IMG/VR virus record: IMGVR_UViG_2703718827_000002 | Location: 1 to 50,082 of that record | Length of the DNA stretch: 50,082 bases | DNA from: a virus | Lineage: Duplodnaviria > Heunggongvirae > Uroviricota > Caudoviricetes | Strand: one strand, 5' to 3' | Shown here: positions 1-50,082 of the stretch, piece by piece | Layout of the letters: each line of letters begins with the position of its first letter | Position numbering within the stretch: position 1 is the first letter of the stretch | Program-made: the position numbers and the translations under genes | Notes under the pieces: model-generated | Told to the model about the DNA's origin: nothing | Seen by the model: only the letters and a program-made list of their open reading frames with translations | Databases searched by the model: none

Positions 1-99
1 GAATTGCAGCTGCATCGACGACAACCGGAAGATAAGCACCCGGCGCTGCACCACAAAGCATTTCTCCCGCATCAGCGGGTAACGACAGAGGGTAAGTCA

Positions 100-768
100 A
101 TGATTCGTCTTAACAACGAAATTAAAAATCAGCTATGCCATAACCTGCTTCTCGCATCCCCATTGTTTGAGAAAGCGAAAGCTGCGGTTAATGAGAGGGC
201 GAAAATTGTTGAAGAAATTCGACAGGCATTGCTCAAGCAGGAAAACACTAGCGATGAGCAAATAACTAAGGCTCGGGAAGATTTCAAAGATAACTCCTTC
301 ATCAAGATGCAGGTCGGCGCTAAAACTGCAACTTTAAAGGTCATTATTAATGGTGAGTATCACGAATTAGCCAGGAACGGTTTGGATCATCGCTATCGCC
401 ACCGTGGAAAACATATTGGTAAGCACGATCTTGAAAGCGACCTGTTCTTCGGAGCTTCCTTCGCGCCTGTAATTGATTCGGGTTTCGTTCCTGAAAGTTA
501 CAGCACGCTGAAGAAAGTTGGAAAATTACACGACCGACTCACTGAATCGACGGTAACCATCAACGTTCTTTACGATGAAGTTGATGCCTTCCAATTGCAG
601 GTTAAAGGTGCTCTAACCAAAGTCTCAACTGTTAAAAAACTGGCTGAGATGTGGCCTGAGGCAGTGCCATATTTGCCTGAGGTGGAACGCCGTGAAGCGA
701 CCAGCACCGCACTTGCCATTCCCGTTGAAACGCTAAACGCCCTTTGCGGCATACCAAAGAATGAATGA
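100..768 (+). CDS. Hypothetical early-region protein (222 aa)
   Basis: ORF 4..768 begins at TTG; ATG at 100 is preceded by GAGGG RBS; followed by a hairpin terminator; no family recognised. Confidence 0.55.
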   Translation: MIRLNNEIKNQLCHNLLLASPLFEKAKAAVNERAKIVEEIRQALLKQENTSDEQITKAREDFKDNSFIKMQVGAKTATLKVIINGEYHELARNGLDHRYRHRGKHIGKHDLESDLFFGASFAPVIDSGFVPESYSTLKKVGKLHDRLTESTVTINVLYDEVDAFQLQVKGALTKVSTVKKLAEMWPEAVPYLPEVERREATSTALAIPVETLNALCGIPKNE

Positions 769-790
769 CCCGCTCCGGCGGGTTTTTTAT
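769..790 (+). terminator. Rho-independent terminator (CCCGC-TCCG-GCGGG + T6)
   Basis: Perfect 5-bp GC stem, 4-nt loop, followed by TTTTTT immediately after the stop codon at 766-768. Confidence 0.7.
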
Positions 791-929
791 CGGCCATACA
801 TAGGCAGATTTTCGAGTCTGCCCATTTATGACAACCGGCGGCCATCCACCGCCCATTGAAACACTGAATAAATGCGTTGAAGTCTTGTATTAACCGTTCC
901 GTTCGCCGCGATAAGGCCAAGAGGAAATC

Positions 930-1058
930 ATGGTAAACCAGCAGCAGATCAGAGAGGCCCAACGGCTCGCGTCGTTCGCGGTGCTCCATCGCAATGCTCC
1001 GGCGTGGGAAGAAGCAAAACGCCTTTACGCCGTCGCCATCGGGAGGACTCTTCACTGA
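930..1058 (+). CDS. Small hypothetical protein (42 aa)
   Basis: ATG with GAGGAAA RBS; stop TGA overlaps the next ATG (TGATG); below the ORF-track size cutoff. Confidence 0.4.
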   Translation: MVNQQQIREAQRLASFAVLHRNAPAWEEAKRLYAVAIGRTLH

Positions 1059-1255
1059 TGGAAACTTTATTCGCACTCGTCCTGACCGTGGCAATGACCA
1101 ACGGTGATTATCAGGATGTCATTCTCGGCGTTTACGACAGCCAGCAGGAATGCAGCCTGGCAGCTACAGAGCAGAAAGTGTCAGCTGAGTGCTGGCCGGT
1201 AGAAAGCATCATCCGCAACGGCGAGTTCCCGGCGAAATCCATCGCGCAGCAGTAA
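1058..1255 (+). CDS. Small hypothetical protein with hydrophobic N-terminus (65 aa)
   Basis: ATG at 1058 inside track ORF 1004..1255 (GTG start); GGGAGG RBS; translationally coupled to the upstream small ORF. Confidence 0.45.
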   Translation: METLFALVLTVAMTNGDYQDVILGVYDSQQECSLAATEQKVSAECWPVESIIRNGEFPAKSIAQQ

Positions 1256-1325
1256 CCACCCTATTCAACCGATCGGCCTGGCATTACGCGGGCGGGATCT
1301 GCACATCCAAATTTCAGGAGAAACC

Positions 1326-2297
1326 ATGAGCGAAGTAACGGATTTAGTCGTCATTGAGAAACAGAACGCAATGGCGGTATTCACCACCAAAGAGCAGCTC
1401 GACCCTATTATTGAGGCGATCGAGAAAGAAGCTCGCAGCCTGGTACCGGATGTGTCGACCCGCAAAGGCCGCGACGCGATCGCATCCATGGCGCATAAGG
1501 TTGCCCGCTCCAAAACCTATATCGACAACGCCGGCAAGGATCTGGTTGCCGAGCTTAAAGCCCTGCCGAAGCAGATCGACGAAAGCCGCCGCATTGTGCG
1601 TGAGAGGCTGGACGCGCTGAAGGATGAAGTACGGCGCCCACTTACCGAATGGGAAGCCGAGCAGGAACGTATTAAGGCTGAAGAAGCCATGAACGCGATG
1701 CACGCCGAAGCACTGGTGATGAACGAGAGCATCGATTTGCAGCGGGCTATTCAGTTCGAAGCGGACCACGAAATGGCTCTGCTGATGAATAAGGATTTTG
1801 ACCGGGACCGCGAAGAGCAGCGCCGCCTGGCGGAACAGGCTCAACGTGAGCATGAAGAGCGCATTAAGAGTGAAGCGGCAGAGCAAGCCCGACGCGATGC
1901 CGAAGCGAAGCACAAAGCAGAAATTGAAGCCGCAGCGCGCCGTGAAGCTGAAGAGAAAGCGCGTGCAGAGCTGGCGGAACGCCAGCGCATTGAAGCGGAA
2001 CAGCGTGCGACACGCGAGAAGAAGGAAGCAGAAGCCCGGGCGGAAAGAGAAAAAGCTGCGGCAGTGGAAGCTGAGCGCCACAAGGCAAAACAGGCCGAAG
2101 ATGCTCGCCTGGCCGAAGAGAAGCGCCTCGCCGATGAACAGGCAAAGCGCGAAGCTGACGTGAAGCACCGCAAGACGGTCGGCACCAACATCGTTAACGC
2201 GCTCACCAGCCACACCAGCTTAACCCGCGAACAGGCTATCGAAGTGCTCACCGCACTTAAAGACGACCTAATCCCCTGCGCAAAAATTCATTACTGA
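1326..2297 (+). CDS. Coiled-coil phage protein with long Glu/Arg/Ala/Lys-rich region
   Basis: AGGAGA RBS; 323 aa; central charged low-complexity segment; sits upstream of the gam/bet/exo cluster. Confidence 0.6.
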   Translation: MSEVTDLVVIEKQNAMAVFTTKEQLDPIIEAIEKEARSLVPDVSTRKGRDAIASMAHKVARSKTYIDNAGKDLVAELKALPKQIDESRRIVRERLDALKDEVRRPLTEWEAEQERIKAEEAMNAMHAEALVMNESIDLQRAIQFEADHEMALLMNKDFDRDREEQRRLAEQAQREHEERIKSEAAEQARRDAEAKHKAEIEAAARREAEEKARAELAERQRIEAEQRATREKKEAEARAEREKAAAVEAERHKAKQAEDARLAEEKRLADEQAKREADVKHRKTVGTNIVNALTSHTSLTREQAIEVLTALKDDLIPCAKIHY

Positions 2298-2304
2298 GGC
2301 AACC

Positions 2305-2589
2305 ATGAACGCATACCTCACTTACGACCGCATCGAAGATCGGCGCTGGGTTGAGCAGCAGCTCACCGACGAGAAGGAGAAGTGGATCGACGACCGGGCT
2401 CAGAAAATCATCGACATGATGCCAAAAGAGCCGTCCGGCCTCTTCCACTTCACGGTCCCGATTGACTCCAGCCCATACGAAGGACTTCGCAGCGATAAAG
2501 CTGGCGAGGCTTACAACGATTTCATTTCGGCAGTTGCTTACGCCCAAGCGGAATACGACTGGGAACACCGTACCGGCTGCCCGTTTTAA
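2305..2589 (+). CDS. Gam-like protein (possible RecBCD inhibitor), short form
   Basis: N-terminus MNAYLTYDRIEDRRW resembles lambda GamS MNAYYIQDRLEAQSW; lies immediately upstream of bet/exo; C-terminus diverges. Confidence 0.45.
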   Translation: MNAYLTYDRIEDRRWVEQQLTDEKEKWIDDRAQKIIDMMPKEPSGLFHFTVPIDSSPYEGLRSDKAGEAYNDFISAVAYAQAEYDWEHRTGCPF

Positions 2590-2607
2590 TTTTTGAGGGG
2601 ATTAACG

Positions 2608-3453
2608 ATGGCAAACGAATTAACAATCACAGCGACGTCGCTTCAGGAGATAGGCGTCGACGTCTCCACCTGGAGCGCGCTGAAGAACAGCATCTACCCT
2701 GGCGCCAAAGACGAATCGGTAATGATGGCGCTTGATTACTGCCGCGCCCGCCAGTTGGATCCGTTGCTCAAACCTGTCCACCTCGTTCCGATGTACGTCA
2801 AAGACTCGAAAACAGGTAAAGGTGACTGGCGCGACGTGGTCATGCCTGGCATCGGGCTTTACCGCATTCAGGCAGACCGTTCCGGCGATTATGCCGGGGC
2901 TCGCGAGCCTGAGTTCGGGCCAGACACGACGCAGACACTTTCTGGTGTCGAGGTGACCTTCCCTCAGTGGTGCAAATACACCGTCTACAAGCGCATGCCC
3001 AGCGGCGAGATCGTCGAGTTCAGCGCCAAAGAATACTGGATTGAAAACTATGCCACCGCCGGCCGCGACACCACGGCGCCGAATGCAATGTGGAAAAAGC
3101 GCCCATACGGCCAGCTGGCGAAATGCGCAGAAGCCCAGGCGTTGCGTAAGGCATGGCCTGAGATTGGACAGCAGCCTACCGCCGAAGAAATGGAAGGCAA
3201 ATCACTGGACGTTGATATCCGTGACGTCACGCCGCGCAACACCACTGAAGCACTTCCACCAGCAGCAAGCGAAGAAACGCTGCAGGCGATAACCGATCTC
3301 TTAACGACACTGGATAAAGACTGGGAGAAAGACTTCCTCCCTGTGTGCAGAGACATCTTCAAACGGCCAATTCTTGAGGCGTCAGACCTCACTGAAGAAG
3401 AGGCACAGAAAGGGTTCAACTTCCTTCAGAAAAAAGCTAAGGCGGCAGCATGA
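2608..3453 (+). CDS. bet: RecT/Red-beta family single-strand annealing protein (Bet-like)
   Basis: C-terminal region closely matches lambda Bet (recalled); ATG at 2608 with GAGGGG RBS (track start 2593 is TTG); stop overlaps exo. Confidence 0.8.
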
Positions 3454-4130
3454 CACCCGAAATTATCCTGTCCCGGACTGGCATTGACGTAACCACGATC
3501 CAACAGGGCGACGAGGCATGGCACCGGCTGCGTCTCGGCGTCATTACTGCCTCTGAAGTGCATAACGTCATTTCCAAGCCGCGCTCCGGCACCAAATGGA
3601 CGGGCATGAAGATGTCCTACTTCCACACCCTACTCGCCGAGGTATGCACCGGCGTAGCACCAGAGGTTAATGCCAAGGCGTTGGCCTGGGGCAAGCAGTA
3701 CGAGGAAGACGCCCGCACCCTCTTCGAGTTCACCACTGACGTGAAAGTCACGGAGTCTCCGATCCTGTTCCGTGACGAGAGCATGCGCACCGCGTGCTCC
3801 CCTGACGGCCTTTGCAGTAACAATTTCGGCCTTGAGCTGAAATGCCCGTTCACCTCCCGCGACTTTATGAAATTCCGCCTCGGCGGTTTCGAAGCCATTA
3901 AGTCCGAGTACATGGCCCAGGTGCAGTACAGCATGTGGGTGACCGGAAAAGACGCCTGGTTCTTTGCCAACTACGACCCGCGCATGAAGCGCGAAGGTAT
4001 TCACCACGTCGTCGTTGAGCGGGACCCGCAGTACATGACCGATTTCAACGAAATGGTGCCGGAGTTCATTGAGAAGATGGACGAGGCGCTGGCAGAGATC
4101 GGCTTCACGTTCGGGGAACAGTGGAAATGA
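3450..4130 (+). CDS. exo: Lambda-type 5'-3' exonuclease (Red-alpha / YqaJ family)
   Basis: Sequence is near-collinear with recalled lambda Exo (MTPDIILQRTGIDV..., [24 protein letters not shown]). Confidence 0.9.
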
Positions 4131-4555
4131 AACGCACACCCTTTTACCGCCGGCCAGGGCGAACCGGGAAATTCTCCGGCCTCCGTGAGCGTGTTATCTG
4201 GATGATTCAGACGCGCGGCCGCCCGGTAACCGGCAGCGAAATCGCCGAGAAGTTTGGCGTAACGCTCATCGAGTTTAACCGGGTCGCCAACGGCATTACC
4301 CGCGGCACCGGGCAGATAGCGCAGGTCGTTGAGTCGAAAAAGTGGATCAACGAGGACGGCATTTGCGACCGGACATTCGACCTCGTCACGAAGCCTAAGG
4401 TCGTAACACCACAGGGCAAATCACGGCTATTCACCCGGCGCGCCATTGAGCAATCGCAGGAAGGCCGACGGCAGGAGTGCATTGAACGTGCCGCCCGCCG
4501 TAGTCGCCTGATTGCTCAGGGCCTCTACATCGACGAAATGGAGTCAGTGCTATGA
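4127..4555 (+). CDS. Hypothetical phage protein (142 aa)
   Basis: ATG at 4127 overlaps exo stop (ATGA); track ORF 4121..4555 starts at GTG. Confidence 0.5.
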
Positions 4556-4719
4556 AAGCGTGGTCTCTCGAAGAGCTGGCGCTGCTGTGGCGACACACAA
4601 ACGCTGAAGTCGCCGAGATTACTGTCCGCTGCATTGAAGAGGTAGGAGATAAGCGGCTGCAAACCAATATTGAGCGTAATGGCTGGGATGTAAACGATCC
4701 GGAGCGGGAGGCTGCATGA
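4552..4719 (+). CDS. Small hypothetical protein (55 aa)
   Basis: ATGA overlap with upstream stop; uninterrupted ORF; below track cutoff. Confidence 0.35.
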   Translation: MKAWSLEELALLWRHTNAEVAEITVRCIEEVGDKRLQTNIERNGWDVNDPEREAA

Positions 4720-4853
4720 CCGAAGGTATTGATCAGCTTATTTATAACGACGAGTTTCCCGGGATTGCGTACAACAAATTTACCGCCAGTTCTTTGGAAG
4801 GAAAAGTGGAAACCCGATCGGCAGGATGCACAGCAAGGGTTACTGGCGAATAG
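4716..4853 (+). CDS. Small ORF (45 aa), possibly the displaced 5' portion of the HNH gene
   Basis: ATG overlaps upstream stop; ends 28 nt inside the HNH ORF in another frame. Confidence 0.25.
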   Translation: MTEGIDQLIYNDEFPGIAYNKFTASSLEGKVETRSAGCTARVTGE

Positions 4854-5209
4854 CTTGCGGCAAGAAGTGCTATCTCGCCCATCGGCTGGCTTGGTTCTTC
4901 TGTTATGGGGTTTGGCCCAAAGAGATTGACCATATCGACAATAACAAGCTCAACAACTCCATCGGCAACCTACGTGAAGTCACCCACCAACTTAATCAAT
5001 TAAATATGCCACTGCGCAGTAATAACACGAGCGGTGTGAAAGGGGTTAATTGGGATAAGCATCGTAAGCGGTGGCGCGCCAGGGTGATTATTAACGGCAA
5101 GTATTTCACTGCCGGACACTTCAAGGAAATTGCAGATGCCGAGGTGGCAATCAGGGCACTCCGCGAGCAAGTCCATGGAGAATTTGCAAATCATGGGGGC
5201 AAGTCATGA
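4826..5209 (+). CDS. HNH homing endonuclease with AP2-like DNA-binding domain
   Basis: AHRLAW and IDHIDNNKLNNSIGNLR HNH motifs followed by SGVKGVNWDKHRKRWRARVIINGKYF AP2-like segment; upstream in-frame sequence also looks HNH-like. Confidence 0.7.
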   Translation: MHSKGYWRIACGKKCYLAHRLAWFFCYGVWPKEIDHIDNNKLNNSIGNLREVTHQLNQLNMPLRSNNTSGVKGVNWDKHRKRWRARVIINGKYFTAGHFKEIADAEVAIRALREQVHGEFANHGGKS

Positions 5210-5424
5210 CATCTGAAACAGACAACGCCGTACGCGCCGCCTGCCGCCGCTGCACCGAGGAAATCCAGCAGGCCATGCGCAAGAAGCCAAAGCCAAACTG
5301 GAACGAAACGGTGCCTCCAATCATCAACAAGCATCACAAGAAAATTGAATCTCTGGGAGTTAGCCTCCTGGAGTTTGTCGTCAAAACTGGCCGCCTTAAC
5401 GGGCGGTTTGGAGCCGAACAATGA
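5206..5424 (+). CDS. Hypothetical phage protein (72 aa)
   Basis: ATG overlaps HNH stop; GGGGG RBS. Confidence 0.45.
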   Translation: MTSETDNAVRAACRRCTEEIQQAMRKKPKPNWNETVPPIINKHHKKIESLGVSLLEFVVKTGRLNGRFGAEQ

Positions 5425-5515
5425 CAACAAAATTCCCCGGGTCGCTAAGTCGGCCCTTTTTATTGCTGGCGTTCACCTTCAACCGAATTAACCGACAGTT
5501 CCGGGAGCATTGACC

Positions 5516-5734
5516 ATGGACATCATCGACACAGCAGCAGAGATTGAAGAGCTTCAGCGTAACGCTGCCCTTTCCGCTCACCGCCTCAACCGTAACGCCG
5601 TATCAGCTGAGCGTTGTGAAGAATGCGACGAACCAATTTCCGAGCCGCGGCGCTCTGCCGTTCCCGGTTGCCAGACGTGCGCGGATTGCCAATCCGTCAT
5701 CGAGCTGAAGAATAAGCAGAGGGGAATCCAGTGA
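5516..5734 (+). CDS. TraR/DksA-family C4 zinc-finger protein
   Basis: CEECDEPI...CQTCADCQ four-cysteine motif near C-terminus; ATG at 5516 with GGGAG RBS (track start 5510 is TTG). Confidence 0.7.
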   Translation: MDIIDTAAEIEELQRNAALSAHRLNRNAVSAERCEECDEPISEPRRSAVPGCQTCADCQSVIELKNKQRGIQ

Positions 5735-6402
5735 AAGAGCGCGGAATGATTTTTAACGGCGAGATGGTGCGCGCCATCCTCGACGGCCGGAAGACGCAGA
5801 CGCGGCGCATCATGAAAATTCAGCCGTCTGATGGCTTCCACCCAACGCATAACGGTTACGATCTGGATTTAAACGCACACTGGTACACGCCTGGCGTGGT
5901 CGATAAAAACGGATACCTGCAGCCTGCAAAGAAAGATGTGTTTGGCGTTGCAGATGAGAATGAAGGCTACACCTGCCCGTTCGGTGCCGTCGGCGATCGC
6001 ATCTGGGTGCGCGAAACGTGGGCTGAAGCTGGTGCTGGCGCGCCGGACCTGAAACTTTATCGCGCGGATTATCCTGAGCACCTTCCAACTCATTACGAGA
6101 ATGTGCCGCCGGCTGATGAAATACGCTGGACGCCTTCGATTCACATGCCGCGCTGGGCCAGTCGTCTAACTCTGGAGATTACCGGCGTGCGTGTTGAGCG
6201 ACTTAGAGATCTGAGTGAGGACGATGCAAAGTCAGAAGGCATTACGCCGCCTTCCGGCGGGGTTCTTCCCGGATGGGAATATCGCATTAACTTCCGTGAC
6301 CTTTGGATGAGCATCTACGGTGCCGACAACTGGGAAGCTAACCCATGGGTTTGGGTTATCGAATTTAAGGTGGTGCCCAATGTTCAGGATAATCCAGCCT
6401 AA
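5731..6402 (+). CDS. ASCH-domain (PUA-like) protein
   Basis: N-terminal MIFNGEMVRAILDGRKTQTRR and C-terminal PWVWVIEFK resemble the ASCH signature (as in E. coli YqfB); GTG at 5731 overlaps upstream stop with AGAGGGG RBS; ATG at 5746 is an alternative start. Confidence 0.5.
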   Translation: MKERGMIFNGEMVRAILDGRKTQTRRIMKIQPSDGFHPTHNGYDLDLNAHWYTPGVVDKNGYLQPAKKDVFGVADENEGYTCPFGAVGDRIWVRETWAEAGAGAPDLKLYRADYPEHLPTHYENVPPADEIRWTPSIHMPRWASRLTLEITGVRVERLRDLSEDDAKSEGITPPSGGVLPGWEYRINFRDLWMSIYGADNWEANPWVWVIEFKVVPNVQDNPA

Positions 6403-6619
6403 TACCTGGTACGCCGATGATTTCGGCGCGCCATGCAAAATCCTCCGCGCTACCCACGAAGTAATCCACTACATCCGCAACGGCCGCACCTGCATTGCCA
6501 GCATGGGCCGCTTTAATCAGGATTTCGAGCCGCTGACCAAAGCAGAGGCCGAGCGGATCGCTGAAGAAATCGAAACAGCAGAACACCTGAAGAAGCTGCG
6601 TGCCCATCGCGCGGCGTAA
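6380..6619 (+). CDS. Hypothetical phage protein (79 aa)
   Basis: ATG at 6380 with AAGGTGG RBS inside track ORF 6320..6619. Confidence 0.45.
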   Translation: MFRIIQPNTWYADDFGAPCKILRATHEVIHYIRNGRTCIASMGRFNQDFEPLTKAEAERIAEEIETAEHLKKLRAHRAA

Positions 6620-6627
6620 GGAGAACT

Positions 6628-6858
6628 ATGAGCACCATTCAGGACATCCTAAACCAGCTATCAACCCTGGTCACCGAGGCGCACAAAGTGGCGTGCTCAC
6701 TCGATATTGGTGATGAGCGAACCGAGGCTTTCGAGCTATACGAAGCGCTTCGTCGACTTCAGCGGCAGGGCGCCGCCGGAGAGATTCTCTCAGCAACCAA
6801 CCCTCTTCTCGCCTCGCCATATTACGACGAGGACTGGGACGAAGATGGAGACGACTGA
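6628..6858 (+). CDS. Hypothetical acidic protein (76 aa)
   Basis: AAGGAG RBS; Asp/Glu-rich C-terminus. Confidence 0.45.
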   Translation: MSTIQDILNQLSTLVTEAHKVACSLDIGDERTEAFELYEALRRLQRQGAAGEILSATNPLLASPYYDEDWDEDGDD

Positions 6859-6923
6859 CGCAACTGATAGCCAGTTATGAGCTGGCTATTGGGTGCGAAT
6901 GCACTGCCACGTTATCCCCCTTT

Positions 6924-6950
6924 CAGCCCTCCATTGCGAGGGCTTCTTTT
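6924..6950 (+). terminator. Rho-independent terminator
   Basis: AGCCCTC-cattgc-GAGGGCT hairpin followed by TCTTTTT. Confidence 0.6.
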
Positions 6951-6965
6951 TGCCTGGAGACAGCT

Positions 6966-7181
6966 ATGAATGACAGTATCCTGCTTACCAGTGACGTACT
7001 GGCTCGCTATAAGATTTCCCGGAGCACTCTGTATTTCTGGAGCACCCCGGAGCGAATGCCTGCTGGCTTCACCTGCCCTTTCCCCAAACCAACAATCCCC
7101 GGCAACCCAAAACGCTGGAGAGAGTCGGAGATCGTTTCGTGGGAAATGCAGGTCAACGCCTCTAAAGCTGATACCCAATAA
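6966..7181 (+). CDS. AlpA-family excisionase / phage regulatory protein
   Basis: 71 aa; LARYKISRSTLYFW helix-turn-helix typical of AlpA/Xis-like proteins; convergent with and overlapping the 3' end of the integrase. Confidence 0.6.
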   Translation: MNDSILLTSDVLARYKISRSTLYFWSTPERMPAGFTCPFPKPTIPGNPKRWRESEIVSWEMQVNASKADTQ

Positions 7182-8343
7182 TGCTCTGCAGGTGATTCTG
7201 CCAAATACCCAACCACTCGCGCTGGTCATCCATATAGTCGTGCAGGTTGTATCTGGCCATCACCCCACCCATCTGATGACCAAGCAGCTTTTCAATAACA
7301 TGCGGTGGCGCGCCAAGTTCTGACAACCTGGTTGCAACGGTGCGCCTCAGGTCATGCAGAGACCACTGTTTCATGTCTGTCTTTCTGATCACCTGCATGG
7401 AATAGGTCGAGACTAGGGCCTGAGTAGGTGGAATGTCTTCTTTATCTCGGAACTGAGCCGGTGTTAAAACGTGCTTAGTGACCGAACCTCTTTTATGCTC
7501 CTGAAGCAGCCTGATCGCCACTTCAGGCAATGCCCTCCTGATCGTCTTCCCTGTTTTGTAATCCTCAGCCGGTACCGTCCAGGTCTTTTCATTAAAGTTG
7601 TACCAGTCCCAGCGCGATTTCCTTATTTCTGCAGCCCTGCACCCAGTCAGGAGCATGAACCGTATAACAAGTTGCTGTGATGGAGGGAGCGCGAAAAGTG
7701 TATCCCAAACCACTTTGATCTCTTCGTCGGAGAGTCGCCTCTCCTTCATCTTCGCTGCAATACCAACGTCTGATCTGCGCAAGGATTCAAGCGGGTTGTT
7801 TTTAATTACCCCTCGGTTATGGCAGAACCGGAACGCGCGCTTCATTAATGACAGCATCTCACCAGTAATAACCGAACGCCCCATCTCGTCGAACACATCA
7901 AGCCAGTTAGCCTTGAACGTCTGATCAACCATCGCCCTGCCAATGCGCGGGCTAATGTGCTTCTGAAAGCTCCTGGTATTGGCATCGATTTTGATCAGAC
8001 CCTCGGGAATGCAGTAATGCTTTACCCAGTACTCATACGCCTGGTCAACCGTTAGCGCCTCTATCCTTTCTGCTTTCTCAACCAGAACCTTCTGGCGTGG
8101 ATCGTAACCCTCACTCAGCCAGGCGCGAAACTGCTGCCTGCGGTCTCTTGCCTGCGCTAATGAATAGGCTGGGTATTCACCTATACTGAGTTGCACCGGC
8201 TTACCCTGCCAGCGATAACGGTAGAAGAAAGTTACGCCACCAGTTATGCTTAACCTGACATTAAGCCCGTTTGAATCTGAGAGAACTTCCACACTCTCTC
8301 TGCGCTTACCAAGCGCCTTACGAAGTTTTGTATCTGTGAGCAT
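7162..8343 (-). CDS. int: Tyrosine integrase (P4-type)
   Basis: C-terminal catalytic region with HDLRRT...LLGH...Y; N-terminal MLTDTKLRKA typical of P4-like integrases; ATG at 8343 with AGGGG RBS (track start 8352 is GTG). Confidence 0.85.
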   Translation of the reverse strand: MLTDTKLRKALGKRRESVEVLSDSNGLNVRLSITGGVTFFYRYRWQGKPVQLSIGEYPAYSLAQARDRRQQFRAWLSEGYDPRQKVLVEKAERIEALTVDQAYEYWVKHYCIPEGLIKIDANTRSFQKHISPRIGRAMVDQTFKANWLDVFDEMGRSVITGEMLSLMKRAFRFCHNRGVIKNNPLESLRRSDVGIAAKMKERRLSDEEIKVVWDTLFALPPSQQLVIRFMLLTGCRAAEIRKSRWDWYNFNEKTWTVPAEDYKTGKTIRRALPEVAIRLLQEHKRGSVTKHVLTPAQFRDKEDIPPTQALVSTYSMQVIRKTDMKQWSLHDLRRTVATRLSELGAPPHVIEKLLGHQMGGVMARYNLHDYMDDQREWLGIWQNHLQSIIGYQL

Positions 8344-8645
8344 CGTGTACACCCCTGAGCCATGTACTCAGCAGTGTACACAAAACACGTAAATTGCAAC
8401 CATACAAAATAAAACACGTTAAAGAGTTATAAACAATGAAGTGAGTAACGGCGCGGTTTTGGCGGGAATAATTTTAAACGCAATAAAACACGATAAAGCA
8501 GAACTCGTTGAAGTATTATGCCTCAGGAAGATAAATCCTAACCAGACTGCCAGTCCTTCGGGGCTGGCGCTGTATCTCCTCTGTTCTCCTCAGGAAAATC
8601 ATAGTAGCATCGCGCCTGTGATTTTCCTTTTAAGTCGGTTTTACC

Positions 8646-9044
8646 ATGTCTACAACACATAACGTCCCTCAGGGCGATCTTGTTTTACGTACTTTAGCCA
8701 TGCCCGCCGATACCAATGCCAATGGTGACATCTTTGGTGGTTGGTTAATGTCACAAATGGATATTGGCGGCGCTATTCTGGCAAAAGAAATTGCCCACGG
8801 TCGCGTAGTGACTGTGCGGGTTGAAGGAATGACTTTCTTACGGCCGGTTGCGGTCGGCGATGTGGTGTGCTGCTATGCACGCTGTGTCCAGAAAGGGACG
8901 ACATCGGTCAGCATTAATATTGAAGTGTGGGTGAAAAAAGTAGCGTCTGAACCAATTGGGCAACGCTATAAAGCGACAGAAGCATTATTTAAGTATGTCG
9001 CGGTTGATCCTGAAGGAAAACCTCGCGCCTTACCTGTTGAGTAA
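8646..9044 (+). CDS. yciA: Acyl-CoA thioesterase YciA
   Basis: 132-aa product matches recalled E. coli YciA along its length. Confidence 0.85.
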   Translation: MSTTHNVPQGDLVLRTLAMPADTNANGDIFGGWLMSQMDIGGAILAKEIAHGRVVTVRVEGMTFLRPVAVGDVVCCYARCVQKGTTSVSINIEVWVKKVASEPIGQRYKATEALFKYVAVDPEGKPRALPVE

Positions 9045-9047
9045 TAG

Positions 9048-9080
9048 TCAAAAGCCTCCGGTCGGAGGCTTTTGACTTTC
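9048..9080. terminator. Bidirectional terminator between convergent yciA and tonB
   Basis: Long inverted repeat TCAAAAGCCTCCG / CGGAGGCTTTTGA with A/T runs on both sides. Confidence 0.7.
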
Positions 9081-9083
9081 TGC

Positions 9084-9803
9084 TTACTGAATTTCGGTGG
9101 TGCCGTTAATTTTAAACAGGATATTCACCACAATCCCACTGCCTGGCTTACCCGGCTCATAACGCCATCTGCGCATCGCATTTTTCACCTCACGCTCAAA
9201 CATGTTCGCAGGCTTGGCTGAGAGGATTTGTACGTTATCCACGCGACCATCCGGCGTAACGTCAAATTTAACTTTAACCTGCCCTTCAATGCGCAATGCC
9301 TGTGCTCGTGCCGGATACTGCGGCTGATTACGGCTTAATGCGCGTGGTCCTGAAGCCACACTGGTAACCGGCTTGCTGGTTGCAGCCGTTGCTGTACTTG
9401 ATGTCAGGCGTGCCGGTGCCGTATTTTCAAACGGTGATGCCGGACGCGACTCTACGGGTTTGACATCGCGTTTTGGCTGCTCCTGTACCTTTTTCACCGG
9501 CTTCGGTTTTGGCTTAGGTTTCGGCTTCGGCTTTTCAATGACCACCGGTGCTTCTTTTGGCGGTTCGGGGATCGGCTCAGGTTCCGGTTCTGGCTCTACC
9601 ACCGGCTCCGGTGGCGGCTGAACGGCTTGTGGCGGTTCGAGATCAGCAGGCGTAACCATCGTGACAGAAATCGGCTGCGCAGGCGCAGGTAGTTCAATAA
9701 CCTGATGTACCGAGGTATAGAGCAGACCCGCCACAACAGCACCATGAATGCAGACCGAAAGTAACGTCGGCCAGGGGAAGCGGCGAGGTAAATCAAGGGT
9801 CAT
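9084..9803 (-). CDS. tonB: TonB energy-transducing protein
   Basis: MTLDLPRRFPWPTLLSV..., (EP)n and (KP)n repeats, C-terminal domain; 239 aa from ATG at 9803 (track ORF extends upstream to 9854). Confidence 0.9.
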   Translation of the reverse strand: MTLDLPRRFPWPTLLSVCIHGAVVAGLLYTSVHQVIELPAPAQPISVTMVTPADLEPPQAVQPPPEPVVEPEPEPEPIPEPPKEAPVVIEKPKPKPKPKPKPVKKVQEQPKRDVKPVESRPASPFENTAPARLTSSTATAATSKPVTSVASGPRALSRNQPQYPARAQALRIEGQVKVKFDVTPDGRVDNVQILSAKPANMFEREVKNAMRRWRYEPGKPGSGIVVNILFKINGTTEIQ

Positions 9804-10026
9804 TGAAGTCATAATCATTTCAGTAGAAAAACCAGGTCTCGATTTTAAATGCAAATAGCAATCATATTCAATAAGGCAAGACGATCAGGATCAGTGAAAA
9901 TGTCATTTTTGGCGTAATTACCCTTACTTTATGCATGGCCTTAACAAAGACATCATCTTTCCGTTGCAGATCTTCGCCCTTTCAAATAACGTACTTTACA
10001 ACTTTCCCGAACAAGGAGTTGTGCCC

Positions 10027-10323
10027 GTGTTGTATGTTATTTACGCTCAAGACAAAGCTGATAGCCTCGAAAAACGCCTTTCCGTTCGTCCGGCACATTT
10101 AGCACGTTTACAGTTACTGCATGATGAAGGTCGTTTGTTGACAGCTGGTCCAATGCCAGCGGTAGACAGTAACGATCCAGGGGCTGCGGGATTTACTGGC
10201 TCAACCGTTATTGCTGAATTTGAATCGCTGGAAGCAGCTCAGGCCTGGGCCGATGCTGACCCGTACGTAGCGGCAGGAGTCTATGAACACGTTTCAGTGA
10301 AACCATTTAAGAAAGTGTTCTAA
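10027..10323 (+). CDS. yciI: YciI-like protein
   Basis: 98-aa product from GTG start matching the recalled yciI neighbour of tonB; track ORF 9931..10323 extends upstream. Confidence 0.7.
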
Positions 10324-10387
10324 TTTATTAGAAATTTGCACTTAAATCAAAAAGTTACGGACAATTCAACCACCAATCAATAAATTA

Positions 10388-10430
10388 AAGGGCACATTAA
10401 AGTACACAATATTTGTGCCCTTCTCTGTTT
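10388..10430. terminator. Hairpin between yciI and the invertase gene (possible bidirectional terminator)
   Basis: AAGGGCACA ... TGTGCCCTT inverted repeat with T-rich flanks; loop is long, so weaker. Confidence 0.35.
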
Positions 10431-10441
10431 CTTTCCCGTTA

Positions 10442-10990
10442 TCAGCTAGCTGGAAACTTTTTATACAGAGTTGAGAGCCCTACTCCATACGTTTTTGATA
10501 CGCTTTGTCGTGATTCACCGGTTGCCATCCGCTCCCCCATTTCCCGCCATTGCTCATCCGTGAACTTAGGCCTGCGACCACCAACTCGCCCTTTTGCCCT
10601 GGCTACGGCCAGCCCTGCTAAGGTACGTTCGCTATTAAGATCAGATTCATATTGTGCTGCGGAAAGGATGTTACGAAAGTTATAGCGGCCGCTGGCTGTT
10701 TTGAGATCCACGCCATCGGTAATACTGCGGAAGTTGATACCCTTTTCCTGTAACTGCTGGAACATCAACAGCGCATGCAGAACGTTGCGGCCTATCCTGT
10801 CCAGCTTCCAGACCACCAGTTCATCCCCCGGCTGCATAGTGGCGATCAGCCGTTTTAGAACCGGCCGATTCGATTTCCTCCCGCTGGCATGCTCTTCAAA
10901 AATTTTCTCACAACCCGCTGACTTGAGCGCCGTTAGTTGCAATTCAGTGTCCTGGTGGTTTGTTGATACTCGGGCATAACCGTAAATCAT
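10442..10990 (-). CDS. Serine recombinase, Hin/Gin/Pin-type DNA invertase
   Basis: MIYGYARVSTNHQD...VVWKLDRIGR...C-terminal HTH GLSTLYKK; 182 aa; typical resolvase/invertase catalytic domain. Confidence 0.85.
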   Translation of the reverse strand: MIYGYARVSTNHQDTELQLTALKSAGCEKIFEEHASGRKSNRPVLKRLIATMQPGDELVVWKLDRIGRNVLHALLMFQQLQEKGINFRSITDGVDLKTASGRYNFRNILSAAQYESDLNSERTLAGLAVARAKGRVGGRRPKFTDEQWREMGERMATGESRQSVSKTYGVGLSTLYKKFPAS

Positions 10991-11194
10991 GAGTGCTTCT
11001 CCTGTTGTAAAAACAGGAGAAGAGGCGAAATATCACCTGATTCAGAAAAATATTTGAAAGGTTGGTTTGGGAGAAGCGGCAAAACGGGATGTGGGAACAG
11101 GGGAAAATCAGATACCGGATATGGCTTTTTTTGCCAGTGGTGATGGATGGATGAAATTACCCAACGGTAAAATCCTGCAATATGGTCGAGGTGC

Positions 11195-11418
11195 GGTTAC
11201 GCCGCCGAGGTATCGATACAATTGTGTTATGTGGGATCTCGACCAATATCGGTGTTGAATCCACCGCCCGCAATGCCTGGGAACTTGGCTTTAATCTGGT
11301 GATTGCCGAAGACGCCTGTAGTGCCGCCAGCGCCGAGCAACACAATAACAGCATTAATCATATCTACCCGCGCATCGCCCGTGTGCGTAGCGTGGAAGAG
11401 ATCCTTCACGCGTTATGA
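11195..11418 (+). pseudogene. yecD: 3' fragment of isochorismatase-family gene yecD
   Basis: Only the C-terminal ~75 codons ([18 protein letters not shown]...RVRSVEEIL) are present; the upstream in-frame sequence is unrelated; stop overlaps the yecE start. Confidence 0.6.
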
Positions 11419-11520
11419 TTTACATCGGTCTGCCGCAATGGTCGCATCCTAAATGGGTGCGGTTGGGGATCACCAGCCTTGAAGAGTATGCCCGTCACTT
11501 TAACTGCGTGACGCGGGCAT
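11415..11520 (+). pseudogene. yecE: 5' fragment of yecE, truncated at a prophage junction
   Basis: [32 protein letters not shown] matches the recalled YecE N-terminus for about 35 codons, then diverges into AT-rich phage-end sequence. Confidence 0.6.
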
Positions 11521-11638
11521 TTTAAAAATCACTAAAGAACGCCCAAGAGCATGTGTTTTCTTTAGTTTATTCAATGCATTAAAAAATAGTTTCGCATGAA
11601 ATTCGGTAAACTTCATGTGTGCAATAATGTCCCATTCA

Positions 11639-11690
11639 TGCCCCAAAATGCCCCAAAGCAGACATTTTTGCCCCAAGTATGCCCCACAAG
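11639..11690. repeat. Four direct TGCCCCA(A/C)A repeats with helical phasing
   Basis: Copies start at 11639, 11649, 11669 and 11680 (spacings 10, 20, 11 bp), about 120 bp inside the yecE junction. Confidence 0.6.
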
Positions 11691-12012
11691 TCACGTCTTC
11701 AAGTCGTCTATATCCATAGCACACCGAGTTACATTCTTGCATCCGGGGTGTCGACAATACCTACTTTATTGAGTGTGCGAGAATTACCAGGAACCTTTCC
11801 ACAATGTAGTAGTCTAATAGTCGAATCCATCTAACATTAAGAAGCGTTATGATCACTATCCTCTCATTGATATCTTCTGTAATAGTCACTCTATGTATCA
11901 TGGTGTTCGCTACAGTAAAGGTAGGGATTGGTTTGTCTAACAATCCAGACAGAAATGATAATTAACCTCAACCACGTAACCCCACTTCATACTTCACTTA
12001 ACAGTGATGTGC

Positions 12013-12402
12013 TCACATCACCGGGCAATCATCAAACTCTGCATTCCTGGCGTCATTGATGATGTAAGTAAGCACCCCAAATACAGCGGGTGCAGAACTG
12101 TAACCGCCATCATCTACTGGCAGCGCCTCCTTTCTCCCGTTCTCCAGATTAACGAGGTGGGGTTGAGGATGTGTCCGATATCGCTTGATCCTAAATTCTC
12201 CGTCTATCGCGCAGATCAGCAGCGAGCCATCACAGGCTGAAAGTGAGGCATCAACAACAAGCAGCGCCCCCTGAATTATCCCTTCCCTGAAATGTGAACG
12301 CGATGCACGCATGAAATAAGTCGCTGCGGGCTGGCTGATTAACTGCTGATCGAGGGAGATTCGTGTTTCAACATAATCTGCAGCAGGTGAAGGAAAGCCC
12401 AT
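12013..12402 (-). CDS. UmuD'-like protein (HumD-like, lacks the UmuD N-terminal autocleavage segment)
   Basis: Begins MGFPSPAADYVE, matching the UmuD' N-terminus after the Cys24-Gly25 cleavage site; AAGGAG RBS before ATG 12402; no umuC partner in window. Confidence 0.65.
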   Translation of the reverse strand: MGFPSPAADYVETRISLDQQLISQPAATYFMRASRSHFREGIIQGALLVVDASLSACDGSLLICAIDGEFRIKRYRTHPQPHLVNLENGRKEALPVDDGGYSSAPAVFGVLTYIINDARNAEFDDCPVM

Positions 12403-12490
12403 GATCTGCACTCCTTTCACTGTTTTTATATACAGTAGTTTTAATGTGAGTGCAGATCAATGTGGAGACACCTATCAATACCGCCAGGAG

Positions 12491-12784
12491 TTAAAGGGCG
12501 GCGACAAAATACACGGCGGTGCAGGCCAGAACCGGAACGAGCCAGTCCAGCAGGCTGGGCAGATTCCATACGCGCAAGGAGAACCCGCCCCACCACGGCA
12601 TATTGGCCCGTTTTCCGCCGCCGAACTGTGCGATCCAGCGATACTCTGCCTGGGTGTGCTCGCGGGCTATAAACCACATGCAGCCTATCGCGCCGCCAGC
12701 ACCCCACATCCCAGAAACCAGTCCGACAGCGCATTGAAGGGTTACGGCTATGGCAGCGTGTACAAACGGAGAAAAATCAGCCAT
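12491..12784 (-). CDS. Small membrane protein (97 aa)
   Basis: ATG at 12784 overlaps the tailspike stop; hydrophobic segments with Gly/Trp-rich motif. Confidence 0.45.
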   Translation of the reverse strand: MADFSPFVHAAIAVTLQCAVGLVSGMWGAGGAIGCMWFIAREHTQAEYRWIAQFGGGKRANMPWWGGFSLRVWNLPSLLDWLVPVLACTAVYFVAAL

Positions 12785-15113
12785 GGATTGCTCCCTCCAG
12801 CGCCTCAACACGCTTTAACAACCGCGCATAATTGCGGCGCTGAAGCTCCGCCTCAAGCGCGAAGGCTTCTTCATAACGAATACCATATTTAGAACCAGCC
12901 TTCCTCGCGGGTGTGATAACTTCTGAATAAGCAGCACTTCCTGGCTGAACCAGATTCCCGTTAGCATCATAAAGATCTGGCGTTGCTTCATAATGCTGAA
13001 CTACTTCCCCCTGATCTCCCCATTCGTCATAGCAGGCGAATCCGAACTCGAAGGCATCAAGACCATAACGCGCAAATGCCTCAACAGCACGCTGGGCAAC
13101 AATGCCAAAATGCCACCTCGCGTCTTCACCTTTCTCTTCCACCCTGTCCAGAAATTTATATTGGCACCATTTTACTTCCGACCACGCATCCAGCATTGCG
13201 TCAGAAATCTCTAATGGGGAAGTTTTGGAACGTTCATCAGAAGTTACTGTGAAAGCGGTCTGGGTAAATCCACCGGACCATGCAGCGCCCGATACTCCGC
13301 AACTATAGGCGTTCGTTGTGGATGGCCGGATTGTTTTGGTGACCACCTCCCTGAATGTTGACTCCATGATCGCGTCATTTGCCACCCCGTCAGCACCACC
13401 GATAAAACGCAGAACTCCGCTGGCTGTCGTGGTATCCAGACCAGTATGCACACGCAACTGCCTGACCCCAGCCATGCCGGGTCTTGCGAGTTTAATATCT
13501 CCAGTAAGGAATGCGTTATTGTCAGAATCCAGCAACCAGTATTTGGTATTAGTGCCGTTATCAACGATGTCATTAGCCAGGGTCATGCCAATGCGCTGAT
13601 TACCAAATACCTGGTTGTTAACTGCACCGGTCGCTATCACTACACCGCGAGTTAATCCACTTGAAATAGGGTTAGAAATTGTATTATTGGATGCAGATCG
13701 TGTAGCTGACGTATTCCGTCTCAGTCGGGTATGAGTTGCATCTTTTGTGAACCCGGTGAGCAGGACATCATTCGATGAAAGGACGTTTTCATTCGAGCAA
13801 ATATCGAACGCAACGTACGGTTTGCTTTCATCCCCTGGCTTGTTATAGACGATACAGAAGTTATTGGCGATCTTGCAGTGGTTGCTTCCTAATCCTGTTC
13901 CCTCGCCAAGTTCAACCGCTGAAATTGAAGTGTTGAAGTGGTTACCGAGGACGAAAATCATATTCCCGCCGGTATCATGGGAAACGATACCTCGCTGTCC
14001 GGCAATGATATGGTTAAACGCCACCGTGACACCTTCGGCTCCACTTGTAAAATCGAGGAAGTCCAGGAAATCACTTGCGCAGCCGTTCGTGAAATTAATA
14101 TCCCTCGATTGGTTCGTTAATCGTATACAGCAATTGGTTGGTACAGCATCAAGGCCACTCATGGAGCAGTGATCCATAAACACCTGGCTTGCTTTATCCA
14201 GGTGCACACAGCAGTCCCAACCAAAGGCTCCAGTTTCGTCAGTAGCAAAAAGAACGTCCGTAAGTTTCAGCTGTTCGCCGTATTTAGCCGTGTGTGTCCC
14301 GGTAAATTTCAGCGCGGTAGCATTCCGGTTTCCCCTGGTGCGTAAAGACGTATTAACAATCCGCATCGCTTTGCGGGTGCCGGATATCGAGGAGTTATCG
14401 ACAACGATACCGAGCCCTGCTTCGAATATAATCCCTGTCTGGCCCTGCCCTAAGCCAAAGACATCTGAAATAAACGCAGTAAGGGTTATGTTGCTCGCAC
14501 AGGTATACAGACGCGATAATTTTACGCCGACCCCCATGGCTTTTGCTGCACTAAATGCGTCGATGAGAGCCTGGGTATCAGCAGCCGAAATGGTATCCAG
14601 AGCGCCGTACATTTCAGGCGATACGAACGGAGTTTCTTTGTAAACGTTTGACTGCCTGATCCCAACAAGCCCCGCACCACTGGACGCGGCCAGTTCCTGG
14701 CGCAAAGCTGCATCTCCAACGCTGACAAAATGAACAGCATCATTTGCCCAGGATGCTGCGTCATTACCAGTAGTGGTGTACGGGATGCTGGTTGCTGCAG
14801 TTAGTTTCCAGAGCTCATCCTGATAACGAATGAGCTCGTTATAGTCAGTGATTGTCAAAGGTCCATCGGTGTATTCACCAATAACCTTGTACCCCGAACT
14901 TTGAATAAAATTATTAAACCGCTGCTGCTGGTTGAGCAACTGAGCTGAAAACTCTTGCTCCATGCCCCAGAATGTTTTTCGACTTTTACCAAAACGATCC
15001 AACCAAATTAGCTGCGTAATATCGTTTACAGCAAAGTCCATGTTCTGGGCATTATCGAAAAGGTCCTTCGGATCCATGGACCCTATCGGGTTATTCGTGG
15101 CGTATGTGGTCAT
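12777..15113 (-). CDS. Tailspike / side tail fibre with C-terminal intramolecular chaperone (peptidase S74-like) domain
   Basis: C-terminal SDERSKTSPLEISDAMLDAW...HFGIVAQRAVEAF matches the S74 chaperone signature; central region has beta-helix-like repeats; ATG 15113 with GGAG RBS (track start 15128 sits in the terminator). Confidence 0.7.
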   Translation of the reverse strand: MTTYATNNPIGSMDPKDLFDNAQNMDFAVNDITQLIWLDRFGKSRKTFWGMEQEFSAQLLNQQQRFNNFIQSSGYKVIGEYTDGPLTITDYNELIRYQDELWKLTAATSIPYTTTGNDAASWANDAVHFVSVGDAALRQELAASSGAGLVGIRQSNVYKETPFVSPEMYGALDTISAADTQALIDAFSAAKAMGVGVKLSRLYTCASNITLTAFISDVFGLGQGQTGIIFEAGLGIVVDNSSISGTRKAMRIVNTSLRTRGNRNATALKFTGTHTAKYGEQLKLTDVLFATDETGAFGWDCCVHLDKASQVFMDHCSMSGLDAVPTNCCIRLTNQSRDINFTNGCASDFLDFLDFTSGAEGVTVAFNHIIAGQRGIVSHDTGGNMIFVLGNHFNTSISAVELGEGTGLGSNHCKIANNFCIVYNKPGDESKPYVAFDICSNENVLSSNDVLLTGFTKDATHTRLRRNTSATRSASNNTISNPISSGLTRGVVIATGAVNNQVFGNQRIGMTLANDIVDNGTNTKYWLLDSDNNAFLTGDIKLARPGMAGVRQLRVHTGLDTTTASGVLRFIGGADGVANDAIMESTFREVVTKTIRPSTTNAYSCGVSGAAWSGGFTQTAFTVTSDERSKTSPLEISDAMLDAWSEVKWCQYKFLDRVEEKGEDARWHFGIVAQRAVEAFARYGLDAFEFGFACYDEWGDQGEVVQHYEATPDLYDANGNLVQPGSAAYSEVITPARKAGSKYGIRYEEAFALEAELQRRNYARLLKRVEALEGAIHG

Positions 15114-15127
15114 GCTCGCTCCGGGCA

Positions 15128-15150
15128 TAAAAAAACCCGCCGAAGCGGGT
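15128..15150 (-). terminator. Rho-independent terminator between the J-like gene and the tailspike
   Basis: On - strand: CCCGC-TTCG-GCGGG followed by TTTTTTT. Confidence 0.65.
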
Positions 15151-15170
15151 AAGATAATTTTGATTTGCAG

Positions 15171-18100
15171 TTAAGCGACGTTGCCGGGATAGGTAGCGTC
15201 GTCGTAGGCGTACTTTCCTGGGTGGTACTGGATGGCCGTCACCTGGCTGATACCGTCATTGCCCGGAGATATTTCCCCTATCAGTGCGTCGTACGGCACA
15301 CGCACAGACGAGCAGAACAGCAGGCGTGGCGGTTCAATGTACGCGTCATTCATCGCCCACAATTCCGGCTCCAGCGTGGAGCTGTACGGCACCGAGATAG
15401 TGAAGTCGTCAATGCGTGTCGGCACCAGCATGGCTGATGCCCTGCCGTCCTGGTGGCGAATAATCACGCGCGGGCTTTGGAACGACCAGTCCGGTGACTC
15501 GCTGAGCGTCAGCGTGATTTTGCTGCTGTCATACTTCATATCCGTAATCAGGCAGCTCAGCTGCTGACCGCCGGGGATATCGTCGGCCAGCACAATGCGA
15601 TCCATGAACTCATAACAAAGCGCATCCATCTCGGTTGAGGTGGTGTGCTGCAGGCGCTGCAGCTGGTAGCCCAGCAACCGGCGCATGCCGATGCGGTAGG
15701 CGCGGTCTTCATCCAGAACGCCATCCAGCGTGTAGCTCTCAATTTTCAGCGGTGTTGGATTGCCTGGCTGCCGGCACTGCACGGTTTCCTCTGCCCAGGT
15801 GGTGCCGTTGATATAGGTCACGTCCACGCCGTCGTAGTCGTCCTGCGACGGGGCTTTGAAAGCGGTCTGCAGCTCCTCGGTGGTTTCCTGCGGGGTGATC
15901 ATGCCGACCCAGGGTTTAATGCCTTCCCTGCCGGCAGAAGCCAGGCCGTCAGACAGCAGGAAATACCCCATCCCGGCGTTAGTGATTTGCTGCAGTACCT
16001 CGAGTGCTGATTTGCTCTCACCGCTCGCCCAGTCGAACTTCTCACCGCGTGGCGTCCAGTAGGTTTGCTCCAGCGCGTCAATCGCCGCCGTGTCAATCTG
16101 GCTGGTCGTGAACCCCAGTGACTCCAAGACGTGGTAAAGCGCACCACTGATGCTCCGCGCCGTTCTGCCGCCGCTGTAAATCCGGGTTGGCGTGACGCTA
16201 ATCCGGCGATCGGACATGGCCGCCAGGCGGTTCCCTGTCCGCACGGTCAGCGCCATGGTGGTGACGCCATCGTACTTTGTTGGGCGTTTGCTCAGCCTGG
16301 AGCGCAGCGCCTGCCAGAATACCTGGTCGCGAGTGCTGCCCCCTTTAACCGGTTCGGTGCGACGCATCCGGATCTCATACTGCCCGGGTGACACGTTGTA
16401 GCGATGTGTAAACCCAATCTGGTTCTCGGTGCTACGGGAATAGAACGGAGACTGTTGCTGCCAGGTGGTGGTGCCAACCTTGCGATACTGGATCACCAGG
16501 CGTACCGGCATGGAACGCTTATTCCCCTGGTCGGTATAACGCACCAGGCCGCTCTGGAAGTTGATGTTCACCTCGAATGCGTCCAGCGTTTCGCCGTCCG
16601 GGCAGGCCAGGAACGGACCAACCCATTCGTAATCGTCGCTGACACCAGTCACGGTCGCATCCAGCAGCGTACGCTCAGTGAAGCCAGGCCACGATGGATC
16701 TGGAGTCGTGATGGTCTCACCGCCCGGGCCGATGGTGACCGTAAGCCGCTCAACCGTGACCGTCTGGCTGTCCACATCGGTGATACGGAACTGATTGCCA
16801 GACAATCCCAGAGAAAACCGCTGAATGCCCTCCGGCAGTCCGGTGAATGGGGTGCCAGTGGCGCTGTTGTAGGCCAGGGTAATGTGCGCCCTTACCTCCG
16901 CCGTGCCGCCCGTTGATTTCACGCCAGCCGTATTGACCGGCGCGTCGCCGAACACAGCAACGGGTAACGGGCTGTTAGTGATGGAACCGCCAGCGTACGG
17001 GCTGCTGGATTCGACGATTTCCAGCCGCCCGCTGTTATCGCGCGCGACCAGGCCTGAGCCGGAGAGCTGCGAGGTGATCGAGGAAACCAGTCCCGACATG
17101 GTGACGTAATTGGTAACCAGCGATACCGGGTAGGTCGTGCCCTGCCAGCTGATGCTGAACGTCACAGGCGTGCTGCTGAAATCGTAGGTCGTCGGTGCGG
17201 CACTCGCGGTGATGCTGGCGGCGCTACCGCCCACACCCGGCACCGGCGGAACTCCCGGGGCGTAGCTGGCGATCACCAGATCGTAGTCGTTGCCGTTATA
17301 GCTCAGGGACACCGGCATTCCGACCACTGGCGCCAGTTCCTCTACCCCGCCATAAATCACGCTGTAACCGCCGGACGACACGACCGTATAAGAGTTCGGC
17401 GCCAGCACGGTGATCACCGTTCCAACGGTCCACGACGGCGGGATCTCCTCATCGCCAGAAGACGATACGTCAACCAGCGTGATGGAGTTCCCGGACACTA
17501 CCAGCGCATCAGCGATAATACTGACCGTCTCCGGGCCGCTTGAGCCCAGATCCAGCCCGGCGGTACCGGAGCCGGTATTCCCGACCTCTGGTGAGTTGAA
17601 CCAGTTTTCAGTGCGCGTGTCGCCGGAGACCGTGGCGCCTGGTGGGTAGATGGTGTAACGCACGTCGGTGCCGAAGGCGGAGATCGGCGTATTGCCGATC
17701 CGGATATCGGACTGGTTAATCACCATGTCGCCGACACCCACACACAGGAACATGCTGGTTTCCATGCTGGTCTCGTTGACGAACCGGCTCACCGGCTGCA
17801 CCACGTAATCAGGCCAGACGCGATATTTGCCGAAGATTTCCCGAATGGGGTCTCCCAGTTTCGCAGCGTTCGCTTTTGCCGGGTTGAGGTCAATCTGGTC
17901 ACCGCTGGCCGCCTGGGAACCGCCGCCGCCTGCCTGCGACATGGTACTCATCATGTAGATGCTGTATGCAGCAGAGGCGACGGCTACGCTGACGGCAACC
18001 CAGATAGCGATTTCTGCACCGGTACCGTAGGGCACCGGATACATCCTGACGTCGGTTTCTCGTTTGATGACGCACAGTGGCCACTCTGACGCCGGGACGG

Positions 18101-18188
18101 GAAGTCCATTGATTTCAACCGCGACCGGGTGCTGCTGATCCGGTGTCCAGCCCTTCACGTTCTGCGTAAACCAAGCGCTGATGGTCAT
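15171..18188 (-). CDS. Host-specificity protein J-like central tail fibre
   Basis: About 1000 aa, position downstream of K-like gene; Gly/Ser/Thr-rich central region; ATG 18188 avoids overlap with the upstream gene (track start 18332 is GTG). Confidence 0.7.
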   Translation of the reverse strand: MTISAWFTQNVKGWTPDQQHPVAVEINGLPVPASEWPLCVIKRETDVRMYPVPYGTGAEIAIWVAVSVAVASAAYSIYMMSTMSQAGGGGSQAASGDQIDLNPAKANAAKLGDPIREIFGKYRVWPDYVVQPVSRFVNETSMETSMFLCVGVGDMVINQSDIRIGNTPISAFGTDVRYTIYPPGATVSGDTRTENWFNSPEVGNTGSGTAGLDLGSSGPETVSIIADALVVSGNSITLVDVSSSGDEEIPPSWTVGTVITVLAPNSYTVVSSGGYSVIYGGVEELAPVVGMPVSLSYNGNDYDLVIASYAPGVPPVPGVGGSAASITASAAPTTYDFSSTPVTFSISWQGTTYPVSLVTNYVTMSGLVSSITSQLSGSGLVARDNSGRLEIVESSSPYAGGSITNSPLPVAVFGDAPVNTAGVKSTGGTAEVRAHITLAYNSATGTPFTGLPEGIQRFSLGLSGNQFRITDVDSQTVTVERLTVTIGPGGETITTPDPSWPGFTERTLLDATVTGVSDDYEWVGPFLACPDGETLDAFEVNINFQSGLVRYTDQGNKRSMPVRLVIQYRKVGTTTWQQQSPFYSRSTENQIGFTHRYNVSPGQYEIRMRRTEPVKGGSTRDQVFWQALRSRLSKRPTKYDGVTTMALTVRTGNRLAAMSDRRISVTPTRIYSGGRTARSISGALYHVLESLGFTTSQIDTAAIDALEQTYWTPRGEKFDWASGESKSALEVLQQITNAGMGYFLLSDGLASAGREGIKPWVGMITPQETTEELQTAFKAPSQDDYDGVDVTYINGTTWAEETVQCRQPGNPTPLKIESYTLDGVLDEDRAYRIGMRRLLGYQLQRLQHTTSTEMDALCYEFMDRIVLADDIPGGQQLSCLITDMKYDSSKITLTLSESPDWSFQSPRVIIRHQDGRASAMLVPTRIDDFTISVPYSSTLEPELWAMNDAYIEPPRLLFCSSVRVPYDALIGEISPGNDGISQVTAIQYHPGKYAYDDATYPGNVA

Positions 18189-18250
18189 CTTTTCATGTTG
18201 ATGCGTTTCCAGCGGTTCGCCCGGCAACCGGGATGGATAGATTCGGATCG

Positions 18251-18637
18251 TCACTGGTAATACTCCACACGGACAAAGCGGCGCGCAAACCGCGCCAGCG
18301 GCAGAAAAGTTACGTTGGTGCGGGGATTGCACTCTGCGGCACGCAGCTGGCCGTCAATCTCGACCACGATGGCAACGTGTGTCACCACTGAACCGGAATA
18401 ACAGGCGATACCCGCGCCCGGGACCGGTTCACATCGAGCCAGGCCAGCCATCAACCCCCGCGCCTCGCGGTCAAGTCCGTTATCATCCTTCGTGACTCCG
18501 GCGAAATCCGGCCACGGCACCAGGCCAAGATCGCGCCTGATTTCGTTAACGATGCCAAAGCAGTCCAGCGCGGGGTAAGCGCGTCCGCCCTTCTGCCACT
18601 CGACAGAACGGTATTTATCAGGATTGAACATGGTCAT
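18251..18637 (-). CDS. NlpC/P60-family tail assembly protein (gpK-like)
   Basis: DCFGIV catalytic-Cys motif and THVAIVV His motif; position between minor tail genes and J. Confidence 0.6.
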   Translation of the reverse strand: MTMFNPDKYRSVEWQKGGRAYPALDCFGIVNEIRRDLGLVPWPDFAGVTKDDNGLDREARGLMAGLARCEPVPGAGIACYSGSVVTHVAIVVEIDGQLRAAECNPRTNVTFLPLARFARRFVRVEYYQ

Positions 18638-18640
18638 TTC

Positions 18641-19129
18641 CTACTGGAGGTAGCGGAGTCCCGGGAATACAGGCAGCGTGTAGCGATAGCGCGGCCACGC
18701 GGTTTTCAGGATATTCAGGAATCCGGCAGTAATTTGCACCTCGGTCGCCTTCCAGTACCCGTCCTTAATCTGCAGAACGATCGGTGGTGCCGCCGGGTAG
18801 CTAAGGTCGGTCGATATGTACTGCCGCATTACCAGCGTGCCGTTGTTCAGGTTAGCCAGGGCGTTGCGTATCGCAGTGGAAACAATGCCGTCAATGTTGC
18901 TGATGGCGAACTGCAGATCCTGCGTGCCGTCTTTGTTCCTGGCTGGCAGCGCGACGGCCATGGCAGCCGCCTGGAATGTCACTGTCGCCCCCGCCTCTGT
19001 AGCAGCGGTGATATCTTCGAAGTTCTCGACCAGCCAGTAATCCTGCCCACCGACGGTAATCTGCAGCGTATTCAGTAGCGCCTCGCTGCCGCCACTGGCG
19101 TAAAGCCTGTTCAGGGTTGGACTGGTCAT
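18641..19129 (-). CDS. Minor tail protein (gpL-position)
   Basis: Position in tail-tip module; no motif recognised. Confidence 0.5.
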   Translation of the reverse strand: MTSPTLNRLYASGGSEALLNTLQITVGGQDYWLVENFEDITAATEAGATVTFQAAAMAVALPARNKDGTQDLQFAISNIDGIVSTAIRNALANLNNGTLVMRQYISTDLSYPAAPPIVLQIKDGYWKATEVQITAGFLNILKTAWPRYRYTLPVFPGLRYLQ

Positions 19130-19596
19130 GCTTCAGGCCACTCCTTGTTGAGCGCGTAATCGATAATGCTCTGCCCCACGATGAACTCAGGGAAATTACC
19201 CCAGCCAGCTGGCAGGATTGGACGATCCCAAAGCTCCAGTGTTGCCGTGAATTTCCAGAACCCCAACCCGAACAGCACCGGCCCGTCGTAGATATCCTTG
19301 AACCGGCAGACGTAGTCACCAACGCCCATTGGCGTGCGCATGCGCATGTTGAACCATGCTGCGCCGTCCGTAATAACATCCCGATACCACACCTCAAACA
19401 GCTGCGCCTGGGCATCAGTGAACACCCATGAAACACCCGCCTCAGTTGGAACCGAGGTGTATTTGCGGCGCTGCCGCGTGCGGCCGGATGTCATAGTGGA
19501 ACGCTGGAGGGGGCTTACCGGAGTGAATCCATGTCCGGAACGCTGAGGCATTGGCAGGTACTGGTGCGGGAAATCAATGGTGCTGCTGATCCCCAT
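19126..19596 (-). CDS. Minor tail protein (gpM-position)
   Basis: Immediately downstream of the tape measure gene; stop overlaps the next start. Confidence 0.5.
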   Translation of the reverse strand: MGISSTIDFPHQYLPMPQRSGHGFTPVSPLQRSTMTSGRTRQRRKYTSVPTEAGVSWVFTDAQAQLFEVWYRDVITDGAAWFNMRMRTPMGVGDYVCRFKDIYDGPVLFGLGFWKFTATLELWDRPILPAGWGNFPEFIVGQSIIDYALNKEWPEA

Positions 19597-19605
19597 GAGA
19601 ACTCC

Positions 19606-22600
19606 TTATGTGAGGCGTTGACTGGTGTTGAAGTTGTTGGTCAGTGCGTTGGAGAGTTTTCCTTTGCCGCTGGCGACGTCACTGACAGCCATGGCATAGC
19701 CCTGCTGCGCCCCGCGCTTGACTGCGGCCTCGAGCATGGCCAACTGCTGCTCAGTCGGATCCCCGTTAACCTGAATGACCGGGCTGTAACTGAACGCCCC
19801 GCCACCACCGCCCATATCGCGGTTACTGATGACGCGACCGTTATCGCCGGGGATCATGTACTGCTTGCCGGTGCTGGCCTGGTAAATCTCTGGCTTACCT
19901 TTCTCGCCGACCTGATACAGGCCACCGGCTGATACCGGTCCGCCATTGTACCGCGCTCCCGCTATTGAAAGGGCCTGCGCCATGCCAACTGTTGAAGCTA
20001 TTCCCGCCTGTGCCGGCACTGCATTCGCGCCAGCAGTTGCAAGAGATGTCATTGCGGCTGCAGGGGCCATGGAAGCGGCGATTAGCTGCCCTTGCGCAAT
20101 AGCCATTCCAGAAGCGGCGGTCATGCCAGCCTGACCCATAATTACAGACTTCAACCACTCAACCCCCATCTGAACAAAGGAGTTGATGACGCTGTTAAGT
20201 ACCGTCGAGCCTAGCGACCGCATAGCTTCGCTGACAGACATGCTGCCAGTGATTATGCCAGTGAGGGCGTTGGAGGCGTTTCCAGCAAATGAATCAAACG
20301 CCGCGGCAGCTACTTCATATCCTGCATTTTGTTGTCGCCATATCTCCCACTGCGCCGCTATGCGCTGTTGCTCGTACTGAGTGTTAGCGGCATTCATCAG
20401 CTCAAGTCCGCGCTGAGTAATCTGCCCCTTCTGCGATTCAAACTGCTGGATTAGAGCCAACTCCTGCGCGTGCTGGTTAGCCAGCTGTTGGACAGGGTCA
20501 ATCTGCCCCCGAGCTTCCTGCATGGGGCTTACAGTTTGCTGAGCGCGTATCTTAGCCAGATTAACCTGGTGCTGAGCCTCCAGTTGCTCACTGGTCTGAT
20601 TGTACTGCTGCTGAGTGATTTTTTTGGCGGCCAGTGCAGTTTGCAGATCTTTAACATCCTGCTGGTAAGACGCATTCTCTCTGGCTTCAGGGAGCAGTTT
20701 TTCTGCCGCAGCCTGGGCTTTGAGGGCATTAGCCGTATCCCATATTTCTCCACGGTATTTACCGGCAAGAGCAATTTGCTCTTGGGTGGCTCCCTTACCT
20801 AGTGATTGCTGAGCCTGTAATACTGCCTGCTCCCGGCTTAACTCCTGCGTTGAGCCAGCAGCGAGCTCTGATTGCTGGCGCAGATTTTCAAGTTTTTGGT
20901 TTACCGATTCCTGCTGGTTAGCAAGTTTCTTAGCCTCAGATTCCGCTTCCTTGGTGGCCTTTTTGTTATTTTGCTGCGCTTGTTGAGCATCGAATTCAGC
21001 TGCTGCTCTGTCACGAGCAAGGTTAACATCCGCCTCTGATCCACCGAGTTTCCTAATGTCCTGCTCAGCCCTTAATTGCGCTCGCTTCCTGTCATTAAGC
21101 TCGCTCTGAAGTGTTACCTGATCCTGTAGCTTATCCAGATACTCCTGAACATCTTTCGGGCGTTCAATCATGAGGCTGCTGGAGTTGAATTTGTCTTTTG
21201 CCTTGGCCGCAAAATTAATCATATCTCCCAACTTGCTCATCATGCCGGCAGCAATTCCCGCTTCCTGCCCATCCCTGCGCAGCAAATCGATACCTTGCTT
21301 CATCGTTCCGTTTAGCGTAGCGCGGCCAATGTTAATGGCGTTTTGGGTCTGACTCAGTCTGTTCTGGGCCTTCTCCAGCTCAAGGGTAGCTATAGCTAGG
21401 TTATCCTGTGCGCCGCTAAGCGCCTCGGCAGCCTGCCGCCCTCTCGTTGTATTCGTACCCCAGTTTGCAATTTCTCGCTGCTGTCGCTGGACAGCCGATG
21501 TCGCGTCATTGAATTCCTTTTGTGCGTCTGATACCGCGTCACTTAATTCAGGCAGGCTTTGGCTTAGCTTTCCTATCGTTGCCGCCAGCTCTGTATGCGA
21601 CATCGTCTGGAATTTTGAGCTCAGATCGTTAACGCTATCTGCAAGGGCATTAGCGTCATTCCTGGCCTCTTTTGCGCGCTGTGAAAAGTAAAGGATTGCA
21701 CTAGCAGCAAGCATTGCCGCTCCGGCAGGCCCACCAATTAACCCGAGAGCCCTGCTAGCCAGGCTGGCACCAGATGAGAGAGCCATTTGAGCAGCCCTGT
21801 TTGCCGCCAGTGCTCGATTATAATTATCAACCGCACCGGCAGCCGCAACCCTGGCAACGGACAAGCGCTGTTCAGCTGCCGCAGCGTTGGTTTCGCTGAT
21901 AGCAGTAAGGCGCATCATTTCTGCGAGCCTTATCTCATCTAAGGCCCGTTGTTTTGCGACCGCTGCAGCCCTGAGGTCTGCCGCTGCTTTATTCGCGGAA
22001 GCCTGAGCTGCTAATGATTCTTCTGCTGAAAGCATGCGTGATGCGGCAGCTGCTTTGATTTTAGCCGCAGTAGCCATAGTTAAGGCGCCGACATACCGAC
22101 TCCCAAGAATAGCCGCGGCACCAGTCAGCAACGCGCTCAGTCCGCCAATATTCTCACTGATGGTGACCACTGCATCACTAAAAATTGCCGCGCCTGTTTT
22201 AACCGTAGAATTTTCACCGAAGAACTTAGTGATGTTATTGCCAGCAACCTGAAGAGCCTGGCTGATAGTCGTAGTGGTGTTGGCAAATTCAGCACCGATT
22301 AAACTCCCCTGGGAAAGCAGACCGTTAACCACAACATCTGTCGTTAGCTTGCCCTGTGCCGCCATGTTGCGCATCTGGCCGATGCTGACCCCCATAGAGT
22401 CAGCAAGGGCTACGATAAGGCGGTTACCCTGCTCGTTTACAGAGTTGAATTCCTCGCCGCGTAAAGCTCCAGAAGCAAGGCCCTGAGATAGCTGAATAAT
22501 CGCGTTCTCGGCCTCTTGCGCCGTGGCACCTGATACAACGAACCCTTGGTTTATAATTGTGGTTAACTTCGCCAGATCATCTGCGCTGGTCCCGTACTGC

Positions 22601-22980
22601 CTGGTTGCCCTTTCTAGTCTTGCGTAGAGGGATGCCGTTGCATCTAAACTACTGCGAGTTTGCTGAGTAATGTTGAAAACCCGCTCGGTTACATCGGCAA
22701 GTTGTTCTGATGGGCGAATAGAGTTTGATAATTTATTGTTAACAGTAGCCCACGCATCAGCGTATTCAGCCACCTGCTGAACTGACAATGCCGCGGTGAG
22801 CGCAACCGCTACACGTGACAGACTCGACATTGAACGCTCAGTAGTATCAATTGAGCGCGTTGTTTTATCAAAGCCGCGCTCCATCAGATCAAGGCGCTGA
22901 TTAACGCGCTGCTGAGCAGTAAGTAGCCCGCGCACATCCATTTCAATGTCGTAATAAATACCGCCAGCGTTCTCAGCCAT
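19606..22980 (-). CDS. Tail tape measure protein
   Basis: 1124 aa, Ala/Gln-rich coiled-coil-like composition, Gly-rich C-terminal region, position between chaperone and tail tip genes. Confidence 0.85.
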   Translation of the reverse strand: MAENAGGIYYDIEMDVRGLLTAQQRVNQRLDLMERGFDKTTRSIDTTERSMSSLSRVAVALTAALSVQQVAEYADAWATVNNKLSNSIRPSEQLADVTERVFNITQQTRSSLDATASLYARLERATRQYGTSADDLAKLTTIINQGFVVSGATAQEAENAIIQLSQGLASGALRGEEFNSVNEQGNRLIVALADSMGVSIGQMRNMAAQGKLTTDVVVNGLLSQGSLIGAEFANTTTTISQALQVAGNNITKFFGENSTVKTGAAIFSDAVVTISENIGGLSALLTGAAAILGSRYVGALTMATAAKIKAAAASRMLSAEESLAAQASANKAAADLRAAAVAKQRALDEIRLAEMMRLTAISETNAAAAEQRLSVARVAAAGAVDNYNRALAANRAAQMALSSGASLASRALGLIGGPAGAAMLAASAILYFSQRAKEARNDANALADSVNDLSSKFQTMSHTELAATIGKLSQSLPELSDAVSDAQKEFNDATSAVQRQQREIANWGTNTTRGRQAAEALSGAQDNLAIATLELEKAQNRLSQTQNAINIGRATLNGTMKQGIDLLRRDGQEAGIAAGMMSKLGDMINFAAKAKDKFNSSSLMIERPKDVQEYLDKLQDQVTLQSELNDRKRAQLRAEQDIRKLGGSEADVNLARDRAAAEFDAQQAQQNNKKATKEAESEAKKLANQQESVNQKLENLRQQSELAAGSTQELSREQAVLQAQQSLGKGATQEQIALAGKYRGEIWDTANALKAQAAAEKLLPEARENASYQQDVKDLQTALAAKKITQQQYNQTSEQLEAQHQVNLAKIRAQQTVSPMQEARGQIDPVQQLANQHAQELALIQQFESQKGQITQRGLELMNAANTQYEQQRIAAQWEIWRQQNAGYEVAAAAFDSFAGNASNALTGIITGSMSVSEAMRSLGSTVLNSVINSFVQMGVEWLKSVIMGQAGMTAASGMAIAQGQLIAASMAPAAAMTSLATAGANAVPAQAGIASTVGMAQALSIAGARYNGGPVSAGGLYQVGEKGKPEIYQASTGKQYMIPGDNGRVISNRDMGGGGGAFSYSPVIQVNGDPTEQQLAMLEAAVKRGAQQGYAMAVSDVASGKGKLSNALTNNFNTSQRLT

Positions 22981-22995
22981 TTGCTATCTCCGGGC

Positions 22996-23020
22996 AATAA
23001 AAAACCCCGCCGGAGCGAGG
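22996..23020 (-). terminator. Terminator-like hairpin plus T-run immediately upstream of the tape measure start
   Basis: On - strand: CCTCGC-TCCG-GCGGGG (one G-U pair) followed by TTTTTT; same family as the 15128 and 32005 elements. Confidence 0.5.
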
Positions 23021-23039
23021 TCTATAACATGGAACTTGG

Positions 23040-23420
23040 TTAGTTTAGGAGGCCTGATTTAACTTCTGTATTTGAATTATTAAATAAGTAATTATCTACA
23101 ATATCGCCCTTAAACACGATTATAAGCTGCTTCATGTTGGTAGTAGCGCCGTTATCAAATAGTCCATAGATGGGAATAAATGCTTTCCCGCTGACCTGTG
23201 TGTTTGTGAAAACATAGTGCCACTGTTCTTTCCCATCACTGGAGATTGATACCCCAGTTGGATCTCCATATGCAGCCTTAACCTCTTGCTTCGTCGTCTT
23301 TCCTTTGATTATTTTACTCTGAATGCCAATCTGCGTTTCTTGCTCAATCGACTTATTGCCGCCAGAAGCACAACCGGCAAGTACAACCGCTATTGCTGCA
23401 ACCAATAGAACCTTTTTCAT
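23040..23420 (-). CDS. Lipoprotein with BamE (SmpA/OmlA)-like fold signature
   Basis: MKKVLLVAAIAVVLAGC lipobox; KQEVKAAYGDP...EQWHYVF resembles the BamE motif; ATG 23420 with GGGGA RBS (track start 23480). Confidence 0.6.
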   Translation of the reverse strand: MKKVLLVAAIAVVLAGCASGGNKSIEQETQIGIQSKIIKGKTTKQEVKAAYGDPTGVSISSDGKEQWHYVFTNTQVSGKAFIPIYGLFDNGATTNMKQLIIVFKGDIVDNYLFNNSNTEVKSGLLN

Positions 23421-23560
23421 ATCCCTATCCCCATCAGTAAATGATGCGGCAATCGTAGCAGAGGGGAAGCGATACGACAAAGCAACCTGTTCGCTTATCA
23501 GGATGTTCAGCGGTACGATAGCAAGGTAGCCTTGAAGCAGGCATCAACCAAGGAATCATC

Positions 23561-24034
23561 ATGGATAAGTTTGACCGTAAACTTCAGCGAGAAATACTAC
23601 AGGCTTGCGTAGATAGCTATCCAGCCGCACCTCTTCTCGAACAATTTAACCTTACGGAAGTAGCAGAATGTGCAGAAAGCAACATTCAGAAGCTATTAGC
23701 TAACATAAATTACCTGTGCGAACACGGACTAATTAAAAATAACAGCTCCATTATTCTTAAGGACCGCTCCATCCTCACCCGGATCACCGCAACAGCAAAA
23801 GGCATCGACTTCATGCTCAATGATGGTGGTCTATCAGCGATCCTGAACGTCCAGACTATAAAGCTTCATCGTGACTCAGTGGTCGTACTCGAAGACCTGA
23901 TCGCCATTTCAAACATGAACGACGAGCAGAAGGAAAAAGCCAAGTCGACTCTCGGCGAAATGTCGACGGAAGCCATTAAAACCGTGGTGCAAGCCGTGAC
24001 GACTGCAGGGTTATCAAAGCTGCTCGGGCAATGA
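23561..24034 (+). CDS. Hypothetical protein (157 aa), opposite strand to the late operon
   Basis: AAGGAA RBS; divergent from the lipoprotein gene, convergent with the Panacea operon; no family recognised. Confidence 0.5.
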   Translation: MDKFDRKLQREILQACVDSYPAAPLLEQFNLTEVAECAESNIQKLLANINYLCEHGLIKNNSSIILKDRSILTRITATAKGIDFMLNDGGLSAILNVQTIKLHRDSVVVLEDLIAISNMNDEQKEKAKSTLGEMSTEAIKTVVQAVTTAGLSKLLGQ

Positions 24035-24050
24035 AGCAACCCTTCAAAGC

Positions 24051-24078
24051 AAAAAAACCACCAACGGTGGGTTTTTGC
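24051..24078. terminator. Bidirectional rho-independent terminator
   Basis: AAAAAAACCACC-AACG-GTGGGTTTTT between convergent genes. Confidence 0.7.
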
Positions 24079-24531
24079 TTAGGTTCCTGTCAATCCATCA
24101 TCTGGCTCAGGCTGATCAATTAACTGAGCATTGGTGCAGTATCTTTCTTTGAACCTTATCATCTTCGGTTTTGCTTGTTCCGAAATGTCAAAACCAGACA
24201 GAATTCTGTCAAAAACAGCTTCAGCCATATCGTCATGAGTCGTAACTTCGCCAGCTGCGTGTTTTCTTTCTAAATTATCAATGCGCCAAATTACAGCTTC
24301 AGCATAAACGATATAGCTTGGATGTTGGATAAACCTGTGATCACCAGGTTGGAGAACACATGCGTCATCATGCGGCACGCCAGGCTTAATGCTTGACACA
24401 TTAACAACCAATATACAGTAACAGTCGTTAACTGGATAATAAACAGGATCGTTGCATATCACATGAAGATGATTGCATGGCCCACTTGGAGCCAAAACCG
24501 TTCCTTTTCGATAAGGTTGAAATGTGCTCAT
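24079..24531 (-). CDS. Hypothetical protein (150 aa), candidate effector/toxin partner of the Panacea gene
   Basis: ATG overlaps the Panacea stop (ATGA coupling); no family recognised; several Cys/His residues. Confidence 0.5.
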   Translation of the reverse strand: MSTFQPYRKGTVLAPSGPCNHLHVICNDPVYYPVNDCYCILVVNVSSIKPGVPHDDACVLQPGDHRFIQHPSYIVYAEAVIWRIDNLERKHAAGEVTTHDDMAEAVFDRILSGFDISEQAKPKMIRFKERYCTNAQLIDQPEPDDGLTGT

Positions 24532-25100
24532 GACAATTGAGAAGAAAACTCCTTAAGTTCTTGTGACTCACGCATACTCCTAAGTATATTCTCTACTTCT
24601 TCAGGAGTTTTCCCAGCATCGATAAATATTTCACGTACATCTATAAGAGTTCGTGAGCCATGCGGGTCATGCCACTCAGGGCAAACGTTTCTAAGATGAG
24701 TCATATCGCGCAATTCATATCTGTTCATATGCCCATATTGTGCATATATTTCATCCAAAATGCGGATATCTGCCCTGCTCAATTCATCGAAGACTTCATC
24801 AGCGTCCATCTCACGAGGGTCGGTTCGTAAGCAGACGTCATGATGATCGGTTTTTATCAAACGATACCAGTAGTCACCATCAATGTCAGCGCGACCACGA
24901 ATCAGATCCAGTGTAGTTGACATAACCGGACCGTGGGGCATTGAGTAAAGCTTGTCTTCACCCATCATGCGACCATGGCGAATCATTGACTGCCGGTTTG
25001 CCAAGTATAGCAGCTTCATAAGCTTCAGATATGCCATGCGCCCGCCGCGTTTAAGTAGCAGGTAAGCAGCCATCTGAGCCACTTTTTCTTCGCTAAACAT
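24528..25100 (-). CDS. Panacea-domain (DUF4065) protein, PanA/SocA-like antitoxin candidate
   Basis: N-terminal VAQMAAYLLLKRGGRMAYLKLMKLLYLANR...MPHGPV matches the DUF4065 signature; ATG 25100 with GAGG RBS (track start 25112 is TTG); AT-rich upstream region. Confidence 0.6.
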   Translation of the reverse strand: MFSEEKVAQMAAYLLLKRGGRMAYLKLMKLLYLANRQSMIRHGRMMGEDKLYSMPHGPVMSTTLDLIRGRADIDGDYWYRLIKTDHHDVCLRTDPREMDADEVFDELSRADIRILDEIYAQYGHMNRYELRDMTHLRNVCPEWHDPHGSRTLIDVREIFIDAGKTPEEVENILRSMRESQELKEFSSQLS

Positions 25101-25169
25101 ATTGAACCTCAATCACTTACAAAATACAGAACGGAAAATTGATGTATACATATCGTTTTATTGATTCTG

Positions 25170-25198
25170 AGTTTATTACCTCAAGGTCAATCCTTCAA
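25170..25198 (-). promoter_or_regulatory. Candidate sigma70 promoter for the Panacea operon
   Basis: On - strand: TTGAAG, 17-bp spacer, TAAACT, about 70 nt upstream of the ATG, within an AT-rich intergenic region. Confidence 0.3.
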
Positions 25199-25410
25199 CC
25201 TTTGGTTGAATCTAGCGCGTTCAAAATAGCCTTAAATGTCACTCAAAAAAGCACAAAATAGACGTGTACCAGGACACACCTCAAATCATCGCCTCTTGTA
25301 GCGCTTCTGGCTTCGTTTTAGAGGGGGTTAAATCGATCTCACATTTTGTGCGGTATGTGCCATCGATCACGCACAGTATCATTCTGACAATAAAATCACC
25401 CTTGAGTACT

Positions 25411-26109
25411 CTATCTCTCCTGCTCCATCATCGCCTGTCTGCGCTTACGGCGCGTAAAGTAGTCATCAGCTGCGTGATCGTACTCTTCGCGGGTGTACCC
25501 TTTCTGCTCAGGGTACTTAGCGATGAGCATTAGCTGAAACTCGGTCATCGTCAGTTGTCCGGCCTCTTCCTTGCTGATACCGAAGTGGTTCCGCGCTGCG
25601 ATGATGTAATCTGATGCCCGGAATTCAGATGTTGTATCACTGGATTCGTGCCGCTGGAGCTTTCTAATTTTCGCTTTACCGATGATGCCGTGCATCATCA
25701 GACTTTTGGCGACGATCACCATGCTTTCTGGCGGCATGGTGCCCGGGCGCCAGACGAAGCTACGCTTGCGTGATTTCCCGGGCTTCATCCAGCCAACCAG
25801 ATCGCCGATATCATCGTTACAGCACGCCGTAAGCACCGTATGCGCTGCCATGATGGCCTTGCGTGACAGGAGCCCGCTTTGCATAAACCTCAGGACACAA
25901 TCTGGAAAGCGGCTGTACTCATCGCGTATATAGGCCTCAGCTGCACGCTGTGCGAATGGTGTCGTCTCGTCATTGCACAGGTCATAGAACGCCTGAACGA
26001 TTTCAGCCGGATCGCCAATTCGCGACATGGCAAGCAGTGACGGGCGGAAGAAATAATCCCTGTCTCCGGCAGTAATGACGCATTCGCCAAACTCTTTAAC
26101 TGGTGTCAT
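25411..26109 (-). CDS. Putative tail assembly chaperone (G/GT position)
   Basis: Position between major tail and tape measure; N-terminal GDRDYFFRP resembles chaperone motif; single 232-aa ORF with no visible frameshift partner. Confidence 0.45.
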   Translation of the reverse strand: MTPVKEFGECVITAGDRDYFFRPSLLAMSRIGDPAEIVQAFYDLCNDETTPFAQRAAEAYIRDEYSRFPDCVLRFMQSGLLSRKAIMAAHTVLTACCNDDIGDLVGWMKPGKSRKRSFVWRPGTMPPESMVIVAKSLMMHGIIGKAKIRKLQRHESSDTTSEFRASDYIIAARNHFGISKEEAGQLTMTEFQLMLIAKYPEQKGYTREEYDHAADDYFTRRKRRQAMMEQER

Positions 26110-26159
26110 CTTTCCCCCATAAACAAAATCAAGGGCAGAAATCCTGCCCTTTGTTTTGC

Positions 26160-26912
26160 TTATGCTGTAACCGTTACCGTGTGAGTTGCGGTAAATGCGC
26201 CGTCGTCAGTAGTTACAGTGATCACCGCGGTGCCTGCAGTAGCGCCAGAAGGGGCGGATACTGTTACCGTATTACCTGAGAAGGCCACCGTAGCGCGCGC
26301 AGGCACGGAAGACGAAACAGTAAATACCTTGTCGTCCGCATCTGCTGGCGCAATGTTCACAGTGAAGGTTGTGCTTGAACCTGCCGCAATCGTGCTGGTT
26401 GTTGGCGTTACGGTCACGCCTGTAACGGGAATGCCATCATCAGCTTCAGTAATCTGGAAGGTGTTACCGTCAGCCAGTTTGAACTCAAAGCTGTATGTCA
26501 CGATCTCCTTCACACCACCGCCATCACTGGCGCCGGTCGGGACCATGTAGCCAATGTGGTAAAAGTCACCCCAATGGAAGCGCATCCAGACAGCAGGTTG
26601 ACGGCGGGCGCGAACTTCATCAGCGATATATTTCACGAATTGCTGAATGCCGAATTCATCAGTTCGGTCTTTAACTCGCACCTCTCCCTCAATGGAATAG
26701 GTGGGATCAAGACTGGCAATCAGGTTAGAACTGAATCCGCCGTTATCCGCATCTGATGTCAGCGCTTCGGGGCTCATATCCCAGGTTGCCGAAGTCGGCA
26801 GCCCCATAAGCTTCCAGTCCCCTTCTGCCGGAACCTGGTCAGCACATCCATACGCTAGCTCAAGCGTCTTAGCGCGACCGATAAGTTGTTCGTTATTGGA
26901 GCAGCCTTGCAT
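26160..26912 (-). CDS. Major tail protein with C-terminal Ig-like (Big_2-type) domain
   Basis: C-terminal Thr/Val/Ala-rich beta-sandwich-like segment typical of Ig-like decoration on major tail proteins; position. Confidence 0.7.
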   Translation of the reverse strand: MQGCSNNEQLIGRAKTLELAYGCADQVPAEGDWKLMGLPTSATWDMSPEALTSDADNGGFSSNLIASLDPTYSIEGEVRVKDRTDEFGIQQFVKYIADEVRARRQPAVWMRFHWGDFYHIGYMVPTGASDGGGVKEIVTYSFEFKLADGNTFQITEADDGIPVTGVTVTPTTSTIAAGSSTTFTVNIAPADADDKVFTVSSSVPARATVAFSGNTVTVSAPSGATAGTAVITVTTDDGAFTATHTVTVTA

Positions 26913-27325
26913 TGTTGCTTACCTCGCTTCAGATAATAAAAAAGGCCGCTCCAGGCGAACTGCAAACGCCACACCATGCGCCCTTCTGCAGTCATTACCG
27001 GTGATGGGGTTCCGCCAAGGTTGGAGATCTGCCCGATGCAGGTATTCGTCATAGGATTCTGCTTGACGTAGTCGATGATGGCCTGCACATCGGTCTCTGA
27101 TTTCGCGTAGTCGCCAGCAGACTTACCAGTTATGACATCCACCAGGACGTAATAATCAGCGGCCATATCACGATCTACTGCTGTACCGCCGTTGGGCCGG
27201 AATACTATGAATCTCTCCGCCAATTTCCCGGTATCGGTCCATGTCAGCGACTGAACGGTATATCCGGCAGTTAAACCGGCATCAACGAAGATGTTACGAA
27301 CACGCTTATGCATCGGAGGGTTCAC
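26855..27325 (-). CDS. Putative tail completion / terminator protein
   Basis: Position immediately upstream of the major tail gene; GTG start with AGGAG RBS overlapping the upstream stop. Confidence 0.45.
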   Translation of the reverse strand: MNPPMHKRVRNIFVDAGLTAGYTVQSLTWTDTGKLAERFIVFRPNGGTAVDRDMAADYYVLVDVITGKSAGDYAKSETDVQAIIDYVKQNPMTNTCIGQISNLGGTPSPVMTAEGRMVWRLQFAWSGLFYYLKRGKQQCKAAPITNNLSVALRRLS

Positions 27326-27762
27326 AGCGATAGCTCCTTTTTGATTACCGCAGTAATCGCATCACGTTCTTCATCGAATCCCTTCTTAAGGAATTGAGGC
27401 TCGCCATGGGGGTCCCAGTAGTTACCTTTGCCTGTCCCTCCTCCAAATTCGGTGCCTTCTCTGGTTTTACCAAAGTGAGAACGTGGCTGGCCTTTTAACT
27501 TGCCAGGCATATCGTGCACATAAGCAGCGTAATTGGCAGAGTATCCAACCCTTCCTGTAACCCTTGTGCCGTTAACGTTAATTTCCCGGAACTGACTATT
27601 CAGAAGAGTGGATGAGTCGATCGGCGTGTAATACGCTGCTCTGCTGCTGCCTAGTATCAGCGCCGACTGTATAGCACGGACAACCTTGCGCCCCTGAATA
27701 TTGTCTATAATGCGGTTAAGATTGGCTTTTGCCTCTCGCACGCCGCGAACTTTTACGCCCAT
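27322..27762 (-). CDS. HK97 gp10-family head-tail joining protein
   Basis: N-terminal GVKVRGVREAKANLNRI...VVRAIQSALILG pattern resembles the HK97 gp10 family; ATG 27762 with GGGAG RBS. Confidence 0.5.
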   Translation of the reverse strand: MGVKVRGVREAKANLNRIIDNIQGRKVVRAIQSALILGSSRAAYYTPIDSSTLLNSQFREINVNGTRVTGRVGYSANYAAYVHDMPGKLKGQPRSHFGKTREGTEFGGGTGKGNYWDPHGEPQFLKKGFDEERDAITAVIKKELSL

Positions 27763-27764
27763 AC

Positions 27765-28112
27765 TCAAACTCCCGTCAGAATTGCGTAATCATCCGCCAG
27801 GCGCTCGAACGTGTCGGCGTAGCGGATAACCTGCCGCACCTCGTCTGCTCCGGCGACAACCGGATCGGATTCGGTTGACTGGCCAATCAGCAGGTAATCA
27901 CCCGCCGCTGCCAGTGCATACTCAGTCCAAACGGTATTCTTCACGACGATTTCAGATCCGATATTGCCGATGCGCTTTGACAGGCCACCTTCGTAATCAC
28001 AGAGAATCGACTCAGGGGCAGAGAAGCCGAGCGAGTCACCGTATTCATCGTTACCGAGATTGCGCCAGATTGTCGCCGTCGCGGTGTATGACCAATTAGC
28101 GGTTGACGACAT
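27765..28112 (-). CDS. Head-tail joining protein (115 aa)
   Basis: Position; start overlaps upstream stop (TGATG). Confidence 0.45.
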   Translation of the reverse strand: MSSTANWSYTATATIWRNLGNDEYGDSLGFSAPESILCDYEGGLSKRIGNIGSEIVVKNTVWTEYALAAAGDYLLIGQSTESDPVVAGADEVRQVIRYADTFERLADDYAILTGV

Positions 28113-28285
28113 CAGTCATCCCTCCATCGCAGCACAGCGGCGCCAGTCGCCCGGATGCGCGGGCAGTTGATGAACCACTCGCCGTCCGACTTAACGTAAC
28201 CGGTTGTCTCCCGCCCTGTGTCGGTCATCACCCAGACGCGGGTGAATGAGCGCGGCAGGCCGTGCTTAACTGATTTGTACGTCAT
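28112..28285 (-). CDS. Small head-tail module protein (57 aa)
   Basis: Uninterrupted ORF filling the gap, coupled at both ends by TGATG overlaps; below track cutoff. Confidence 0.4.
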   Translation of the reverse strand: MTYKSVKHGLPRSFTRVWVMTDTGRETTGYVKSDGEWFINCPRIRATGAAVLRWRDD

Positions 28286-28665
28286 CAGCAGCCCCCGACC
28301 ACCATGAACAGGCCGACACTATTACCAGCGCTGATCGGTAACTCACCGGTGCATCCGCTGGTATCGAGACGAGCCAACGAGTCGCGCAGCCAGGTAATGC
28401 TGTCGTCACCATATTCAAACGAGCGGGACGCGCCAGACGGCGCACCCTGTGATTTGATGCGGCGCGCACCAGACGACGTAGCCATAAGCGCGGCGGCGTA
28501 CATCAGAATCAGCTTTGCAGTGCACTCGTCATACCCCGCACCATCGAGGCACGGGATAATTTTGTTGACCGCGCAGAGAATTGGATCCAGCAACGCCATG
28601 GGAATGGTGTAACCCAATTCACCGAGGTACGCCTGCACGTCTGCCGCTGTGATTGGGTCAGCCAT
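28285..28665 (-). CDS. Head-tail connector / head completion protein (126 aa)
   Basis: Position downstream of the capsid genes. Confidence 0.45.
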   Translation of the reverse strand: MADPITAADVQAYLGELGYTIPMALLDPILCAVNKIIPCLDGAGYDECTAKLILMYAAALMATSSGARRIKSQGAPSGASRSFEYGDDSITWLRDSLARLDTSGCTGELPISAGNSVGLFMVVGGC

Positions 28666-28667
28666 GG

Positions 28668-29033
28668 TTATTTCGCCTTCTTGGTTGCTTCCGCCAATGC
28701 CGCTTCGGCTTCGTCAGCGCGTTTTGTTTCTGCTGCCAGTGCGTCGGCGTGAGCCTTGTCTTTTGCTTCACCATCGGCGATTAGCTTTTGGTTCTGCTCC
28801 AGCGCGTCGGCGAGTTGCTTTTGCAGGCCAGAAAGGTCTGCCGCCTGCGCGGACGGAGTTGCCACTTCGAAGGTAAGCTTCTCGCCTTTCTTCTTGTCGG
28901 TTTGCTTCGCCTTGCCAGCGCTGATCCAGCGCTCAGCCGTTGCGTCGTCAACATCCACCACCGAACCAACCTCCAGTTTGCGGAGATTGGCACCGGCGTG
29001 CAGGTTACTTGCCACGATTTCTACCAGTGCCAT
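28668..29033 (-). CDS. Head-associated protein with Ala/Lys/Glu-rich C-terminus (121 aa)
   Basis: Position immediately after the major capsid gene. Confidence 0.4.
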   Translation of the reverse strand: MALVEIVASNLHAGANLRKLEVGSVVDVDDATAERWISAGKAKQTDKKKGEKLTFEVATPSAQAADLSGLQKQLADALEQNQKLIADGEAKDKAHADALAAETKRADEAEAALAEATKKAK

Positions 29034-29042
29034 GATTTATCC

Positions 29043-30140
29043 TTAGCTTGATGCGTGAATTACGGAGTATTTGTTGTTGATGTCCTGCTTGACCATCAAC
29101 CCCATTGCACCCCAGGTGCGCCAGATGTAGTCGCTGTTGTACTCAGGACGCGGAGATGCAACGGTACCGATAGCCTGGCCGACGATTGGAGCAATGACAC
29201 CTGCACTCAGTGGAACGATGACGATTTCGTTACCTGACAGTTGGCTGTCTTCTTTAATCGCCGCTACACCGGTCAGCTTCAGGATTTCATCCATGATCGT
29301 TCCGGACTGGAAGTTGTCGGAGAAGTAGCGTTCCAGGTTGGAGATGATTTCGCCGGATACATACCAGGTCTGCTCTGCATACTGGTTGTTTACGCGACGC
29401 ATCTGATCACGAAGCACGATTGCCCCGGCGCGGATGTCCTGAGACGTTGCTGTGCCAGAGGTAAAATCGATGTTCAGGCCTGAAGCGCCAAGGTCGATCT
29501 GCGCTACGCGCTCATCGTCACGCAACCCTTTCCAGGTCAGACCGTCAAACACTGCGAAGTTGCCAGCTTTGTCGCGGAAGCCGTTGAAGATGTAGTCAAC
29601 GTAACGACGCTGAACGTCTTCAACCGAACCACGCTGCGCATCAGCCTGCGACTGCAATGCCTGTGGGCTGTTGAAGATTGGATCACGCCATTCGAACTTA
29701 AAGCCCGAGTCGTGAATAGGTACCATGGTGCCATCGAAGGAATAGCTGCGAGCATCCAGCGCCGCACCAACCTGACCGGACATGGAAGTATGAGCCCAGC
29801 CGCGGCCGCCGGTACGAGCGTAATCGTAACGAGACTGCTCAATTCGCACGGAGCGAGAGAGCGGCATCAGATCGTTCAGCAGGGTGAATTCGGTATTTGG
29901 CTCGAACTGCTGAAGCACAGTTGTGTCGAAAGCGCGATACAGGCGGCGGATATCGTCAACTGCGTTCACCGCGTCGAGATAAGGGGCGTTTTCTGCATCA
30001 CCACGGAACTGAGTGCGCGCCAGAAAATCAGCTGCTGCCTGAGCACTGGCGTTTCGCTCAAGTTCGAGAGCGCGCCATTGCGCCTGGTTTACCGCGAGGT
30101 TACCGGTCTTCTCGCCGATAGACTTGGAGAATACAAACAT
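29043..30140 (-). CDS. Major capsid protein (positional call)
   Basis: 365 aa, strong AGGAG RBS, downstream of protease/scaffold and decoration-like genes. Confidence 0.55.
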   Translation of the reverse strand: MFVFSKSIGEKTGNLAVNQAQWRALELERNASAQAAADFLARTQFRGDAENAPYLDAVNAVDDIRRLYRAFDTTVLQQFEPNTEFTLLNDLMPLSRSVRIEQSRYDYARTGGRGWAHTSMSGQVGAALDARSYSFDGTMVPIHDSGFKFEWRDPIFNSPQALQSQADAQRGSVEDVQRRYVDYIFNGFRDKAGNFAVFDGLTWKGLRDDERVAQIDLGASGLNIDFTSGTATSQDIRAGAIVLRDQMRRVNNQYAEQTWYVSGEIISNLERYFSDNFQSGTIMDEILKLTGVAAIKEDSQLSGNEIVIVPLSAGVIAPIVGQAIGTVASPRPEYNSDYIWRTWGAMGLMVKQDINNKYSVIHASS

Positions 30141-30150
30141 TCAGTGCTCC

Positions 30151-30585
30151 TTATTTGAACACAACGCGAATCAGATCGCCCGCCACCGCAGTGACTGCTT
30201 TATCTTCTTCGACATAAGCGAATACGGCGACATCATCTACAACCGCAGTGATCTGACCGTTGGCTACTGCAACCGGCTGGCCTTTGGTGTAAGTGCCCGC
30301 TGCTGCTCGCACATTTAGGAACATGCCAGGCAGCGGATGAATACCAACAACCAATTCATTGGCTGGGATTGCGTCATCAACACTCAGGCAGCGCAGGTAG
30401 TCTTTGTTTGCCACATACTTGATGGCGGATTCTGCCCCGACCACAGAGGCCGTGAACTTGTCAGCAGTACTGAAGAAGCCAACAGTACCAGGCAGAGTCG
30501 ATGCAGCCGCCCCGCCTTCGCGGTTAAGCAGCGGATTAGGGAACACGCCGCCGGCGTGGATAATATGCTTTCCGTCTTTAGCCAT
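30151..30585 (-). CDS. Head decoration-like protein (144 aa)
   Basis: Size and position between scaffold/protease and capsid gene; GGAG RBS. Confidence 0.45.
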   Translation of the reverse strand: MAKDGKHIIHAGGVFPNPLLNREGGAAASTLPGTVGFFSTADKFTASVVGAESAIKYVANKDYLRCLSVDDAIPANELVVGIHPLPGMFLNVRAAAGTYTKGQPVAVANGQITAVVDDVAVFAYVEEDKAVTAVAGDLIRVVFK

Positions 30586-30588
30586 TTT

Positions 30589-31977
30589 TTACTCCGGCAT
30601 TTCGCTGACTGATTGGGTGTTGGTTGCCTGATGGCGGAATGCACCGTTCAGGCCGAAAGATGTCTGGCACTTGGCGTACATGGCGTCGAGCGCCTTACCG
30701 TCCAGATCCGCGACTTCGTCGTCGCTCATGTTCATCGCCAGCTTCACAGCCGCGCGCTTTTCGCCTTTCTCTTTATCGGCGTTAGCGCTCAGGCTGTTGA
30801 AAACGACGTCCACGCGATCGGCGAGTTTCTGCGCCCACGCTGGCATCTCTTCGTTATTGGCGGCCTGCTCTTTTTTCTTGGGCTTGCCGGTTTCCGGGTC
30901 GATTTCTTCATCGCCTTTTTTCTTGGCGGTGGCTTCTTCGGCCTTCATCTGGTTGTATGCGTCCATCAGCTCGGCGTCGGACTTGCCTTCAGTCGGCTTA
31001 CCAGCGGCTTGCAGCGCATTGATAATCAGTTCTTTCATCGGATCGTTCTCTCCGTTGGTTTTAATCTCGTACTCAGTGGGTTTGCGCACGACTTCTACAG
31101 GTTCGCCGACGAACACGGCCTTGCCGTCATCATCGATGAGGTACTTCTGTTTCAGGTATTTGGTGTCATTGCGGTAGATGAAGCTGTCCGGCCACACCGT
31201 TTCAGGCCAAAGCCACTTATCTTCGGTGTCACCCTCGCGCAGCTTGTCGCTGATAGCGCGGGAGATATCGTCGAAAGAGAAATTAGAGGCATTGGTGAAG
31301 AAGAATTTGGTCTTGTTGAGCAGGCCGTCTCGGGTACAGTCGATGCCATCAGCCAGACGGGCAACTTCAATCTGCTGCTCATCACCTTCAGAGTTAACGA
31401 AGATGCCCACGCCATCCTCCGGCGTACCCGCGCCAGGCTCATCGAGCAGCACCGCCACATGGTCAAACATCATGTTGGTGGCGATCTCGTTGTACTTCTT
31501 GCCCTTCGACTCACCATTGGCGGCGATGCCGGAATACAGCAGACCGGTTGAGATGTGGATCGGGTCGGAGTTGGTACCAGCCAACATCTCATCCAGACGG
31601 TTAATCAGGCGCTTGCCCTTGTCGCTGGATTCGGCGTACTGGCGGTTAACGTACATATCGCCCGTCACTTTCCCGTCTTTGTGGCTGACGTTCTGCAGCC
31701 ATGCCCCGACGTGATACTCATTCACCGCCCGGACATCGCGCGCCGAAACATGCTTGCCGTCCACTTTCGGATGGCCCAGCGGCATCGGGTTGCGCTCGAG
31801 TGTGTTGTAGGCCTTTTCGATTTCGGCTGCCGGGTACAACTTCCGGTTCATCACAATATCGTCCACGACAGGCGTGATGCCGCGAACCACGATATGTGGC
31901 TTGCCGTCGATGGTTTCAGTGGTGATGTTTGAAGCGGAGTTGACGACGGTCAGCACGTTAACGCGGTTGCGTTTCAT
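30589..31977 (-). CDS. Prohead protease / scaffolding protein
   Basis: 462 aa; charged Lys/Glu-rich C-terminal half typical of scaffold domains; position after MuF-like gene. Confidence 0.45.
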   Translation of the reverse strand: MKRNRVNVLTVVNSASNITTETIDGKPHIVVRGITPVVDDIVMNRKLYPAAEIEKAYNTLERNPMPLGHPKVDGKHVSARDVRAVNEYHVGAWLQNVSHKDGKVTGDMYVNRQYAESSDKGKRLINRLDEMLAGTNSDPIHISTGLLYSGIAANGESKGKKYNEIATNMMFDHVAVLLDEPGAGTPEDGVGIFVNSEGDEQQIEVARLADGIDCTRDGLLNKTKFFFTNASNFSFDDISRAISDKLREGDTEDKWLWPETVWPDSFIYRNDTKYLKQKYLIDDDGKAVFVGEPVEVVRKPTEYEIKTNGENDPMKELIINALQAAGKPTEGKSDAELMDAYNQMKAEEATAKKKGDEEIDPETGKPKKKEQAANNEEMPAWAQKLADRVDVVFNSLSANADKEKGEKRAAVKLAMNMSDDEVADLDGKALDAMYAKCQTSFGLNGAFRHQATNTQSVSEMPE

Positions 31978-32004
31978 GCTGGGTCCTCGTTATTGGATAT
32001 CTGG

Positions 32005-32030
32005 CAATAAAAAAGGCCGCCGTAGCGACC
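32005..32030 (-). terminator. Terminator-like hairpin plus T-run after the inserted membrane-protein gene
   Basis: On - strand: GGTCGC-TACG-GCGGCC followed by TTTTTTATTGCC; same family as the 15128 and 22996 elements. Confidence 0.5.
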
Positions 32031-32046
32031 TTCAGGAGCTCTGAGG

Positions 32047-32562
32047 TTATTTAAATTTAAGTTCTTTTTCAGCGTCCAAGACAATGGCATCAATAAGTTG
32101 CTGGGTCGCAATCGTCATATCATTGTATGCCACAAAATCTGGGTAACCCTCTTCGTAAACACTATGATCGGAATCAGCGTCCTGCTTGAAGAAATTATTG
32201 AGCAAATCCCTTGTATTATTGCTTAGAGAGATTGGTGCGAGCACATAAAACCGATGGAGTTGCGCTTTTATTTGATGGAATGTATTCCAATCAACAGACC
32301 CTTTCGGCGGCGGCCTACCATACATACCAGCATTGTATTCAGCCTCGTAAAAATCTGAGGCGTGGGAATAAATTGCTTTGATTTCAAATAATTTATCAAT
32401 TAATTGATTGTACGCAGCATGTTTCTTCTCCCACCATTTTTCTTTGTAAAATCGATTCAGAGCGAAAAATGCAGTAAATCCTGCTGCCACAACCCCAGTG
32501 GTGATTGGAACAACTAGAGATAAAAAGAATGAACCGACTTCTGCCGGAGTTACACTGCTCAT
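32047..32562 (-). CDS. Membrane-anchored hypothetical protein (171 aa), insertion in the head module
   Basis: N-terminal transmembrane helix (FFLSLVVPITTGVVAAGFTAFFAL); visibly AT-rich; AAGGGTGA RBS; own downstream terminator. Confidence 0.55.
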   Translation of the reverse strand: MSSVTPAEVGSFFLSLVVPITTGVVAAGFTAFFALNRFYKEKWWEKKHAAYNQLIDKLFEIKAIYSHASDFYEAEYNAGMYGRPPPKGSVDWNTFHQIKAQLHRFYVLAPISLSNNTRDLLNNFFKQDADSDHSVYEEGYPDFVAYNDMTIATQQLIDAIVLDAEKELKFK

Positions 32563-32601
32563 TGCTCACCCTTAAGCAACTTTATCATTTACATGATGAT
32601 A

Positions 32602-33606
32602 TCACTCCGACTCGGATTTCCAAGCTTTCCTCTCTTTCGCCAGTTTCTCAGCCAGCCCCTCATTGAAGATGCTGCCGTCGTCGTTGAGCAGCACTGGGAT
32701 CTGGCTGCAGTAGCAGTTGTACCGGTTGCCGTTCTCGGCGTAGAAGTCCCGAATCTCTTCGGTGGTGTAGACCTTGCCGTGGCGGCTGGCATGCCAGGTT
32801 CGCGTCGTTGGTTTTAGCGCTGACAACCACAGTAGGCCGGTATTCAGCCCCAGCCGGTCAGCAGCCCAGTCGGTTTCGTTCCATTGTGCCTGCCGCAGTG
32901 CGCCGACCTGCTCAGTCTGAGCGATGGTCTTTGCCTTCGACATCGACACATCGAGGCGCTTGCTGATTACGCTGGCCGTCTCGCGAGGGTTCACCCCGCG
33001 CGCGACCGCATCGGTGATGATGTTGGTCAGGTCGCCGCGGGCTGTATCGCTGATGACCTTCCAGTCACTGAACGTTGTCAGCCTTGCCGCTGCCACCTGA
33101 TTAAGATGACCGGGACTGCTTAAAAGCTGCTGCAGCGTCGTCTGACTGGCATACACCTGCGACTGTTGCGAGAGGTTATTGAATGCCTCAAGCGTGCCGC
33201 GCTGCGCTTCTGCGACGACGTAATCCATCGCCCAGAGATTTTGCTCGCCACCATCCAGTAGGTAATCGTCGAGAATGGCCTGCACCGCTTCCAGCAGGTC
33301 CGCCAGTTCCTGCGCCGACATGTCGTAGATGAACTTGCCGGCGTTTACCTGGTAGAGGCGCATATCCGCGCCGTGGTCATGACAAAGGAAGTGCCAGTTA
33401 TGGCTGTTAACCTCGCGCTCACGCCCGGTAAGGCGCTGGTCGAACAGAGATTTCAGCGCTCGCTTGATGCCGATATATCGCTTCTCGATATCCCGGAACA
33501 TCGCGGTTACCTGCTTTGCCGATAGGGTTGGGTCAACCTTGCTGCGCGGAACTACCGGTGTCCCGACTTTCGTCTTTTGCTCCGGCGTCATCGGAAAGAG
33601 GATCAT
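32602..33606 (-). CDS. Phage head morphogenesis protein (Mu gpF / SPP1 gp7 family)
   Basis: C-terminal LLWLSALKPTTRTWHASRHGKVY signature of the MuF-like domain; position after portal. Confidence 0.7.
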   Translation of the reverse strand: MILFPMTPEQKTKVGTPVVPRSKVDPTLSAKQVTAMFRDIEKRYIGIKRALKSLFDQRLTGREREVNSHNWHFLCHDHGADMRLYQVNAGKFIYDMSAQELADLLEAVQAILDDYLLDGGEQNLWAMDYVVAEAQRGTLEAFNNLSQQSQVYASQTTLQQLLSSPGHLNQVAAARLTTFSDWKVISDTARGDLTNIITDAVARGVNPRETASVISKRLDVSMSKAKTIAQTEQVGALRQAQWNETDWAADRLGLNTGLLWLSALKPTTRTWHASRHGKVYTTEEIRDFYAENGNRYNCYCSQIPVLLNDDGSIFNEGLAEKLAKERKAWKSESE

Positions 33607-35080
33607 CGGTCGTTACCTTTTTATTTGGATCAGGCGGCTTAACATCTTCACGCGGCTCAAGTTCTCCCGCTTCCCTGACCTCGTTCTCATCAACAGCAGG
33701 TGTGCCGTAGGCTTGCTGGGTATCCTTCGCCACCGCAGCCATTTCCTTCATGTTGGCAATCTTCTCTTTCTCGCTTGGAGCGAGTAGATCAGACCAGGTT
33801 AACGTGATTTCGCCAGATTTAGGTGGTTCGATAACCTCCACAGTCCAAAGCCGTTCTATAACTGCACTTGCCCGGTCAGTCTGGAACCCGTTGCGGCGAC
33901 CATTACAGCGCTTGGCAAAGTCGTTTTTGTCCTGATCTGAAGCAAGCCTTCCTGTCTGCTGACCAAACAAGATGGTGAATGGCATCTGGACTGAAGATGA
34001 AAACTGGTTAGCTGACACTGTCCACGTTGGACTCGGATCGGCAGCGGCAACAGAAAGCACTTTAGCCTCTCCGTCCTGCGTCACCAGGGCCGAATCTGTA
34101 CCAGAGTTAAGCTTCTGGATAGCAGCGTTAAGCGCCTCAGCCAGCCCCGAGTAACCAGCCTTCTTGGCATCCTCCATGATTTTGTCAATCTTGGTGTCTT
34201 TCGACATGTTAATGCCGAGCTGCCTGCTGGCGTTTTTCAGGAACCCCTCAGCGCTGCCGCCGGAGGTTTTAGCCATATCCAGCAGGTCGTTATAGCCTGC
34301 ACGCAAGAACGGGATGCCAGCCAGTGAGGATTCATCTTCTGAACCCTCGCAAAAAATAATGATGCGCTCAGGATGAATTTTGATTGAGCGCATAGGACCA
34401 ACAATACTGCCGTTGTCCCCTACAGGTTGCTCCTGAAAATAATAAAACTTCGGCATGGCGTAATCAGGGGACTTCTGATCCTGCTCTAATTCGCCAGGCT
34501 TTACCTGCGATTCCCATGCAGGAATCATCTTCACCAGGCCACGCTCGCGCGAATTACGCATTACGTCACGATTAACTGGCTCAGACCATTCACGACTATC
34601 GGCAAACTGAAGAATTAGGGCTGAGTAGTGACCGACAAGGTTACGTCTATCAGCGTCCTTCACCTTGGCCCAGTATTTCTTCATGAGCTTGGTGACTTTC
34701 TTTTCCCATGGCGTCGACTTTTTAGACTTCTTCGTCTCATCGCCGTCGACGATCACCGGGGTATCAGTCCAGCATGCATCGAGCAACTTATGAACAGCAC
34801 CGAACGCGGCACCGTTGCGCTCATACATGTTGTAGAAGTGGTCAAAGTCGAGGCGCTCAGGATAGCCAAATTCACACCACAGATGATGTCGCTTGGTGTT
34901 GCCTGATTTATTGAAGCCAGCCGCATAAAGCTGTCGAGATCGCGATACCTCGTTGAGGCTATTCACAATCAGCCCAGCGAGGACTTGCATTTCTGTATCG
35001 TTACTCACTGAGTTGTCCTTATGTGAAGAATATCGCCCCTGAACGGCGAGGTGAGTGCAGCACGCGGTAACGGGTAGCAT
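33533..35080 (-). CDS. Portal protein (positional call; start uncertain)
   Basis: About 500 aa between terminase large subunit and MuF-like gene; track start overlaps the terminase 3' end, ATG at 34990 is an alternative. Confidence 0.6.
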   Translation of the reverse strand: MLPVTACCTHLAVQGRYSSHKDNSVSNDTEMQVLAGLIVNSLNEVSRSRQLYAAGFNKSGNTKRHHLWCEFGYPERLDFDHFYNMYERNGAAFGAVHKLLDACWTDTPVIVDGDETKKSKKSTPWEKKVTKLMKKYWAKVKDADRRNLVGHYSALILQFADSREWSEPVNRDVMRNSRERGLVKMIPAWESQVKPGELEQDQKSPDYAMPKFYYFQEQPVGDNGSIVGPMRSIKIHPERIIIFCEGSEDESSLAGIPFLRAGYNDLLDMAKTSGGSAEGFLKNASRQLGINMSKDTKIDKIMEDAKKAGYSGLAEALNAAIQKLNSGTDSALVTQDGEAKVLSVAAADPSPTWTVSANQFSSSVQMPFTILFGQQTGRLASDQDKNDFAKRCNGRRNGFQTDRASAVIERLWTVEVIEPPKSGEITLTWSDLLAPSEKEKIANMKEMAAVAKDTQQAYGTPAVDENEVREAGELEPREDVKPPDPNKKVTTDDPLSDDAGAKDESRDTGSSAQQG

Positions 35081-36581
35081 CCCAGTCGTGGTCTTCCTGC
35101 TGGGTATCTACGTCATCCGGGTTTTTGCTGTCGCGAACCAGCACGGGTATGCGGCTAATCCAGCCACGGCAATGCTCCAACACGTAAAAAGCAGGCTTCT
35201 CAGGAATTCCAGATTCCAGCTTCTTACCCTCAACCACCGCCTCAAGCATGTCGGCGAATACCGAAGCCCCGTTGACTCGAGAGCCTGGCTTCTTATTGGC
35301 CTCAAGCCATTCAACACCCTGATTTTCCATTTTCTGACCGATCGATAACTCATCGTCGCCAGTGTTGAAAATGGCGCTATCAGCTGGGCCAGGAATAACC
35401 TCCGAGCAAATTCCCGGCACAATGTTGAGTTGGCCCTGCGTGACCCCGTCGATTTGAATCTCTTCCGGCTCGTCGACGTCTTCGCCCACAAGCCGCTTGT
35501 CAATCCACGCCACGCCTTTCGCGACGTTGGTGGATGACATGTTCAGGCCTTTGTTCAGCTCGTCAGGCGGGCAGCCGTACCATTCTCCGATCAGGATTAT
35601 CGAACCAGCCGGCGGGCAGAACTGTCGACCATCTGGCAGCTCGGCGGCAGTGCCGTCAGCTTGGGCCCACCAGAGGTTAGAGAACGGCTTCGACTCACCC
35701 CAGTCATGGGAGCGGTCGACGGTCCAACTATCCGGTATGCGGAACGGCTTAATGACGTGCAGCGCTTCATTCCACAGGTGGTCAAATCGTCCGCCACTGG
35801 TCACATCCCAGGAGCCCTCTACCCAGGCCTTGCGTCGGTTAGGGTCTTTGATGGCCATCAGGGTCGCGATGTACTGCGGGTCGAGGTACGGGTTTTCTTT
35901 AAACGAGCCGTGGATTGCCACGCGGGTCAGCGTGATTTCCTCTTCTCGCTCAGTCTGAGGGTTGAATACCATTTGCCGGTCGCGCTGTACGGTTCCGCGC
36001 GGCGCTGGCTCAATGAAGCGCTTCTTCACCCAGGTATGCCCGATGCCAAACGGGTTGGTCGTGCTGAATGTCTCTAGCGGGATTGGCCTCAGTAACTTGC
36101 CATTCTCCAGCGGGTAGTTTTCCGGCCTGAACGATGAACGTCGGCACGAGAACATCATTTCGTAGAATTCCGGGGACTGCTGTTTAGTCAGCTCGTTAAA
36201 GCCGATAAACGGGAATTCCTGCCCGTGGAAATCCCAGTAGTCGTCTGCCTCTTTGCCGAAGCGGAAGAGAAGTTCCTCGCCTGTGGGCCATACCCATCGC
36301 AATTCGCTCGCAGATGACAGATAGCGCGCACCGTCGTTGAATAGGCGAAACATACGCTTCGACTGAGTGATGATGTCGGCAAGGTTCTTATATTCGGTGT
36401 CGAAAATGACGCCGCGCCAGAACGAGCCATAACCCACGCCGACATTACGCCTGAACCTGGCTAACTGCGCAGCTGTCTTGCCCGGTCCGCGAGAGCCCTC
36501 GAACAGGATTTCGTTACACGGGCAGCTCAGCGCCAGGGACTGAGATCCAGGCAGTGGCTTCCATACAGCTTTGTAATTCAT
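35019..36581 (-). CDS. Terminase large subunit
   Basis: N-terminal Walker A (GSRGPGKT), 520 aa, ATGA coupling to the small subunit. Confidence 0.85.
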   Translation of the reverse strand: MNYKAVWKPLPGSQSLALSCPCNEILFEGSRGPGKTAAQLARFRRNVGVGYGSFWRGVIFDTEYKNLADIITQSKRMFRLFNDGARYLSSASELRWVWPTGEELLFRFGKEADDYWDFHGQEFPFIGFNELTKQQSPEFYEMMFSCRRSSFRPENYPLENGKLLRPIPLETFSTTNPFGIGHTWVKKRFIEPAPRGTVQRDRQMVFNPQTEREEEITLTRVAIHGSFKENPYLDPQYIATLMAIKDPNRRKAWVEGSWDVTSGGRFDHLWNEALHVIKPFRIPDSWTVDRSHDWGESKPFSNLWWAQADGTAAELPDGRQFCPPAGSIILIGEWYGCPPDELNKGLNMSSTNVAKGVAWIDKRLVGEDVDEPEEIQIDGVTQGQLNIVPGICSEVIPGPADSAIFNTGDDELSIGQKMENQGVEWLEANKKPGSRVNGASVFADMLEAVVEGKKLESGIPEKPAFYVLEHCRGWISRIPVLVRDSKNPDDVDTQQEDHDWDATRYRVLHSPRRSGAIFFT

Positions 36582-37228
36582 CCACCGAGCACCCCGTCCT
36601 GATGTTTCTGCGCTGCCGCCTCCCAGTCATCCACGTTGTCACTGGTTGGCACCAGCATGACGTTATGGGTGACCTCTTTCGTTTCAGCCTTATTCTCGAT
36701 GCTGTATGCCTCACGCTCGAGGCCGATCAGCGTCTTTAGGCTGTCGCTCAGGTCTTTCATGGATTTAACGCGGGAAGGCAGGCTGATCACTTTCTGATAA
36801 ATTTCATTGAGCCGGTCCCGCCCTTTATCGTCGGGGTCAAACATGATGTCGCCCAACTGCTCGAGCGCGCTTACATCTGCGCACTGCGCACCAAGTTCAT
36901 CGAATAGCGTGTTGGTCAGTTCACGAGCCCGGCGGATGTCTCCCCGGTGCTCCATGCGTACCGTGGCAATTACCTCGGCAGTCGCCTCTATCAGTACGCG
37001 CTCGGTCAAAGTGCTTTCGTTGCGTACCTGTTTGCGTACCTCCTGTTTGCGTACCAGATCATCAGCCTTTTGCTGAATCTTCGCATTGAGGTCACGCGAC
37101 CAGTCGTCACGCTTGGCACGCTTACGGATAGCGCCTTCGCTAATACCGTGCTGTGAAGCAATTTCTCGGAGGGACATCACTCCGGCCCGGTACGCCGTCT
37201 CGATGGCCTCCCAGTCCGGTTTGCTCAT
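36578..37228 (-). CDS. Terminase small subunit
   Basis: N-terminal helix-turn-helix (MSLREIASQHGISEGAIRKRAKRDDW), position upstream of the large subunit. Confidence 0.75.
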   Translation of the reverse strand: MSKPDWEAIETAYRAGVMSLREIASQHGISEGAIRKRAKRDDWSRDLNAKIQQKADDLVRKQEVRKQVRNESTLTERVLIEATAEVIATVRMEHRGDIRRARELTNTLFDELGAQCADVSALEQLGDIMFDPDDKGRDRLNEIYQKVISLPSRVKSMKDLSDSLKTLIGLEREAYSIENKAETKEVTHNVMLVPTSDNVDDWEAAAQKHQDGVLGG

Positions 37229-37231
37229 TCG

Positions 37232-37450
37232 TTACTCCGTTGTTTGTCCTGCTGGCTGTTCGGTCTGCTCTGCCGGTACTGGCGTAAACTGCACGCGCTT
37301 CACATCGGCCGGAGCGAAATAAAGCCACTCGCCCGTCTCTGTCGCCAGCGGCACAAAGCCATTAACCAACTCAGGCTGACGTCGTGACATCTTGCCCGTG
37401 AAGGTTTCGCCTGTTTGAGTGGTTAGCGTGATTTGGTAGATGTCGGACAT
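37232..37450 (-). CDS. Small hypothetical protein (72 aa)
   Basis: ATG 37450 with GAGGG RBS (track start 37462 is GTG). Confidence 0.4.
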   Translation of the reverse strand: MSDIYQITLTTQTGETFTGKMSRRQPELVNGFVPLATETGEWLYFAPADVKRVQFTPVPAEQTEQPAGQTTE

Positions 37451-37527
37451 GAAGACCCTCACAAGCCACTGTTGAAGAAAATGCCATCAGCATGGTGATG
37501 GCATTACAATTCAATAATATGGCTGTA

Positions 37528-38109
37528 TTATTTTGCAGTTTTGTATTCAATAAACCCGTCAAAAATCAGACTATCGATGGTCATCATTTTCGTAAGTTTT
37601 TCCATAACCTCAGGATTTTCTTGCATATCAACAAGCCATCTCCTCACGCCATTAGCTATATCATTACATAACTCAATAACATCTAATTGCAGAACACCAT
37701 TAAAAGCATTCATATGTGCATGAAGGTTTTCTCGCGCAGGGGTCGTTATCTTAAACTTCCTTAGCTTCGTTTCATCAACGCCTTCATGCAAACATGCATT
37801 CCTTAAACTCCAACAGTCTTCTGCAGTGAATGAGACTACGGGTTTTTGCGCCCTTAAGCTTTGCTTTATTCCTTCAGGCATGCTCTGAACCATTGCAGGG
37901 CTGGTGAGACTTAAATAGTCATACATGTTATCAGCGTTATATCTTGGCTTAAGATAGCGATTAAACCAGTCCTTGTACCTCGCGCCATTTCCTTTGATTT
38001 TATCCTCTGTCGCGCCACAGATGTCAGGAAGTGATATTGCTATGAATAAAGCACCAAACCAATTCTTTTTAGACAAGCAATCATCTATTCCACTCAGCAA
38101 CTGTTGCAT
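37528..38109 (-). CDS. Hypothetical protein (193 aa) with R-x4-H motif, insertion between lysis cassette and terminase
   Basis: ATG 38109 with AAGGTG RBS (track start 38190 is GTG overlapping Rz); visibly AT-rich; SLRNACLHEG contains R-x4-H; hairpin terminator downstream. Confidence 0.55.
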   Translation of the reverse strand: MQQLLSGIDDCLSKKNWFGALFIAISLPDICGATEDKIKGNGARYKDWFNRYLKPRYNADNMYDYLSLTSPAMVQSMPEGIKQSLRAQKPVVSFTAEDCWSLRNACLHEGVDETKLRKFKITTPARENLHAHMNAFNGVLQLDVIELCNDIANGVRRWLVDMQENPEVMEKLTKMMTIDSLIFDGFIEYKTAK

Positions 38110-38177
38110 ATATGAGCACCTTATTTTGTTGTAGACAGAGCCTACAATACAACCAGATGCAACTATTAAGAAAACCT

Positions 38178-38639
38178 TTACTTCAAGCACTGAGTGCTTA
38201 GATATTCCTGAAGATAGCCAACCTGCTTCATCACTGTGGCGATTCTTTCTCTGAGGGTGAAATAATCCCGTTCAGCGGAGTCAGTAAGTCGGGGGCCGGA
38301 AGCATCGCCCATGCCGCTGGAGCCGGTCGTTCCGTTCGCGGGACAGTTTGCGTTGAGCTGCAGCCGCTTACGGCCAGCAATGACATCGCTATGCAGACGC
38401 TCAATGGTTTCTTTCGCATCAGCTAGTTCTCCGGTGTATTTGGCATCCAGTGCAGCGACATCACGCTGGCGGGCCTGCATGTCTTTTATGGTGGTGTTAG
38501 CCAGGCTGAGTTTCTCAGTGGCTTTATCGCGCTGGTCTTTATAAGCGATGGCGTTGTCGCGGTAGTGGTTAATCGCCCAGGCCATGGAAACGAGCAGGCA
38601 GATAACGACAGCACAGATGATTGCTGTTAATCGGCTCAT
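38178..38639 (-). CDS. Rz-like inner-membrane spanin
   Basis: N-terminal TM helix, coiled-coil periplasmic domain, ATGA overlap with endolysin stop, embedded Rz1 ORF. Confidence 0.75.
38231..38419 (-). CDS. Rz1-like outer-membrane lipoprotein spanin (embedded in Rz, +1 frame)
   Basis: [20 protein letters not shown] lipoprotein signal, Pro-rich mature peptide, fully nested in Rz. Confidence 0.7.
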
Positions 38640-39130
38640 TTCTGGCCCCACTCGCAAACTTCGCGCTCAATCTCGCGCCGGGTTATCAGTCCCTTCCACT
38701 GCTTGCCACCGGCATACGTCCAGCGTTGCAGTTCTTTGCATGCCCCCGGCACGTCTCCGGCGTTCAGCTTCTTCAGCAGCGTCGAGCTGGCAAAAGCACC
38801 AGAGCCAACGTTATAGGTGAAGGAGTAAAGCGCGGCGCGGGTTGGCTCAGGAATGCGAACCTTGATCAGCGGGTCGATAGCATTTGCCACCTTTCGCAGA
38901 TCGGCCTTCAGCATGTTGTCGCACTCTTTGTCGGTGTATCGGTGACCGCGGCGAATGTCCGCTCCGGTGTGCCCATCGCAAACAGTCCAGACGCCGACCA
39001 CATCCTGATAGGCGTAATAGCGCCGTCCTTCCAGCCCATCGGCATTGCCCAGCATTACTGCAGCAATGGTGATGGCTCCGGATCCGCCAACAATGGCACC
39101 CACCAGCTTATTCCTCAACGTTGGGTTCAT
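38636..39130 (-). CDS. SAR endolysin (GH24 lysozyme)
   Basis: N-terminal Gly/Ala-rich signal-anchor-release helix followed by T4-lysozyme-like core ([16 protein letters not shown]). Confidence 0.8.
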
Positions 39131-39332
39131 CTCGGCTCCTGCTGCGGCGGTTGTCTTCGCGGATCTTGAAATAGAGATTCGTCAGATACGTCAGTACGGC
39201 AATGATGATACCCACCAGCACGCCGATAGCGTTCCACTGCTCGGGGCTGTAGGCATTAAGCATGCCGTTTAGGATGCTCCCGGCTGAAGCGCCATAGGCA
39301 GCACCAGTGGTTATTTTTTCCATGCGATACAT
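39108..39332 (-). CDS. Pinholin (S21-like) with dual start
   Basis: Resembles phage 21 S ([11 protein letters not shown]...[25 protein letters not shown]); Met1 and Met4 give a holin/antiholin dual-start motif. Confidence 0.8.
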
Positions 39333-39433
39333 GCTCTCACCTCGCGTAGTTAGCGGGTGCTGTTCGTGTAGTGGGAAAGGCCGTCAAACACGATAGCTAC
39401 GGGGCATCTGAAAGTGATTGTCTGCGGCCTGAA

Positions 39434-39457
39434 TAAAAAACCCGGCGACAGGCCGGG
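39434..39457 (-). terminator. Rho-independent terminator downstream of the tRNA (tR'-like position)
   Basis: On - strand: CCCGGCC-tgtc-GCCGGG followed by TTTTTT. Confidence 0.6.
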
Positions 39458-39511
39458 AAGATGAGGGTAAGGCAATGTCGGCTCTACGGCCTATCCCAGC
39501 TGGCGGGATTC

Positions 39512-39587
39512 TGGTGCTGATTGACGGAGTTGAACCGCCGACATCCTGCTTACAAGGCAGGCGCTCTACCTACTGAGCTAAATCAGC
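39512..39587 (-). tRNA. tRNA-Thr (anticodon TGT), phage-encoded
   Basis: Hand-folded cloverleaf: 7-bp acceptor stem GCTGATT/AATCAGC, D-arm GCTC/GAGC, anticodon arm CCTGC-CTTGTAA-GCAGG, T-arm GGCGG-TTCAACT-CCGTC, 3' ACCA; differs from recalled host tRNA-Thr. Confidence 0.8.
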
Positions 39588-39679
39588 CAATAAAAAAGCC
39601 CCGCACGATGGCGAGGCTGGTTATTCATTCATGTCACACACAACAATGGCAACATATACGAATTATTCTGCTCATTTGT

Positions 39680-40180
39680 TCATTGAAAAGCAAGCACGTT
39701 GTGAACATTTTTTGCAACTTTGTTCACATTATCGCGGCTGATAAAGGCATTTTGCAGCGGTTGATACAGGCAGAACAGTGCCGCGTTAAGTGTTTCCTTC
39801 ACCTCCCGGCGTATGGTGGATATGCTCGGGTGCTTATACTGATTCCCGCCACGCGTCTTCATCACTCGAGGTTTGCTCACAGCGTGCTGCCAGCTGGCGA
39901 TGCGGATCTCACTGGAGTTGCAGACGTAATAGGCGAAGACAACACGCCAGGCGTTCTCGTCGATATTTTTCAGGTAATGGCGCAGCACTGCGTCAATCAG
40001 CATACCGTCGTCGTCGCTACATACCGGGCGAGATGCCTGCTGCGGTTCGACGGTCGCCATAAACTTGGCAATCATGTTGATCATCGCCTTGTCTATCTTC
40101 CCGGTCTGCGACCATGCACCCCACAACTGGAGCCACTGATCAATCCACTGATGCTGCTCGTTGGTTAATTCCAGTTTCAT
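39680..40180 (-). CDS. Late-gene antiterminator Q
   Basis: LWGAW...SRPVCSDDDGMLID...AYYV motifs typical of Q-family antiterminators; position upstream of the lysis cassette. Confidence 0.7.
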   Translation of the reverse strand: MKLELTNEQHQWIDQWLQLWGAWSQTGKIDKAMINMIAKFMATVEPQQASRPVCSDDDGMLIDAVLRHYLKNIDENAWRVVFAYYVCNSSEIRIASWQHAVSKPRVMKTRGGNQYKHPSISTIRREVKETLNAALFCLYQPLQNAFISRDNVNKVAKNVHNVLAFQ

Positions 40181-40293
40181 GCGGCCTCCTTCTTTGGCTG
40201 GTTGGTTTTGGTCTGGCTGTGCTTTGCTATTGGCGGCAGACTGGCGCGCTTAACGCTTTCGGCCTGGTATCTGGCTATCTGGTCACTGGTCAT
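40177..40293 (-). CDS. Small ORF (38 aa) coupled to Q
   Basis: ATGA/TGATG overlaps with both neighbours; low-information sequence. Confidence 0.25.
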   Translation of the reverse strand: MTSDQIARYQAESVKRASLPPIAKHSQTKTNQPKKEAA

Positions 40294-40505
40294 CAAATCG
40301 CCCTCGGCCTAGTTACGCACACAGAAATTCGGTAATGCTCACCTGCATCAAATACGAATCCTTTTGCGTAAGTGGATAGCCCATCAGATACCGTCTTCCT
40401 TGCTAGCCTGTCAGCCGCGTGTTGTGCCTGCCTCTTGCTCATCCTGATAGCGTTAAAATCGGCGTCCGTCAGCGGGCCACCTATGCCGAAAACTGGCTTT
40501 ATCAT
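40293..40505 (-). CDS. Hypothetical nin-region protein (70 aa)
   Basis: ATG overlaps NinG stop (ATGA). Confidence 0.4.
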   Translation of the reverse strand: MIKPVFGIGGPLTDADFNAIRMSKRQAQHAADRLARKTVSDGLSTYAKGFVFDAGEHYRISVCVTRPRAI

Positions 40506-41134
40506 GCTGCCTCCTGTTGACGGGCGCGGCGCTTCTCCAGCGCGCGGGCTTTACGGGTGAAAATGGATTTGATGCGTTGCAGGTATTGGATGTCGAACCG
40601 GCGGACGGAGTTATCGTTGTTTATCGCCTCAACTTTTTCGGCACCGATGCGCTCGATAAGGCCCTGTTCAAATGCCTTTTGCGCGCCGTCCCGATCCCGG
40701 TTGCAATAGACACACTGGGCAGCGGTATTGTGAAGGTTGAAAGCCAGATGCGCGGCAGCGCCACGGGTGCGATAGTGTCCGCAGTCCATGGTTCCGCCAA
40801 ACTTCTGCTCTGGCAGCCTGCCGCAGCTGATGCACGGCTTACCTGCATCCCTCAGACGGACGTACCGGTTGAATGCCGCCTGCGCTTCCGATCTCCACTG
40901 CGGTTTCGTTTTTAGCGCCACCTTTCTCGCTTTCAGATCCCGGCGTTCCGCGCGCTCTTTCTCTTTGCGCTCCTTGATGCGCTTAGCCGCGGCTTTAACC
41001 TTCTCCTTTTCGCGCTCCTCCATCGCGAGGATTGCGCCGTGCTCCGGACAGCACCAGCGGATCCGGATGTCGTGGAATTTCGGCACGAAGTATTCACCGC
41101 ATACTTTGCACTTACGGCGGGATGGTTTACGCAT
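40502..41134 (-). CDS. ninG: NinG / Rap recombination-associated protein
   Basis: [11 protein letters not shown]...PCISCG...CNRDR zinc-binding motifs and C-terminal similarity to lambda NinG; ATG 41134 with AAGGTGG RBS. Confidence 0.8.
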
Positions 41135-41795
41135 GGGCACCACCTTGAACCTGTACCAGCGTGAGGTTTCCGCAGAACACGGCACCGGTATCGATGTACA
41201 TCTGGTTGGCATACTTCAGGGGCTGGCGCGCTGGGGTGTGTCCGAAGATAAACAGATCAGCACCGGATATCGGCGAGACAATGCCGTCCTGAGCGTCGCT
41301 AACCCGCTCACGATTCCAGATGACCATTTCTTTCGGCACTGGCTTATCAAATTCATATTCGTTGTGCGGGTAGTCAGCGTGACAGATGACTATTTTTCGA
41401 TCGGAGGTAACCAACTCGATGATGAGTGGTAACTCAGCCGCTTTGTGAACCAGAGCCTTAGCCAGCACTTCTTTGTCATAGTCGAGATTGAAGAACCAAC
41501 CGCCACCATTTACCAGCCAGTGATTGACGTTTCCATACTCCGACAGCCCATCAATCATCATCTGCTCATGGTTTCCTCGCACAGCCCGGAGCCAAGGCAT
41601 AGTAATCAACTCCAGGCACTCGACGTTTTCCGCGCCGCGGTCAACAAGGTCTCCAACCGAAATCAGCAAATCACACGCAGGGTCGAACGAAACTTTTTCG
41701 AGCTCATTCATCAGCAGCGTGTAGCACCCATGCAGATCGCCGACGACGAAAATATTGCGCCATTCAGCGCCATTAATGCGTTGATACATGCTCAT
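41127..41795 (-). CDS. Ser/Thr protein phosphatase (lambda PPase / NinI-like)
   Basis: GDLHGC, GDLVDRG, GNHE metallophosphatase motifs; collinear with recalled lambda phosphatase from MSMYQRI. Confidence 0.85.
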
Positions 41796-41962
41796 GCAGA
41801 TTTTCTCCTCGCCGCGAGACGCAGCCATTTCTGATCCACCAGACGGGCGGTGTAGCCCTTCAGTGTCGGGATGTCGGACGGCTTAACCGCAGGCTTACGC
41901 TGGCGGCGCGCAGGAACGCGGAATATTTCGTTTGTGATGATGCGGGAAAGTGGAGTAGACAT
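41792..41962 (-). CDS. Small nin-region protein (56 aa)
   Basis: Uninterrupted ORF coupled to NinB stop and phosphatase start; below track cutoff. Confidence 0.35.
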
Positions 41963-42417
41963 CAGGCCTCCTGCTTATCGCGCAGCTGCTGGTATTCACA
42001 GCTCTGCGGAATGGTCAGGTGGCAGCCGATATTCATCGCCCAGGCTTCGACCTTGCACAGGAAGATGTACATTTCGCCAGTTTCCAGATCAGACGTATGG
42101 CGGAGGGATTGGACGGTGGTGACCTCGCCGGACACGACGTCTACACGGTCTTTGCTTTCGTAGCCGAGATAGGTGTGCTTCATCGCGTCTTTGACCCACT
42201 CAGGCGTAGCGAAGGTCTTGCCGCGGGCGATGAGGTACTCGCTGATTTCCGTGTACCACATGTGGCTGAGCGCGTTCTGTGACAGGCTGCGCTTCTCTCG
42301 CCACGGCTTAACCTGCAGGCGGAAGCACTGCCCGGCATCCAGCAATGGCTGAATCTGCTGGCCGATGGCCGCGAAGTTGCCACGATGGAGTTTGATACCG
42401 TCTACTGGCAGAGTCAT
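41962..42417 (-). CDS. ninB: NinB (Orf) recombination mediator
   Basis: REKRSLSQNALSHMWYTEISE resembles the NinB RSLDQN...W motif; position at start of nin region. Confidence 0.7.
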   Translation of the reverse strand: MTLPVDGIKLHRGNFAAIGQQIQPLLDAGQCFRLQVKPWREKRSLSQNALSHMWYTEISEYLIARGKTFATPEWVKDAMKHTYLGYESKDRVDVVSGEVTTVQSLRHTSDLETGEMYIFLCKVEAWAMNIGCHLTIPQSCEYQQLRDKQEA

Positions 42418-42597
42418 ACGGCCTCCTTAACGGAAACCGCAGAATGCAGAAAATCGCAGGTGCATTTCTGCATCTGTGACAATGTGAGGAGTTCAGATTG
42501 TGGTCGCATTTAAGTCCCCTTAAATGCGCAGAAGTCACCAATGGGTGTTCAGACCATCAGCAAAGAAAGTATGGACGGTTGATTCAACAAAATCAAC

Positions 42598-42623
42598 TGA
42601 AGAGAAAGGCCTCCGGAGAGGCC
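42598..42623 (-). terminator. Rho-independent terminator (tR2-like position upstream of nin region)
   Basis: On - strand: GGCCTC-TCCG-GAGGCC followed by TTTCTCTTC. Confidence 0.55.
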
Positions 42624-42629
42624 AATGAG

Positions 42630-42911
42630 TTAGTCGTCCACGCGTTTAAAGCACTGCGGGCAAACATCATTTCCACCGTGTTCTTCGTATGCGCTTTTAA
42701 CAGCATCAGTCATCTCTTTAAAGCTTTCGAATAGATGACTACCGTTGCTTTTTTTATAAGCTCCGGCTGCGTATTTGTAGATGTCGGACTCTTCTATGCC
42801 CTCATCAACATAAGTGCCCTCATGATGAGGGCACTGCGTTAAAGCGCCAACCCTACCAAGCATCTCCAATGCCCAACACTCTTGTTTCATGCAAAGTTGA
42901 TCGATACTCAT
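42630..42911 (-). CDS. Cys-rich hypothetical protein (93 aa)
   Basis: ATG 42911 with AGGAGG RBS (track start 43004); paired CxxC motifs. Confidence 0.5.
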   Translation of the reverse strand: MSIDQLCMKQECWALEMLGRVGALTQCPHHEGTYVDEGIEESDIYKYAAGAYKKSNGSHLFESFKEMTDAVKSAYEEHGGNDVCPQCFKRVDD

Positions 42912-43177
42912 AACGCCTCCTGTTGGTTTTACATCGCCAAATGAATGTACCACCATGCAAGAGGAAATGAAGCAGTTAAATTGTAAAACATGTGTATATA
43001 TCAATGAGTTAAAATAGTTTGCTATTTTTCTTACAGCCTTGCTGCGTCGAATGGGTTAGGCATGGCGACCTCTACACGAGCTGAAAATATAAGCCGCTAC
43101 AGCCAAATCCTGAATTGCTGTTATTGCCAGCATCCAACCATAAATGCTGTCATTGAAATGCCACGCCAGCGCTGTAA

Positions 43178-43393
43178 TCACGGCTTCACCTCCTTAGCCG
43201 TTTTGACGATTGCAGCGAGGCACTTCTTGCATGGAACCTGCAATGAACCCTGCTCAATGCTCAACAGTGCATGCTGAGCGTCCTGAAACAACCAGTCAGA
43301 AAATTGAGGCTTATGTCCGCACCATGTTTCTGTTTCATGCTTCGCAAGTTTTACGCCGTCACGATAGTCATATTTGATGATGTGATTACTCAC
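43178..43393 (-). CDS. Hypothetical protein (71 aa)
   Basis: ORF with coupled start. Confidence 0.4.
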   Translation of the reverse strand: MSNHIIKYDYRDGVKLAKHETETWCGHKPQFSDWLFQDAQHALLSIEQGSLQVPCKKCLAAIVKTAKEVKP

Positions 43394-43689
43394 GGCTGTA
43401 CCTCCTGCTGCGGTGCTGCAATTAGTTCTAGCGTGAAGCCGTCTTGCTTAAGACTATCAATGTAAGCCGCAGTTCTCCTGCGCTCGCCAGCACATGCCAG
43501 CGTTTCTGGGTCGTAAAACCACACCTTCATTCGGCTATTCCATGCAGAAATTGCTTCAGCCTTATTGCGCTTTAATGGCCCATGAGCACCACATTTGCAG
43601 TGGACGTAGCGCTTCTTTCCCATAATACTGAATGAGTAGCCAATACCAAGCGCTGTCGATTCGCAAAATGGGCAGAGTAGTGGAGTCAT
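43390..43689 (-). CDS. Lar-family restriction alleviation protein
   Basis: LCPFCES...HCKCGAHGP...AISAWNSR zinc-ribbon pattern characteristic of the Lar family. Confidence 0.6.
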   Translation of the reverse strand: MTPLLCPFCESTALGIGYSFSIMGKKRYVHCKCGAHGPLKRNKAEAISAWNSRMKVWFYDPETLACAGERRRTAAYIDSLKQDGFTLELIAAPQQEVQP

Positions 43690-44390
43690 TTATCCTCCTG
43701 CTGAGGTGCTGCTGAAGATGCAAAAATATCAATCAGCGTATCTTCTCCCATGCTATTGCAATGAGCCTGAAGCCTATTGATGATTGCCTGAAGAGCAAAC
43801 TTCGGAACCATATTTTCCTTACCTATCTGCGGGCAGTTTTCGGTACCGAACCAAAATTGCTCGATCTGCAGCAGCAGACCATTTTTGCCTTCAGTTGCAC
43901 TGAATACGCCGAACGCTTCAATGTCGTATGCTTTCGCAATCACAGGAGAGTTGCCATCGGCACCCTGAAGCATGGCGGCGCGGCGCTCCCAGTCAGCTAT
44001 TGCGGCTGAATGTTCCATCGAGTCGTCGCCAAACTCAGCATGTGCGCACTCGTCTGCCGCATTGGCGGCAGTTTTCGCAATCGTCAAGAGATCTGACAGG
44101 AGCGAATCAGATATCGGTGCTGGCGGGGCGGTGTAAAGCGGCTCACATTCCCAGCCTTGCTTTTGCCAGGATGCCAGGACATTTTTTGAATCTGTCAGAA
44201 GGCCGTGATTCTCGTAATAAAGCGATCGCCACGCCACAGGATCCGCTTCGAGAGATGCCAGCGCGATACGAAACACCTCTGCAGTCATGCTGCGAGGCGA
44301 CTGATTGTCATGCGCTGGGTCGGTAAGGAAGCCAGTAATAAACGCCTTCAATTGCTGATTGTGAATATCGCGTTTGTCGATGTTGCTCAT
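43686..44390 (-). CDS. Hypothetical phage protein (234 aa)
   Basis: ATG 44390 with GGAGGA RBS (track start 44405 is TTG). Confidence 0.5.
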   Translation of the reverse strand: MSNIDKRDIHNQQLKAFITGFLTDPAHDNQSPRSMTAEVFRIALASLEADPVAWRSLYYENHGLLTDSKNVLASWQKQGWECEPLYTAPPAPISDSLLSDLLTIAKTAANAADECAHAEFGDDSMEHSAAIADWERRAAMLQGADGNSPVIAKAYDIEAFGVFSATEGKNGLLLQIEQFWFGTENCPQIGKENMVPKFALQAIINRLQAHCNSMGEDTLIDIFASSAAPQQEDK

Positions 44391-45034
44391 TGGGCGGTCC
44401 TCCAACCTTCACATTCAATGTCACTGCAGCCATCGAAATCGTATGGATTTAGCTGCCAGCTAATCTTTCCGCAGCAAGGGCAATTCCAGCGAACCTTACC
44501 GCTGCGTGATTTTTTTCGGTTGTGCTTTTTCAGCCACTCAGGCATGACAAGCCCTGCCGCCTGAACCATGGTGCGTCGGTTAAACTCATTGATGCTGAAC
44601 GTGCGGCGCTTAGCCTTGTCAGCTAAAGCAAAAGGAATCCAGACAATGCCAGGCTCTGCCGTGTTGGCGGATACAAAAACGAATGCCTTACTGAAGTCGT
44701 CAGTTGGAAGGCCTCCATGTTGCAACCAGTACACATCGTTACCGTTCCAACTGCCTTTTTTGTAGGCCACATAGGACTCACAGCCAGGCTCAATAACACT
44801 TTCGGTAGGTATGTACTGACAATCGACATGCCAGACAGCCATGGAATCAACACTGTCAGCGCAAACCGGCTGATCAATCTCTCTACCCAATTCCCAGCTT
44901 CTTTGAGCTTCTTCACGGGTGTACACGTGGGCGCGGTCTATATTGGAGCTATATCCGTTGCCGTTGTGGCAGTGGGATGACGCGTTACTGCCAACCGTTT
45001 CGCGAGTACAAAGCATGTAAAATCTATCGCTCAT
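44387..45034 (-). CDS. Hypothetical protein with C-terminal zinc ribbon (215 aa)
   Basis: WNCPCCGKISW...CSDIECEGW near C-terminus; coupled starts. Confidence 0.5.
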   Translation of the reverse strand: MSDRFYMLCTRETVGSNASSHCHNGNGYSSNIDRAHVYTREEAQRSWELGREIDQPVCADSVDSMAVWHVDCQYIPTESVIEPGCESYVAYKKGSWNGNDVYWLQHGGLPTDDFSKAFVFVSANTAEPGIVWIPFALADKAKRRTFSINEFNRRTMVQAAGLVMPEWLKKHNRKKSRSGKVRWNCPCCGKISWQLNPYDFDGCSDIECEGWRTAQ

Positions 45035-45465
45035 GACTGCACTCCTTTGCGAAGCTCGTCGGCGAAGTTCTCAGCATCTGCGGCCATGCCAGCAGCCTCT
45101 TCAGACATCCTCATGCTTCGGCTACGCAGAGCCTGCTGTCGTTCTCGCTTATGTGCGGCAAACATCTCCACACCCTGCGCCCGCACTTCAGCCAGGAAAG
45201 CGTCGGTGGCTGGGGTTTTGACCTTATTCGCAGCGAACTCAATTTTTTCTTTCGTGTCTCTGCCGATTTCGCTTGAGCCCAACTTTCCGATGAAGCTAAC
45301 GATTTGGTCAGGGAACTGCTTCAGCCCCGCATTCTCCGCAGCCAGCGCAGCGAATGTGGTTTCAAACACGTTAAGCAGAGTCGTAACTTCTGCCGGTGAC
45401 ATGTGCTCACCACATTCTGCATTCACCCTGGCGTTTTTAATCAGATCTTCGTATTTGTTGCTCAT
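45031..45465 (-). CDS. Hypothetical protein (144 aa)
   Basis: ATG 45465 overlapping upstream stop (track ORF extends to 45687). Confidence 0.45.
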   Translation of the reverse strand: MSNKYEDLIKNARVNAECGEHMSPAEVTTLLNVFETTFAALAAENAGLKQFPDQIVSFIGKLGSSEIGRDTKEKIEFAANKVKTPATDAFLAEVRAQGVEMFAAHKRERQQALRSRSMRMSEEAAGMAADAENFADELRKGVQS

Positions 45466-45761
45466 ACCCCTACCCTCCCCCAAACCATCAATACTCGCTT
45501 CATCGCCGCGCTGTTGCGGCACTCCTGAAATATTCCGTTGGTGCAGCTGCGCGCGGTACCATCTTGCTCTTCCGGCGTCGCCAGGCGGTAAGTCACCGTT
45601 CGCCAGACCTTGCTCACGCGCACAATCTTCCTGGCCCGCTCCAGATCGATAGCGTTCTTGGTGATGCAGTTGATGGTCATGACGCACTCTGTGGCCACAT
45701 CCTTCGCAGTGAAGGTCCGGTGCGTTTCGAGATAACGCAGAATTGCCTGTTTGCCTTTCAT
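45462..45761 (-). CDS. Small DNA-binding-like protein (99 aa)
   Basis: Start overlaps helicase stop (TGATG). Confidence 0.45.
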   Translation of the reverse strand: MKGKQAILRYLETHRTFTAKDVATECVMTINCITKNAIDLERARKIVRVSKVWRTVTYRLATPEEQDGTARSCTNGIFQECRNSAAMKRVLMVWGRVGV

Positions 45762-47197
45762 CAGAAGCCCCCTTTCTTTTTCGGCTGCTGCTCGCGCCCG
45801 CGACGTTCTGCGGCGGCGGCCTGCTGGTCTGTGTCGTAAATTGCCCCGTTAATCTGATTGCAATAAACCGTTCCGGTACTGCCGTGGCGGTTGAGTCGCA
45901 GGATTAACTCGGTTTCGCCCGGCGGCACGCTGTCATCGAAAGCACCTTCCCGGTGGATACCAACCCAGTAGTCGCAGTCCTGCTCAATCTGTCCTGTGTC
46001 GCGGGAATCACTCGGCAACGGGCGTTTATTCACTCGCTTCTCCAGTTCGCGGTTGAGCTGAGTCAGCAGCACGACGACGCAGCCAAGCTCTTTGGCCAGG
46101 TTCTTCAACCCTTTGGTGATCATCCCGTAGGCCAGGTCATTACGGTCTGCTTTTTCGGCGGTCATCAGCGTCAGGTAGTCAACCAGAATCATGCCTACGC
46201 AGCCTTTCTCGCGCTTAATTCGACGGCATTCGGTAACGATATGCGCCAGTGACAGGCCAGGAGTGTCGTCGATGTACAGCATGTCGATTTCACTCAGCCG
46301 CCCGGCTGTTGCGATCGCCTTCTTAAAGTCGCCGTCGTAGTCGCCCTGATACTGGTCATCGGCATCATCCGTGGCGGGCATGTAAAAAATGCTCGGGTTA
46401 ATGCCCGACTTCTGACCAACCAGTTTTTCGAGGATCTGGTCGCCTGGCATTTCCAGGCTGAACATCAGCGCCGGCTTTTTCTCACGAACCGCGCAGTTGA
46501 TCGCCATCTGCCCGTACAGGGTTGTTTTGCCCATTTTTGGCCTTGCGCCAATTACGAACAGAGAGCCTTTAACCAGACCTTTCGGCGCCAGCAGCCGGTC
46601 GAGTGACGGGATACCGGTACTCATGCCGCGCTGTTCGCCTGAGGGGTCAAATCGTTTTTCCAGATCTGCTACCCAGTCATCCATAACCTCGCCGAACGAC
46701 CGCAACCCACGACGATTTCCGGTTTTTGAATGATCTGCGAGCTGGGTGAAGATACCCTGAATGGCCTCATACTTCTGCGTAGCGCTCATACCGTTGCGGG
46801 AATACAGCAGCTCAGTAGCTTCGGTCAGACGGTTGATACCGTAGCGCTCCATTGCGGCTTCCCGGACTGATTCTGCGTATGCCACGATGTTTGCTGCGCT
46901 TGGAGTGTTCTTGGCTATCTCCGCCAGGTAAGCAAAGCCACCTACCTGCTCCGCGAGCCCTTTTCCTTCAAGCGCGTCGAACAATGTCAGACCATCGACT
47001 GGCTTGTTGTCGCGGAACATCTGGCGCATCTCGGCAAAGATCAGCTGGTGAGGTCGGCTGTAGAACGACTCAGGCTTGAGCATCGCCAGAACCTTCTGGA
47101 CTCGCTCGCTGTTGTCATCATCCAGCAGCAGGCCACCGATAACGCTCTGCTCCGCTTCGAGGTTTTGTGGCACAGCCATGAATTCAGCGGTCATCAC
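45761..47197 (-). CDS. Replicative DNA helicase (DnaB family)
   Basis: N-terminal DnaB domain (NLEAEQSVIGGLLLD), Walker A GARPKMGKTT, 478 aa. Confidence 0.9.
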   Translation of the reverse strand: MMTAEFMAVPQNLEAEQSVIGGLLLDDDNSERVQKVLAMLKPESFYSRPHQLIFAEMRQMFRDNKPVDGLTLFDALEGKGLAEQVGGFAYLAEIAKNTPSAANIVAYAESVREAAMERYGINRLTEATELLYSRNGMSATQKYEAIQGIFTQLADHSKTGNRRGLRSFGEVMDDWVADLEKRFDPSGEQRGMSTGIPSLDRLLAPKGLVKGSLFVIGARPKMGKTTLYGQMAINCAVREKKPALMFSLEMPGDQILEKLVGQKSGINPSIFYMPATDDADDQYQGDYDGDFKKAIATAGRLSEIDMLYIDDTPGLSLAHIVTECRRIKREKGCVGMILVDYLTLMTAEKADRNDLAYGMITKGLKNLAKELGCVVVLLTQLNRELEKRVNKRPLPSDSRDTGQIEQDCDYWVGIHREGAFDDSVPPGETELILRLNRHGSTGTVYCNQINGAIYDTDQQAAAAERRGREQQPKKKGGF

Positions 47198-48083
47198 GAT
47201 CCCCCTCGCGCACTTCGATGTAGAGCTTTTCGGTCAGGAACTTATCGAATTTCATGCGGCGCCAGGTTTTCCCGGATTTCTGGTCTGGTCGGTCTTCAAG
47301 CATCCAGCGGCAGTTTTGAGCGATATATCGCAGATAGCTTCTGAAACCGTCCATATCCATCGGCTTGCCGTCCAGGTTGCGGGCAATCTTGTTAGCCTTA
47401 CCCCAGAAGGTGCGGATCAGATTGCGTCGCTCATCAGTGAGGCATCTCCATCCCCGGGCTTCAGGCAGTTCGTCTTTCAGGCATTGCCATACTTCATCGC
47501 ATGACAAACGGGACTTTTTCTCTTCAGCGGGGTTCTGGTCATTTGCGACATACTTACTACCTTTAGGTAGTAAGTTATTTAATATATTGTTATCTGTGGA
47601 CACCGGCTGGACATCGGCTGGACACACATCCTCCACAGGCATTGTTATTACTGCGTTTGCGCTGGACACTGGCTGGACATCGGCTGGACAAAAATTTGAC
47701 TGATATTCGTCATATTTGACCACTTTTAGAACAGTAAAACGGTTGTTCGATTTGGTGGTGATCATGCCCAGATTCTGGAATTTACGGAGCAGTGATTTAA
47801 CGCGATCAGCGGTCAAACCCGTTTCCATTGCCAGCGTGTTACGCCCGGTGATGAACTCGCCGCGCTCGCAGATCACATCGCCAACATCAGTCGATACCAG
47901 TGTCTGTTCGTGATTAGCGCGCAGGAGCAGGTGAACCCATAAATGAGCCGCCTCAGCGTCCTTGTAGAACGGCACATCCATAATTTTACGGTGCAGCAAG
48001 GCAAACCCCTTACCGTCATTCGTGCGCGGTTTCTGGAGCCTTCTGGCCTCTCTGGCTTCGGCTAAATTGGATACGTTACCCAC
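47184..48083 (-). CDS. Replication initiator (lambda O-like) with internal origin iterons
   Basis: N-terminal helix-turn-helix region, repeated CPADVQPVS peptide encoded by the iterons; GTG start with AAGGAG RBS. Confidence 0.7.
   Translation of the reverse strand: MGNVSNLAEAREARRLQKPRTNDGKGFALLHRKIMDVPFYKDAEAAHLWVHLLLRANHEQTLVSTDVGDVICERGEFITGRNTLAMETGLTADRVKSLLRKFQNLGMITTKSNNRFTVLKVVKYDEYQSNFCPADVQPVSSANAVITMPVEDVCPADVQPVSTDNNILNNLLPKGSKYVANDQNPAEEKKSRLSCDEVWQCLKDELPEARGWRCLTDERRNLIRTFWGKANKIARNLDGKPMDMDGFRSYLRYIAQNCRWMLEDRPDQKSGKTWRRMKFDKFLTEKLYIEVREGDRDDR
47551..47689. repeat. Origin of replication: TGGACA iterons at 11-bp phasing plus palindrome and AT-rich segment
   Basis: Six TGGACA cores in two clusters (47597-47623 and 47662-47689), perfect palindrome ACTTACTACC-TTT-GGTAGTAAGT at 47551-47574, AT-rich stretch 47575-47593. 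Confidence 0.7.
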
Positions 48084-48315
48084 GGCCACTCTCCTTACGT
48101 TTCAATTCTTCCAGGATGGCGCGCATCTTCTCTGCCACAATCGGGTTAACCGAGCGGATGAAGCGGTCGCGGGCTATGTTTTTATGTACAGCGGTATGGT
48201 AATAGCGTGGATTTTTTGCCATTATTCCTCCTGCAATGAGTGCACACGATTTGCATCTGAAGGCCAGTTCTGTTCGCGCAGACTGGCTTTCGCCATTTTT
48301 GATACTTCCCATCAC
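48076..48315 (-). CDS. Hypothetical protein (79 aa)
   Basis: ORF between the YdaT-like gene and the O-like gene. Confidence 0.45.
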   Translation of the reverse strand: MMGSIKNGESQSARTELAFRCKSCALIAGGIMAKNPRYYHTAVHKNIARDRFIRSVNPIVAEKMRAILEELKRKESGRG

Positions 48316-48854
48316 ATAACCCCCAGCATCGACGTGACCATCGTCATCAGTGGGCCTACCTGCTCCGGCATGAGGCGGAACAGCGAAGCTATACCCTCGC
48401 TTACCTCTTTCAGCTTCTGATGCTCTGGGGCGTCCAAAAGCACGGCCTGTTTAGCTTCAGCACACTCTTTCATCGCAGAAGCGATCAGCGACATCGTGTC
48501 GTTCTGCGGCGCCAGGCGGTTGCGGTACTCCAGCGGCAATACGGACATGATTGCGGGTGTCAGCTGGCGCACGTTCTCGCGGTACTGTTCGGAGTCGAAA
48601 CGGTTATCCAGGAAGCGGAACAGCTTCTGGCGCGCACGGCTGATGTCGTCAGGAAAGCTGATGGCGGTCCCGCCCTGCTCCCGGTATTCGTTGATGATCA
48701 GTGCCGAAACGACGTCCTGATTGTCCAGCGCCGAAGACCATGCCCGGACCGCATCGCGGATCTTTTCGTGGTCAGGCGCCGCCTTAGGTTGAGCGCGGTT
48801 TATCATCGCTCCCGGGTGTATTCCGGTATTGTGTTGATACGCAAGTGAATGCAT
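48312..48854 (-). CDS. YdaT-family protein (CII-position regulator)
   Basis: INEYREQGG and LTPAIMSVLPLEYRNRL resemble the recalled Rac YdaT; position downstream of the cro-like gene. Confidence 0.55.
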   Translation of the reverse strand: MHSLAYQHNTGIHPGAMINRAQPKAAPDHEKIRDAVRAWSSALDNQDVVSALIINEYREQGGTAISFPDDISRARQKLFRFLDNRFDSEQYRENVRQLTPAIMSVLPLEYRNRLAPQNDTMSLIASAMKECAEAKQAVLLDAPEHQKLKEVSEGIASLFRLMPEQVGPLMTMVTSMLGVM

Positions 48855-48871
48855 TGCTTTCCCTTTCGTGG

Positions 48872-49105
48872 TTAGGCCGCAGTATCACGCGGCGATGCGA
48901 ATACCAGGCTTTCTTTTAGGACCGGAGCCTGGCGGTGAAAATTCTTCGTGCCTTTCTCGATAGCAGATGCCATTTCTGGAGATGCCCGGCGATTTCCGTA
49001 GGCGATCTGGTCCAGGTAACCTGGCGTCGTGTTAGCCAACTTTGCGAGCTGCGCCCATTCGTCGGTAGTGGCGGCCTTGCGCCAGCGGTGTAGTTCAGTG
49101 CTCAT
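48872..49105 (-). CDS. Cro-like helix-turn-helix regulator (YdaS family)
   Basis: 77 aa, divergent from cI across the operator region. Confidence 0.65.
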   Translation of the reverse strand: MSTELHRWRKAATTDEWAQLAKLANTTPGYLDQIAYGNRRASPEMASAIEKGTKNFHRQAPVLKESLVFASPRDTAA

Positions 49106-49137
49106 TGGTGTCTCCGGGTGAGTCGTTTGATTTGGAG

Positions 49138-49204
49138 TTTAGCGTTATGCTAAATACTACGCAAGCATCATTTAGCAATTTGCACATTTATCATTTTGCT
49201 AAAA
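49138..49204. promoter_or_regulatory. OR-like operator region in the cI/cro divergent promoter
   Basis: Perfect 17-bp palindrome TTTAGCGTTATGCTAAA (49138-49154) plus two related imperfect sites (49171-49187, 49188-49204). Confidence 0.65.
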
Positions 49205-49221
49205 GCAGTAACAATGCAGGT

Positions 49222-49899
49222 ATGGAAAATAAAGAAATCAGAAAAGCCAACCTGGAAGCGCTGTACGAGAAGCGTCAGCACGAGTCTGGAATGACCAAAG
49301 CGCAGTTTGCCGAGCTCATCGAGACAAGTCCGGCTGCGCTTAGCCAGCTACTGGGACCAAACCCTCATCGCAATATCGGCGATAAGATGGCTCGCAAAAT
49401 TGAAACTGCGCTTGATCTGCCTTTTGGCTGGATGGATGTTTTACACGCCAGTGAAGAACCTTCGAACGTTGCATTTCGAGGACTGAACGAGACAAAAGGA
49501 AGTTATCCTGTAATCAGCTGGGTAAGCGCGGGGCAATGGATGGAAGCTGTAGAACCTTATCACCGAAGAGCGATAGATCGCTGGTATGACACGACTGTTG
49601 ACTGCTCAGAAGATTCATTCTGGCTGGACGTTAAAGGGGATTCTATGACCTCCCCGGCTGGACTGAGCATACCCGAGGGAGCAGCGATACTTGTTGATCC
49701 TGAAGTCGAGCCGCGCAACGGAAAGCTGGTTGTCGCGAAGCTAGAAGGCGATAACGAAGCGACCTTTAAGAAGCTTGTAATCGATGCCGGCAGACGCTTC
49801 CTAAAGCCCCTTAACCCCGCATATCCAATGCTAGAAATTAATGGAAACTGCAAAATCATCGGCGTTGTGGTTGATGCCAAAATACTAAACATCCCATAA
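49222..49899 (+). CDS. CI-type repressor with LexA-like S24 peptidase domain
   Basis: N-terminal HTH, C-terminal GDSM...KLV autocleavage signature; ATG at 49222 downstream of the operators (track start 49105). Confidence 0.85.
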   Translation: MENKEIRKANLEALYEKRQHESGMTKAQFAELIETSPAALSQLLGPNPHRNIGDKMARKIETALDLPFGWMDVLHASEEPSNVAFRGLNETKGSYPVISWVSAGQWMEAVEPYHRRAIDRWYDTTVDCSEDSFWLDVKGDSMTSPAGLSIPEGAAILVDPEVEPRNGKLVVAKLEGDNEATFKKLVIDAGRRFLKPLNPAYPMLEINGNCKIIGVVVDAKILNIP

Positions 49900-49919
49900 C
49901 CTCACGCAAAACCCCTCAA

Positions 49920-49946
49920 GCCCGCCATCGCGCGGGCTTTTTTACG
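49920..49946 (+). terminator. Rho-independent terminator after cI
   Basis: GCCCGC-catc-GCGGGC followed by TTTTTT. Confidence 0.7.
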
Positions 49947-49991
49947 TCCCGAATTCCTTCGCTGTAAATTTTTAATCGCTTATTAATCAAT

Positions 49992-50057
49992 ACGCTAAAT
50001 AAAACCATTCAACAATTTAGCATTTTGCTATTGCGCATAATTTAGCATCACGCTAAA
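49992..50057. promoter_or_regulatory. OL-like operator region
   Basis: Perfect palindrome TTTAGCATCACGCTAAA (50041-50057), related site at 50016-50032, half-site ACGCTAAA at 49992-49999. Confidence 0.6.
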
Positions 50058-50082
50058 TTCACCCCATCGAAACGAAACATCG

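Follow-up and report, generated by a model that had tools for sequence, protein, structure and literature searches.

The window, the whole stretch of 50,082 nucleotides of viral DNA analysed here, is from a lambda-like (lambdoid) prophage of E. coli/Enterobacterales. It contains four compact hairpins followed by T-runs, here S1 to S4, which are present at the places and on the strands given in an earlier note on this DNA. Each is co-oriented with the surrounding genes, and three of them close stretches of AT-rich accessory genes. S1 and the other three may be parts of different prophage copies, because ordinary chromosomal DNA lies between S1 and S2-S4 in the window. The elements and their neighbours are:

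100..768, plus strand: Nmad5-family accessory gene, GC 0.45 versus 0.56 downstream
767..788, plus strand: S1, GACCCGC-TCCG-GCGGGTT and T6, -12.7 kcal/mol, in the early-left operon
15111..15122, minus strand: tailspike gene start, with Shine-Dalgarno GGAG at 15122-15119 and the likely true ATG at 15113-15111
15129..15150, minus strand: S2, ACCCGC-TTCG-GCGGGT and T7, between the TipJ-like tail-tip gene and the tailspike gene
22999..23021, minus strand: S3, ACCTCGC-TCCG-GCGGGGT and T6, with a T.G wobble in the stem, closing an accessory island
23040..23420, minus strand: BamE-like lipoprotein accessory gene, GC 0.40
23421..25410: rest of the accessory island, which lies between the DUF6246 tail chaperone gene and the tape-measure gene
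23561-24034, plus strand: opposite-strand ORF of the island
24079-24531, minus strand: 150-aa ORF of the island
24528-25112, minus strand: SocA/Panacea-domain protein gene of the island
32009..32032, minus strand: S4, AAGGTCGC-TACG-GCGGCCTT and T6
32047..32562, minus strand: 171-aa accessory gene with no assigned function, GC 0.40 versus 0.56-0.58 in the flanks
32596..32623, minus strand: candidate sigma-70 promoter of the 171-aa gene, TTGGAA, 16 nt, TG-TATCAT (extended -10), a consensus match only

Four predicted terminators and their cargo

All four elements have a GC-rich stem of 6-9 bp, a C(UNCG)G tetraloop of the YNMG/UNCG class and a run of six or seven T, with hairpin energies between -10.4 and -14.1 kcal/mol. 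By structure they are canonical Rho-independent terminators with predicted termination, as the earlier note held, and the terminator prediction that it proposed as a check detected all four in a scan of the window. The stem of S1 overlaps the TGA stop codon of the Nmad5-family gene, and the upstream stop codon lies 21, 19 and 14 nt before S2, S3 and S4. Downstream of these three, the next virion gene (for tailspike, tape measure and DUF2213 head protein, respectively) has its ribosome-binding site at a distance of 6-31 nt. Behind S3 come ATTGCCCGGAGA and the start codon of the tape-measure gene (ATG at 22980), and behind S4 ATTGCCAGATATCC...GAGG and the ATG of the DUF2213 gene at 31977. The tailspike ATG chosen by the ORF tool (15128-15126) falls within the tail of S2; this start codon is likely mis-called, the true one being that at 15113-15111.

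The accessory genes have a GC content of 0.40-0.45, against 0.53-0.58 in the flanking genes. The four elements had been described as lying at a module boundary or right after an inserted gene, which fits S1, S3 and S4, all directly 3' of AT-rich genes that vary among relatives or are missing from them. Other genes take the slot of the Nmad5-family gene in relatives, and in L490 the S1 terminator stands behind a different first gene, the break falling on the stop codon. The S3 slot holds little or no cargo in L002, L382, L387 and L389, while the BamE-like gene occurs together with S3 in L001, an unrelated prophage of another structural type (with baseplate and DUF3383 genes). The 171-aa gene is missing from L005, where the minor head gene and the DUF2213 gene are 17 nt apart. 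The cargo of the S3 and S4 slots thus has features of morons, namely absence where the flanks adjoin, deviant GC and a terminator of its own, and S1 likewise counts as the own terminator of AT-rich cargo. Upstream of the BamE-like gene we found only a weak promoter match, and the promoter-like sites of the window were not above shuffles. S2 differs: it does lie between a conserved tail-tip gene and a variable tailspike gene, but it does not follow an inserted gene, and its slot, which contains no accessory cargo, lacks the gene absence that marks a moron.

Shared sequence within the window and with the host

The sequence CGCNNCGGCGGNNTTTTT occurs without mismatch at all four sites. When up to two mismatches are allowed, it is found at five sites of the window against 0.72 expected, a number reached in no shuffle. 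The longer GGCAATAAAAAANNCCGCCGNAGCG is exact at S3 and S4 and has two mismatches at S2, with a chance expectation of 0.00. The extended motif as first written, with one N between A6 and CCGCCG, fails at S3 and S4, where two bases are needed. An anchored pairwise comparison of the four copies shows that "near-identical" is apt for the inner stem, the loop and the T-run, but not for the remaining parts: the 12 nt on the 5' side agree at 3-8/12 positions, and the 3' arm with the tail at 13-17/23. At the base of the stem, S3 and S4 differ by a compensatory swap (CC..GG versus GG..CC) and have the T.G wobble in common. The family of four is real but incomplete, since the window holds at least four further related elements, weaker or variant in form, that had been overlooked:

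5439..5466, plus strand: GGGTCG-CTAAGT-CGGCCC and T5ATTGC, in the early-left operon
26920..26958, minus strand: GTTCGC-CTGGA-GCGGCC and T6ATTATC, directly before the major tail (Ig-like) gene, -5.9 kcal/mol, with one stem mismatch in the window and intact in L005
39618-39586, minus strand: look-alike, overlapping the terminator called at 39618-39597
49918-49944, plus strand: look-alike

The hairpin and T-run of S2 are identical, at 25/25 nt and including the ATG, to the E. coli rpoC terminator ACCCGCTTCGGCGGGTTTTTTTATG, which we found in 5426/5426 of the complete E. coli genomes searched and from which S1 deviates in a single loop base and a single T. The host copy is otherwise unlike S2: as the terminator of the rpoBC operon it is chromosomal, serves a housekeeping function at an operon end, has unrelated flanks, and is not directly followed by the ribosome-binding site of a co-transcribed gene. 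The S2 hairpin also has more than 120 exact matches in unrelated viral contigs with a GC content of 0.30-0.65, about 80% of which have a Shine-Dalgarno sequence and an ATG 5-25 nt downstream. Much of the likeness among S1-S4 is therefore generic, and the descent of the four copies from one another is unsupported, as the hairpin and T-run of S1 and S2 are of this widespread kind.

These matches are the main strength of the leading rival to the interpretation that we favour below. Four independent terminators might have converged on an optimal compact design, share neither ancestry nor a role as boundaries, and stand at gene ends merely because they terminate. This deserves serious weight, even if we incline against it. 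The identity with a housekeeping terminator and the many viral matches between unrelated flanks fit it well, as does the poor agreement of the four copies beyond stem, loop and T-run. Most of the loops belong to the stable YNMG/UNCG class, and lambda t_oop likewise ends in T6ATTG. What it leaves unaccounted for is found in the relatives.

Conservation at fixed slots

We surveyed about 80 relatives per slot. An S2-type terminator is kept in 75/79 of them, and about 76/80 have an S3-type terminator in front of the tape-measure gene, behind 36 different clusters of upstream flanks. The head slot, before the DUF2213 gene, is closed by a terminator in about 50/78 relatives with 26 flank clusters, the gap between the minor head and DUF2213 genes ranging from 125 to 1154 nt. 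In some relatives the T.G wobble of the S3-type stem is repaired to T-A (GCGAGG), and the window and L010 have homologous cargo with compensated stems. Among viral-contig matches to TCGC-NNNG-GCGG-NN-T6ATTGCC, the two free positions at the base of the stem change together with the prefix, itself unconstrained, in 120/120 (CC/GG, GG/CC, GC/GC). Judged by these sequences, the hairpins are maintained in evolution by compensatory changes.

The non-optimal wobble and the tail ATTGCC(C/T)GGAG of S3 recur at the same slot in about 70/80 relatives, with single-base derivatives, which indicates descent and argues against convergence. Two further cases tell against it: the tape-measure slot of A14 carries the S2 element of the window at 31/32 nt, tail past the T-run included, and L001 has T6ATTGCCAGATA in common with S4. 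The search of other genomes thus shows the same terminator types at the same slots beside dozens of cargo ends, and also at heterologous slots. The idea of a reused boundary element holds in so far as terminators stay constant at their slots while the upstream cargo varies, but much of the similarity on which it was based is generic.

The 33-nt S3 element is 30-33/33 identical beside tape-measure genes whose products have only 17-71% amino-acid identity, and between flanks of about 45% and 49-65% DNA identity. It occurs in 30 species-representative genomes from about 20 Enterobacterales genera, before at least four gene families, its distant matches having been ascertained by an exact-pattern search. 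As far as the compared sequences tell, this conservation exceeds what terminator function alone obviously demands.

Probable read-through and role of the terminators

Upstream of S4, S3 and S2 and co-oriented with them lies a gene for a Q-type antiterminator, which is annotated at the same place in L005. This gene and the region between it and the lysis genes comprise:

39680-40180, minus strand: Q-type antiterminator gene (PF06530, E 2.7e-21)
39689-39662, minus strand: candidate late promoter, a weak consensus match
39618-39597 and 39457-39441, minus strand: leader terminators from the terminator scan
39587-39512, minus strand: tRNA-Thr

The proposal that late genes are read through by Q antitermination is thus consistent with the position of S2-S4, downstream of Q on the same strand. 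S1 is on the opposite strand in the early-left operon, and therefore Q cannot account for read-through there. Neither the qut site nor the Q-loading pause was identified from the sequence of the leader, and we found neither an N-like antiterminator nor a known RNA element for S1. The arrangement resembles the Q system of lambda (pR', qut, tR') in having a Q-family gene, a promoter-like site and strong terminators before lysis and virion genes, and in that downstream terminators must be overridden. It differs from it by the tRNA gene between two terminators and by the position of S1 outside the late operon.

We consider it highly probable, from the sequence comparisons and the analogy with known phages, that S1-S4 are ordinary terminators within the accessory-gene ("moron") architecture of a lambdoid prophage; both termination and read-through are inferred. 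In the lysogen, the terminators would end transcription that begins at promoters belonging to the accessory genes or leaks in from upstream, and virion genes would thereby remain silent while cargo is expressed. After induction, Q-modified RNA polymerase from the late promoter would pass S4, then S3, then S2, and the whole late operon would be transcribed. S1 would do the same job in the early-left operon, with read-through by leakiness or some other antitermination device. The likeness of the elements would have two reasons: the lineage and its host would use a very narrow repertoire of compact, efficient hairpins (inner CGC/GCG pairs, a stable tetraloop, T6-7AT(T)G), and the terminators would stay at fixed slots while the upstream cargo is exchanged, so that one terminator ends up beside many genes. 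The terminator type is common to hundreds of related phages and host rpoC, and the finding is real and largely expected.

The S3 slot agrees with the published definition of morons, which in HK97 and HK022 are units of promoter, gene and terminator inserted among the late genes, and the first moron to be described, gene 15 of HK97, lies in this very slot, between a tail chaperone and a tape-measure gene (PMC3594210). As in HK97 and HK022, a gene of deviant GC separates virion genes that adjoin each other in relatives, and a factor-independent terminator stands behind that gene. Unlike there, the terminator of the tape-measure slot persists without any cargo in L002 and is constant while cargo changes, which makes it as much backbone as moron, and S2 has no cargo at all. 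Insulating cargo transcription is therefore not the whole function of these elements, and attenuation of the downstream gene or protection of mRNA 3' ends are possible further ones.

A more ambitious explanation, which we regard as doubtful, is that terminator and ribosome-binding site form cassettes that act as short boundary sequences for homologous or microhomology-mediated swaps of cargo at fixed slots. The cassette of about 33 nt, (A/G)ACCTCGC-YNMG-GCGGGGT-T6-ATTGCC(C/T)GGAG, would then be a portable recombination linker, and hence near-identical across Enterobacterales genera. Such a linker may include its GG..CC and CCCGC sister forms and define the late-operon cargo slots (chaperone/tape measure, minor head/DUF2213), and selection for termination alone may be insufficient to explain its conservation. 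Its near-identity between diverged flanks fits this idea, as do homology breaks inside the terminator or at its edge (window position 22993 in H29-H32), matches confined to 22949/22976-23021 (H33-H38), and homology edges at 32027 (H47-H48) and 768 (H87-H88). The 36 and 26 different cargo flanks abut the same element, the same cargo is found with different hairpins and the same hairpin with different cargo, and the homology of the BamE-like gene and S3 with L001 breaks directly after ATTGCC. Yet BLAST alignments are expected to end at the cargo end regardless of recombination, similar terminators lengthen them artificially, and recombination within the flanking conserved genes gives the same pattern. 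The distant matches come from the exact-pattern search, cargo in the window lacks a cassette on both sides, and about 30 nt is short for RecA-type recombination, though Bet/Exo-type functions are encoded in relatives.

There are precedents for such linkers. The PeSL cassettes of T4-like phages, composites of an early promoter and a stem-loop terminator, mediate modular shuffling (PMC4122927), and the element studied here may be their lambdoid counterpart: it is a short conserved terminator-bearing motif, repeated in the genome, and found where indels and replacements between close relatives begin or end. Unlike in PeSL, no conserved promoter was found, the conserved block consisting of hairpin, T-run and Shine-Dalgarno sequence behind unrelated upstream sequences; cargo is bounded on one side only, and the phages are temperate and lambdoid, with a putative role of the element in recombination. 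The boundary-sequence hypothesis for mosaic phages (the Susskind-Botstein modular theory and the work of Clark et al. on HK620) is summarised in PMC3029335, according to which such sequences are missing from most junctions. Our element is like them in conserving about 30 nt at junctions of unrelated or diverged modules, but since it clearly has a function in itself, its conservation need not reflect a role in recombination.

Cargo-free S2, and S3 in L002, might instead be conserved because the terminators tune expression, either by remaining partly active in lytic growth and lowering low-copy proteins (tape measure, tailspike) or, as 3' hairpins, by stabilising processed upstream mRNA. The three late-operon copies directly precede genes for what we infer to be few-copy virion proteins, and the frequent start signals behind the viral-contig matches also agree. 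We nevertheless hold this to be unlikely, as Q-modified polymerase of lambda is highly terminator-resistant, and the high-copy major tail gene has a weaker copy in front of it as well. A small mobile repeat (REP/BIME- or MITE-like) resembling a terminator, suggested by the many near-identical 25-35-nt copies across genomes, is extremely improbable, since there are no terminal inverted repeats beyond the hairpin, no target-site duplications and no match to a repeat family in Rfam, and the copies always follow the direction of transcription between a stop codon and the next ribosome-binding site.

With S1-S4 read as ordinary terminators, the locus illustrates a textbook architecture, in which accessory genes in the late operon of a prophage are closed by terminators that Q-modified polymerase would override. 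The terminators are useful for annotation, as they show where cargo slots end on the 3' side. In relatives these slots hold genes for defence and conversion (Lit, Rap1a/Tai, a SocA/Panacea-domain protein, a BamE-like lipoprotein). The terminators also helped to correct a probably mis-called tailspike start codon. If the 33 nt were indeed a preferred point of exchange, they would offer a concrete mechanism for the shuffling of accessory genes among enteric temperate phages, and a simple sequence tag for locating cargo slots.

Anatomy of the terminators and the generic part of their likeness

The four hairpin-plus-T-run elements of the earlier note exist as described there, with only small corrections needed. 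Their sequences on the transcribed strand are given below.

767-790 (+), S1: GACCCGC-TCCG-GCGGGTT-TTTTAT
15150-15119 (-), S2: ACCCGC-TTCG-GCGGGT-TTTTTTATGCCCGGAG
23021-22988 (-), S3: ACCTCGC-TCCG-GCGGGGT-TTTTTATTGCCCGGAG
32032-32000 (-), S4: AAGGTCGC-TACG-GCGGCCTT-TTTTATTGCCAGATA

By every sequence-level test, S1-S4 are predicted intrinsic terminators. A terminator scan calls all four (4/4), their folding energies range from -10.4 to -14.1 kcal/mol, and the core pattern CGCNNCGGCGGNNTTTTT matches S1-S4 and nothing else in the window when no mismatch is allowed (in the shuffle control, the mean is 0.72 matches at the 2-mismatch setting). We rejected a REP/MITE-like mobile repeat because of the orientation and position of the elements. 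We also rejected a switch in which the Shine-Dalgarno (SD) region (CCGGAG) pairs with the loop side of the hairpin (CUCCGG): this alternative pairing is the minimum free energy structure of S2 in a 46-nt fold, but loop and CCGGAG do not co-vary among relatives.

The proposal that the four copies are near-identical had to be narrowed. Their alignment places the likeness in the inner stem, the loop and the T-run, but elsewhere divergence is substantial. The extended motif was one base short and thereby missed S3 and S4, but with two Ns it matches both exactly, and S2 at two mismatches (chance expectation 0.00). At the stem base, S3 and S4 differ by a compensatory swap (CC..GG / GG..CC), and they have a T.G wobble in common.

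This likeness appears to be largely generic. A 39-nt S2 query has matches in 5426/5426 complete E. coli genomes, at a median of 5 places each, and the common exact match, of 25 nt (ACCCGCTTCGGCGGGTTTTTTTATG), is to the terminator that follows rpoC. The pattern CCGCTNCGGCGGGTTTTTTNAT has at least 120 exact matches in IMG/VR, in contigs with GC of 0.30-0.65 and unrelated flanks; in ~80% of the contigs listed (judged by eye), an SD sequence and a start codon follow ~5-25 nt on, often as GCC(C/T)GGAG. Loops in relatives are mostly of the stable YNMG/UNCG class. A tetraloop census reached 5-7-bp stems only, hence the CCCGC class only, and was set aside. Given the rpoC identity, the IMG/VR matches and the loop class, identity in hairpin and T-run is no evidence of mutual descent. 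The list of four was also incomplete, as the window holds four more relatives.

26958-26920 (-), upstream of the major tail gene; stem mismatched at one position here but intact in E. coli strain 53
5439-5466 (+), in the early-left operon
39618-39586 (-), after Q; S3 stem, 6-nt loop of the CATCG(T/C) type
49918-49944 (+), after cI; stem kept, 6-nt loop of the CATCG(T/C) type

The strongest hairpin in the window (9046-9077, 14 bp, -23.5 kcal/mol), with an A-tract and a T-tract on either side, lies between the convergent yciA and tonB genes, placed for bidirectional termination. It is host DNA and was ruled out as a member of the phage terminator family.

Place of the terminators in the prophage and their neighbours

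The window is a lambdoid prophage region of E. coli, laid out as follows.

(-) cro-like, YdaT, replication and nin genes
39680-40180 (-), Q antiterminator gene (PF06530)
(-) lysis genes, terminase and portal
32602-33606 (-), minor head protein
30589-31977 (-), DUF2213 gene
(-) capsid gene
26160-26912 (-), Ig-like major tail protein
25411-26109 (-), DUF6246 tail chaperone
19606-22980 (-), tape measure
15171-18332 (-), TipJ-like tail tip
12777-15113 (-), tailspike
49105-49899 (+), cI
Window start (+), early-left operon (Nmad5, DUF1482; then gam/bet/exo in relatives)

This gene order, with Q upstream, places S4, S3 and S2, in that order, in the late operon, and S1 belongs to the early-left operon. 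The interval from Q to the lysis genes contains a promoter-like site, two strong terminators (39618-39597 and 39457-39441) and, between these, in the position of a leader, a tRNA-Thr (anticodon TGT; 39512-39587, -). In other viral contigs, a T6ATTGCC terminator tail of the same type leads straight into a tRNA 5' end. The motifs TTTAGCA / ACGCTAAA are repeated at 49990-50082, past cI and the terminator that follows it, and look like left-operator repressor sites beside the early-left promoter.

The integrase (7162-8352) is separated from the late operon, at its tailspike end, by ordinary chromosomal DNA of E. coli (8518-11648), with yciA, tonB, yciI, a pin-like recombinase and an isochorismatase-family gene. 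In E. coli L73, a single contiguous prophage matches the end of the window at its position 5396 and the start of the window at 6001. There are two readings: a ~50.7-kb circular or tandemly repeated unit with host DNA in it, of which the window spans nearly one period, or a pair of related prophages on the two sides of the tonB region, in which case S1 and S2-S4 are in different prophages.

The terminators differ in what precedes them. Upstream of S4 is a 171-aa ORF of unassigned function, with GC of 0.40 against 0.56-0.58 in its flanks and a promoter-like site with an extended -10 just upstream; a Pfam search with its protein gave no match, nor did PADLOC on the accessory (cargo) genes of the window. 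E. coli strain 53 lacks both cargo and terminator here, and 17 nt separate the flanking head genes. In other E. coli prophages, the slot between minor head and DUF2213 genes is taken by genes for a Lit-family phage exclusion protein or, in reverse orientation, a Rap1a/Tai immunity protein, or by other small genes, so it looks like a hotspot for genes of defence or competition. A 2.4-kb accessory island, closed by S3, fills the slot from tail chaperone to tape measure, where HK97 gene 15, the moron described first, is also located (PMC3594210). The island encodes a SocA/Panacea-domain protein, two unassigned ORFs and a BamE-like lipoprotein (GC 0.40). The SocA/Panacea-domain protein (24528-25112) and the 150-aa ORF after it (24079-24531) could be a toxin-antitoxin pair; an opposite-strand 157-aa ORF (23561-24034) is bounded by a small bidirectional hairpin (24058-24070). 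The Nmad5 gene (GC 0.45) has a stop codon that overlaps S1. In one relative (L490), the same terminator directly adjoins the stop codon of a different first gene, and in two others (L491, L492) a different first gene is followed by a different terminator. S2 has no cargo and lies inside the 42-nt spacer between the TipJ and tailspike ORFs as listed. The mechanically called tailspike ATG (15128) falls within the terminator tail; translation likely starts at ATG 15113, 5 nt past GGAG, because the GGAG-CGAGC-ATG arrangement is kept in 75 relatives.

Conservation at the slots and possible function

Megablast with the tail region as query gave no match in the phage collection, and relatives were located by more distant searches of E. 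coli genomes and IMG/VR. For each slot, 80 viral-contig loci were fetched by protein homology, hence independently of terminator presence. Between TipJ and tailspike, a terminator is found in 75/79 loci, as ACCCGC-(TTCG, TACG, CTCG...)-GCGGGT-T6-7-ATGCCCGGAGCGAGCATG. Before the tape measure it is found in ~76/80, and ~70/80 carry the S3 type, ACCTCGC...GCGGGGT-T6ATTGCC(C/T)GGAG, with single-base derivatives that include repair of the T.G wobble to T-A; here the distance from chaperone to tape measure spans 15-3336 nt, and the upstream flanks form 36 clusters. Before DUF2213, ~50/78 loci have a terminator, with gaps of 125-1154 nt and 26 upstream-flank clusters. The stem is GGTCGC...GCGGCC in most, a minority having ACCCGC...GCGGGT, GACCCAGC...GCTGGGTT or AAGCCGC...GCGGCTT, and the tail T5-6ATTGCCTGAAATCC follows nearly all. 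With the stem base unspecified, a pattern search returned a complementary prefix in 120/120 matches. Slot conservation and these prefixes argue that the hairpins are under structural selection and inherited at their slots.

Among DUF2213-slot loci that agree in both cargo and stem (within L250-L329, e.g., L297, L298, L301, L314 and L326; a small sample, 30 differences), tetraloops differ at 0.144 per site, against 0.02-0.026 in the 40-nt flanks, and one cluster has TATG, TTTG, CACG and CAAG. Loop hypermutability or patch exchange between terminators could account for this divergence, which is absent at the tape-measure and tailspike slots.

The sequence data show canonical terminator anatomy, co-orientation, position between stop codon and ribosome-binding site, structural covariation and slot conservation, together with the deviant GC and patchy distribution of the cargo and the Q gene upstream. 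S1, S3 and S4, taken with their cargo, pass the sequence tests for morons, the promoter being a candidate. By lambda and HK97 biology, the terminators would end cargo transcripts in the lysogen, insulating the virion genes, and Q-modified polymerase would pass S4, S3 and S2 after induction. The antitermination by Q presumed in the earlier note fits these three, downstream of the Q gene, but Q is unable to act on S1. Between cI and Nmad5 of a fuller relative (L012), there is no convincing ORF for an N-like antiterminator, and Rfam, at the gathering threshold over the whole window, matched the tRNA alone, with no known RNA element over S1-S4; read-through of S1 would take some means other than Q. 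Insulation is apparently not the sole role of the terminators, because S2, and S3 in one cargo-free relative (L002), are conserved with no accessory gene before them. They might also attenuate low-copy virion genes or protect mRNA 3' ends.

Terminators shared between slots

Similar elements also occur across slots and genomes. The tape-measure slot of E. coli A14 holds ACCCGCTTCGGCGGGTTTTTTTATGTCCGGAG, identical to S2 of the window at 31/32 nt, and in E. coli M10 the S4 slot has the S1 hairpin after a Lit gene. A prophage of another structural type (with baseplate and DUF3383 genes) carries the BamE-like gene together with S3 at 99% identity; there the match stops just past ATTGCC and the following AGATA corresponds to the bases after S4. 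At the terminators, BLAST matches to other E. coli prophages start or stop, namely at window positions 22993, 22949/22976-23021, 32027 and 768. The exact S3-plus-SD pattern (30 specified bases) is present in 30 species-representative genomes from ~20 genera of Enterobacterales, including Enterobacter, Klebsiella, Citrobacter, Pectobacterium, Pantoea, Hafnia, Mixta and Dryocola, a set ascertained by that pattern and from which no frequency can be read. There, in prophages, it stands before gene families unrelated to one another: the tape measure, the 'MLYNTGTIA' tail-fibre family and small genes of 66-122 aa. Next to tape-measure genes with 17-71% amino-acid identity to that of the window, the element is identical at 30-33/33 positions, an island of identity between diverged flanks, with unrelated sequence in the upstream 60 nt.

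These data are compatible with terminators acting as preferred exchange points for cargo, without demonstrating it, and recombination within the flanking conserved genes, instead of at the terminators, would give the same picture. Preferred exchange at terminators would revive the hypothesis of short conserved boundary sequences (PMC3029335). The PeSL cassettes of T4-like phages are alike in that their terminators are also at indel edges (PMC4122927), but their defining promoter is absent from S1-S4, which are therefore not members of that family. In the literature searched, we found no prior account of conserved terminators at lambdoid cargo slots, which is not proof of absence. Overall, the earlier reading is partly supported, and both the element and its arrangement are of known kinds. 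The sole route to anything more interesting here is that terminator-plus-RBS cassettes of ~33 nt may serve as linkers at which cargo genes are preferentially exchanged.

Follow-up and report, generated by a model that had tools for sequence, protein, structure and literature searches.

The HNH-AP2 locus and its two reading frames

The window, by which we mean the whole stretch of DNA analysed (50,082 nucleotides of the Caudoviricetes record IMGVR_UViG_2703718827_000002), carries at positions 4716 to 5209 a disrupted gene for an HNH endonuclease with an AP2 domain, lying between two small genes. The features of the locus are as follows.

4552 to 4719, plus strand: upstream neighbour, a 55-aa ORF (phrog_11492) conserved beside an HNH or a Dam cassette; its TGA overlaps the ATG at 4716
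4704 to 4723, plus strand: conserved gene-junction sequence GCGGGAGGCTGCATGACCGA, with a Shine-Dalgarno (SD) sequence and an ATGA overlap; it precedes Dam and HNH cassettes in relatives
4706 to 4711, plus strand: SD sequence GGGAGG for the native ATG at 4716 (anti-SD pairing −10.3 kcal/mol, in the top 0.8% of the ATGs of the window)
4716 to 5209, plus strand: whole disrupted HNH-AP2 endonuclease gene, 494 nt here versus 495 nt (164 codons) when intact
4716 to 4853, plus strand: 45-aa stub ORF, from ATG 4716 to TAG 4851-4853
4782 to 4787, plus strand: lesion site, ACCGCC here versus ACCGGCC in all intact alleles, the remaining G being at 4785
4826 to 5209, plus strand: 127-aa remainder ORF from Met38, from ATG 4826 to TGA 5207-5209, in a frame one base behind that of the stub
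4871 to 4999, plus strand: HNH_3 (PF13392) nuclease motif, residues 16-58 of the 127-aa ORF (54.7 bits, cut-off 24.8)
5030 to 5155, plus strand: AP2-type DNA-binding domain, residues 69-110 of the 127-aa ORF (PF00847, 29.0 bits, just below the cut-off of 33.3)
5206 to 5424, plus strand: downstream neighbour, a 72-aa ORF (phrog_303) whose ATG overlaps the HNH stop codon (ATGA)

The 45-aa and 127-aa ORFs overlap in different frames, and both are present as described in the original prediction, with the HNH ORF starting at ATG 4826 and the shorter ORF at 4716. The stub consists of 23 native codons (MTEGIDQLIYNDEFPGIAYNKFT) followed by 22 out-of-frame codons; neither Pfam nor PHROG gave a match for it. 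The frame of the 127-aa ORF is open on the 5' side of ATG 4826 as far as TAA 4745-4747, and reads RRVSRDCVQQIYRQFFGRKSGNPIGR-MHSKGYW; just before Met 4826 it reads ...QFFGRKSGNPIGR. This upstream sequence, back to the stop at 4745, had been thought to resemble the N-terminus of an HNH protein, and FFGRKSGNPIGR is indeed identical to residues 26-37 of intact 164-aa homologues. Exact copies of both products are present in NCBI, the 45-aa peptide as WP_162698630.1 ('hypothetical protein') and HCJ9344060.1, and the 127-aa protein as WP_061353697.1, KXP57900.1 and HCJ9344061.1. Records of the 45-aa product come from 6 contigs, those of the 127-aa product from 3-4.

Protein family and predicted fold

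Both the catalytic HNH motif and the AP2 domain are retained in the 127-aa ORF, which matches the HNH endonuclease family PHROG 99 with E = 7.6e-54; its HNH_3 profile score lies above the curated threshold. The C-terminal AP2 domain was also found, and precomputed Pfam annotation lists PF00847 for close homologues. Six residues (H56, D72, H73, N81, N85 and N94, in the numbering of the intact protein) are invariant in the family, in alignments of both 33 and 77 sequences, and all six are present in the window ORF; among them are the equivalents of the catalytic beta-beta-alpha-metal residues (D72-H73, N85/N94 and H56). H56 lies in the first part of the HNH_3 motif, and the other five follow the motif, within about 30 nt of its end.

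An AlphaFold2 model was built on an intact homologue, P0002, which is 98% identical (pLDDT 91.6, pTM 0.79). The C-terminal part of this model matches the plant AP2/ERF structures 7et5, 7et4, 7wq5 and 1gcc (probability 0.89-1.00). For the N-terminal half the match is I-HmuI, an HNH homing endonuclease (1u3e; Foldseek E = 2.6e-4, 93 columns, 30% identity, rmsd 2.7). I-HmuI is also the sole solved structure with sequence similarity (phmmer E = 4.8e-6, query residues 22-103), and the sequence match opens at residue 22, with the TG-x-F motif that is destroyed by the deletion described below. The intact protein combines an I-HmuI-like nuclease domain with a C-terminal AP2 domain, and we infer that it acts as a homing endonuclease.

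Loss of one G in codon 24

Comparison with intact alleles confirmed the predicted split by a frameshift, and showed its nature. One G of the codon for Gly24 (GGC) is lost, giving a gap at column 86 of the alignment with three intact E. coli alleles. The lesion was located by alignment, as had been proposed, although the site at 4782-4787 is slightly upstream of the interval suggested for it (4790-4830). Aligned with the 495-bp allele common to loci L001, L020 and L025, the window gene shows 0 mismatches and 1 gap over 495 columns. A difference confined to a single gap is not a chance pattern, and the inactivation must be very recent because no substitution separates the gene from the intact allele.

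The segment is found in five complete E. coli genomes with 99.3-99.5% identity, and in four of these the match spans 612 nt versus 611 nt of the window. In the three E. coli loci retrieved, RefSeq annotates a single 495-bp ORF, a 164-aa 'HNH endonuclease', running between the equivalents of ATG 4716 and position 5209. WP_196035518.1 is one example of an intact 164-aa allele. We conclude that 4716-5209 is very probably a recently inactivated free-standing HNH-AP2 endonuclease gene of the homing-endonuclease type, either null or strongly hypomorphic.

Inherited mutation versus sequencing error

The original prediction had left the choice between a pseudogene and a sequencing indel. If the record were in error at this point, the true genome would have GG at 4785 and an intact gene, and the split would exist in the record only. 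An indel error would produce just such a difference, one base lost from a run of two Gs and the rest of the gene matching. However, the identical deletion is present in two further assemblies from different sources, L004 (Logan ERR3970282) and L005 (GCA_024682845.1). L004 differs from the window by 2 mismatches over 6384 nt, and L005 by 6 mismatches over 3556 nt, after which it carries a different downstream gene set; the two also differ from each other. The presence of the same deletion in different assemblies, one of them on a recombined background, indicates an inherited allele rather than a one-off artefact. Moreover, both products hold several independent NCBI accessions, and 20 other assemblies have GG at the site, which is therefore not systematically error-prone. 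A real, inherited mutation is thus favoured by the sequence comparisons, and a sequencing or assembly error is very unlikely. The three deletion-bearing assemblies could derive from closely related isolates, in which case they would attest inheritance rather than three independent events.

Intact relatives

To describe the usual state of the gene, we used 20 loci sampled regardless of HNH state: 3 complete E. coli genomes, 10 loci located through an exact match to the 72-aa protein encoded downstream, and 7 full-length copies from a 30-mer scan. An intact ORF was present in 20/20. The scan covered viral, genome and metagenome collections, and its 7 full-length hits came from viral and metagenome contigs; no match was found among the genome contigs and only two loci in the metagenome scan, so that allele frequencies are rough.

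When 5.8 billion proteins were searched, 917 homologues were recovered, and the best 120 of the 917 are nearly all 155-175 aa long. The alignments of 33 and of 77 sequences both show Y19 and G24 conserved to at least 90%; for F26 this holds in the smaller alignment only. The deleted base falls in the G24 codon. The family has an uninterrupted ORF of about 155-175 aa with N-terminal Y-x4-G-x-F strands, and the window gene is split within this motif, at codon 24. The window copy is a disrupted derivative of the HNH-AP2 family, not an intact member.

A natural start at Met38 was ruled out, the homologues being full length and Met38 being conserved only among the closest relatives, in the 33-sequence alignment. 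The original prediction would have been overturned by intact homologues that begin at the equivalent of Met 4826; none of the proteins that begin there is intact, and all come from other disrupted alleles, with one of three nonsense mutations (E3*, Q25* or K30*) described below.

Expected translation products

ATG 4826 has an anti-SD pairing of only −5.1 kcal/mol, with zero spacing to the ATG, and no promoter-like site was found on the plus strand inside the gene. Given the strong native SD at 4706-4711, the weak pairing at Met38 and the lack of an internal promoter, the expected main product is the 45-aa peptide. The missing G (GGC reduced to G-C at 4785) shifts the frame from codon 24 onwards, and ribosomes starting at the strong native site at 4716 would make a 45-aa peptide of 23 native and 22 nonsense residues, ending at the TAG at 4851. 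The remainder is open from Met38 (4826) but lacks a proper ribosome-binding site. Termination at 4853 occurs 25 nt downstream of ATG 4826, and some coupled re-initiation is conceivable. This would yield at most a trace of the 127-aa protein, without the first three beta-strands of the nuclease domain (strands 8-10, 17-20 and 26-28 precede Met38 in the P0002 model).

Activity has most probably been abolished or strongly reduced (a null or strong hypomorph), which we deduce from the lesion. The suspicion that the nuclease may be inactive or shortened is supported by the deletion in codon 24, the absence of a usable SD at Met38 and the loss of three strands. Against a null allele, the 127-aa ORF retains every catalytic and AP2 residue. 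The HNH-AP2 gene is probably at a stage of decay that is usual for selfish nuclease genes that can be dispensed with.

For annotation, WP_162698630.1 ('hypothetical protein') and WP_061353697.1 ('HNH endonuclease') are listed in public records as separate genes but are two pieces of a single frameshifted pseudogene, and this prophage should be left out of counts of active HNH nucleases. The locus also provides a further dated case of decay in a homing-endonuclease-like gene that had settled in a temperate phage.

Other knock-outs of the same gene

Three other independent lesions were found in Enterobacter-type prophages and metagenome contigs: E3* (GAA>TAA), Q25* (CAG>TAG) and K30* (AAA>TAA). 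They occur at loci L006-L015 (for example 2890-3384 in each of L006, L007 and L009), equivalent to 4716-5209 of the window. All three are on one haplotype, whose intact form is represented by L028/L029. Each of these alleles leaves a 127-aa ORF from Met38, corresponding to P0129 (Enterobacter hormaechei and metagenomes), on at least 13 contigs. Shortened products of 87, 91, 97, 119 and 205 aa are present in the same protein clusters. The 97-aa remnant (P0009), in Salmonella P22-like prophages (L035-L037, 1201-1494), starts at the equivalent of Met38 and has a shifted C-terminus. It sits directly upstream of an integrase gene, and is a decayed copy in a different prophage type.

The gene has thus been knocked out repeatedly. 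With the deletion in the window, there are at least four independent N-terminal knock-outs on backgrounds about 99% identical, each keeping the Met38 ORF, and we considered whether these have been selected rather than being neutral. If so, the full-length nuclease might impose a cost on the lysogen, or the 127-aa HNH-AP2 remnant, made at a low level, might be kept as a DNA-binding or immunity-type factor. However, the samples drawn independently of state were all intact (20/20), and the clustering stems largely from the way the loci were found, by looking up 127-aa proteins. The truncated-protein look-up and the all-intact unbiased samples together point to ordinary decay of a dispensable selfish gene, not to demonstrable selection, and we regard selection for the knock-outs as highly improbable.

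Recoding or a short isoform as improbable alternatives

A very improbable explanation is that the split is functional, with either a −1 ribosomal slip restoring the full-length protein, or the Met38 ORF serving as a deliberate short isoform (a less toxic nuclease or an AP2 regulator). The shift required is indeed in the −1 direction, and the overlap holds GGA-AAA-G (4800-4806), where tRNA-Lys might slip back by one base. The tetranucleotide A_AAA is a weak known slippage motif. However, GGA-AAA-G is also present in intact alleles, and a slip at this site would still replace the conserved G24 and F26. No X_XXY_YYZ heptamer was found in the 0 frame over 4746-4853, leaving only the weak A_AAA in the overlap. 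The two-frame layout is not conserved, since the 20/20 unselected relatives and the distant homologues have single ORFs. A programmed frameshift was rejected on the unconserved arrangement together with the missing slippery heptamer.

For the short isoform, four independent lesions (the G deletion, E3*, Q25* and K30*) all fall before Met38, a 127-aa ORF of the same kind surviving each of them, and phage AP2-domain proteins can act as transcriptional silencers, which is a possible role for such a product (bioRxiv 10.64898/2026.02.23.707548). Against it, Met38 is unconserved outside the closest relatives and lacks an SD, the apparent clustering of lesions ahead of Met38 reflects ascertainment, the loci having been retrieved through 127-aa proteins, and the lesions behind the other shortened products (87, 91, 97, 119 and 205 aa) are in other parts of the gene. 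Recent inactivation by a single-base deletion is the preferred reading.

Cassette slot and prophage context

The window has the appearance of a complete lambdoid prophage, with the following landmarks.

2593 to 3453: RecT
3450 to 4130: YqaJ exonuclease
7162 to 8352, minus strand: integrase
33533 to 35080, minus strand: portal gene
39512 to 39587, minus strand: tRNA-Thr gene (anticodon TGT), inside the prophage-like genome
45761 to 47197, minus strand: DnaB-type helicase

The HNH gene forms an optional cassette of the early-left (recombination) operon and lies between the exo-side genes and the integrase. A terminase-associated (packaging) HNH gene of the kind found in cos phages was ruled out by position, the portal gene being about 28 kb away. 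The early-left region accumulates HNH cassettes, and a second, different HNH_3 gene was seen in the same operon in two relatives (L006 4766-5299, 177 aa; L007 1098-1574, 158 aa).

With conserved flanks, the slot holds HNH only in the window, E3 and FDAARGOS_1250; Dam only in HK639; and Dam followed by HNH in MB20, L006-L011 and L019. The ENT1 and BHUENT phages likewise have no HNH gene there. The gene thus shows presence/absence polymorphism at a fixed site, a signature of mobility. Nucleotide searches of the phage collection (close, 4500-5450; distant, 4650-5260) matched the flanks only, and no phage genome in it showed a nucleotide-level match to the HNH allele.

Similarity to the Dam-carrying relatives breaks or resumes at the junction at 4704-4723. 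The junction, about 20 nt long (GCGGGAGG(A/C)TGCATGACCGA), also occurs at L002 1555-1575 and 2103-2123, ahead of the Dam and HNH cassettes. It provides a short homology for cassette gain and loss, and recombination between the two copies would turn the Dam plus HNH arrangement into the HNH-only arrangement of the window.

The tape-measure region (19838-23481) is 98.2% identical to that of Klebsiella phage vB_Kpn_RAH1, and the early-left region resembles phi80, HK639 and Enterobacter phages. The prophage is a mosaic across genera.

Comparison with known systems

Proteins with HNH and AP2 domains are a described family of phage homing endonucleases, the 'IPA-HNH' homing endonuclease genes (HEGs) of Barth et al. 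(2023, PMC10448857), who cite Magnani et al. (2004) for the HNH-AP2 family. Like these HEGs, the intact form of the window gene has an N-terminal HNH_3 and a C-terminal AP2 domain, is about 160 aa long and free-standing, and is found in some phages but missing from others that are otherwise collinear. An HNH-AP2 homing endonuclease gene split by a frameshift has already been reported, ICP1 gp115-gp116 (PMC10448857). In that case the break is between HNH and AP2, whereas in the window it falls within the N-terminal nuclease part, at codon 24. The hosts also differ, ICP1 being a lytic vibriophage and the window a temperate lambdoid prophage of Enterobacteriaceae, in which the HEG is a predicted one, known from sequence.

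I-HmuI, the HNH homing endonuclease of Bacillus phage SPO1 (PDB 1U3E), is the best fold match for the nuclease half; the overall TM-score is only about 0.43, since this half alone matches. Unlike the free-standing window gene, I-HmuI is intron-encoded. Its C-terminal DNA-binding region is a helix-turn-helix, not an AP2 domain.

Another parallel in kind of decay is damL of phi80 (JX871397 / NC_021190, homologous to window 54-11648), a DNA adenine methylase gene annotated as a frameshift pseudogene. Both damL and the window gene are accessory genes, located in homologous early-left regions of related lambdoid phages, and the Dam cassette in relatives directly adjoins the HNH cassette slot. Unlike damL, which encodes a methylase and belongs to a different phage, the window gene encodes a nuclease. 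By analogy with phi80 damL, frameshift decay of accessory genes appears to be commonplace in the early-left region. The split HNH-AP2 gene is an ordinary recent knock-out of an already known kind of gene, in keeping with the current understanding of these systems.

Follow-up and report, generated by a model that had tools for sequence, protein, structure and literature searches.

The 50,082-nucleotide stretch of DNA analysed here in full (the window), which is the entire draft contig LONM01000010.1, very probably comes from a double lysogen, in which two lambdoid prophages (termed here P1 and P2) occupy two neighbouring, unrelated attachment sites and have their far ends beyond the contig. Both prophages point the same way, and a canonical site-specific junction delimits each of them; the 1.8-kb host segment between them (yciA-tonB-yciI) is intact, with host DNA running uninterrupted from the yciB stop region through the yciI stop. 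P1, which encodes a 393-residue tyrosine integrase, recombined at a 14-bp core within the last codons of yciB, so that its int-proximal end abuts the yciB stop region and yciA. P2, a lambdoid phage of the phi80 attachment type, did so at the 17-bp att80 core, which takes in the yciI stop codon, so that its late-gene end--that is, the attP arm, pinL and tail genes--comes after yciI. P1 and P2 are members of one mosaic phage family, and the arrangement is an ordinary one that involves no new mechanism or family.

Genes were called and Pfam matches made for the whole window, and near-identical annotated genomes were compared with it; the left-arm names (gamL, bet, exo, xis-like and int) come from mapping onto the annotation of strain E3. 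The features are collected in Table 1. An integrase gene adjoins yciA at one side of the core block yciA-tonB-yciI, and past yciI come an invertase gene and then pieces of yecD and yecE, which is the order that the original prediction had described from the sequence and which the gene calls and Pfam matches bear out. The K-12 synteny that it had given likewise holds: yciB and yciA are adjacent in XL10-Gold, and yciI and kch are adjacent in strains E3 and LR-28. When the window is compared with itself, the sole match is an inverted repeat of 32 bp, located between yciA and tonB.

Table 1. Features of the window, with their positions, strands and the basis or description of each call.
Feature	Position	Strand	Basis or description
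P1 int-proximal (early-left) arm	1-8517		E3, PJGC01000016 and ERR3970282 matches; gene calls
Nmad5-like gene (P1)	100-768		gene calls/Pfam
gamL (P1)	2305-2589		strain E3 annotation mapped onto window
bet/RecT (P1)	2608-3453		strain E3 annotation mapped onto window
exo/YqaJ (P1)	3450-4130		strain E3 annotation mapped onto window
HNH endonuclease, frameshifted (P1)	4716-5209		gene calls/Pfam
xis-like HTH gene (P1)	6966-7181	+	small; convergent with int
tyrosine integrase (P1)	7162-8343	-	393 aa; Arm-DNA-bind_3 and Phage_integrase
P1 attachment core ATGCC(G/T)CAGGAAGA	8518-8531	+	14 bp, last codons of yciB
yciA (acyl-CoA thioesterase)	8646-9044	+	gene call, annotated genomes
tonB	9084-9803	-	gene call, annotated genomes
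yciI	10027-10323	+	gene call, annotated genomes
att80 common core, phi80-type, ATTTAAGAAAGTGTTCT	10305-10321	+	17 bp; late-gene-proximal junction (attR)
serine invertase, pinL-type, of att80 module	10442-10990	-	Resolvase and HTH_7; annotated pinL in phi80
tail-collar/tail-fibre gene fragment	~11067-11187	+	phi80 and PGAP annotations
yecD 3' fragment (last 231 bp)	11188-11418	+	K-12 match
yecE 5' fragment (first 96 bp)	11415-11510	+	K-12 match
att core of yecE-integrating phages CCGTCACTTTAACTGCGTGAC	11492-11512	+	21 bp
P2 body	11513-50082		gene calls; BFJP01000002 and LR134240 matches
58-aa ORF, YnaM (P2)	within 11513-50082
S24/HumD-like gene (P2)	12013-12402	-
tail fibre (P2)	12777-15113	-
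TipJ (P2)	15171-18254	-
tape measure (P2)	19606-22980	-
head, terminase, lysis, Q and nin genes (P2)	within 11513-50082
DnaB-like helicase (P2)	45761-47194	-
cro-like gene (P2)	48872-49105	-
cI-like S24 repressor (P2)	49147-49899	+	end of right arm
module R, first 23 bp	50060-50082	+	~724-bp module common to P1-type and P2-type phages

The left junction is a site-specific product at the 14-bp core in the last yciB codons. This core was set by comparing the empty K-12 site, both prophage junctions of LR-28, and the window. Host homology begins at 8518, positions 8518-8541 being the leftover 3' end of yciB including its stop, and the int-proximal junction of P1 reads phage arm, core ATGCCNCAGGAAGA, yciB stop region, yciA. 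The other junction of this site is shown by LR-28, where yciB, with a phage-supplied 3' end, lies beside late genes; in the present strain, yciB presumably sits at the far end of P1, beyond the contig. Strain E3 carries a prophage at the same yciB site that is 99.9% identical to the window over 6000-10325 (99.9-100% over the P1 prophage and junction, and 100% to a 300-bp probe of that junction), and its kch, cls and opp are intact. The left prophage also occurs alone in the 110-kb contig PJGC01000016, which is 99.9% identical over 1632-10324 and has kch beside yciI, and ERR3970282 is 99.9% identical to the window over 1253-10324. Among the matches listed, the exact P1 integrase protein adjoins yciA in 10 of 10 contexts. 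P1 could be a truncated remnant instead of a full prophage.

The right junction is the classic phi80 att80 junction, as in K-12 phi80 lysogens. In published work att80 maps to where yciI ends, and the diagnostic PCRs are 'pinL-tonB' and 'kch-int' (PMC5727415, PMC11148124). Within the window the att80 core overlaps the last codons and stop of yciI. On its left is a host flank identical to that of the unoccupied site in E3 and LR-28; on its right is the phi80 attP arm, as in phi80 attP itself and at the XL10-Gold junction. The native TGA stop of yciI is swapped for a phage-supplied TAA. The attP-adjacent module (IHF-site region, pinL and pseudogene fragments) follows the order of the phi80 genome (int, attP core, IHF site, pinL, collar fragment, DUF72 (yecE) fragment). 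The exact pinL-type protein, found in 8172 collection blocks, adjoins yciI in 10 of 10 cases among the matches listed. Other att80 prophages have intact invertible fibre cassettes beside this pin gene, and the tail-collar fragment is what is left of the invertible segment on which pin acts. The reciprocal junction, int-core-kch, is present in other loci (L006, L008-10, L016, L017, L062), and the wild strain HH107 has a complete att80 prophage running from yciI-pin through int-kch, with kch following int 43 kb further on. In the present strain, int80-kch would sit at the far end of P2, again beyond the contig.

The body of P2 has close counterparts as well. BFJP01000002, an independent 330-kb contig, carries the right prophage alone and is 99.994% identical over 8518-25113 (one mismatch); there yciB lies directly beside yciA, and the synteny trp-ompW-yciB-yciA-tonB-yciI is otherwise normal. 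LR134240 is 100% identical over 35761-50082, from which it continues onward through module R (see below), early-left genes, int (397 aa), the att80 core and kch. A look-up of the tail fibre with its longest ORF (783 aa) gave no match; the called 778-aa product matched.

The yecD and yecE pieces are phage-borne DNA of phi80-type phages and mark no chromosomal breakpoint. Over 323 bp they match K-12 yecD-yecE (1.951 Mb) with 96.3% identity, and they occur beside pinL and attP in the genome of the free phi80 virion (JX871397), as well as in phage mEp237, in the K-12 phi80 lysogen XL10-Gold and in HH107; because virion DNA carries them, their presence requires no chromosomal event. Homology to the host breaks off within the 21-bp att core that yecE-integrating phages use, as described by Nakamura et al. 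2021 (PMC8112680); beyond it lies phage-arm-like sequence of a kind typical of the tail end of yecE prophages. This core, which is located within a prophage, differs by one mismatch from the PPyecE core and by two from the published PPompW core. Since the yecD/yecE piece ends inside it, the piece looks like a fossil host-prophage junction; moreover, positions 11197-12403 run collinear, at 99.2%, with the yecD/yecE-prophage junction native to strain G3/10. The copy may descend from an ancestor whose excision from yecE was imprecise, as with lambda bio-type transducing phages, and that would later have gained the pin-attP80-int80 module.

The original prediction had proposed, among other readings, an inversion that spans the terminus and has one of its breakpoints inside yecD. 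This would have arisen by homologous recombination, the yecD'-'yecE-core segment that an att80 prophage carries pairing with the native yecD-yecE'-prophage junction in a yecE lysogen, and the right arm from about 11.2-11.7 kb on would then truly be a yecE prophage. G3/10, besides its 99.2% identity to the window at the native junction, has the two copies in inverted orientation at a distance of about 750 kb (att80 junction: + strand, 2.83 Mb; native yecD junction: - strand, 2.08 Mb), and none of the complete genomes joins the att80 module to the YnaM/S24 segment. However, this same join is present in BFJP01000002, with its otherwise normal synteny, and in about 20 contigs in all (draft or short-read assemblies only); the last 14.3 kb of the right arm are those shared with the LR134240 prophage, which ends at kch; and mosaic joints of this kind are common across the phage family. 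Furthermore, an inversion breakpoint would be chromosomal and absent from free phage, whereas the phi80 virion and mEp237 both carry the yecD/yecE junctions. The reciprocal junction that an inversion predicts, with kch or the att80 prophage joined to the 5' part of yecD, is indirectly disfavoured by the BFJP01000002 and LR134240 matches. An inversion is therefore very improbable.

Misassembly, which had also been raised, would make the window a chimera in which prophage and host pieces that do not belong together have been joined. The contig is a draft with phage DNA at both ends, and its double occupancy is unmatched in complete genomes; yet both junctions are exact site-specific products, and 300-bp probes across each (301 bp for att80) match finished genomes at 100% identity. 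The recurrence of 8518-25113 in the 330-kb contig and of 1632-10324 in the 110-kb contig, together with the lack of any internal window repeat able to mislead an assembler, likewise makes a chimera exceedingly unlikely.

Occupancy of the two sites was counted in 5426 complete RefSeq E. coli genomes. The att80 junction (at least 80% of the probe length covered) is present in 132 of these and the P1 junction in at least 9, so that fewer than one genome with both is expected under independence; the number in which both sites are occupied together, 0 of 5426, roughly matches independent chance. Of the proposal of independent integrations plus a deletion, the first part is supported; no deletion is needed, since no host DNA is missing between the yciB stop region and the stop of yciI.

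The ends of the contig call for separate consideration. P1 and P2, which have tonB between them, share a module of about 724 bp (R), along with other near-identical stretches. R, whose boundaries were predicted from independent genomes, is located in the phages between the repressor gene and the early-left operon; its last ~96-104 bp lie at window 1-104, and the contig breaks inside R at both ends. Because R is common to both prophages, the left arm seems to be a continuation of the right arm. The suggestion that the two arms are parts of related lambdoid prophages agrees with these data: they share a mosaic family and an orientation, and both end in R. Comparison of the window with itself found neither an end-to-end overlap nor a repeat between the arms, which excludes a simple circular contig with overlapping ends. 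A single prophage wrapped around the host genes is rejected on account both of the breaks at the two boundaries of the shared R and of the existence elsewhere of a near-identical single-prophage counterpart of each arm.

A related reading takes the contig to be a circular unit of about 50.7 kb closed via R, originating either as a looped-out hybrid phage circle with yciA-tonB-yciI or as a collapsed tandem repeat. Consistent with this, the two ends of the contig fall next to each other on the phage map, with only about 600 bp of R between them, the prophages are in direct orientation, and ~50.7 kb is near the lambdoid packaging limit. A unique circle, however, would assemble through R, and the break at both R boundaries implies that R has two different genomic contexts; in addition, each junction and each prophage is found in an ordinary chromosomal context elsewhere. 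A circular unit is thus highly doubtful.

The double-lysogen interpretation has several implications. One is a caution for annotation: host-gene fragments beside a prophage end need not signal a chromosomal rearrangement, and phages of the phi80 family have a yecD/yecE piece of their own. Another is that the region from ompW to kch is a prophage hotspot with at least three separate insertion sites. The phi80 fragment ending in the yecE att core may be regarded as a molecular fossil, of imprecise excision and then an integration-module swap, and in strains with an att80 prophage as well as a yecE prophage, inverted repeats lie on either side of the terminus. Two further readings are improbable. 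In one, recombination between the two directly oriented prophages would loop out a ~50.7-kb circle, a hybrid phage genome with yciA-tonB-yciI on it and in effect a natural tonB-transducing phage; the chromosome would be left TonB-minus and resistant to TonB-dependent phages and colicins, and the circularly permuted look of the contig could reflect such molecules in the sequenced culture. In the other, the yecD/yecE-att segment of the phage would serve as portable homology or as a portable att site, and inversions across the terminus, or secondary integration, might be favoured where a strain also has a yecE prophage.

Three known systems bear comparison with this double lysogen. Iguchi and colleagues are said to have described, in 2006, prophage-mediated large chromosomal inversions in E. 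coli O157. Distant inverted homologous phage segments like those occur in att80 plus yecE double carriers such as G3/10; the window differs in showing neither a reciprocal junction nor an inverted core-gene context and in that all of its junctions are site-specific, rather than products of homologous recombination.

Prophage clusters and host-derived att sequences inside prophages, including PPompW, have been reported from the same neighbourhood (Nakamura et al. 2021, PLoS Pathog, PMC8112680). As in those clusters, several lambdoid prophages share one short region (ompW, yciB, yciI), and the 21-bp yecE att core, apparently derived from the host, is present as a copy within a prophage. Unlike in them, the window's prophages occupy two distinct chromosomal att sites instead of lying one within another, and the window's core is a host/phage hybrid junction with no phage inserted, rather than an intact attB.

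The closest comparison is with phi80 itself. The window has the 17-bp core across the yciI stop, the phage arm and pinL in common with phi80 (Lula) lysogens, and the collar and yecD/yecE pseudogene fragments in common with phi80 JX871397 and mEp237, the module being 95-98% identical over 10302-11689. As in att80 lysogens generally, the tail genes lie by yciI and int by kch, in the same orientation; HK225 and mEpX1 are further phages of the att80 group at yciI/kch. Beyond 11689, in contrast, the body of the window is not that of phi80: dinI and cor are missing, and the tail fibre, the head genes (DUF1073 portal, DUF2213), the DnaB-type replication genes and the repressor all differ. Because only the integration module is shared with phi80, P2 is best described as a mosaic relative.

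The window is the whole of the 50,082-bp draft contig LONM01000010.1 (assembly GCA_001575785.1). Around yciA-tonB-yciI its sequence is that of an ordinary double lysogen, both attachment sites being known ones, accompanied by a phage-borne host-gene fossil: the left-arm prophage (P1) is inserted at the 3' end of yciB and the right-arm prophage (P2) at att80, the end of yciI. The gene order, derived from gene calls on the contig and from annotated near-identical genomes, is as the original prediction described it, and comparison with annotated genomes, K-12 among them, bears out the K-12 synteny given there.

Features of the window and matching segments of relatives (window positions unless marked)
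Feature	Positions	Strand	Remark
P1 early-left lambdoid operon			left arm; Nmad5-like gene, gamL, bet, exo, more small genes
xis-like HTH gene	6966-7181	+	convergent with int
P1 tyrosine integrase	7162-8343	-	393 aa
yciA	8646-9044	+	
tonB	9084-9803	-	
yciI	10027-10323	+	
Serine invertase	10442-10990	-	
Tail-collar fragment	~11067-11187		
yecD last 231 bp, yecE first 96 bp	11188-11510		96.3% identity to K-12
P2 tail fibre, TipJ, tape measure, head, terminase, lysis, Q/nin, DnaB-type replication genes	after yecD/yecE piece	-	
cro-like gene, then cI-like S24 repressor	49147-49899 (repressor)	+ (repressor)	right end of P2
BFJP01000002 (330 kb)	8518-25113		99.994%, one mismatch in 16.6 kb; P2 without P1
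PJGC01000016	1632-10324		99.9%; HNH frameshift as in window; yciI then kch; P1 without P2
ERR3970282 read-run contig	1253-10324		99.9%; HNH frameshift as in window; contig stops at yciI
LR134240 (complete genome)	35761-50082		100% over 14,322 bp, zero mismatches
Serine recombinase beyond tonB in relative loci	L011 20522-20669; L032 414-1934		

P1 and P2 each occur alone in close relatives, so that independent integration, originally offered in combination with a deletion, is the straightforward reading. In BFJP01000002, from a near-clonal host, yciB directly adjoins yciA, followed by yciC, ompW and trp; in LR134240 the matched arm is followed by R (a module common to P1-type and P2-type phages), DUF1482, gam, recT, exo, DUF4060, int (397 aa), the att80 core and kch. 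Such single-prophage relatives predict the sequence beyond the contig ends, and P1 could be a truncated remnant. As far as the sequence goes, misassembly, also suggested originally, is ruled out, since the two junctions and the long flank of each recur independently. No complete RefSeq genome carries both junctions together (0/5426); given single-site frequencies of about 2.4% (att80) and at least 0.2% (yciB site), fewer than one double would be expected among these genomes. The P1 HNH endonuclease gene (4716-5209) is broken into ORFs of 45 and 127 aa, a frameshift found in only three further assemblies (PJGC01, DAIUZW01 and ERR3970282); the E3 copy is intact (164 aa).

Alignment of the right junction with the empty site (E3, LR-28), phi80 attP and the K-12 phi80 lysogen XL10-Gold defines a 17-bp common core (10305-10321), ATTTAAGAAAGTGTTCT. 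On the left of this core the window matches the empty bacterial site; on the right it matches phi80 attP and is identical to the XL10-Gold junction. The alignment identifies the right junction as the attachment site of phi80, with a core that overlaps yciI at its end and a phage-supplied TAA in place of the yciI TGA stop; the reciprocal junction (phage arm, core, kch side) occurs in several other lysogens. phi80 lysogens are detected by 'pinL-tonB' and 'kch-int' PCRs (PMC5727415; PMC11148124), and the annotated phi80 order is int, attP core, IHF site, pinL, tail-collar pseudogene, N-terminal DUF72 (yecE) pseudogene, LexA box, dinI, tail fibre and cor. Of 5426 complete E. coli genomes, 132 cover at least 80% of a 301-bp junction probe (best, 100% identity); the exact invertase protein, with entries in 8172 blocks of the assembly collection, adjoins yciI in all ten places shown, with several different phage bodies. 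Strain HH107 has the complete natural layout of an att80 prophage--yciB-yciA-tonB-yciI, followed by pin, the tail, isochorismatase and yecE fragments, tail, head, repressor, recET and int (397 aa), and after these kch-yciY-cls--and kch is therefore merely displaced by one prophage length. The invertase target here (10996-11187) is degenerate: as in phi80, it consists only of short inverted repeats and a piece of a tail-collar gene. Elsewhere, att80 prophages whose invertase is identical retain complete invertible tail-fibre cassettes, with Collar, Caudo_TAP and Gp53-like genes in the two orientations.

Comparison of the K-12 empty site, both LR-28 prophage junctions and the window defines a 14-bp P1 core, ATGCC(G/T)CAGGAAGA, in the last yciB codons (8518-8531), and identifies the left junction as a second attachment site, unrelated to att80; on the yciB side of a P1-type prophage, the LR-28 comparison reveals an alternative, phage-supplied yciB 3' end. 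E3 matches the window at 99.9% identity from position 6000, over the int-proximal end of the prophage and the junction, and its kch, cls and opp lie undisturbed beyond yciI. A left-junction probe has high-coverage matches in at least nine complete genomes; more divergent versions of the junction are present in others. In some P1-type strains a gene for a 506-aa large serine recombinase directly follows tonB, at the expected place of yciI, which is suggestive of a third type of mobile element with this short region as its target; the ompW insertion site of PPompW is also close by (PMC8112680; relative locus L040). Between the convergent yciA and tonB, a 32-bp inverted repeat (9046-9077; 93.8% complementary) is probably their common bidirectional terminator.

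The arms are, as was proposed, parts of related lambdoid prophages: P1 and P2 share one orientation (late genes left, int right) and module R, and are members of one highly mosaic family. The P2 repressor protein is seen in prophages at att80, yciB, yecE, sbcB and an aldehyde-dehydrogenase site. R (724-732 bp) separates the repressor gene from the early-left operon both in P2-type relatives (L015, L062) and in P1-type relatives carrying the window's Nmad5 gene (L006, L011). Its first 23 bp form the right end of the window (50060-50082) and its last part the left end, up to about 96-104, both ends of the contig falling within it. Many prophages of this family carry R, which in relatives encodes a 113-aa ORF. 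A contig break at such a two-context repeat is expected of a short-read assembler, and R is likely to break contigs in polylysogens generally. The window is unlikely to represent a circular hybrid element, since assembly of a unique circle would have continued through R. No break occurs in the P2 repressor region, and P1 therefore presumably carries another immunity region or lacks one, as would fit superinfection by a heteroimmune phage.

Mechanistically, an inversion by way of the phage-borne yecD/yecE segment is possible; in G3/10 the copy at att80 and the native yecD-prophage junction form inverted repeats about 750 kb apart. Two findings speak against it here: the same join in BFJP01000002 has normal left-hand synteny, and the identical right arm in LR134240 ends in int80-kch. 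Moreover, the fragment is present in phi80 virion DNA and therefore is not the chromosomal breakpoint, inside yecD, that had been envisaged. As for the origin of this phage-borne fossil, K-12 yecE homology ends at ...CACTTTAACTGCGTG, within the 21-bp core duplicated by yecE-integrating prophages (from prophage records of Nakamura et al. 2021; PMC8112680), and the sequence beyond resembles the phage arm of such prophages. Window 11197-12403, which takes in a 58-aa ORF, YnaM and an S24/HumD-like gene and extends for 0.9 kb past the yecE att core, is collinear with the native yecD-yecE'-prophage junction (99.2% in G3/10, 94.6% in Nissle 1917). The S24-peptidase gene (12013-12402, minus strand; 129 aa) has the att region on one side and the tail fibre on the other; annotations in relatives call its product either an S24 family peptidase or a HumD-family translesion polymerase subunit, and no umuC-like partner adjoins it. 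An ancestral phage may have integrated in yecE and excised imprecisely together with some 0.3 kb of adjoining host sequence, much as lambda bio-type phages do, the pin-attP80-int80 module being joined on afterwards. Phage mEp237 has the same stretch as the window through the yecD/yecE fragment; HK225 and mEpX1 have the attP-pin part in common with it.

Follow-up and report, generated by a model that had tools for sequence, protein, structure and literature searches.

The arm-type sites of phage lambda share the motif C/AAGTCACTAT. In lambda attP these sites (P1, P2 and P'1-P'3) are bound by the N-terminal domain of Int (Ross & Landy 1982, as cited in PMC2951348). The attachment sites described here resemble lambda attP in that both arms, one of which lies beside int, carry phased repeats of a short motif distinct from the core. 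Moreover, the core and the distal cluster are separated by 115-170 bp that include an IHF-like site, and the integrases have a dedicated N-terminal arm-binding domain. Unlike in lambda, the motif in the yecE-type family is TGCCCCA, and the cognate integrases carry Pfam Arm-DNA-bind_2 instead of the Arm-DNA-bind_1 of lambda-type Int. The int-proximal pair of sites is inside the int coding sequence, and the family minimum is 2 + 2 putative sites. The arm sites of KplE1 IntS are of yet another, TAAA-containing type. In the literature searched, binding and recombination reports included, we found no published arm sites for the TGCCCCA integrase family. A further difference from lambda concerns the window (the whole 50,082-nucleotide stretch of DNA analysed here), in which the sites are orphaned, with neither an Int nor a partner site.

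A piece of the yecE locus inside a prophage has been described before. The PPompW prophages of E. coli O145:H28 carry an attB-in-prophage, a 100-bp attB-like stretch with 87% identity to yecE, into which phages were shown to integrate (Nakamura et al. 2021, PMC8112680). The yecE-integrating Stx phages of that case have an integrase of the same family as the one discussed here (74.5% identity to the Int of the free phage CharmingMan). Similarly, the window has a yecE-locus piece with an att core inside a lambdoid prophage. Unlike the PPompW attB, the relic in the window is attR-like, since 314 bp of yecD'-yecE' are followed by a phage-type half core and a complete P arm, and it is found in phi80-type phages at yciI.

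Two phage genomes, phi80 (JX871397) and mEp237 (JQ182730), have the same order of elements as the window: the phi80 core, pin (pinL in phi80), inverted repeats, a tail-collar fragment (PHI80_29), yecD'-yecE' (PHI80_28) and an arm with TGTCCCA and TGCCCCA. Between 10302 and about 11560 of the window, phi80 and the window are near-identical in sequence. The window arm is 80-86% identical to that of phi80, compared with 99-100% to that of E. coli G3/10, which has a true yecE prophage. The phi80 arm has three exact heptamers because of a 10-bp deletion, and these are followed by a LexA box and dinL, whereas the window has four, with ynaM- and umuD-like genes beyond them. In the phi80 record this place is annotated only as a 'DUF72 N-terminal fragment pseudogene', and not as an att relic or arm sites. 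The Stx2 converting phage II (AP005154) is like the window in having four distal TGCCCCA heptamers, which in its P arm are spaced 11/20/11, and it also has an int-proximal pair. In its record, an 'attachment site' and a 'repeat_region' cover part of the heptamers, which are annotated only as repeats. Unlike the window, Stx2 II has a wrbA-type core, and its attP is functional and is served by its own Int, which shares 69% identity with the yecE type.

In the window, four exact TGCCCCA heptamers are found on the plus strand at 11639, 11649, 11669 and 11680, with their starts 10, 20 and 11 bp apart, just as the original prediction had it. A degenerate fifth copy, TGTCCCA (11628-11634), is positioned 11 bp upstream of the first exact heptamer. 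Together they form a row of five helically phased, putative arm-type sites (11628-11686, plus strand) with a spacing of 11/10/20/11, i.e. four exact copies and one degenerate copy in 59 bp. The TGTCCCA copy is retained in the five other full-length yecE-type arms that we compared, and the shorter arm variants of HH107 and 22F46 have an exact TGCCCCA where the others have TGTCCCA. Measured from the end of the core, the five sites have offsets of +118, +129, +139, +159 and +170, and the first two offsets (+115 to +129) are kept in all eight arms compared. The repeats had been placed about 120 bp inside the yecE end, and the first copies do lie 118-129 bp beyond 11510. The end of the yecE similarity itself had been recognised correctly, but it falls after position 11510, i.e. 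after 32 codons, and not at 11518-11520, an error of about 8-10 bp.

TGCCCCA is not enriched across the whole window (8 copies versus 8.0 expected), and the significance is limited to its clustering, which is far from chance. The best 7-mer cluster in the window consists of these four non-overlapping same-strand copies of TGCCCCA within 50 bp. None of 300 dinucleotide-preserving shuffles reached a four-copy cluster, and the best cluster had two copies in 252 shuffles and three copies in 48. We also considered a coding repeat, since the assembly annotates a 58-aa ORF over the repeats. This was rejected because the arm variants differ by 10-bp indels and yet the heptamers stay in phase. With a permissive E-value, a search of 10200-12600 against Rfam yielded only a single sub-threshold chance match.

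The DNA between yecE' and the repeats has a recognisable anatomy. The hybrid core of the attR type (11488-11520) consists of the inverted half-sites ATGCCCG (11488-11494) and CGGGCAT (11514-11520) around TTAACTGCGTG (11500-11510), and TTAACTGCGTG is common to attL and attR of the real yecE prophage in G3/10. Close to the core lies a conserved box (11527-11566) which holds the perfect 9-bp inverted repeat ACTAAAGAA / TTCTTTAGT. The box, AAATC(G/A)AC(A/T)AAGA(T/A)CG(T/C)CCAAGAGC, is retained beside the core in attPs with unrelated cores and is a candidate site for an accessory protein, either Xis or a host factor. It is followed by an IHF-like site (11569-11581, plus strand), positioned 59 bp from the core, whose sequence ATTCAATGCATTA has one mismatch to WATCARNNNNTTR. 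At an equal offset, phi80 and P-EibC have the perfect consensus, while G3/10 and CharmingMan have one mismatch; in PhiR49_2 the consensus also fits at the corresponding place when judged by eye. IHF binding at 11569-11581 is presumed from the match to the consensus. Between the IHF-like site and the repeats there is a palindrome, CATGAAATT-N5-AACTTCATG (11595-11617), which has a counterpart in other yecE-type arms, CATATGAA...TTCATATG.

The same heptamer is found on both arms of native attachment sites. In the true yecE prophage of G3/10, TGCCCCAttgaTGCCCCA is found on the int-proximal arm, at a distance of about 55 bp from the core TTAACTGCGTG that attL and attR share. Both G3/10 and CharmingMan have a pair of heptamers spaced by 11 bp at the 3' end of int, and the heptamer appears again 115-170 bp past the core. 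In CharmingMan (L008) the heptamers are at 2917 and 2928, the core is at about 2998, and further heptamers follow at 3126, 3137, 3167 and 3178. We examined nine further native attPs with 32-79% Int identity and several different cores, and eight of the nine have the two-arm layout. The exception is Yersinia YP3, in which the int-proximal pair is present and no second cluster was found within 520 bp. The layout was observed in Klebsiella KPP5665-2 and Mulock, IdasGreatGrand, CobraSix, phi330, phi315, Stx2 II and a Providencia phage (52-79% Int identity and several unrelated cores), and the spacer DNA between the sites is otherwise not conserved across the relatives. Pseudomonas KT1, with 32% Int identity and a tRNA-type core, shows the same layout with TGCCCTA in place of TGCCCCA: int is followed by one exact and one partial copy, and about 215 bp beyond these comes an exact pair. 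This means that the motif tracks the integrase family rather than the core or the integration site, and that it changes with the distant Pseudomonas Int. The arm variants preserve the helical phase. In phi80 one site was lost by a deletion of exactly 10 bp, and CharmingMan is without that site and keeps a 30-bp spacing. An inverted TGCCCCA inside the int gene of G3/10 was treated as a chance occurrence because it falls in conserved MGH codons and is absent from CharmingMan.

The cognate integrases are proteins of 437 aa with an Arm-DNA-bind_2 domain (PF12167) at residues 7-70 (E = 2e-23 and 1.7e-24) and a Phage_integrase domain. The Int of the G3/10 prophage is WP_047400034.1. Among members with different cores, conservation is higher in the N-terminal 75 residues (62-88%) than over the rest of Int (51-80%). 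A search of solved structures with the cognate Int sequence gave no structure of the arm domain, only distant matches to the catalytic domain. Since the int-proximal heptamer pair is within the int coding sequence, where it encodes ...AP.MP(Q/H)..., part of its conservation could be at the protein level.

Taken with the two-arm distribution, the domain content of these integrases suggests that the TGCCCCA repeats are very probably arm-type sites for the integrase family of yecE-, yehV- and wrbA-integrating (Stx-type) phages. The prediction that they are integrase arm-type sites near an att core was supported by the heptamers on the other arm in G3/10, in CharmingMan attP and in relatives with other cores, and by the arm-binding N-terminal domain of Int. 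For the window we favour, with a probability of roughly 0.8, the reading that they are orphan P-arm sites in a fossil attR, carried as a passenger in a phi80-type prophage at yciI and belonging to a lambda-style (heterobivalent) tyrosine integrase of the phiP27/Stx-phage family. The window repeats are then an ordinary, orphaned piece of known machinery. What they offer is a concrete arm-site motif, TGCCCCA, and an attP layout (two heptamers at the 3' end of int, a second cluster 115-170 bp beyond the core, and a conserved box close to the core) for a medically relevant integrase family, the one that places many Shiga-toxin phages at yecE, yehV and wrbA.

The surroundings of the repeats place the host-prophage junction elsewhere. 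The true junction is a phi80-type att core at 10302-10318, inside the 3' end of yciI, and the prophage fills 10305-50082. The yciA-tonB-yciI segment has a prophage on either side. From 10302 rightward the window aligns to phi80 attP, starting at its annotated core (2803-2819 in L001), and the published phi80 attB, gtgaaaccatttaagaaagtgttctga, is located within the yciI 3' end (PMC13449921). To the right of this core there is a gene for a Pin-type DNA invertase (10442-10990, minus strand; Pfam Resolvase and HTH_7), a homologue of phi80 pinL and collinear with it in the att-proximal module. Then comes an internal fragment of a tail-collar gene (11067-11196, plus strand; PHI80_29 in phi80), whose abrupt join to yecD' marks the left edge of the captured host DNA. 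The similarity to the real yecD begins at about 11197, and the relic of its 3' end, yecD', occupies 11197-11418 (plus strand). It is followed by yecE' (11415-11510, plus strand), which comprises codons 1-32 of yecE and reaches as far as the crossover core, and in which the identity to MG1655 yecE ends after 11510 (...TTAACTGCGTG). The yecD'/yecE' island is therefore only 314 bp long (11197-11510), and its identity to real E. coli alleles is about 97%, with differences at 9-11 positions. The yecD' relic is identical in phi80, XL10, mEp237 and BFJP01000002, and it has relic-specific SNPs compared with the three real yecD alleles of MG1655, G3/10 and ECOR-9. Phage DNA lies on both sides of the island, and the virion genomes of phi80 and mEp237 have the same module of pin, tail-collar', yecD', yecE' and arm. 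The relic status of yecD'-yecE' and of the arm is well supported by these comparisons. The yecE end had been put forward as the host junction of this prophage, and this did not hold.

The far end of the prophage was approached by way of another genome. LR134240.1 is 100.000% identical to the window over 35761-50082 (14.3 kb), and about 6 kb further on it has a phi80 Int (100% identical to that of phi80) and the phi80 core adjoining kch, which implies a single prophage of about 45.8 kb. The window contig ends about 6 kb short of the far prophage end, and the phi80-type Int was seen in LR134240.1 only. From this genome we infer that the far end of the window prophage is also a phi80 Int and core next to kch. 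The other prophage end was expected to have a matching core next to the rest of yecE; by this proxy it has the phi80 core at kch instead. By tblastn there is no integrase of the TGCCCCA family in the window, and the sole integrase found there (7162-8352) is of the Arm-DNA-bind_3 type.

On the fossil attR reading, a working attP of this family would have two TGCCCCA sites, 11 bp apart, in the last ~50 nt of int as the P' arm, and two to five more heptamers 115-170 bp on the other side of the core as the P arm. All the arm sites would share one orientation and one face of the helix. The Int protomers would dock on the heptamers with their small N-terminal domains while their catalytic domains hold the core, and the conserved box and the IHF-like site between the core and the repeats presumably supply the bend, through IHF or Xis, that folds the arm back. 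In the window the fossil attR would read host yecD'-yecE', core and P arm, and the phi80-type prophage that carries it would have entered the yciI 3' end by its own, unrelated phi80 integrase. The window sites are orphaned because no cognate integrase or partner attL is present. The orphan sites alone should do nothing, and would act only if a co-resident phage of the family supplied Int.

Several phi80-type relics with different arms diverge right at the core, which hints that the relic may not be wholly inert. Four arm types (phi80/mEp237, the window, 22F46 and HH107) are joined to a left part that is identical through 11510, and they diverge from 11511-11520, directly after TTAACTGCGTG. The arm variants are also present at true yecE junctions, the phi80 type in EC2001 and the window type in G3/10 and L125. 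Furthermore, yecE-derived att sequences inside prophages are proven landing sites of Stx phages (PMC8112680), and a yecE-derived stretch with an att core is carried inside a prophage here as well. The relic could thus be a live secondary attachment site for an Int of the family supplied in trans, with the arm from 11511 to ~12403 as the remnant of a trimmed prophage-in-prophage or of an attR exchange with a yecE prophage. We consider this improbable. In other relic copies host-type SNPs reach further left, with crossovers at 11223-11340 (L126, L127 and L132) and at 11391-11432 (L128), and crossovers in yecD' are what ordinary homologous recombination within the shared yecD'/yecE' sequence would leave behind. 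The clustering of switches at the core is not significant because there are so few independent events. One composite junction, in which the core would join the 3' end of the G3/10 int to a phi80-type arm, is absent from 5,426 complete E. coli genomes, and a second complete phage would not fit into the prophage length of about 45.8 kb. A whole yecE-type phage to the right of the core, inside the relic, was likewise rejected; this length speaks against it, as does the far end of LR134240.1 with its phi80 Int and core.

A more general form of this idea is that the fossil attR of phi80-type phages is a trans-acting recombination site, a landing pad or an Int-mediated exchange partner with yecE prophages. 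Both its core and its set of arm sites for the Stx-phage integrase family are complete, and it may therefore serve in this way, although we hold this to be doubtful. If it were true, tail-proximal cargo would be shuffled by the exchange, and the segment of roughly 640 kb that spans the terminus between yciI and yecE could be inverted; the idea would also explain the relic copies whose arms switch exactly at TTAACTGCGTG. With a relic usable in trans, phi80-type phages would join the prophage-in-prophage and rearrangement biology described for STEC.

Another explanation for the repeats is that they are operator or activator sites, or excisionase sites, which control the promoter of the neighbouring SOS-regulated cargo. 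Several native arms have a TTGACA / LexA-box / TATAAA promoter for dinI that lies 30-45 bp downstream of the end of the repeats, and in lambda, Xis likewise binds direct repeats that are phased on the P arm. However, the same heptamer pair is found on the other arm, inside int and at a fixed distance from the core, whereas Xis sites are expected on one arm only. The pair is also present in members without a downstream dinI (the Klebsiella phages, IdasGreatGrand, CobraSix, phi315 and Stx2 II). The window itself has no dinI, and a scan of 11400-12500 found no promoters or terminators adjoining the repeats. We consider regulatory or excisionase sites very unlikely.

That ~11511 is a real junction between the host yecE locus and a prophage integrated by its own integrase is hardly credible: the sequence across 11511 is of the genuine yecE attR type (99.2% identical to G3/10) and yecE is a documented integration site (PMC8112680), but the host-like DNA is limited to the 314-bp island, beyond which the tail-collar fragment, pin and the phi80 core in yciI are followed by tonB and yciA, aspS, which flanks the real yecD, is absent from the window, the island is packaged within phi80 and mEp237, its SNPs are missing from the three real yecD alleles, and the far end by proxy is at kch. 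What looks like the end of a host gene can turn out to be a fossil att site that a phage carries along, and when such a fossil is read as a junction, as here, the prophage boundary is misplaced by 1.2 kb and the wrong integration locus is assigned.

The likeness to G3/10 extends past the repeats. The stretch at 11197-12403, which is 99.2% identical to the genuine yecE attR of that strain, includes the arm, a ynaM-like gene and most of an S24/UmuD-like gene. The small ORF of the YnaM/YnfT family (11849-11965, plus strand; Pfam YnaM) is annotated in G3/10 and is cargo that travels with this arm variant. The gene for the S24 (UmuD/HumD-like) peptidase (12013-12402, minus strand; Pfam Peptidase_S24) is also cargo beside the arm. 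The exact S24 protein is found in 328 blocks of the collection, and among the 10 places listed, nine adjoin yciI-pin-relic and one is at the real yecD locus.

The yecE break lies 1.2 kb from the true junction of the prophage that carries it. The window is the entire contig LONM01000010.1 (50,082 bp) of the E. coli assembly GCA_001575785.1. Its leftmost part holds the early-left genes and the P4-like integrase gene (7162-8352, minus strand) of a first prophage, followed by the host genes yciA, tonB and yciI. The second prophage holds, in order, the gene for a Pin-type invertase (10442-10990), part of a tail-collar gene, and 222 bp of yecD' joined to 96 bp of yecE'. The repeats come next, ahead of an ORF resembling ynaM and a gene of S24/UmuD-like type; the remainder encodes functions for tail, head, lysis and replication as well as a cI-like repressor. 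Near-identity to phage phi80 spans 10302 to about 11560, beginning at the annotated phi80 attP core, with matching gene order (core, pinL, inverted repeats, the tail-collar pseudogene PHI80_29 and PHI80_28, 'N-terminal fragment, DUF72'). Phage mEp237 carries the same module (core, pin, tail-collar', yecD'-yecE'). The phi80 attB lies within the 3' end of yciI (PMC13449921), where the phi80 similarity of the window also begins. The contig ends short of the far end of this prophage, which we read by proxy from chromosome LR134240.1 (identity to window 35761-50082, 100.000%). Past the shared part, this chromosome continues for about 6 kb to an integrase 100% identical to phi80 Int, then the phi80 core, then kch. 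On these alignments the true junction is at 10302-10318, and the second prophage appears as a single, phi80-sized element of about 45.8 kb. The original prediction, which took the yecE break as the host junction and expected a matching core at the other end, is contradicted at the near end and, by proxy, at the far end.

The truncated 5' fragment of yecE was confirmed. It begins at 11415, but its identity to MG1655 stops exactly after 11510, directly behind TTAACTGCGTG and after 32 codons, so that the predicted break point was off by about 8-10 bp. By alignment, yecD'-yecE' (11197-11510) is a 314-bp host-derived island inside the phage, which differs at shared positions from three real yecD-yecE alleles (MG1655, G3/10 and ECOR-9). 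The segment 11197-12403 matches, at 99.2% identity, a genuine right junction, that of the yecE-integrated prophage in E. coli G3/10, which reads aspS, full-length yecD, yecE', arm, ynaM and S24 peptidase. At the opposite end of the G3/10 prophage, the gene for a 437-aa integrase overlaps the restored yecE. Because of this match, and because TTAACTGCGTG is common to both G3/10 ends, we read the island and arm as an attR copy consisting of bacterial half, core and phage P arm. The real yecE prophage of E. coli EC2001 (locus L122, 6992-8522) shows yecD, yecE', core, arm, dinI, pin, an inverted repeat and a tail gene. The phi80-type module (window 10442-11196 onward) is a circular permutation of this right end, in which the tail-collar fragment and yecD' meet at a novel joint (about 11197); this points to illegitimate recombination in an ancestor integrated at yecE. 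The phi80 annotation marks the relic solely as a pseudogene. The Pin-type invertase gene of the window is left without any invertible segment.

The relic may be used in trans by family integrases, the phiP27/Stx-phage enzymes that integrate at yecE, yehV or wrbA. Four arm types (phi80/mEp237, window, 22F46 and HH107) are preceded by one and the same left part and differ from immediately behind TTAACTGCGTG onward, arm variants are likewise present at true yecE junctions, and Stx phages are proven to land in yecE-derived att sequences inside prophages (PMC8112680). However, the crossovers of other relic copies fall inside yecD' (11223-11340 and 11391-11432), as expected from ordinary homologous recombination, and one composite junction predicted by prophage-in-prophage integration was found in none of 5,426 complete genomes. 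Whichever mechanism applies, the region represents a mosaic joint. At yciI, the pin-relic-arm-umuD arrangement is common, and the tail modules joined to it are very different. In an ENA metagenome scaffold (L126, 1-3347), the yciI/pin/relic/umuD module is joined to a Mu-like baseplate (Gp45, Gp46, J, Gp48) in place of a siphovirus tail, so that the module for phi80-type integration moves between very different virion types.

The four predicted TGCCCCA repeats in the P arm of this attR copy were confirmed by reading and exact search. They start at 11639, 11649, 11669 and 11680 on the plus strand (gaps of 10, 20 and 11 bp), and a repeat finder added a degenerate fifth copy, TGTCCCA, at 11628, 11 bp upstream of the first exact one. 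The heptamer is at chance level window-wide (8 copies vs 8.0 expected), and in none of 300 dinucleotide-preserving shuffles did any 7-mer occur four times on one strand within 50 bp.

Their interpretation as integrase arm-type sites gained support from related attachment sites. In G3/10, TGCCCCAttgaTGCCCCA lies on the int-proximal arm, about 55 bp away from the core and oriented like the distal copies. In the intact attP of the free phage CharmingMan, a pair at the 3' end of int precedes the core, and TGTCCCA plus three copies of TGCCCCA lie 117-169 bp past it. The cognate integrases combine an N-terminal Arm-DNA-bind_2 domain with a catalytic domain; their relatives are those of phiP27 (86%), yecE-integrating Stx phages (74.5%), VT1-Sakai and BP-4795 (72%) and P13374/Min27-type phages (69-70%). 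The two-arm layout recurred in eight of nine further native attPs, several with cores unrelated to that of yecE. In seven, two heptamers 11 bp apart occupy the last ~50 nt of int, a second cluster follows 207-237 bp downstream, and besides the heptamers almost only a core-adjacent box is conserved. The distal arm of Stx2 II is spaced 11/20/11. In the eighth, Pseudomonas KT1 (integrase 32% identical, tRNA-type core), the layout is kept with the motif TGCCCTA: one exact and one partial copy follow int closely, and an exact pair lies about 215 bp beyond them. In Yersinia YP3, the ninth, the int-proximal pair stands alone in the 520 bp covered. All eight yecE-type arms compared place their first two sites at +115 to +129 from the core, and helical phase is kept in the variants: the deletion in phi80 is of exactly 10 bp, and CharmingMan retains the 30-bp spacing despite the loss of one site. 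The N-terminal 75 residues of Int are better conserved than the remaining protein across differing core specificities. The motif on both arms, fitting Int domains, recurring layout, conserved offsets and phase, and conserved Int N-terminus are what arm-type sites would predict, and are not what one would expect of a coding repeat, a promoter element or Xis sites. The 58-aa hypothetical protein annotated in GenBank at 11500-11676 (minus strand), across core, box and repeats, is almost certainly spurious, because the arm variants differ by 10-bp indels.

The int-proximal sites double as codons in the int 3' ends of the compared loci L004, L008 (CharmingMan), L089-L094, L117 and L119. All family integrases end in ...AP.MP(Q/H)... 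or a close variant, encoded by TGCCCCAnnnnTGCCCCA, and protein and DNA-binding-site constraints overlap there.

The arm comprises inverted core half-sites (11488-11494 and 11514-11520), the conserved box with a perfect 9-bp inverted repeat (11527-11566), an IHF-like site at +59 from the core (11569-11581), a palindrome (11595-11617) and the five heptamers (11628-11686). The IHF-like site is a perfect consensus in phi80 and P-EibC and, by eye, in PhiR49_2 as well. By analogy with lambda, the catalytic domains of four Int protomers would sit on the core sites and their N-domains would contact the phased heptamers on both arms; bending of the DNA, at the box or at the IHF-like site, would return the distal cluster to the core. 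With the 2 + 2 sites that are the minimum in the family, each protomer would have one, and extra copies may have different roles in integration and excision. The arm resembles a lambda-type P arm in function, whereas its motif and Int domain family are distinct from those of lambda. The bacterial-side half-site ATGCCCG (11488-11494) resembles the arm motif ATGCCCCA (11638-11645) over 6 bases, probably by coincidence, since the wrbA-type core of Stx2 II is without it.

The arm sites of the window are, as far as its gene content indicates, orphaned, because we found no family integrase encoded in the window, the prophage's own integrase, as read from LR134240.1, is phi80-type (Arm-DNA-bind_3) and a partner attL is absent from the window. 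No description of arm sites for the phiP27/Stx-type integrase family was found in the literature searched; one GenBank record labels part of them 'repeat_region'. The layout is not surprising, and it is useful for annotation and for studies of Stx-phage integration.

Window 1-8518 is the right end of the other lambdoid prophage, inserted between yciB and yciA, with its P4-like integrase of the Arm-DNA-bind_3 type; E. coli similarity resumes at about 8518. The yciA-tonB-yciI segment is therefore flanked by prophage on both sides. Related phages occupy the yciB/yciA site in 23CRST004 and in a Logan contig (L097). The latter matches window 39222-50082 at 99.97% identity and, 604 bp later, window 1-1346 at 99.6%. 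A near-identical early region is probably common to the two prophages, and would account for the draft contig breaking off in it on either side. Three copies of GCTGGACA at 11-bp spacing (47661-47690) lie inside a replication-initiator-like gene (47184-48089, minus strand), whose protein repeats the peptide ADVQPVS; they look like origin iterons, as in lambda O. Three copies of TTGCGTACC (starts 37020, 37032 and 37047; span 37020-37056) fall in the first ~70 codons of a 216-aa ORF (36578-37228, minus strand) directly upstream of the large terminase gene, and may form a packaging-recognition repeat.

Follow-up and report, generated by a model that had tools for sequence, protein, structure and literature searches.

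We identify the gene at positions 12013..12402 on the minus strand of the DNA analyzed here (50,082 nucleotides; hereinafter, the window) as an intact prophage humD of the P1 HumD family, which, judging from the family-model match, the identity with the P1 protein, the predicted fold and the dN/dS values, encodes a UmuD′ that is made ready-cut. The interpretation that we favor, with a probability of roughly three in four, is that the product is a lysogen-borne, LexA-controlled UmuD′ look-alike that needs no processing and joins the host UmuC as a Pol V-like enzyme. The family is already known and humD is named in public annotation, so that the gene as such is ordinary; the present copy adds one more context.

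An intact gene for a ready-cut UmuD′

The open reading frame starts with the ATG at 12402 and ends with a stop codon at 12013-12015 (minus strand), encoding a product of 129 amino acids with the N-terminal sequence MGFPSPAADYVE. A Shine-Dalgarno element, AGGAG, read directly from the sequence at 12411..12415 (minus strand), is located 8 nt 5′ of this ATG and is kept in six independent contexts. The in-frame GTG at 12420, upstream of the ATG, falls within the LexA box described below; because of this placement and the fitting Shine-Dalgarno spacing, we assign the start to the ATG at 12402. In RefSeq, some humD copies are called as 148-aa 'S24 family peptidase' proteins from an upstream ATG (L002 6614-7060; L018 3621-4067), a reading that runs through the LexA box; this longer start is probably wrong.

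The product matches the NCBIfam equivalog model NF051876 ("HumD family translesion DNA polymerase") over model positions 1-129 of 129, with 219.6 bits against a cut-off of 120 (E=9e-66), whereas the score with the UmuD model NF007621 (89.5 bits) is under the cut-off of 110, and the match to the LexA model TIGR00498 (32 bits vs a cut-off of 111) is confined to the C-terminal half of that model. The identity of the protein as a LexA/CI-type repressor was considered and rejected: all 129 amino acids are accounted for by the S24 domain, and there is no N-terminal DNA-binding domain. The older database name 'LexA family transcriptional regulator', attached to some HumD copies, is misleading in the same respect. 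The prophage protein is 72% identical to P1 HumD across 129 aa (E=3e-60), and a sequence search of solved structures retrieved UmuD′ chains as the best matches (1umu, E=7e-23). Thus, when aligned with UmuD and P1 HumD, the protein shows similarity that spans its full length and is far above chance, as opposed to being limited to a few residues.

Residue 2 of HumD, a Gly, pairs with Gly25 of UmuD (M-G-F-P-S-P-A vs G25-F-P-S-P-A), so that the initiator Met alone precedes this Gly, and both the N-terminal arm and the Cys/Ala-Gly cleavage site are missing. The claim of the first-pass annotation of this DNA that the product begins at the post-cleavage N-terminus of UmuD accordingly stands, with an upstream start excluded. 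The allele of E. coli Nissle 1917 is 95% identical and differs by 33 synonymous and 7 non-synonymous changes, giving a dN/dS of 0.05; against P1 humD, the value is 0.12. Purifying selection therefore acts on humD, and these values rule out a fragment in decay.

Structural modeling points in the same direction. Single-sequence AlphaFold gave a pLDDT of 39, and a model based on an alignment of 74 sequences was used in its place, with a pLDDT of 72 overall and approximately 80 in the core. A Foldseek search with this model returned, as the top matches, 1umu, 8gmt (UmuD on the RecA filament) and 1ay9, with a probability of 1.0 and TM scores of 0.76-0.77; the model therefore matches the UmuD′-type S24 fold. 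The earlier proposal of a UmuD′ homologue of the P1 HumD type is borne out by the agreement between the family model, the identity to the P1 protein and the fold.

Compared with E. coli UmuD′, the accessory subunit of Pol V (PDB 1umu, 1ay9, 1i4v), HumD is alike in fold (TM 0.77) and in its first, post-cut residue, with a sequence identity of 41% in the MAFFT alignment and of 36-37% to 1umu/1ay9 in the Foldseek alignments. Unlike UmuD′, which is produced via RecA-stimulated cleavage, HumD is translated directly, its gene forms no operon with umuC, and its counterpart of the GDSM motif is degenerate. HumD further carries an insertion at aa 95-105, and its C-terminus is extended by 12 aa. The closest characterized relative, P1 HumD (AAQ14073), shares the length of 129 aa, the MGFPSPAADYVE start, the tail EFDDCPV(I/M) and the lack of a umuC partner. 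Additional ready-cut proteins, namely N15 gp26, phiKO2 Gp23 and the UmuD-like proteins of HK140, HK639 and BTP1, come from temperate enterobacterial phages and are 63-69% identical to HumD; their genes are often located near attP or the tail end, but the phage backbones differ.

A LexA box within a putative umuD-like promoter

Immediately 5′ of humD, a LexA box, TACTGTATATAAAAACAGTG in the minus-strand reading, occupies positions 12418..12437 (minus strand). In a consensus scan, this is the sole site in the window with at most 3 mismatches from the consensus (chance expectation 0.00), and it is identical in 19 of 20 positions to the box located 5′ of K-12 umuD. The homology extends beyond the operator: between the humD upstream region (12418-12480) and the K-12 umuD upstream region (L006 1185-1250), 46 of the 63 aligned positions are identical, with the same hexamers at the same spacing. 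The putative humD promoter (12432..12460, minus strand) consists of a -35 element, TTGATC (12455-12460), a 17-nt spacer and a -10 element, TACTGT (12432-12437), which overlaps the LexA box. A strict sigma-70 consensus scan of the upstream region did not call a promoter, so that promoter activity is assigned here by homology to the K-12 umuD region.

Operator, Shine-Dalgarno element and ATG are conserved in front of humD genes that adjoin four tailspike or tail modules of different kinds. In P1, a LexA site is annotated at the equivalent position, about 16-20 nt 5′ of the humD start, and humD has been described as LexA-regulated (PMC9603915). Given the location of the LexA box in a umuD-homologous promoter, humD is very probably SOS-induced. 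The homology of the promoter-operator region with the K-12 umuD upstream region further suggests that humD derives from umuD by deletion of codons 2-24, with the promoter and the operator retained. The LexA box had gone unmentioned in the first-pass annotation; its presence strengthens the idea that the protein acts during the SOS response.

A mobile cassette next to a fossil att junction

The window corresponds to the full length of a draft contig (GCA_001575785.1, LONM01000010.1; L015) that spans two related lambdoid prophages separated by the host genes yciA, tonB and yciI (8646-10323). One prophage ends with an integrase gene (7162-8343), and the other, which carries humD, starts at 10325. 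Both ends of the contig lie in a phage early/immunity region, where the assembly probably broke at a repeat that is shared. The possibility that the contig represents a circular or permuted phage was rejected, both a terminal overlap and a long internal repeat being absent.

The host yciI ends at 10323 and the current end of the humD prophage is at 10324/10325, next to which the gene for a Pin-like DNA invertase (10442..10990, minus strand; Pfam Resolvase and HTH_7) marks the true left end of this prophage. Further inside, the truncated remnant of a tail-fibre gene (11067-11187) joins, at 11187/11188, a piece of host yecD-yecE′, comprising the last 231 bp of yecD and the first 96 bp of yecE (11188..11510, plus strand; 323 bp, 96% identical to K-12). 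The yecE-type att junction thus formed, at 11510, is located inside the prophage. A chromosomal inversion of 640 kb joining yciI to yecD was considered as the origin of this arrangement and dropped, as the same junction is found in a compact yciI-kch prophage of strain 22F46.

The block that consists of yecE′, a ynaM-like ORF and humD is found at the genuine yecE site of quite different prophages, namely those of Nissle 1917, G3/10 and MEI4O1-23, and the same block with the same host scrap lies inside yciI-kch prophages in 69 complete E. coli genomes. Because the block lies inside yciI-kch prophages here and in those 69 genomes, the att-proximal end next to humD is a fossil. From this distribution, the humD cassette is seen to have moved between phages, originating from a yecE-integrated phage. 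The first-pass annotation had placed humD between the tailspike and the att-proximal end of the prophage; as regards this end it was mistaken, since the junction at 11510 is not the current boundary, the true end being at 10324/10325 beside yciI.

The family is common. DNA similar to humD is present in 838 of 5426 complete E. coli genomes, at 709 plasmid and 193 chromosomal places, the plasmid places being P1-like as judged from those among the matches listed. In an assembly collection, 328 blocks list the identical protein of 129 aa, and a copy with 99% identity carries the RefSeq name "HumD family translesion DNA polymerase". In P1, a plasmid-prophage, humD is located between lxr/hot and phd-doc, whereas the present copy is a tail-end cassette of an integrated lambdoid prophage that is devoid of hot and lxr and has kept the umuDC-like promoter more fully than P1.

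Neighboring genes and the missing polymerase partner

Just as the first-pass annotation had it, no umuC is carried along with this gene: a tblastn search with K-12 UmuC across the 50-kb window returned nothing, the best match having E=0.6. Judging from gene calls and Pfam hits, the surroundings of the identical protein in 8 contexts, and those of 2 distant members of the family, also have no Y-family polymerase gene. Searches of the window for homologues of dinI, theta-like hot and lxr, as well as for the 79-aa upstream ORF of other humD cassettes, were likewise negative.

Upstream of humD in the window is a gene for a hydrophobic membrane protein of 97 aa (12491..12784, minus strand), which belongs to PHROG 1443, of unknown function, and is matched by neither Pfam nor NCBIfam models. 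The 5′ end of this gene overlaps the 3′ end of the gene for a tailspike of 783 aa with a C-terminal Peptidase_S74 chaperone domain (12777..15128, minus strand). The earlier description of a small membrane protein gene adjacent to humD and following the tailspike thus holds, except for the att-proximal end that it also invoked. The 97-aa gene follows different, unrelated tailspike genes in L010, L014, the present contig and L016, and is missing where humD adjoins dinI; it was therefore rejected as a HumD partner, given that it co-varies with tailspikes, not with humD. On the opposite side, between humD and the fossil att junction, lies a 38-aa ORF of the YnaM/YnfT family (11849..11965, plus strand; NCBIfam NF041477, 45 bits against a cut-off of 35), which is annotated at the same position in RefSeq genomes, as it is at other prophage ends.

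Among the cassettes compared, variable DNA begins just 5′ of the humD promoter region and consists of a tailspike with the 97-aa gene, a divergent dinI or the 79-aa ORF. The 79-aa ORF overlaps or abuts the humD start in several contexts, in an arrangement indicative of translational coupling (L001 7003-7242; L019 3762-4001; L020 3756-3995), and is also found with members of the humD clade that are merely ~47% identical; it may be a conserved partner gene of humD. In prophages of the Mu-like and other types, that of Nissle 1917 among them, a gene of the dinI family is located back to back with humD (L002 7082-7324; L011 and L012 5680-5922; L018 4089-4331), and the humD-dinI intergenic region carries a LexA-box-like site. 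The pairing of dinI, which encodes a regulator of the RecA filament, with a pre-cut UmuD′ may be functional.

Decay of the Ser/Lys catalytic pair

In the alignments, codons 33-38 of humD (12289..12306, minus strand), encoding ASRSHF, are the degenerate counterpart of the ASGDSM motif of UmuD, with one residue deleted, such that the G-D-S-M of UmuD is replaced by S-R-S-H. In P1 HumD, this region reads AADSHH. The placement of the one-residue gap determines which residue occupies the nucleophile position: with HMMER and default MAFFT, the gap follows the motif and UmuD Ser60 pairs with His37, whereas with L-INS-i, applied to 96 sequences, the gap precedes the motif and Ser60 pairs with Ser36. 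The spacing of 8 residues between the Ser and the DGD motif, judged by eye in UmuD and UmuD-type sequences, favors Ser36. Because the outcome hinges on this gap, the loss of the nucleophile in HumD is not established. The second residue of the pair is unequivocal, as Lys73 (codon at 12184..12186, minus strand), the counterpart of UmuD Lys97, is aligned with it in every alignment made. Of the earlier statements on this region, the alteration of the serine motif is confirmed, with the identity of the nucleophile depending on the aligner as described, and the retained Lys is indeed found within EFRIKRY.

The motif around ASRSHF is not conserved in the ready-cut clade. Among representatives clustered at 50% identity, the 33 proteins that start directly at Gly have Ser in the Ser60 column in 7 cases, Lys in the Lys97 column in 15, and both in 4; the corresponding numbers for the 63 proteins with an N-terminal arm are 49, 52 and 47. 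With both residues kept in so much smaller a share of the ready-cut representatives, the Ser/Lys pair is not under clade-wide selection. The catalytic pair is not known to be required for anything beyond the processing of UmuD. By these counts, the pair is dispensable once the protein is made pre-cut and decays in the ready-cut clade.

A C-terminal tail resembling the tip of SSB

The HumD C-terminus, INDARNAEFDDCPVM (12016-12060, aa 115-129), is conserved and specific to the ready-cut clade. It ends in an acidic-aromatic stretch, EFDDCPVM, encoded by codons 122-129 (12016..12039, minus strand), which the alignments show to be clade-specific: the pattern ND-x-R-x-x-E-F-D-D-x-P-hydrophobic is present in the ready-cut representatives with an intact C-terminus and in 0 of the 63 N-extended UmuD-type representatives. 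In the structural model, residues 126-129 have low confidence.

The tip of K-12 SSB, read from the K-12 sequence, is DFDDDIPF, and some ready-cut members terminate in EFDDTPF or EFHDNLPF. The SSB C-terminus (SSB-Ct, DDDIPF) and the HumD tail are alike in combining an acidic stretch with Phe, Pro and a hydrophobic last residue at a flexible end. They are unlike in that the Pro is shifted by one position in most HumD family members, and the last residue is Met, Ile or Val, not Phe. We take this likeness, which may be a coincidence, as a lead and not as a result. SSB-Ct serves as a docking peptide and is conserved (PMC5872125); it is bound by Pol IV, and an interaction of Pol V with SSB has been reported as well (PMC3401449). 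With this in mind, we put forward, as a doubtful proposition suggested by the sequence comparisons, that in the ready-cut clade the loss of the arm, the decay of the Ser/Lys pair and the gain of the tail went together, and that the tail mimics the SSB tip, making HumD something other than a plain copy of UmuD′. Should the tail dock in the pockets that accept SSB-Ct (UmuC, Pol IV, chi, RecO, ExoI and others), Pol V would be delivered to SSB-coated gaps by a new route; alternatively, HumD would, during the SOS response, compete for the partners of SSB. Together, the tail and the insertion at aa 95-105, both lacking in UmuD′, hint at additional or different partners of HumD. In this family, new aspects might be limited to the tail that resembles the SSB tip and to the decay of the Ser/Lys pair, as we found no discussion of either in the literature accessible to us.

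Discussion

The P1 HumD family is said to have been first described, together with the idea of a pre-activated UmuD′, by McLenigan et al. in 1999, in J Bacteriol 181:7005, where P1 HumD reportedly complemented well only from a high-copy plasmid, native expression being poor. Among the ready-cut UmuD′-like proteins named above, none other than P1 HumD is known to us to have been tested experimentally. The annotation of the P1 record (AAQ14073) states that HumD 'functionally complements E. coli UmuD′', and HumD has been characterized as an already activated, shorter UmuD (PMC7092418).

Under the reading that we prefer, in which the prophage contributes a LexA-controlled, pre-cut subunit to the host polymerase, the host LexA in a resting lysogen would repress humD through the umuDC-type operator that overlaps the -10 element. 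Upon DNA damage, this repression would be lifted and HumD would be translated ready-cut. HumD would then dimerize and pair with the host UmuC and RecA-ATP, yielding a Pol V-like lesion-bypass polymerase, and would thereby circumvent the slow RecA-dependent cleavage of UmuD to UmuD′ that normally delays error-prone synthesis. The predicted outcome is the replication of damaged DNA of the host or of the induced phage at the cost of mutations. The capacity of HumD to dimerize, to bind UmuC and the RecA filament, and to promote SOS mutagenesis is extrapolated here from what is known of P1 HumD and of UmuD′/Pol V. Given the reportedly poor expression and high-copy dependence of the P1 protein, the natural role of HumD may not be bulk mutagenesis.

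The most durable of the alternatives, albeit an unlikely one, is that HumD is mainly a modulator that tunes SOS signalling, prophage induction or recombination, acting as an uncleavable look-alike of UmuD, LexA or CI in the groove of the RecA filament, through mixed dimers with UmuD/UmuD′, or by binding Pol IV. The similarity of the HumD fold to filament-bound UmuD in 8gmt, the absence of the cleavage site combined with the clade-wide dispensability of the Ser/Lys pair, and the back-to-back location of humD and dinI in many other prophages are all compatible with such a role, as is the binding and regulation of Pol IV by UmuD/UmuD′, reported in work cited in PMC3401449. However, the P1 record has HumD complementing UmuD′, the umuDC-type promoter suggests a timing and a role like those of umuD, and nothing in the present sequence analysis indicates an inhibitory activity.

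UmuD-like proteins have been described to undergo intermolecular cleavage, which lends some sense to the notion that HumD has remained an active S24 peptidase whose Ser36 and Lys73 cleave a partner in trans, such as the host UmuD within a mixed dimer. The L-INS-i alignment and the Ser-to-DGD spacing, by which Ser36 and Lys73 match UmuD Ser60 and Lys97, fit this notion, as does the occurrence of Ser or Thr followed by His at this position in the 12 close relatives inspected. Nevertheless, we deem it highly improbable, considering that the G-D-S-M context is gone, that HMMER and default MAFFT place His in the Ser60 column, and that Ser and Lys are both present in 4 of the 33 ready-cut representatives against 47 of the 63 N-extended ones.

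Finally, the possibility, raised in the first-pass annotation, that the ORF is a functionless, decaying pseudogene of 5′-truncated umuD, for which the missing first 23 umuD codons and the umuDC-homologous promoter make a deletion origin plausible, is contradicted by the selection and conservation data to the point of exclusion, namely by the dN/dS of 0.05-0.12, the intact product that matches a curated family model from end to end, the conserved start codon, Shine-Dalgarno element and operator, the 328 assembly blocks with the identical protein and the presence of humD-like DNA in 838 of 5426 complete E. coli genomes.

If HumD indeed joins the host UmuC as proposed, a pre-activated UmuD′ encoded by a prophage could allow lysogens, among them the probiotic Nissle 1917 with its 95%-identical allele, to begin error-prone bypass without the RecA-dependent delay. 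Such earlier bypass would bear on mutation rates and on survival under DNA-damaging antibiotics.

Follow-up and report, generated by a model that had tools for sequence, protein, structure and literature searches.

A probable four-module receptor-binding tailspike with a beta-helix body and a putative self-cleaving chaperone domain in an Escherichia coli siphovirus prophage

A prophage of E. coli, a siphovirus of lambdoid type, very probably encodes a receptor-binding tailspike built from four modules: an N-terminal anchor, a beta-helix body, a neck and a putatively self-cleaving C-terminal chaperone domain. The gene was found in a 50,082-nucleotide stretch of viral DNA (IMG/VR record IMGVR_UViG_2703718827_000002, positions 1 to 50,082), called the window below. 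We place the same high degree of belief in the four-module reading and in the working mechanism that accompanies it, which is set out in the Discussion.

Results

The tailspike gene and its start site

12777..15113, minus strand: tailspike gene, 778 aa plus stop codon (from the ORF list and the conserved start)
15119..15122, minus strand: GGAG ribosome-binding site of the tailspike, 5 nt ahead of ATG 15113, invariant in three relatives
15129..15150, minus strand: terminator-like hairpin ACCCGC-TTCG-GCGGGT with a T7 tract after it, in the gap that separates the TipJ stop from the tailspike start (terminator scan)

The first-pass annotation had placed a tailspike at 12777-15113, and these coordinates proved exact, the start being conserved in relatives with GGAG 5 nt ahead of it. 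The methionine equivalent to ATG 15113 is the annotated start of the orthologue in E. coli MB20, and independent gene calls on other contigs also gave a protein of 778 aa. By this conservation, ATG 15113 is the genuine start of the tailspike. The longest minus-strand reading frame in the ORF list was slightly longer (12777..15128, 783 aa); its start at ATG 15128 was dropped because it falls within the terminator T-tract and reads ACG in one relative. Residue numbers below refer to the 778-aa protein starting at ATG 15113, and those marked as 783-numbering are 5 higher. The hairpin was kept in MB20 and in the IMG/VR locus L005; it resembles an intrinsic terminator and may function as one. An identical protein is held in NCBI under the name 'tail fiber domain-containing protein [Escherichia coli]'.

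The body is predicted to form a right-handed parallel beta-helix

13449..14627, minus strand: right-handed parallel beta-helix body, aa 163-555; putative depolymerase or receptor-binding domain

A monomer model of the tailspike was built with AlphaFold2 from a 48-sequence alignment. Its mean pLDDT was 81.9, and residues 168-560 (783-numbering) were mostly above 90, all-beta and made of short strands. In a fold search the best matches of the body were the AlgE4 A-module (35.2), the Dettilon tailspike (34.5) and PfbA (33.6), followed by a GH87 glucanase (33.4), the K5A lyase (33.2) and phi29 gp12 (31.3); dozens more phage depolymerase tailspikes ranked below these. Every one of these matches was at only 10-15% identity. 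Foldseek agreed with the beta-helix matches. Structure prediction and fold search, including the comparison with tailspike depolymerases, thus agree on the beta-helix-like body that had been proposed, and the modelled fold is confirmed as a right-handed three-sheet parallel beta-helix.

Sequence models placed the body less directly. In Pfam at E<=1, the whole protein matched S74 alone, and the body drew no direct pectate-lyase or beta-helix model; its close relatives matched no Pfam beta-helix model either. NCBIfam gave no match for the body, and sequence and profile searches of the PDB with it returned only sub-threshold matches to NosD and to mannuronan epimerase. A profile of the body reached further, finding the relative P0136 at E 2e-57 and the relatives P0140 and P0148 at E 1e-16 to 1e-23. 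Among these relatives the models PF12708 (E 1e-19 to 2e-16), NosD and Beta_helix were recognised, which marks the body as a divergent relation of such proteins. Taking the distant relatives together with the predicted fold, the body is a member of the pectate-lyase-like beta-helix superfamily. An HMM search for pectate-lyase-like and S74 domains had been suggested for this gene; the S74 half was borne out (PF13884, E 3.9e-12), and the pectate-lyase-like half found no direct match and is linked through distant relatives instead.

The Asn/Gly/Thr/Ser-rich repeats described earlier for the central region hold as composition but not as repeats. These four residues make up 36% of the body, 43% of the neck and 17% of the chaperone domain, and no true sequence repeats were found.

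Conserved polar residues mark a candidate active site in the body

Five polar residues of the body, Q281, E360, H368, H392 and H412, are retained even where relatives have otherwise diverged strongly, and an asparagine ladder (N384, N391, N411, N418, N448) is also kept in distant relatives. Because polar residues conserved across such divergence suggest an active site, we take Q281, E360, H368, H392 and H412 as a candidate active or binding site. The body is likely to be enzymatic, and its most likely role is to bind, and probably cleave, a surface polysaccharide, either O-antigen or capsule.

The spike could instead be an adhesin, its beta-helix binding a surface glycan or protein without cutting it while the chaperone domain still acted as a folding module. 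PfbA, among the top fold matches, is such a non-enzymatic adhesin. Yet enzymes predominate among the tailspike-type beta-helix matches, and E360, H368, H392, H412 and Q281 are the same residues that very divergent relatives conserve, so we consider a purely adhesive spike unlikely. Within the enzymatic reading, one could go further and suppose that the body founds a small depolymerase lineage with an active-site chemistry peculiar to it, perhaps built on Glu360 and a three-rung ladder of H368, H392 and H412, directed at a glycan common to some strains of E. coli, Enterobacter, Leclercia and Aeromonas and coupled to a chaperone sensor at R596. This extended version is speculative, and we think it rather unlikely.

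The C-terminal domain is an intramolecular chaperone that is likely to cleave itself off

12780..13241, minus strand: intramolecular chaperone / Peptidase_S74 domain, aa 625-778, at the extreme C-terminus (Pfam and PDB matches)
13224..13241, minus strand: SDERSK, aa 625-630 from the translation, with Ser625 as putative nucleophile and Lys630 as putative general base
13242..13448, minus strand: neck, aa 556-624, ending in ...WSGGFTQTAFTVT; presumed trimeric triple-beta-helix stalk

The segment from SDERSK to GIVAQ had been read as an S74 chaperone domain, and the searches support this reading. Peptidase_S74 (PF13884) matched residues 630-689 (783-numbering) at 46.7 bits, against a gathering cutoff of 22 bits. 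In the PDB sequence search, the match extended beyond the Pfam span to the very C-terminus, with hits to the tail spike 9vvr (E 3.7e-47), the phi29 gp12 chaperone domain 3gud (E 6.8e-26) and the endoNF chaperone domain 3gw6 (E 4e-23). The best Foldseek matches for the domain were 3gw6 and 3gud. SDERSK, which is followed by WHFGIVAQ, opens the domain with a Ser625/Lys630 pair (S-x4-K) that aligned with A911 (S911A) and K916 of 3gw6, and the chain of 3gud starts at the aligned serine. Both residues were at least 90% conserved over the 48 aligned homologs.

The first-pass annotation had also likened the C-terminus to that of endosialidases. An identity as endosialidase was rejected, as Pfam gave no match in the tailspike to the endosialidase catalytic domain (PF12219/GH58); the body is a beta-helix, and the chaperone domain alone is common to both.

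In T5 pb1, the Thr1263-Ser1264 bond is cleaved, with Ser1264 activated by Lys1269 (PMC4690869). Given that Ser625 and Lys630 are present and so widely conserved, the Thr624-Ser625 bond is the expected scissile bond by analogy with that system. The motif FTQTAFTVT/S is present at this site, and the K5A lyase chain 2x3h ends in FTQTAFTVTS as well. Self-cleavage of the chaperone domain is likely, and would yield a mature spike of ~624 aa and a released domain of 154 aa.

The neck has known counterparts. The 33 residues ahead of the chaperone domain, TIRPSTTNAYSCGVSGAAWSGGFTQTAFTVTS, aligned with the stretch of equal length that closes 2x3h (E 1.3e-4). The neck also matched the pre-chaperone stalk of endoNF in 3gw6. 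In the monomer model pLDDT was low at residues 598-631 (783-numbering), which we read as the behaviour of a segment that would be intertwined in a trimer.

One element of the canonical cleavage system was out of place. In T5 pb1 an arginine from the neighbouring chain senses correct trimer folding (PMC4690869). At the position aligned with this 'folding sensor' of T5 pb1 and K1F, the tailspike has Ala610-Ala611. A conserved Arg596 sits 14 residues upstream, and homologs that lack Arg596 carry Arg610, so the two positions appear to alternate. This alternation suggests that the sensor was relocated to Arg596 rather than lost. In the AS12 gp42 spike (6eu4) the arginine is likewise at another position.

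It could be argued from Ala610-Ala611, where the K5A lyase, 9vvr and endoNF all have arginine, that the chaperone domain stays on the mature spike as a C-terminal cap. We regard a retained cap as quite unlikely, because the Ser/Lys dyad and the TVTS/DE motif are strictly kept, and because the exchange between Arg596 and Arg610 and the displaced arginine of AS12 gp42 both speak for a moved sensor. The reading with self-cleavage is used below.

The N-terminal anchor resembles that of the Sf11 tailspike

14694..15113, minus strand: N-terminal tail-anchor module, aa 1-~140 (to ~150), two helices and a small beta domain
14628..14693, minus strand: linker or hinge at the module boundary, aa ~141-162
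19126..19596, minus strand: candidate distal tail protein (DTP), 156 aa, immediately downstream of the tape-measure gene

The anchor resembled residues 1-145 of the tailspike gp13 of the Shigella siphophage Sf11 (9occ_G), at E 6.2e-9 with a single sequence and E 1.8e-20 with a profile, and PHROG matches covered aa 6-165. With the N-terminal part of the spike in the MB20 prophage it shared 79% identity, and the bodies of the two spikes are unrelated. The motif SVGDAALRQELA at aa 131-142 closes the anchor just before the linker, where pLDDT fell below 50 (residues 146-164 in 783-numbering) and the similarity to MB20 stopped.

Cryo-EM of Sf11 showed that the N-terminal helices of gp13 form a bundle with an adaptor helix which the distal tail protein provides, that six gp13 trimers sit on each tail and that the hinge lies near residue 162 (PMC12724387). 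The low-pLDDT linker of the tailspike modelled here falls at the corresponding point. The 156-aa DTP candidate in the window matched residues 5-85 of the Sf11 DTP gp17 weakly (E 0.031). From Sf11 alone, we infer that the spike may dock through its N-terminus on this candidate.

The gene lies at the end of an intact tail module

19606-22980: tape-measure gene
15171-18254: TipJ-family gene, with the tailspike directly downstream

The tail module follows the order tape-measure protein, DTP-like, DUF1833, CHAP-like, TipJ and then the spike. The structural module is intact in the window from terminase to tail tip.

The prophage end holds fragments, namely an stf-like piece and a truncated isochorismatase gene, and the contig structure is odd. 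A check for a circular-contig artefact found no terminal overlap, and the two halves of the prophage had no internal repeat in common.

That the gene is a decaying remnant of a defective prophage with no current function, as those fragments and the odd contig might be taken to mean, is very improbable, since the ORF is intact with its ribosome-binding site, the identical protein recurs on many contigs (next section) and the structural module is whole.

The body is rare and joined to at least five anchors

Searches for the body in large genome collections were mostly empty. By tblastn it had no match in 50,697 phage genomes, and a single-sequence search followed by a profile scan of species-representative genomes (185,579 species, one genome each) found no relatives. 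In 5,426 complete E. coli genomes searched by megablast the full gene was absent, and the only match was to the N-terminal-anchor end (query bases 1914-2352, about 19%, at 77-80% identity). IMG/VR held four loci only. When the body profile was run against 1.84 billion cluster representatives, 67 proteins were found at E<=1e-3, 13 of them at E<=1e-30. At least 20 contigs, draft or metagenomic, carried the exact 778-aa protein, whose 90% cluster has 13 members.

Identities compared region by region gave the anchor, the body, the neck and the chaperone domain each a separate history. At least five anchor modules were joined to bodies sharing 42-99% identity with the one described here. The same siphoviral anchor is one of them; others are the P22 head-binding domain (PF09008), the TSP1/Gp66 N-terminal domain (PF18668), a tail-collar fibre N-terminus (PF12571) and a T7 tail-fibre N-terminus (PF03906). 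Source names of related bodies include E. coli, Enterobacter hormaechei, Leclercia adecarboxylata and Aeromonas veronii. Conversely, the same slot in related prophages was occupied by a different body, as in MB20, or by an SGNH/GDSL hydrolase.

Discussion

The arrangement of anchor, beta-helix and self-cleaving chaperone domain is textbook architecture, and the tailspike can be set beside several known proteins. By architecture the closest is the K5 lyase of coliphage K5A / K1-5 (KflA, 2x3h), which has a beta-helix, an identical neck motif and a chaperone domain. Its body, however, is ~15% identical, its anchor is podoviral whereas the anchor here is siphoviral, and it has arginine at the aligned sensor position where the tailspike has alanine. 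By anchor the closest is Sf11 gp13 (585 aa), homologous over aa 1-~150 with a hinge near residue 160, whose gene likewise adjoins a baseplate-hub/TipJ-type gene in a siphovirus. The similarity is confined to the N-terminal anchor. The body of gp13 is an Sf6-like endorhamnosidase, and the DTP of Sf11 has 457 aa against the 156 aa of the candidate here. By chaperone domain the closest are phi29 gp12, endoNF or 9vvr. In endoNF of K1F (3gw6) an S74 domain with aligned Ser/Lys follows a beta-helical stalk, as here, but the body is a beta-propeller sialidase instead of a beta-helix. The pre-neck appendage gp12 of Bacillus phage phi29 (3gq7/3suc/3gud) differs in addressing a teichoic acid envelope, in being a podovirus appendage and in its unrelated N-terminus. 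As to beta-helices of the PF12708 (Pect-lyase_RHGA_epim) or AlgE4 A-module type, the tailspike itself falls below every model threshold. What is new is only mildly so, and is limited to the rarity of the body, its conserved Glu/His constellation and the shifted arginine.

In the mechanism that we propose, the chaperone domains of three chains would associate and template both the triple-beta-helix neck and the beta-helix trimer. Ser625 and Lys630 would then cut at the Thr624-Ser625 bond and remove the chaperone domain. Mature trimers would dock via their N-terminal helices on the ring of distal tail protein, where the beta-helix would bind, and probably cleave, O-antigen or capsule and thereby give the TipJ tip access to the outer membrane.

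Tailspike bodies determine the host range of phages and supply enzymes that degrade capsule or O-antigen, of use in typing and therapy. As the body described here is intact, confidently modelled, absent from the cultured phages searched and found in at least five anchor fusions, it is a candidate protein to express and screen for substrates. Joined to so many anchors, it is also a clean example of module shuffling among tailspikes.

Organization of the contig and flanks of the tailspike prophage

The window covers the full extent of contig LONM01000010.1 (50,082 bp). The following stretches bear on its layout:

1-8400, 8646-10323 and 45761-50082: stretches concerned in a layout of two apparent prophage halves
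7162-8352: lambdoid genes at the left end of the contig (SSAP, exonuclease and integrase)
49105-49899: lambdoid genes at the right end (DnaB-like, O-like, cII and cI)

The contig ends resemble complementary halves of one lambdoid genome, with chromosomal yciA-tonB-yciI in between. We found neither DNA common to both prophage halves nor a terminal overlap of the contig. Elsewhere, a related prophage occupies the yciB/yciA interval in some strains and adjoins yciI, with yciA-yciB intact, in others. This suggests either two related prophages on either side of tonB or an assembly with a collapsed repeat.

Between yciI and the tailspike prophage lies a region (10442-11418) composed of the following features:

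10442-10990 (-): Pin-like serine DNA invertase
11067-11258: short side-tail-fibre-like fragment adjoining the invertase
11182-11418: last 78 codons only of an isochorismatase-family gene, into which the side-tail-fibre-like fragment runs

Together they have the appearance of leftovers from a different prophage or an invertible tail-fibre segment. Two further genes lie downstream of the tailspike gene:

12013-12420 (-): HumD-family translesion polymerase subunit gene (phage P1-type UmuD'; NF051876, E 1e-65)
12491-12784 (-): 97-aa hydrophobic, membrane-like ORF overlapping the tailspike stop by 8 nt

The HumD-family gene is placed at the end of the prophage, and no umuC-like partner was noticed close by. 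In the related E. coli prophage MB20, just a 79-aa fragment is present. The 97-aa ORF is a member of phrog_1443 (function unknown), with no match in Pfam or NCBIfam, and keeps its place immediately 3' of the spike gene in relatives with an unrelated spike body, such as MB20. Its product may act in lysogenic conversion or exclusion.

Possible exchange boundaries and relatives of the spike

Two further features lie 5' of the spike body:

14688-14723 (-): motif SVGDAALRQELA (spike aa 131-142) at the anchor/body junction
15129-15150 (-): strong intrinsic-terminator-like hairpin (ACCCGC-TTCG-GCGGGT, then T7) between the tail-tip gene TipJ and the tailspike gene

The motif SVGDAALRQELA has counterparts in otherwise unrelated spikes, namely the PDB tail spike 9vvr (VSVGDAALRSQIS), Shigella phage Sf11 gp13 (LSVGDGSLRADLS) and also MB20, and similarity among mosaic spike relatives stops at this motif, which is likely a recombination joint. 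The hairpin is kept in relatives whose spike bodies differ, and could serve read-through attenuation or mark a boundary of cassette exchange.

Close relatives of the spike were found in other genera. A homologous protein of Enterobacter hormaechei (P0001, WP_306675495.1) is 96% identical over the full length of the spike (body 99%, neck 100%), and a spike body recorded in Aeromonas veronii is 74% identical. These matches indicate either very recent cross-genus transfer of the prophage or cassette, or a surface glycan common to the hosts.
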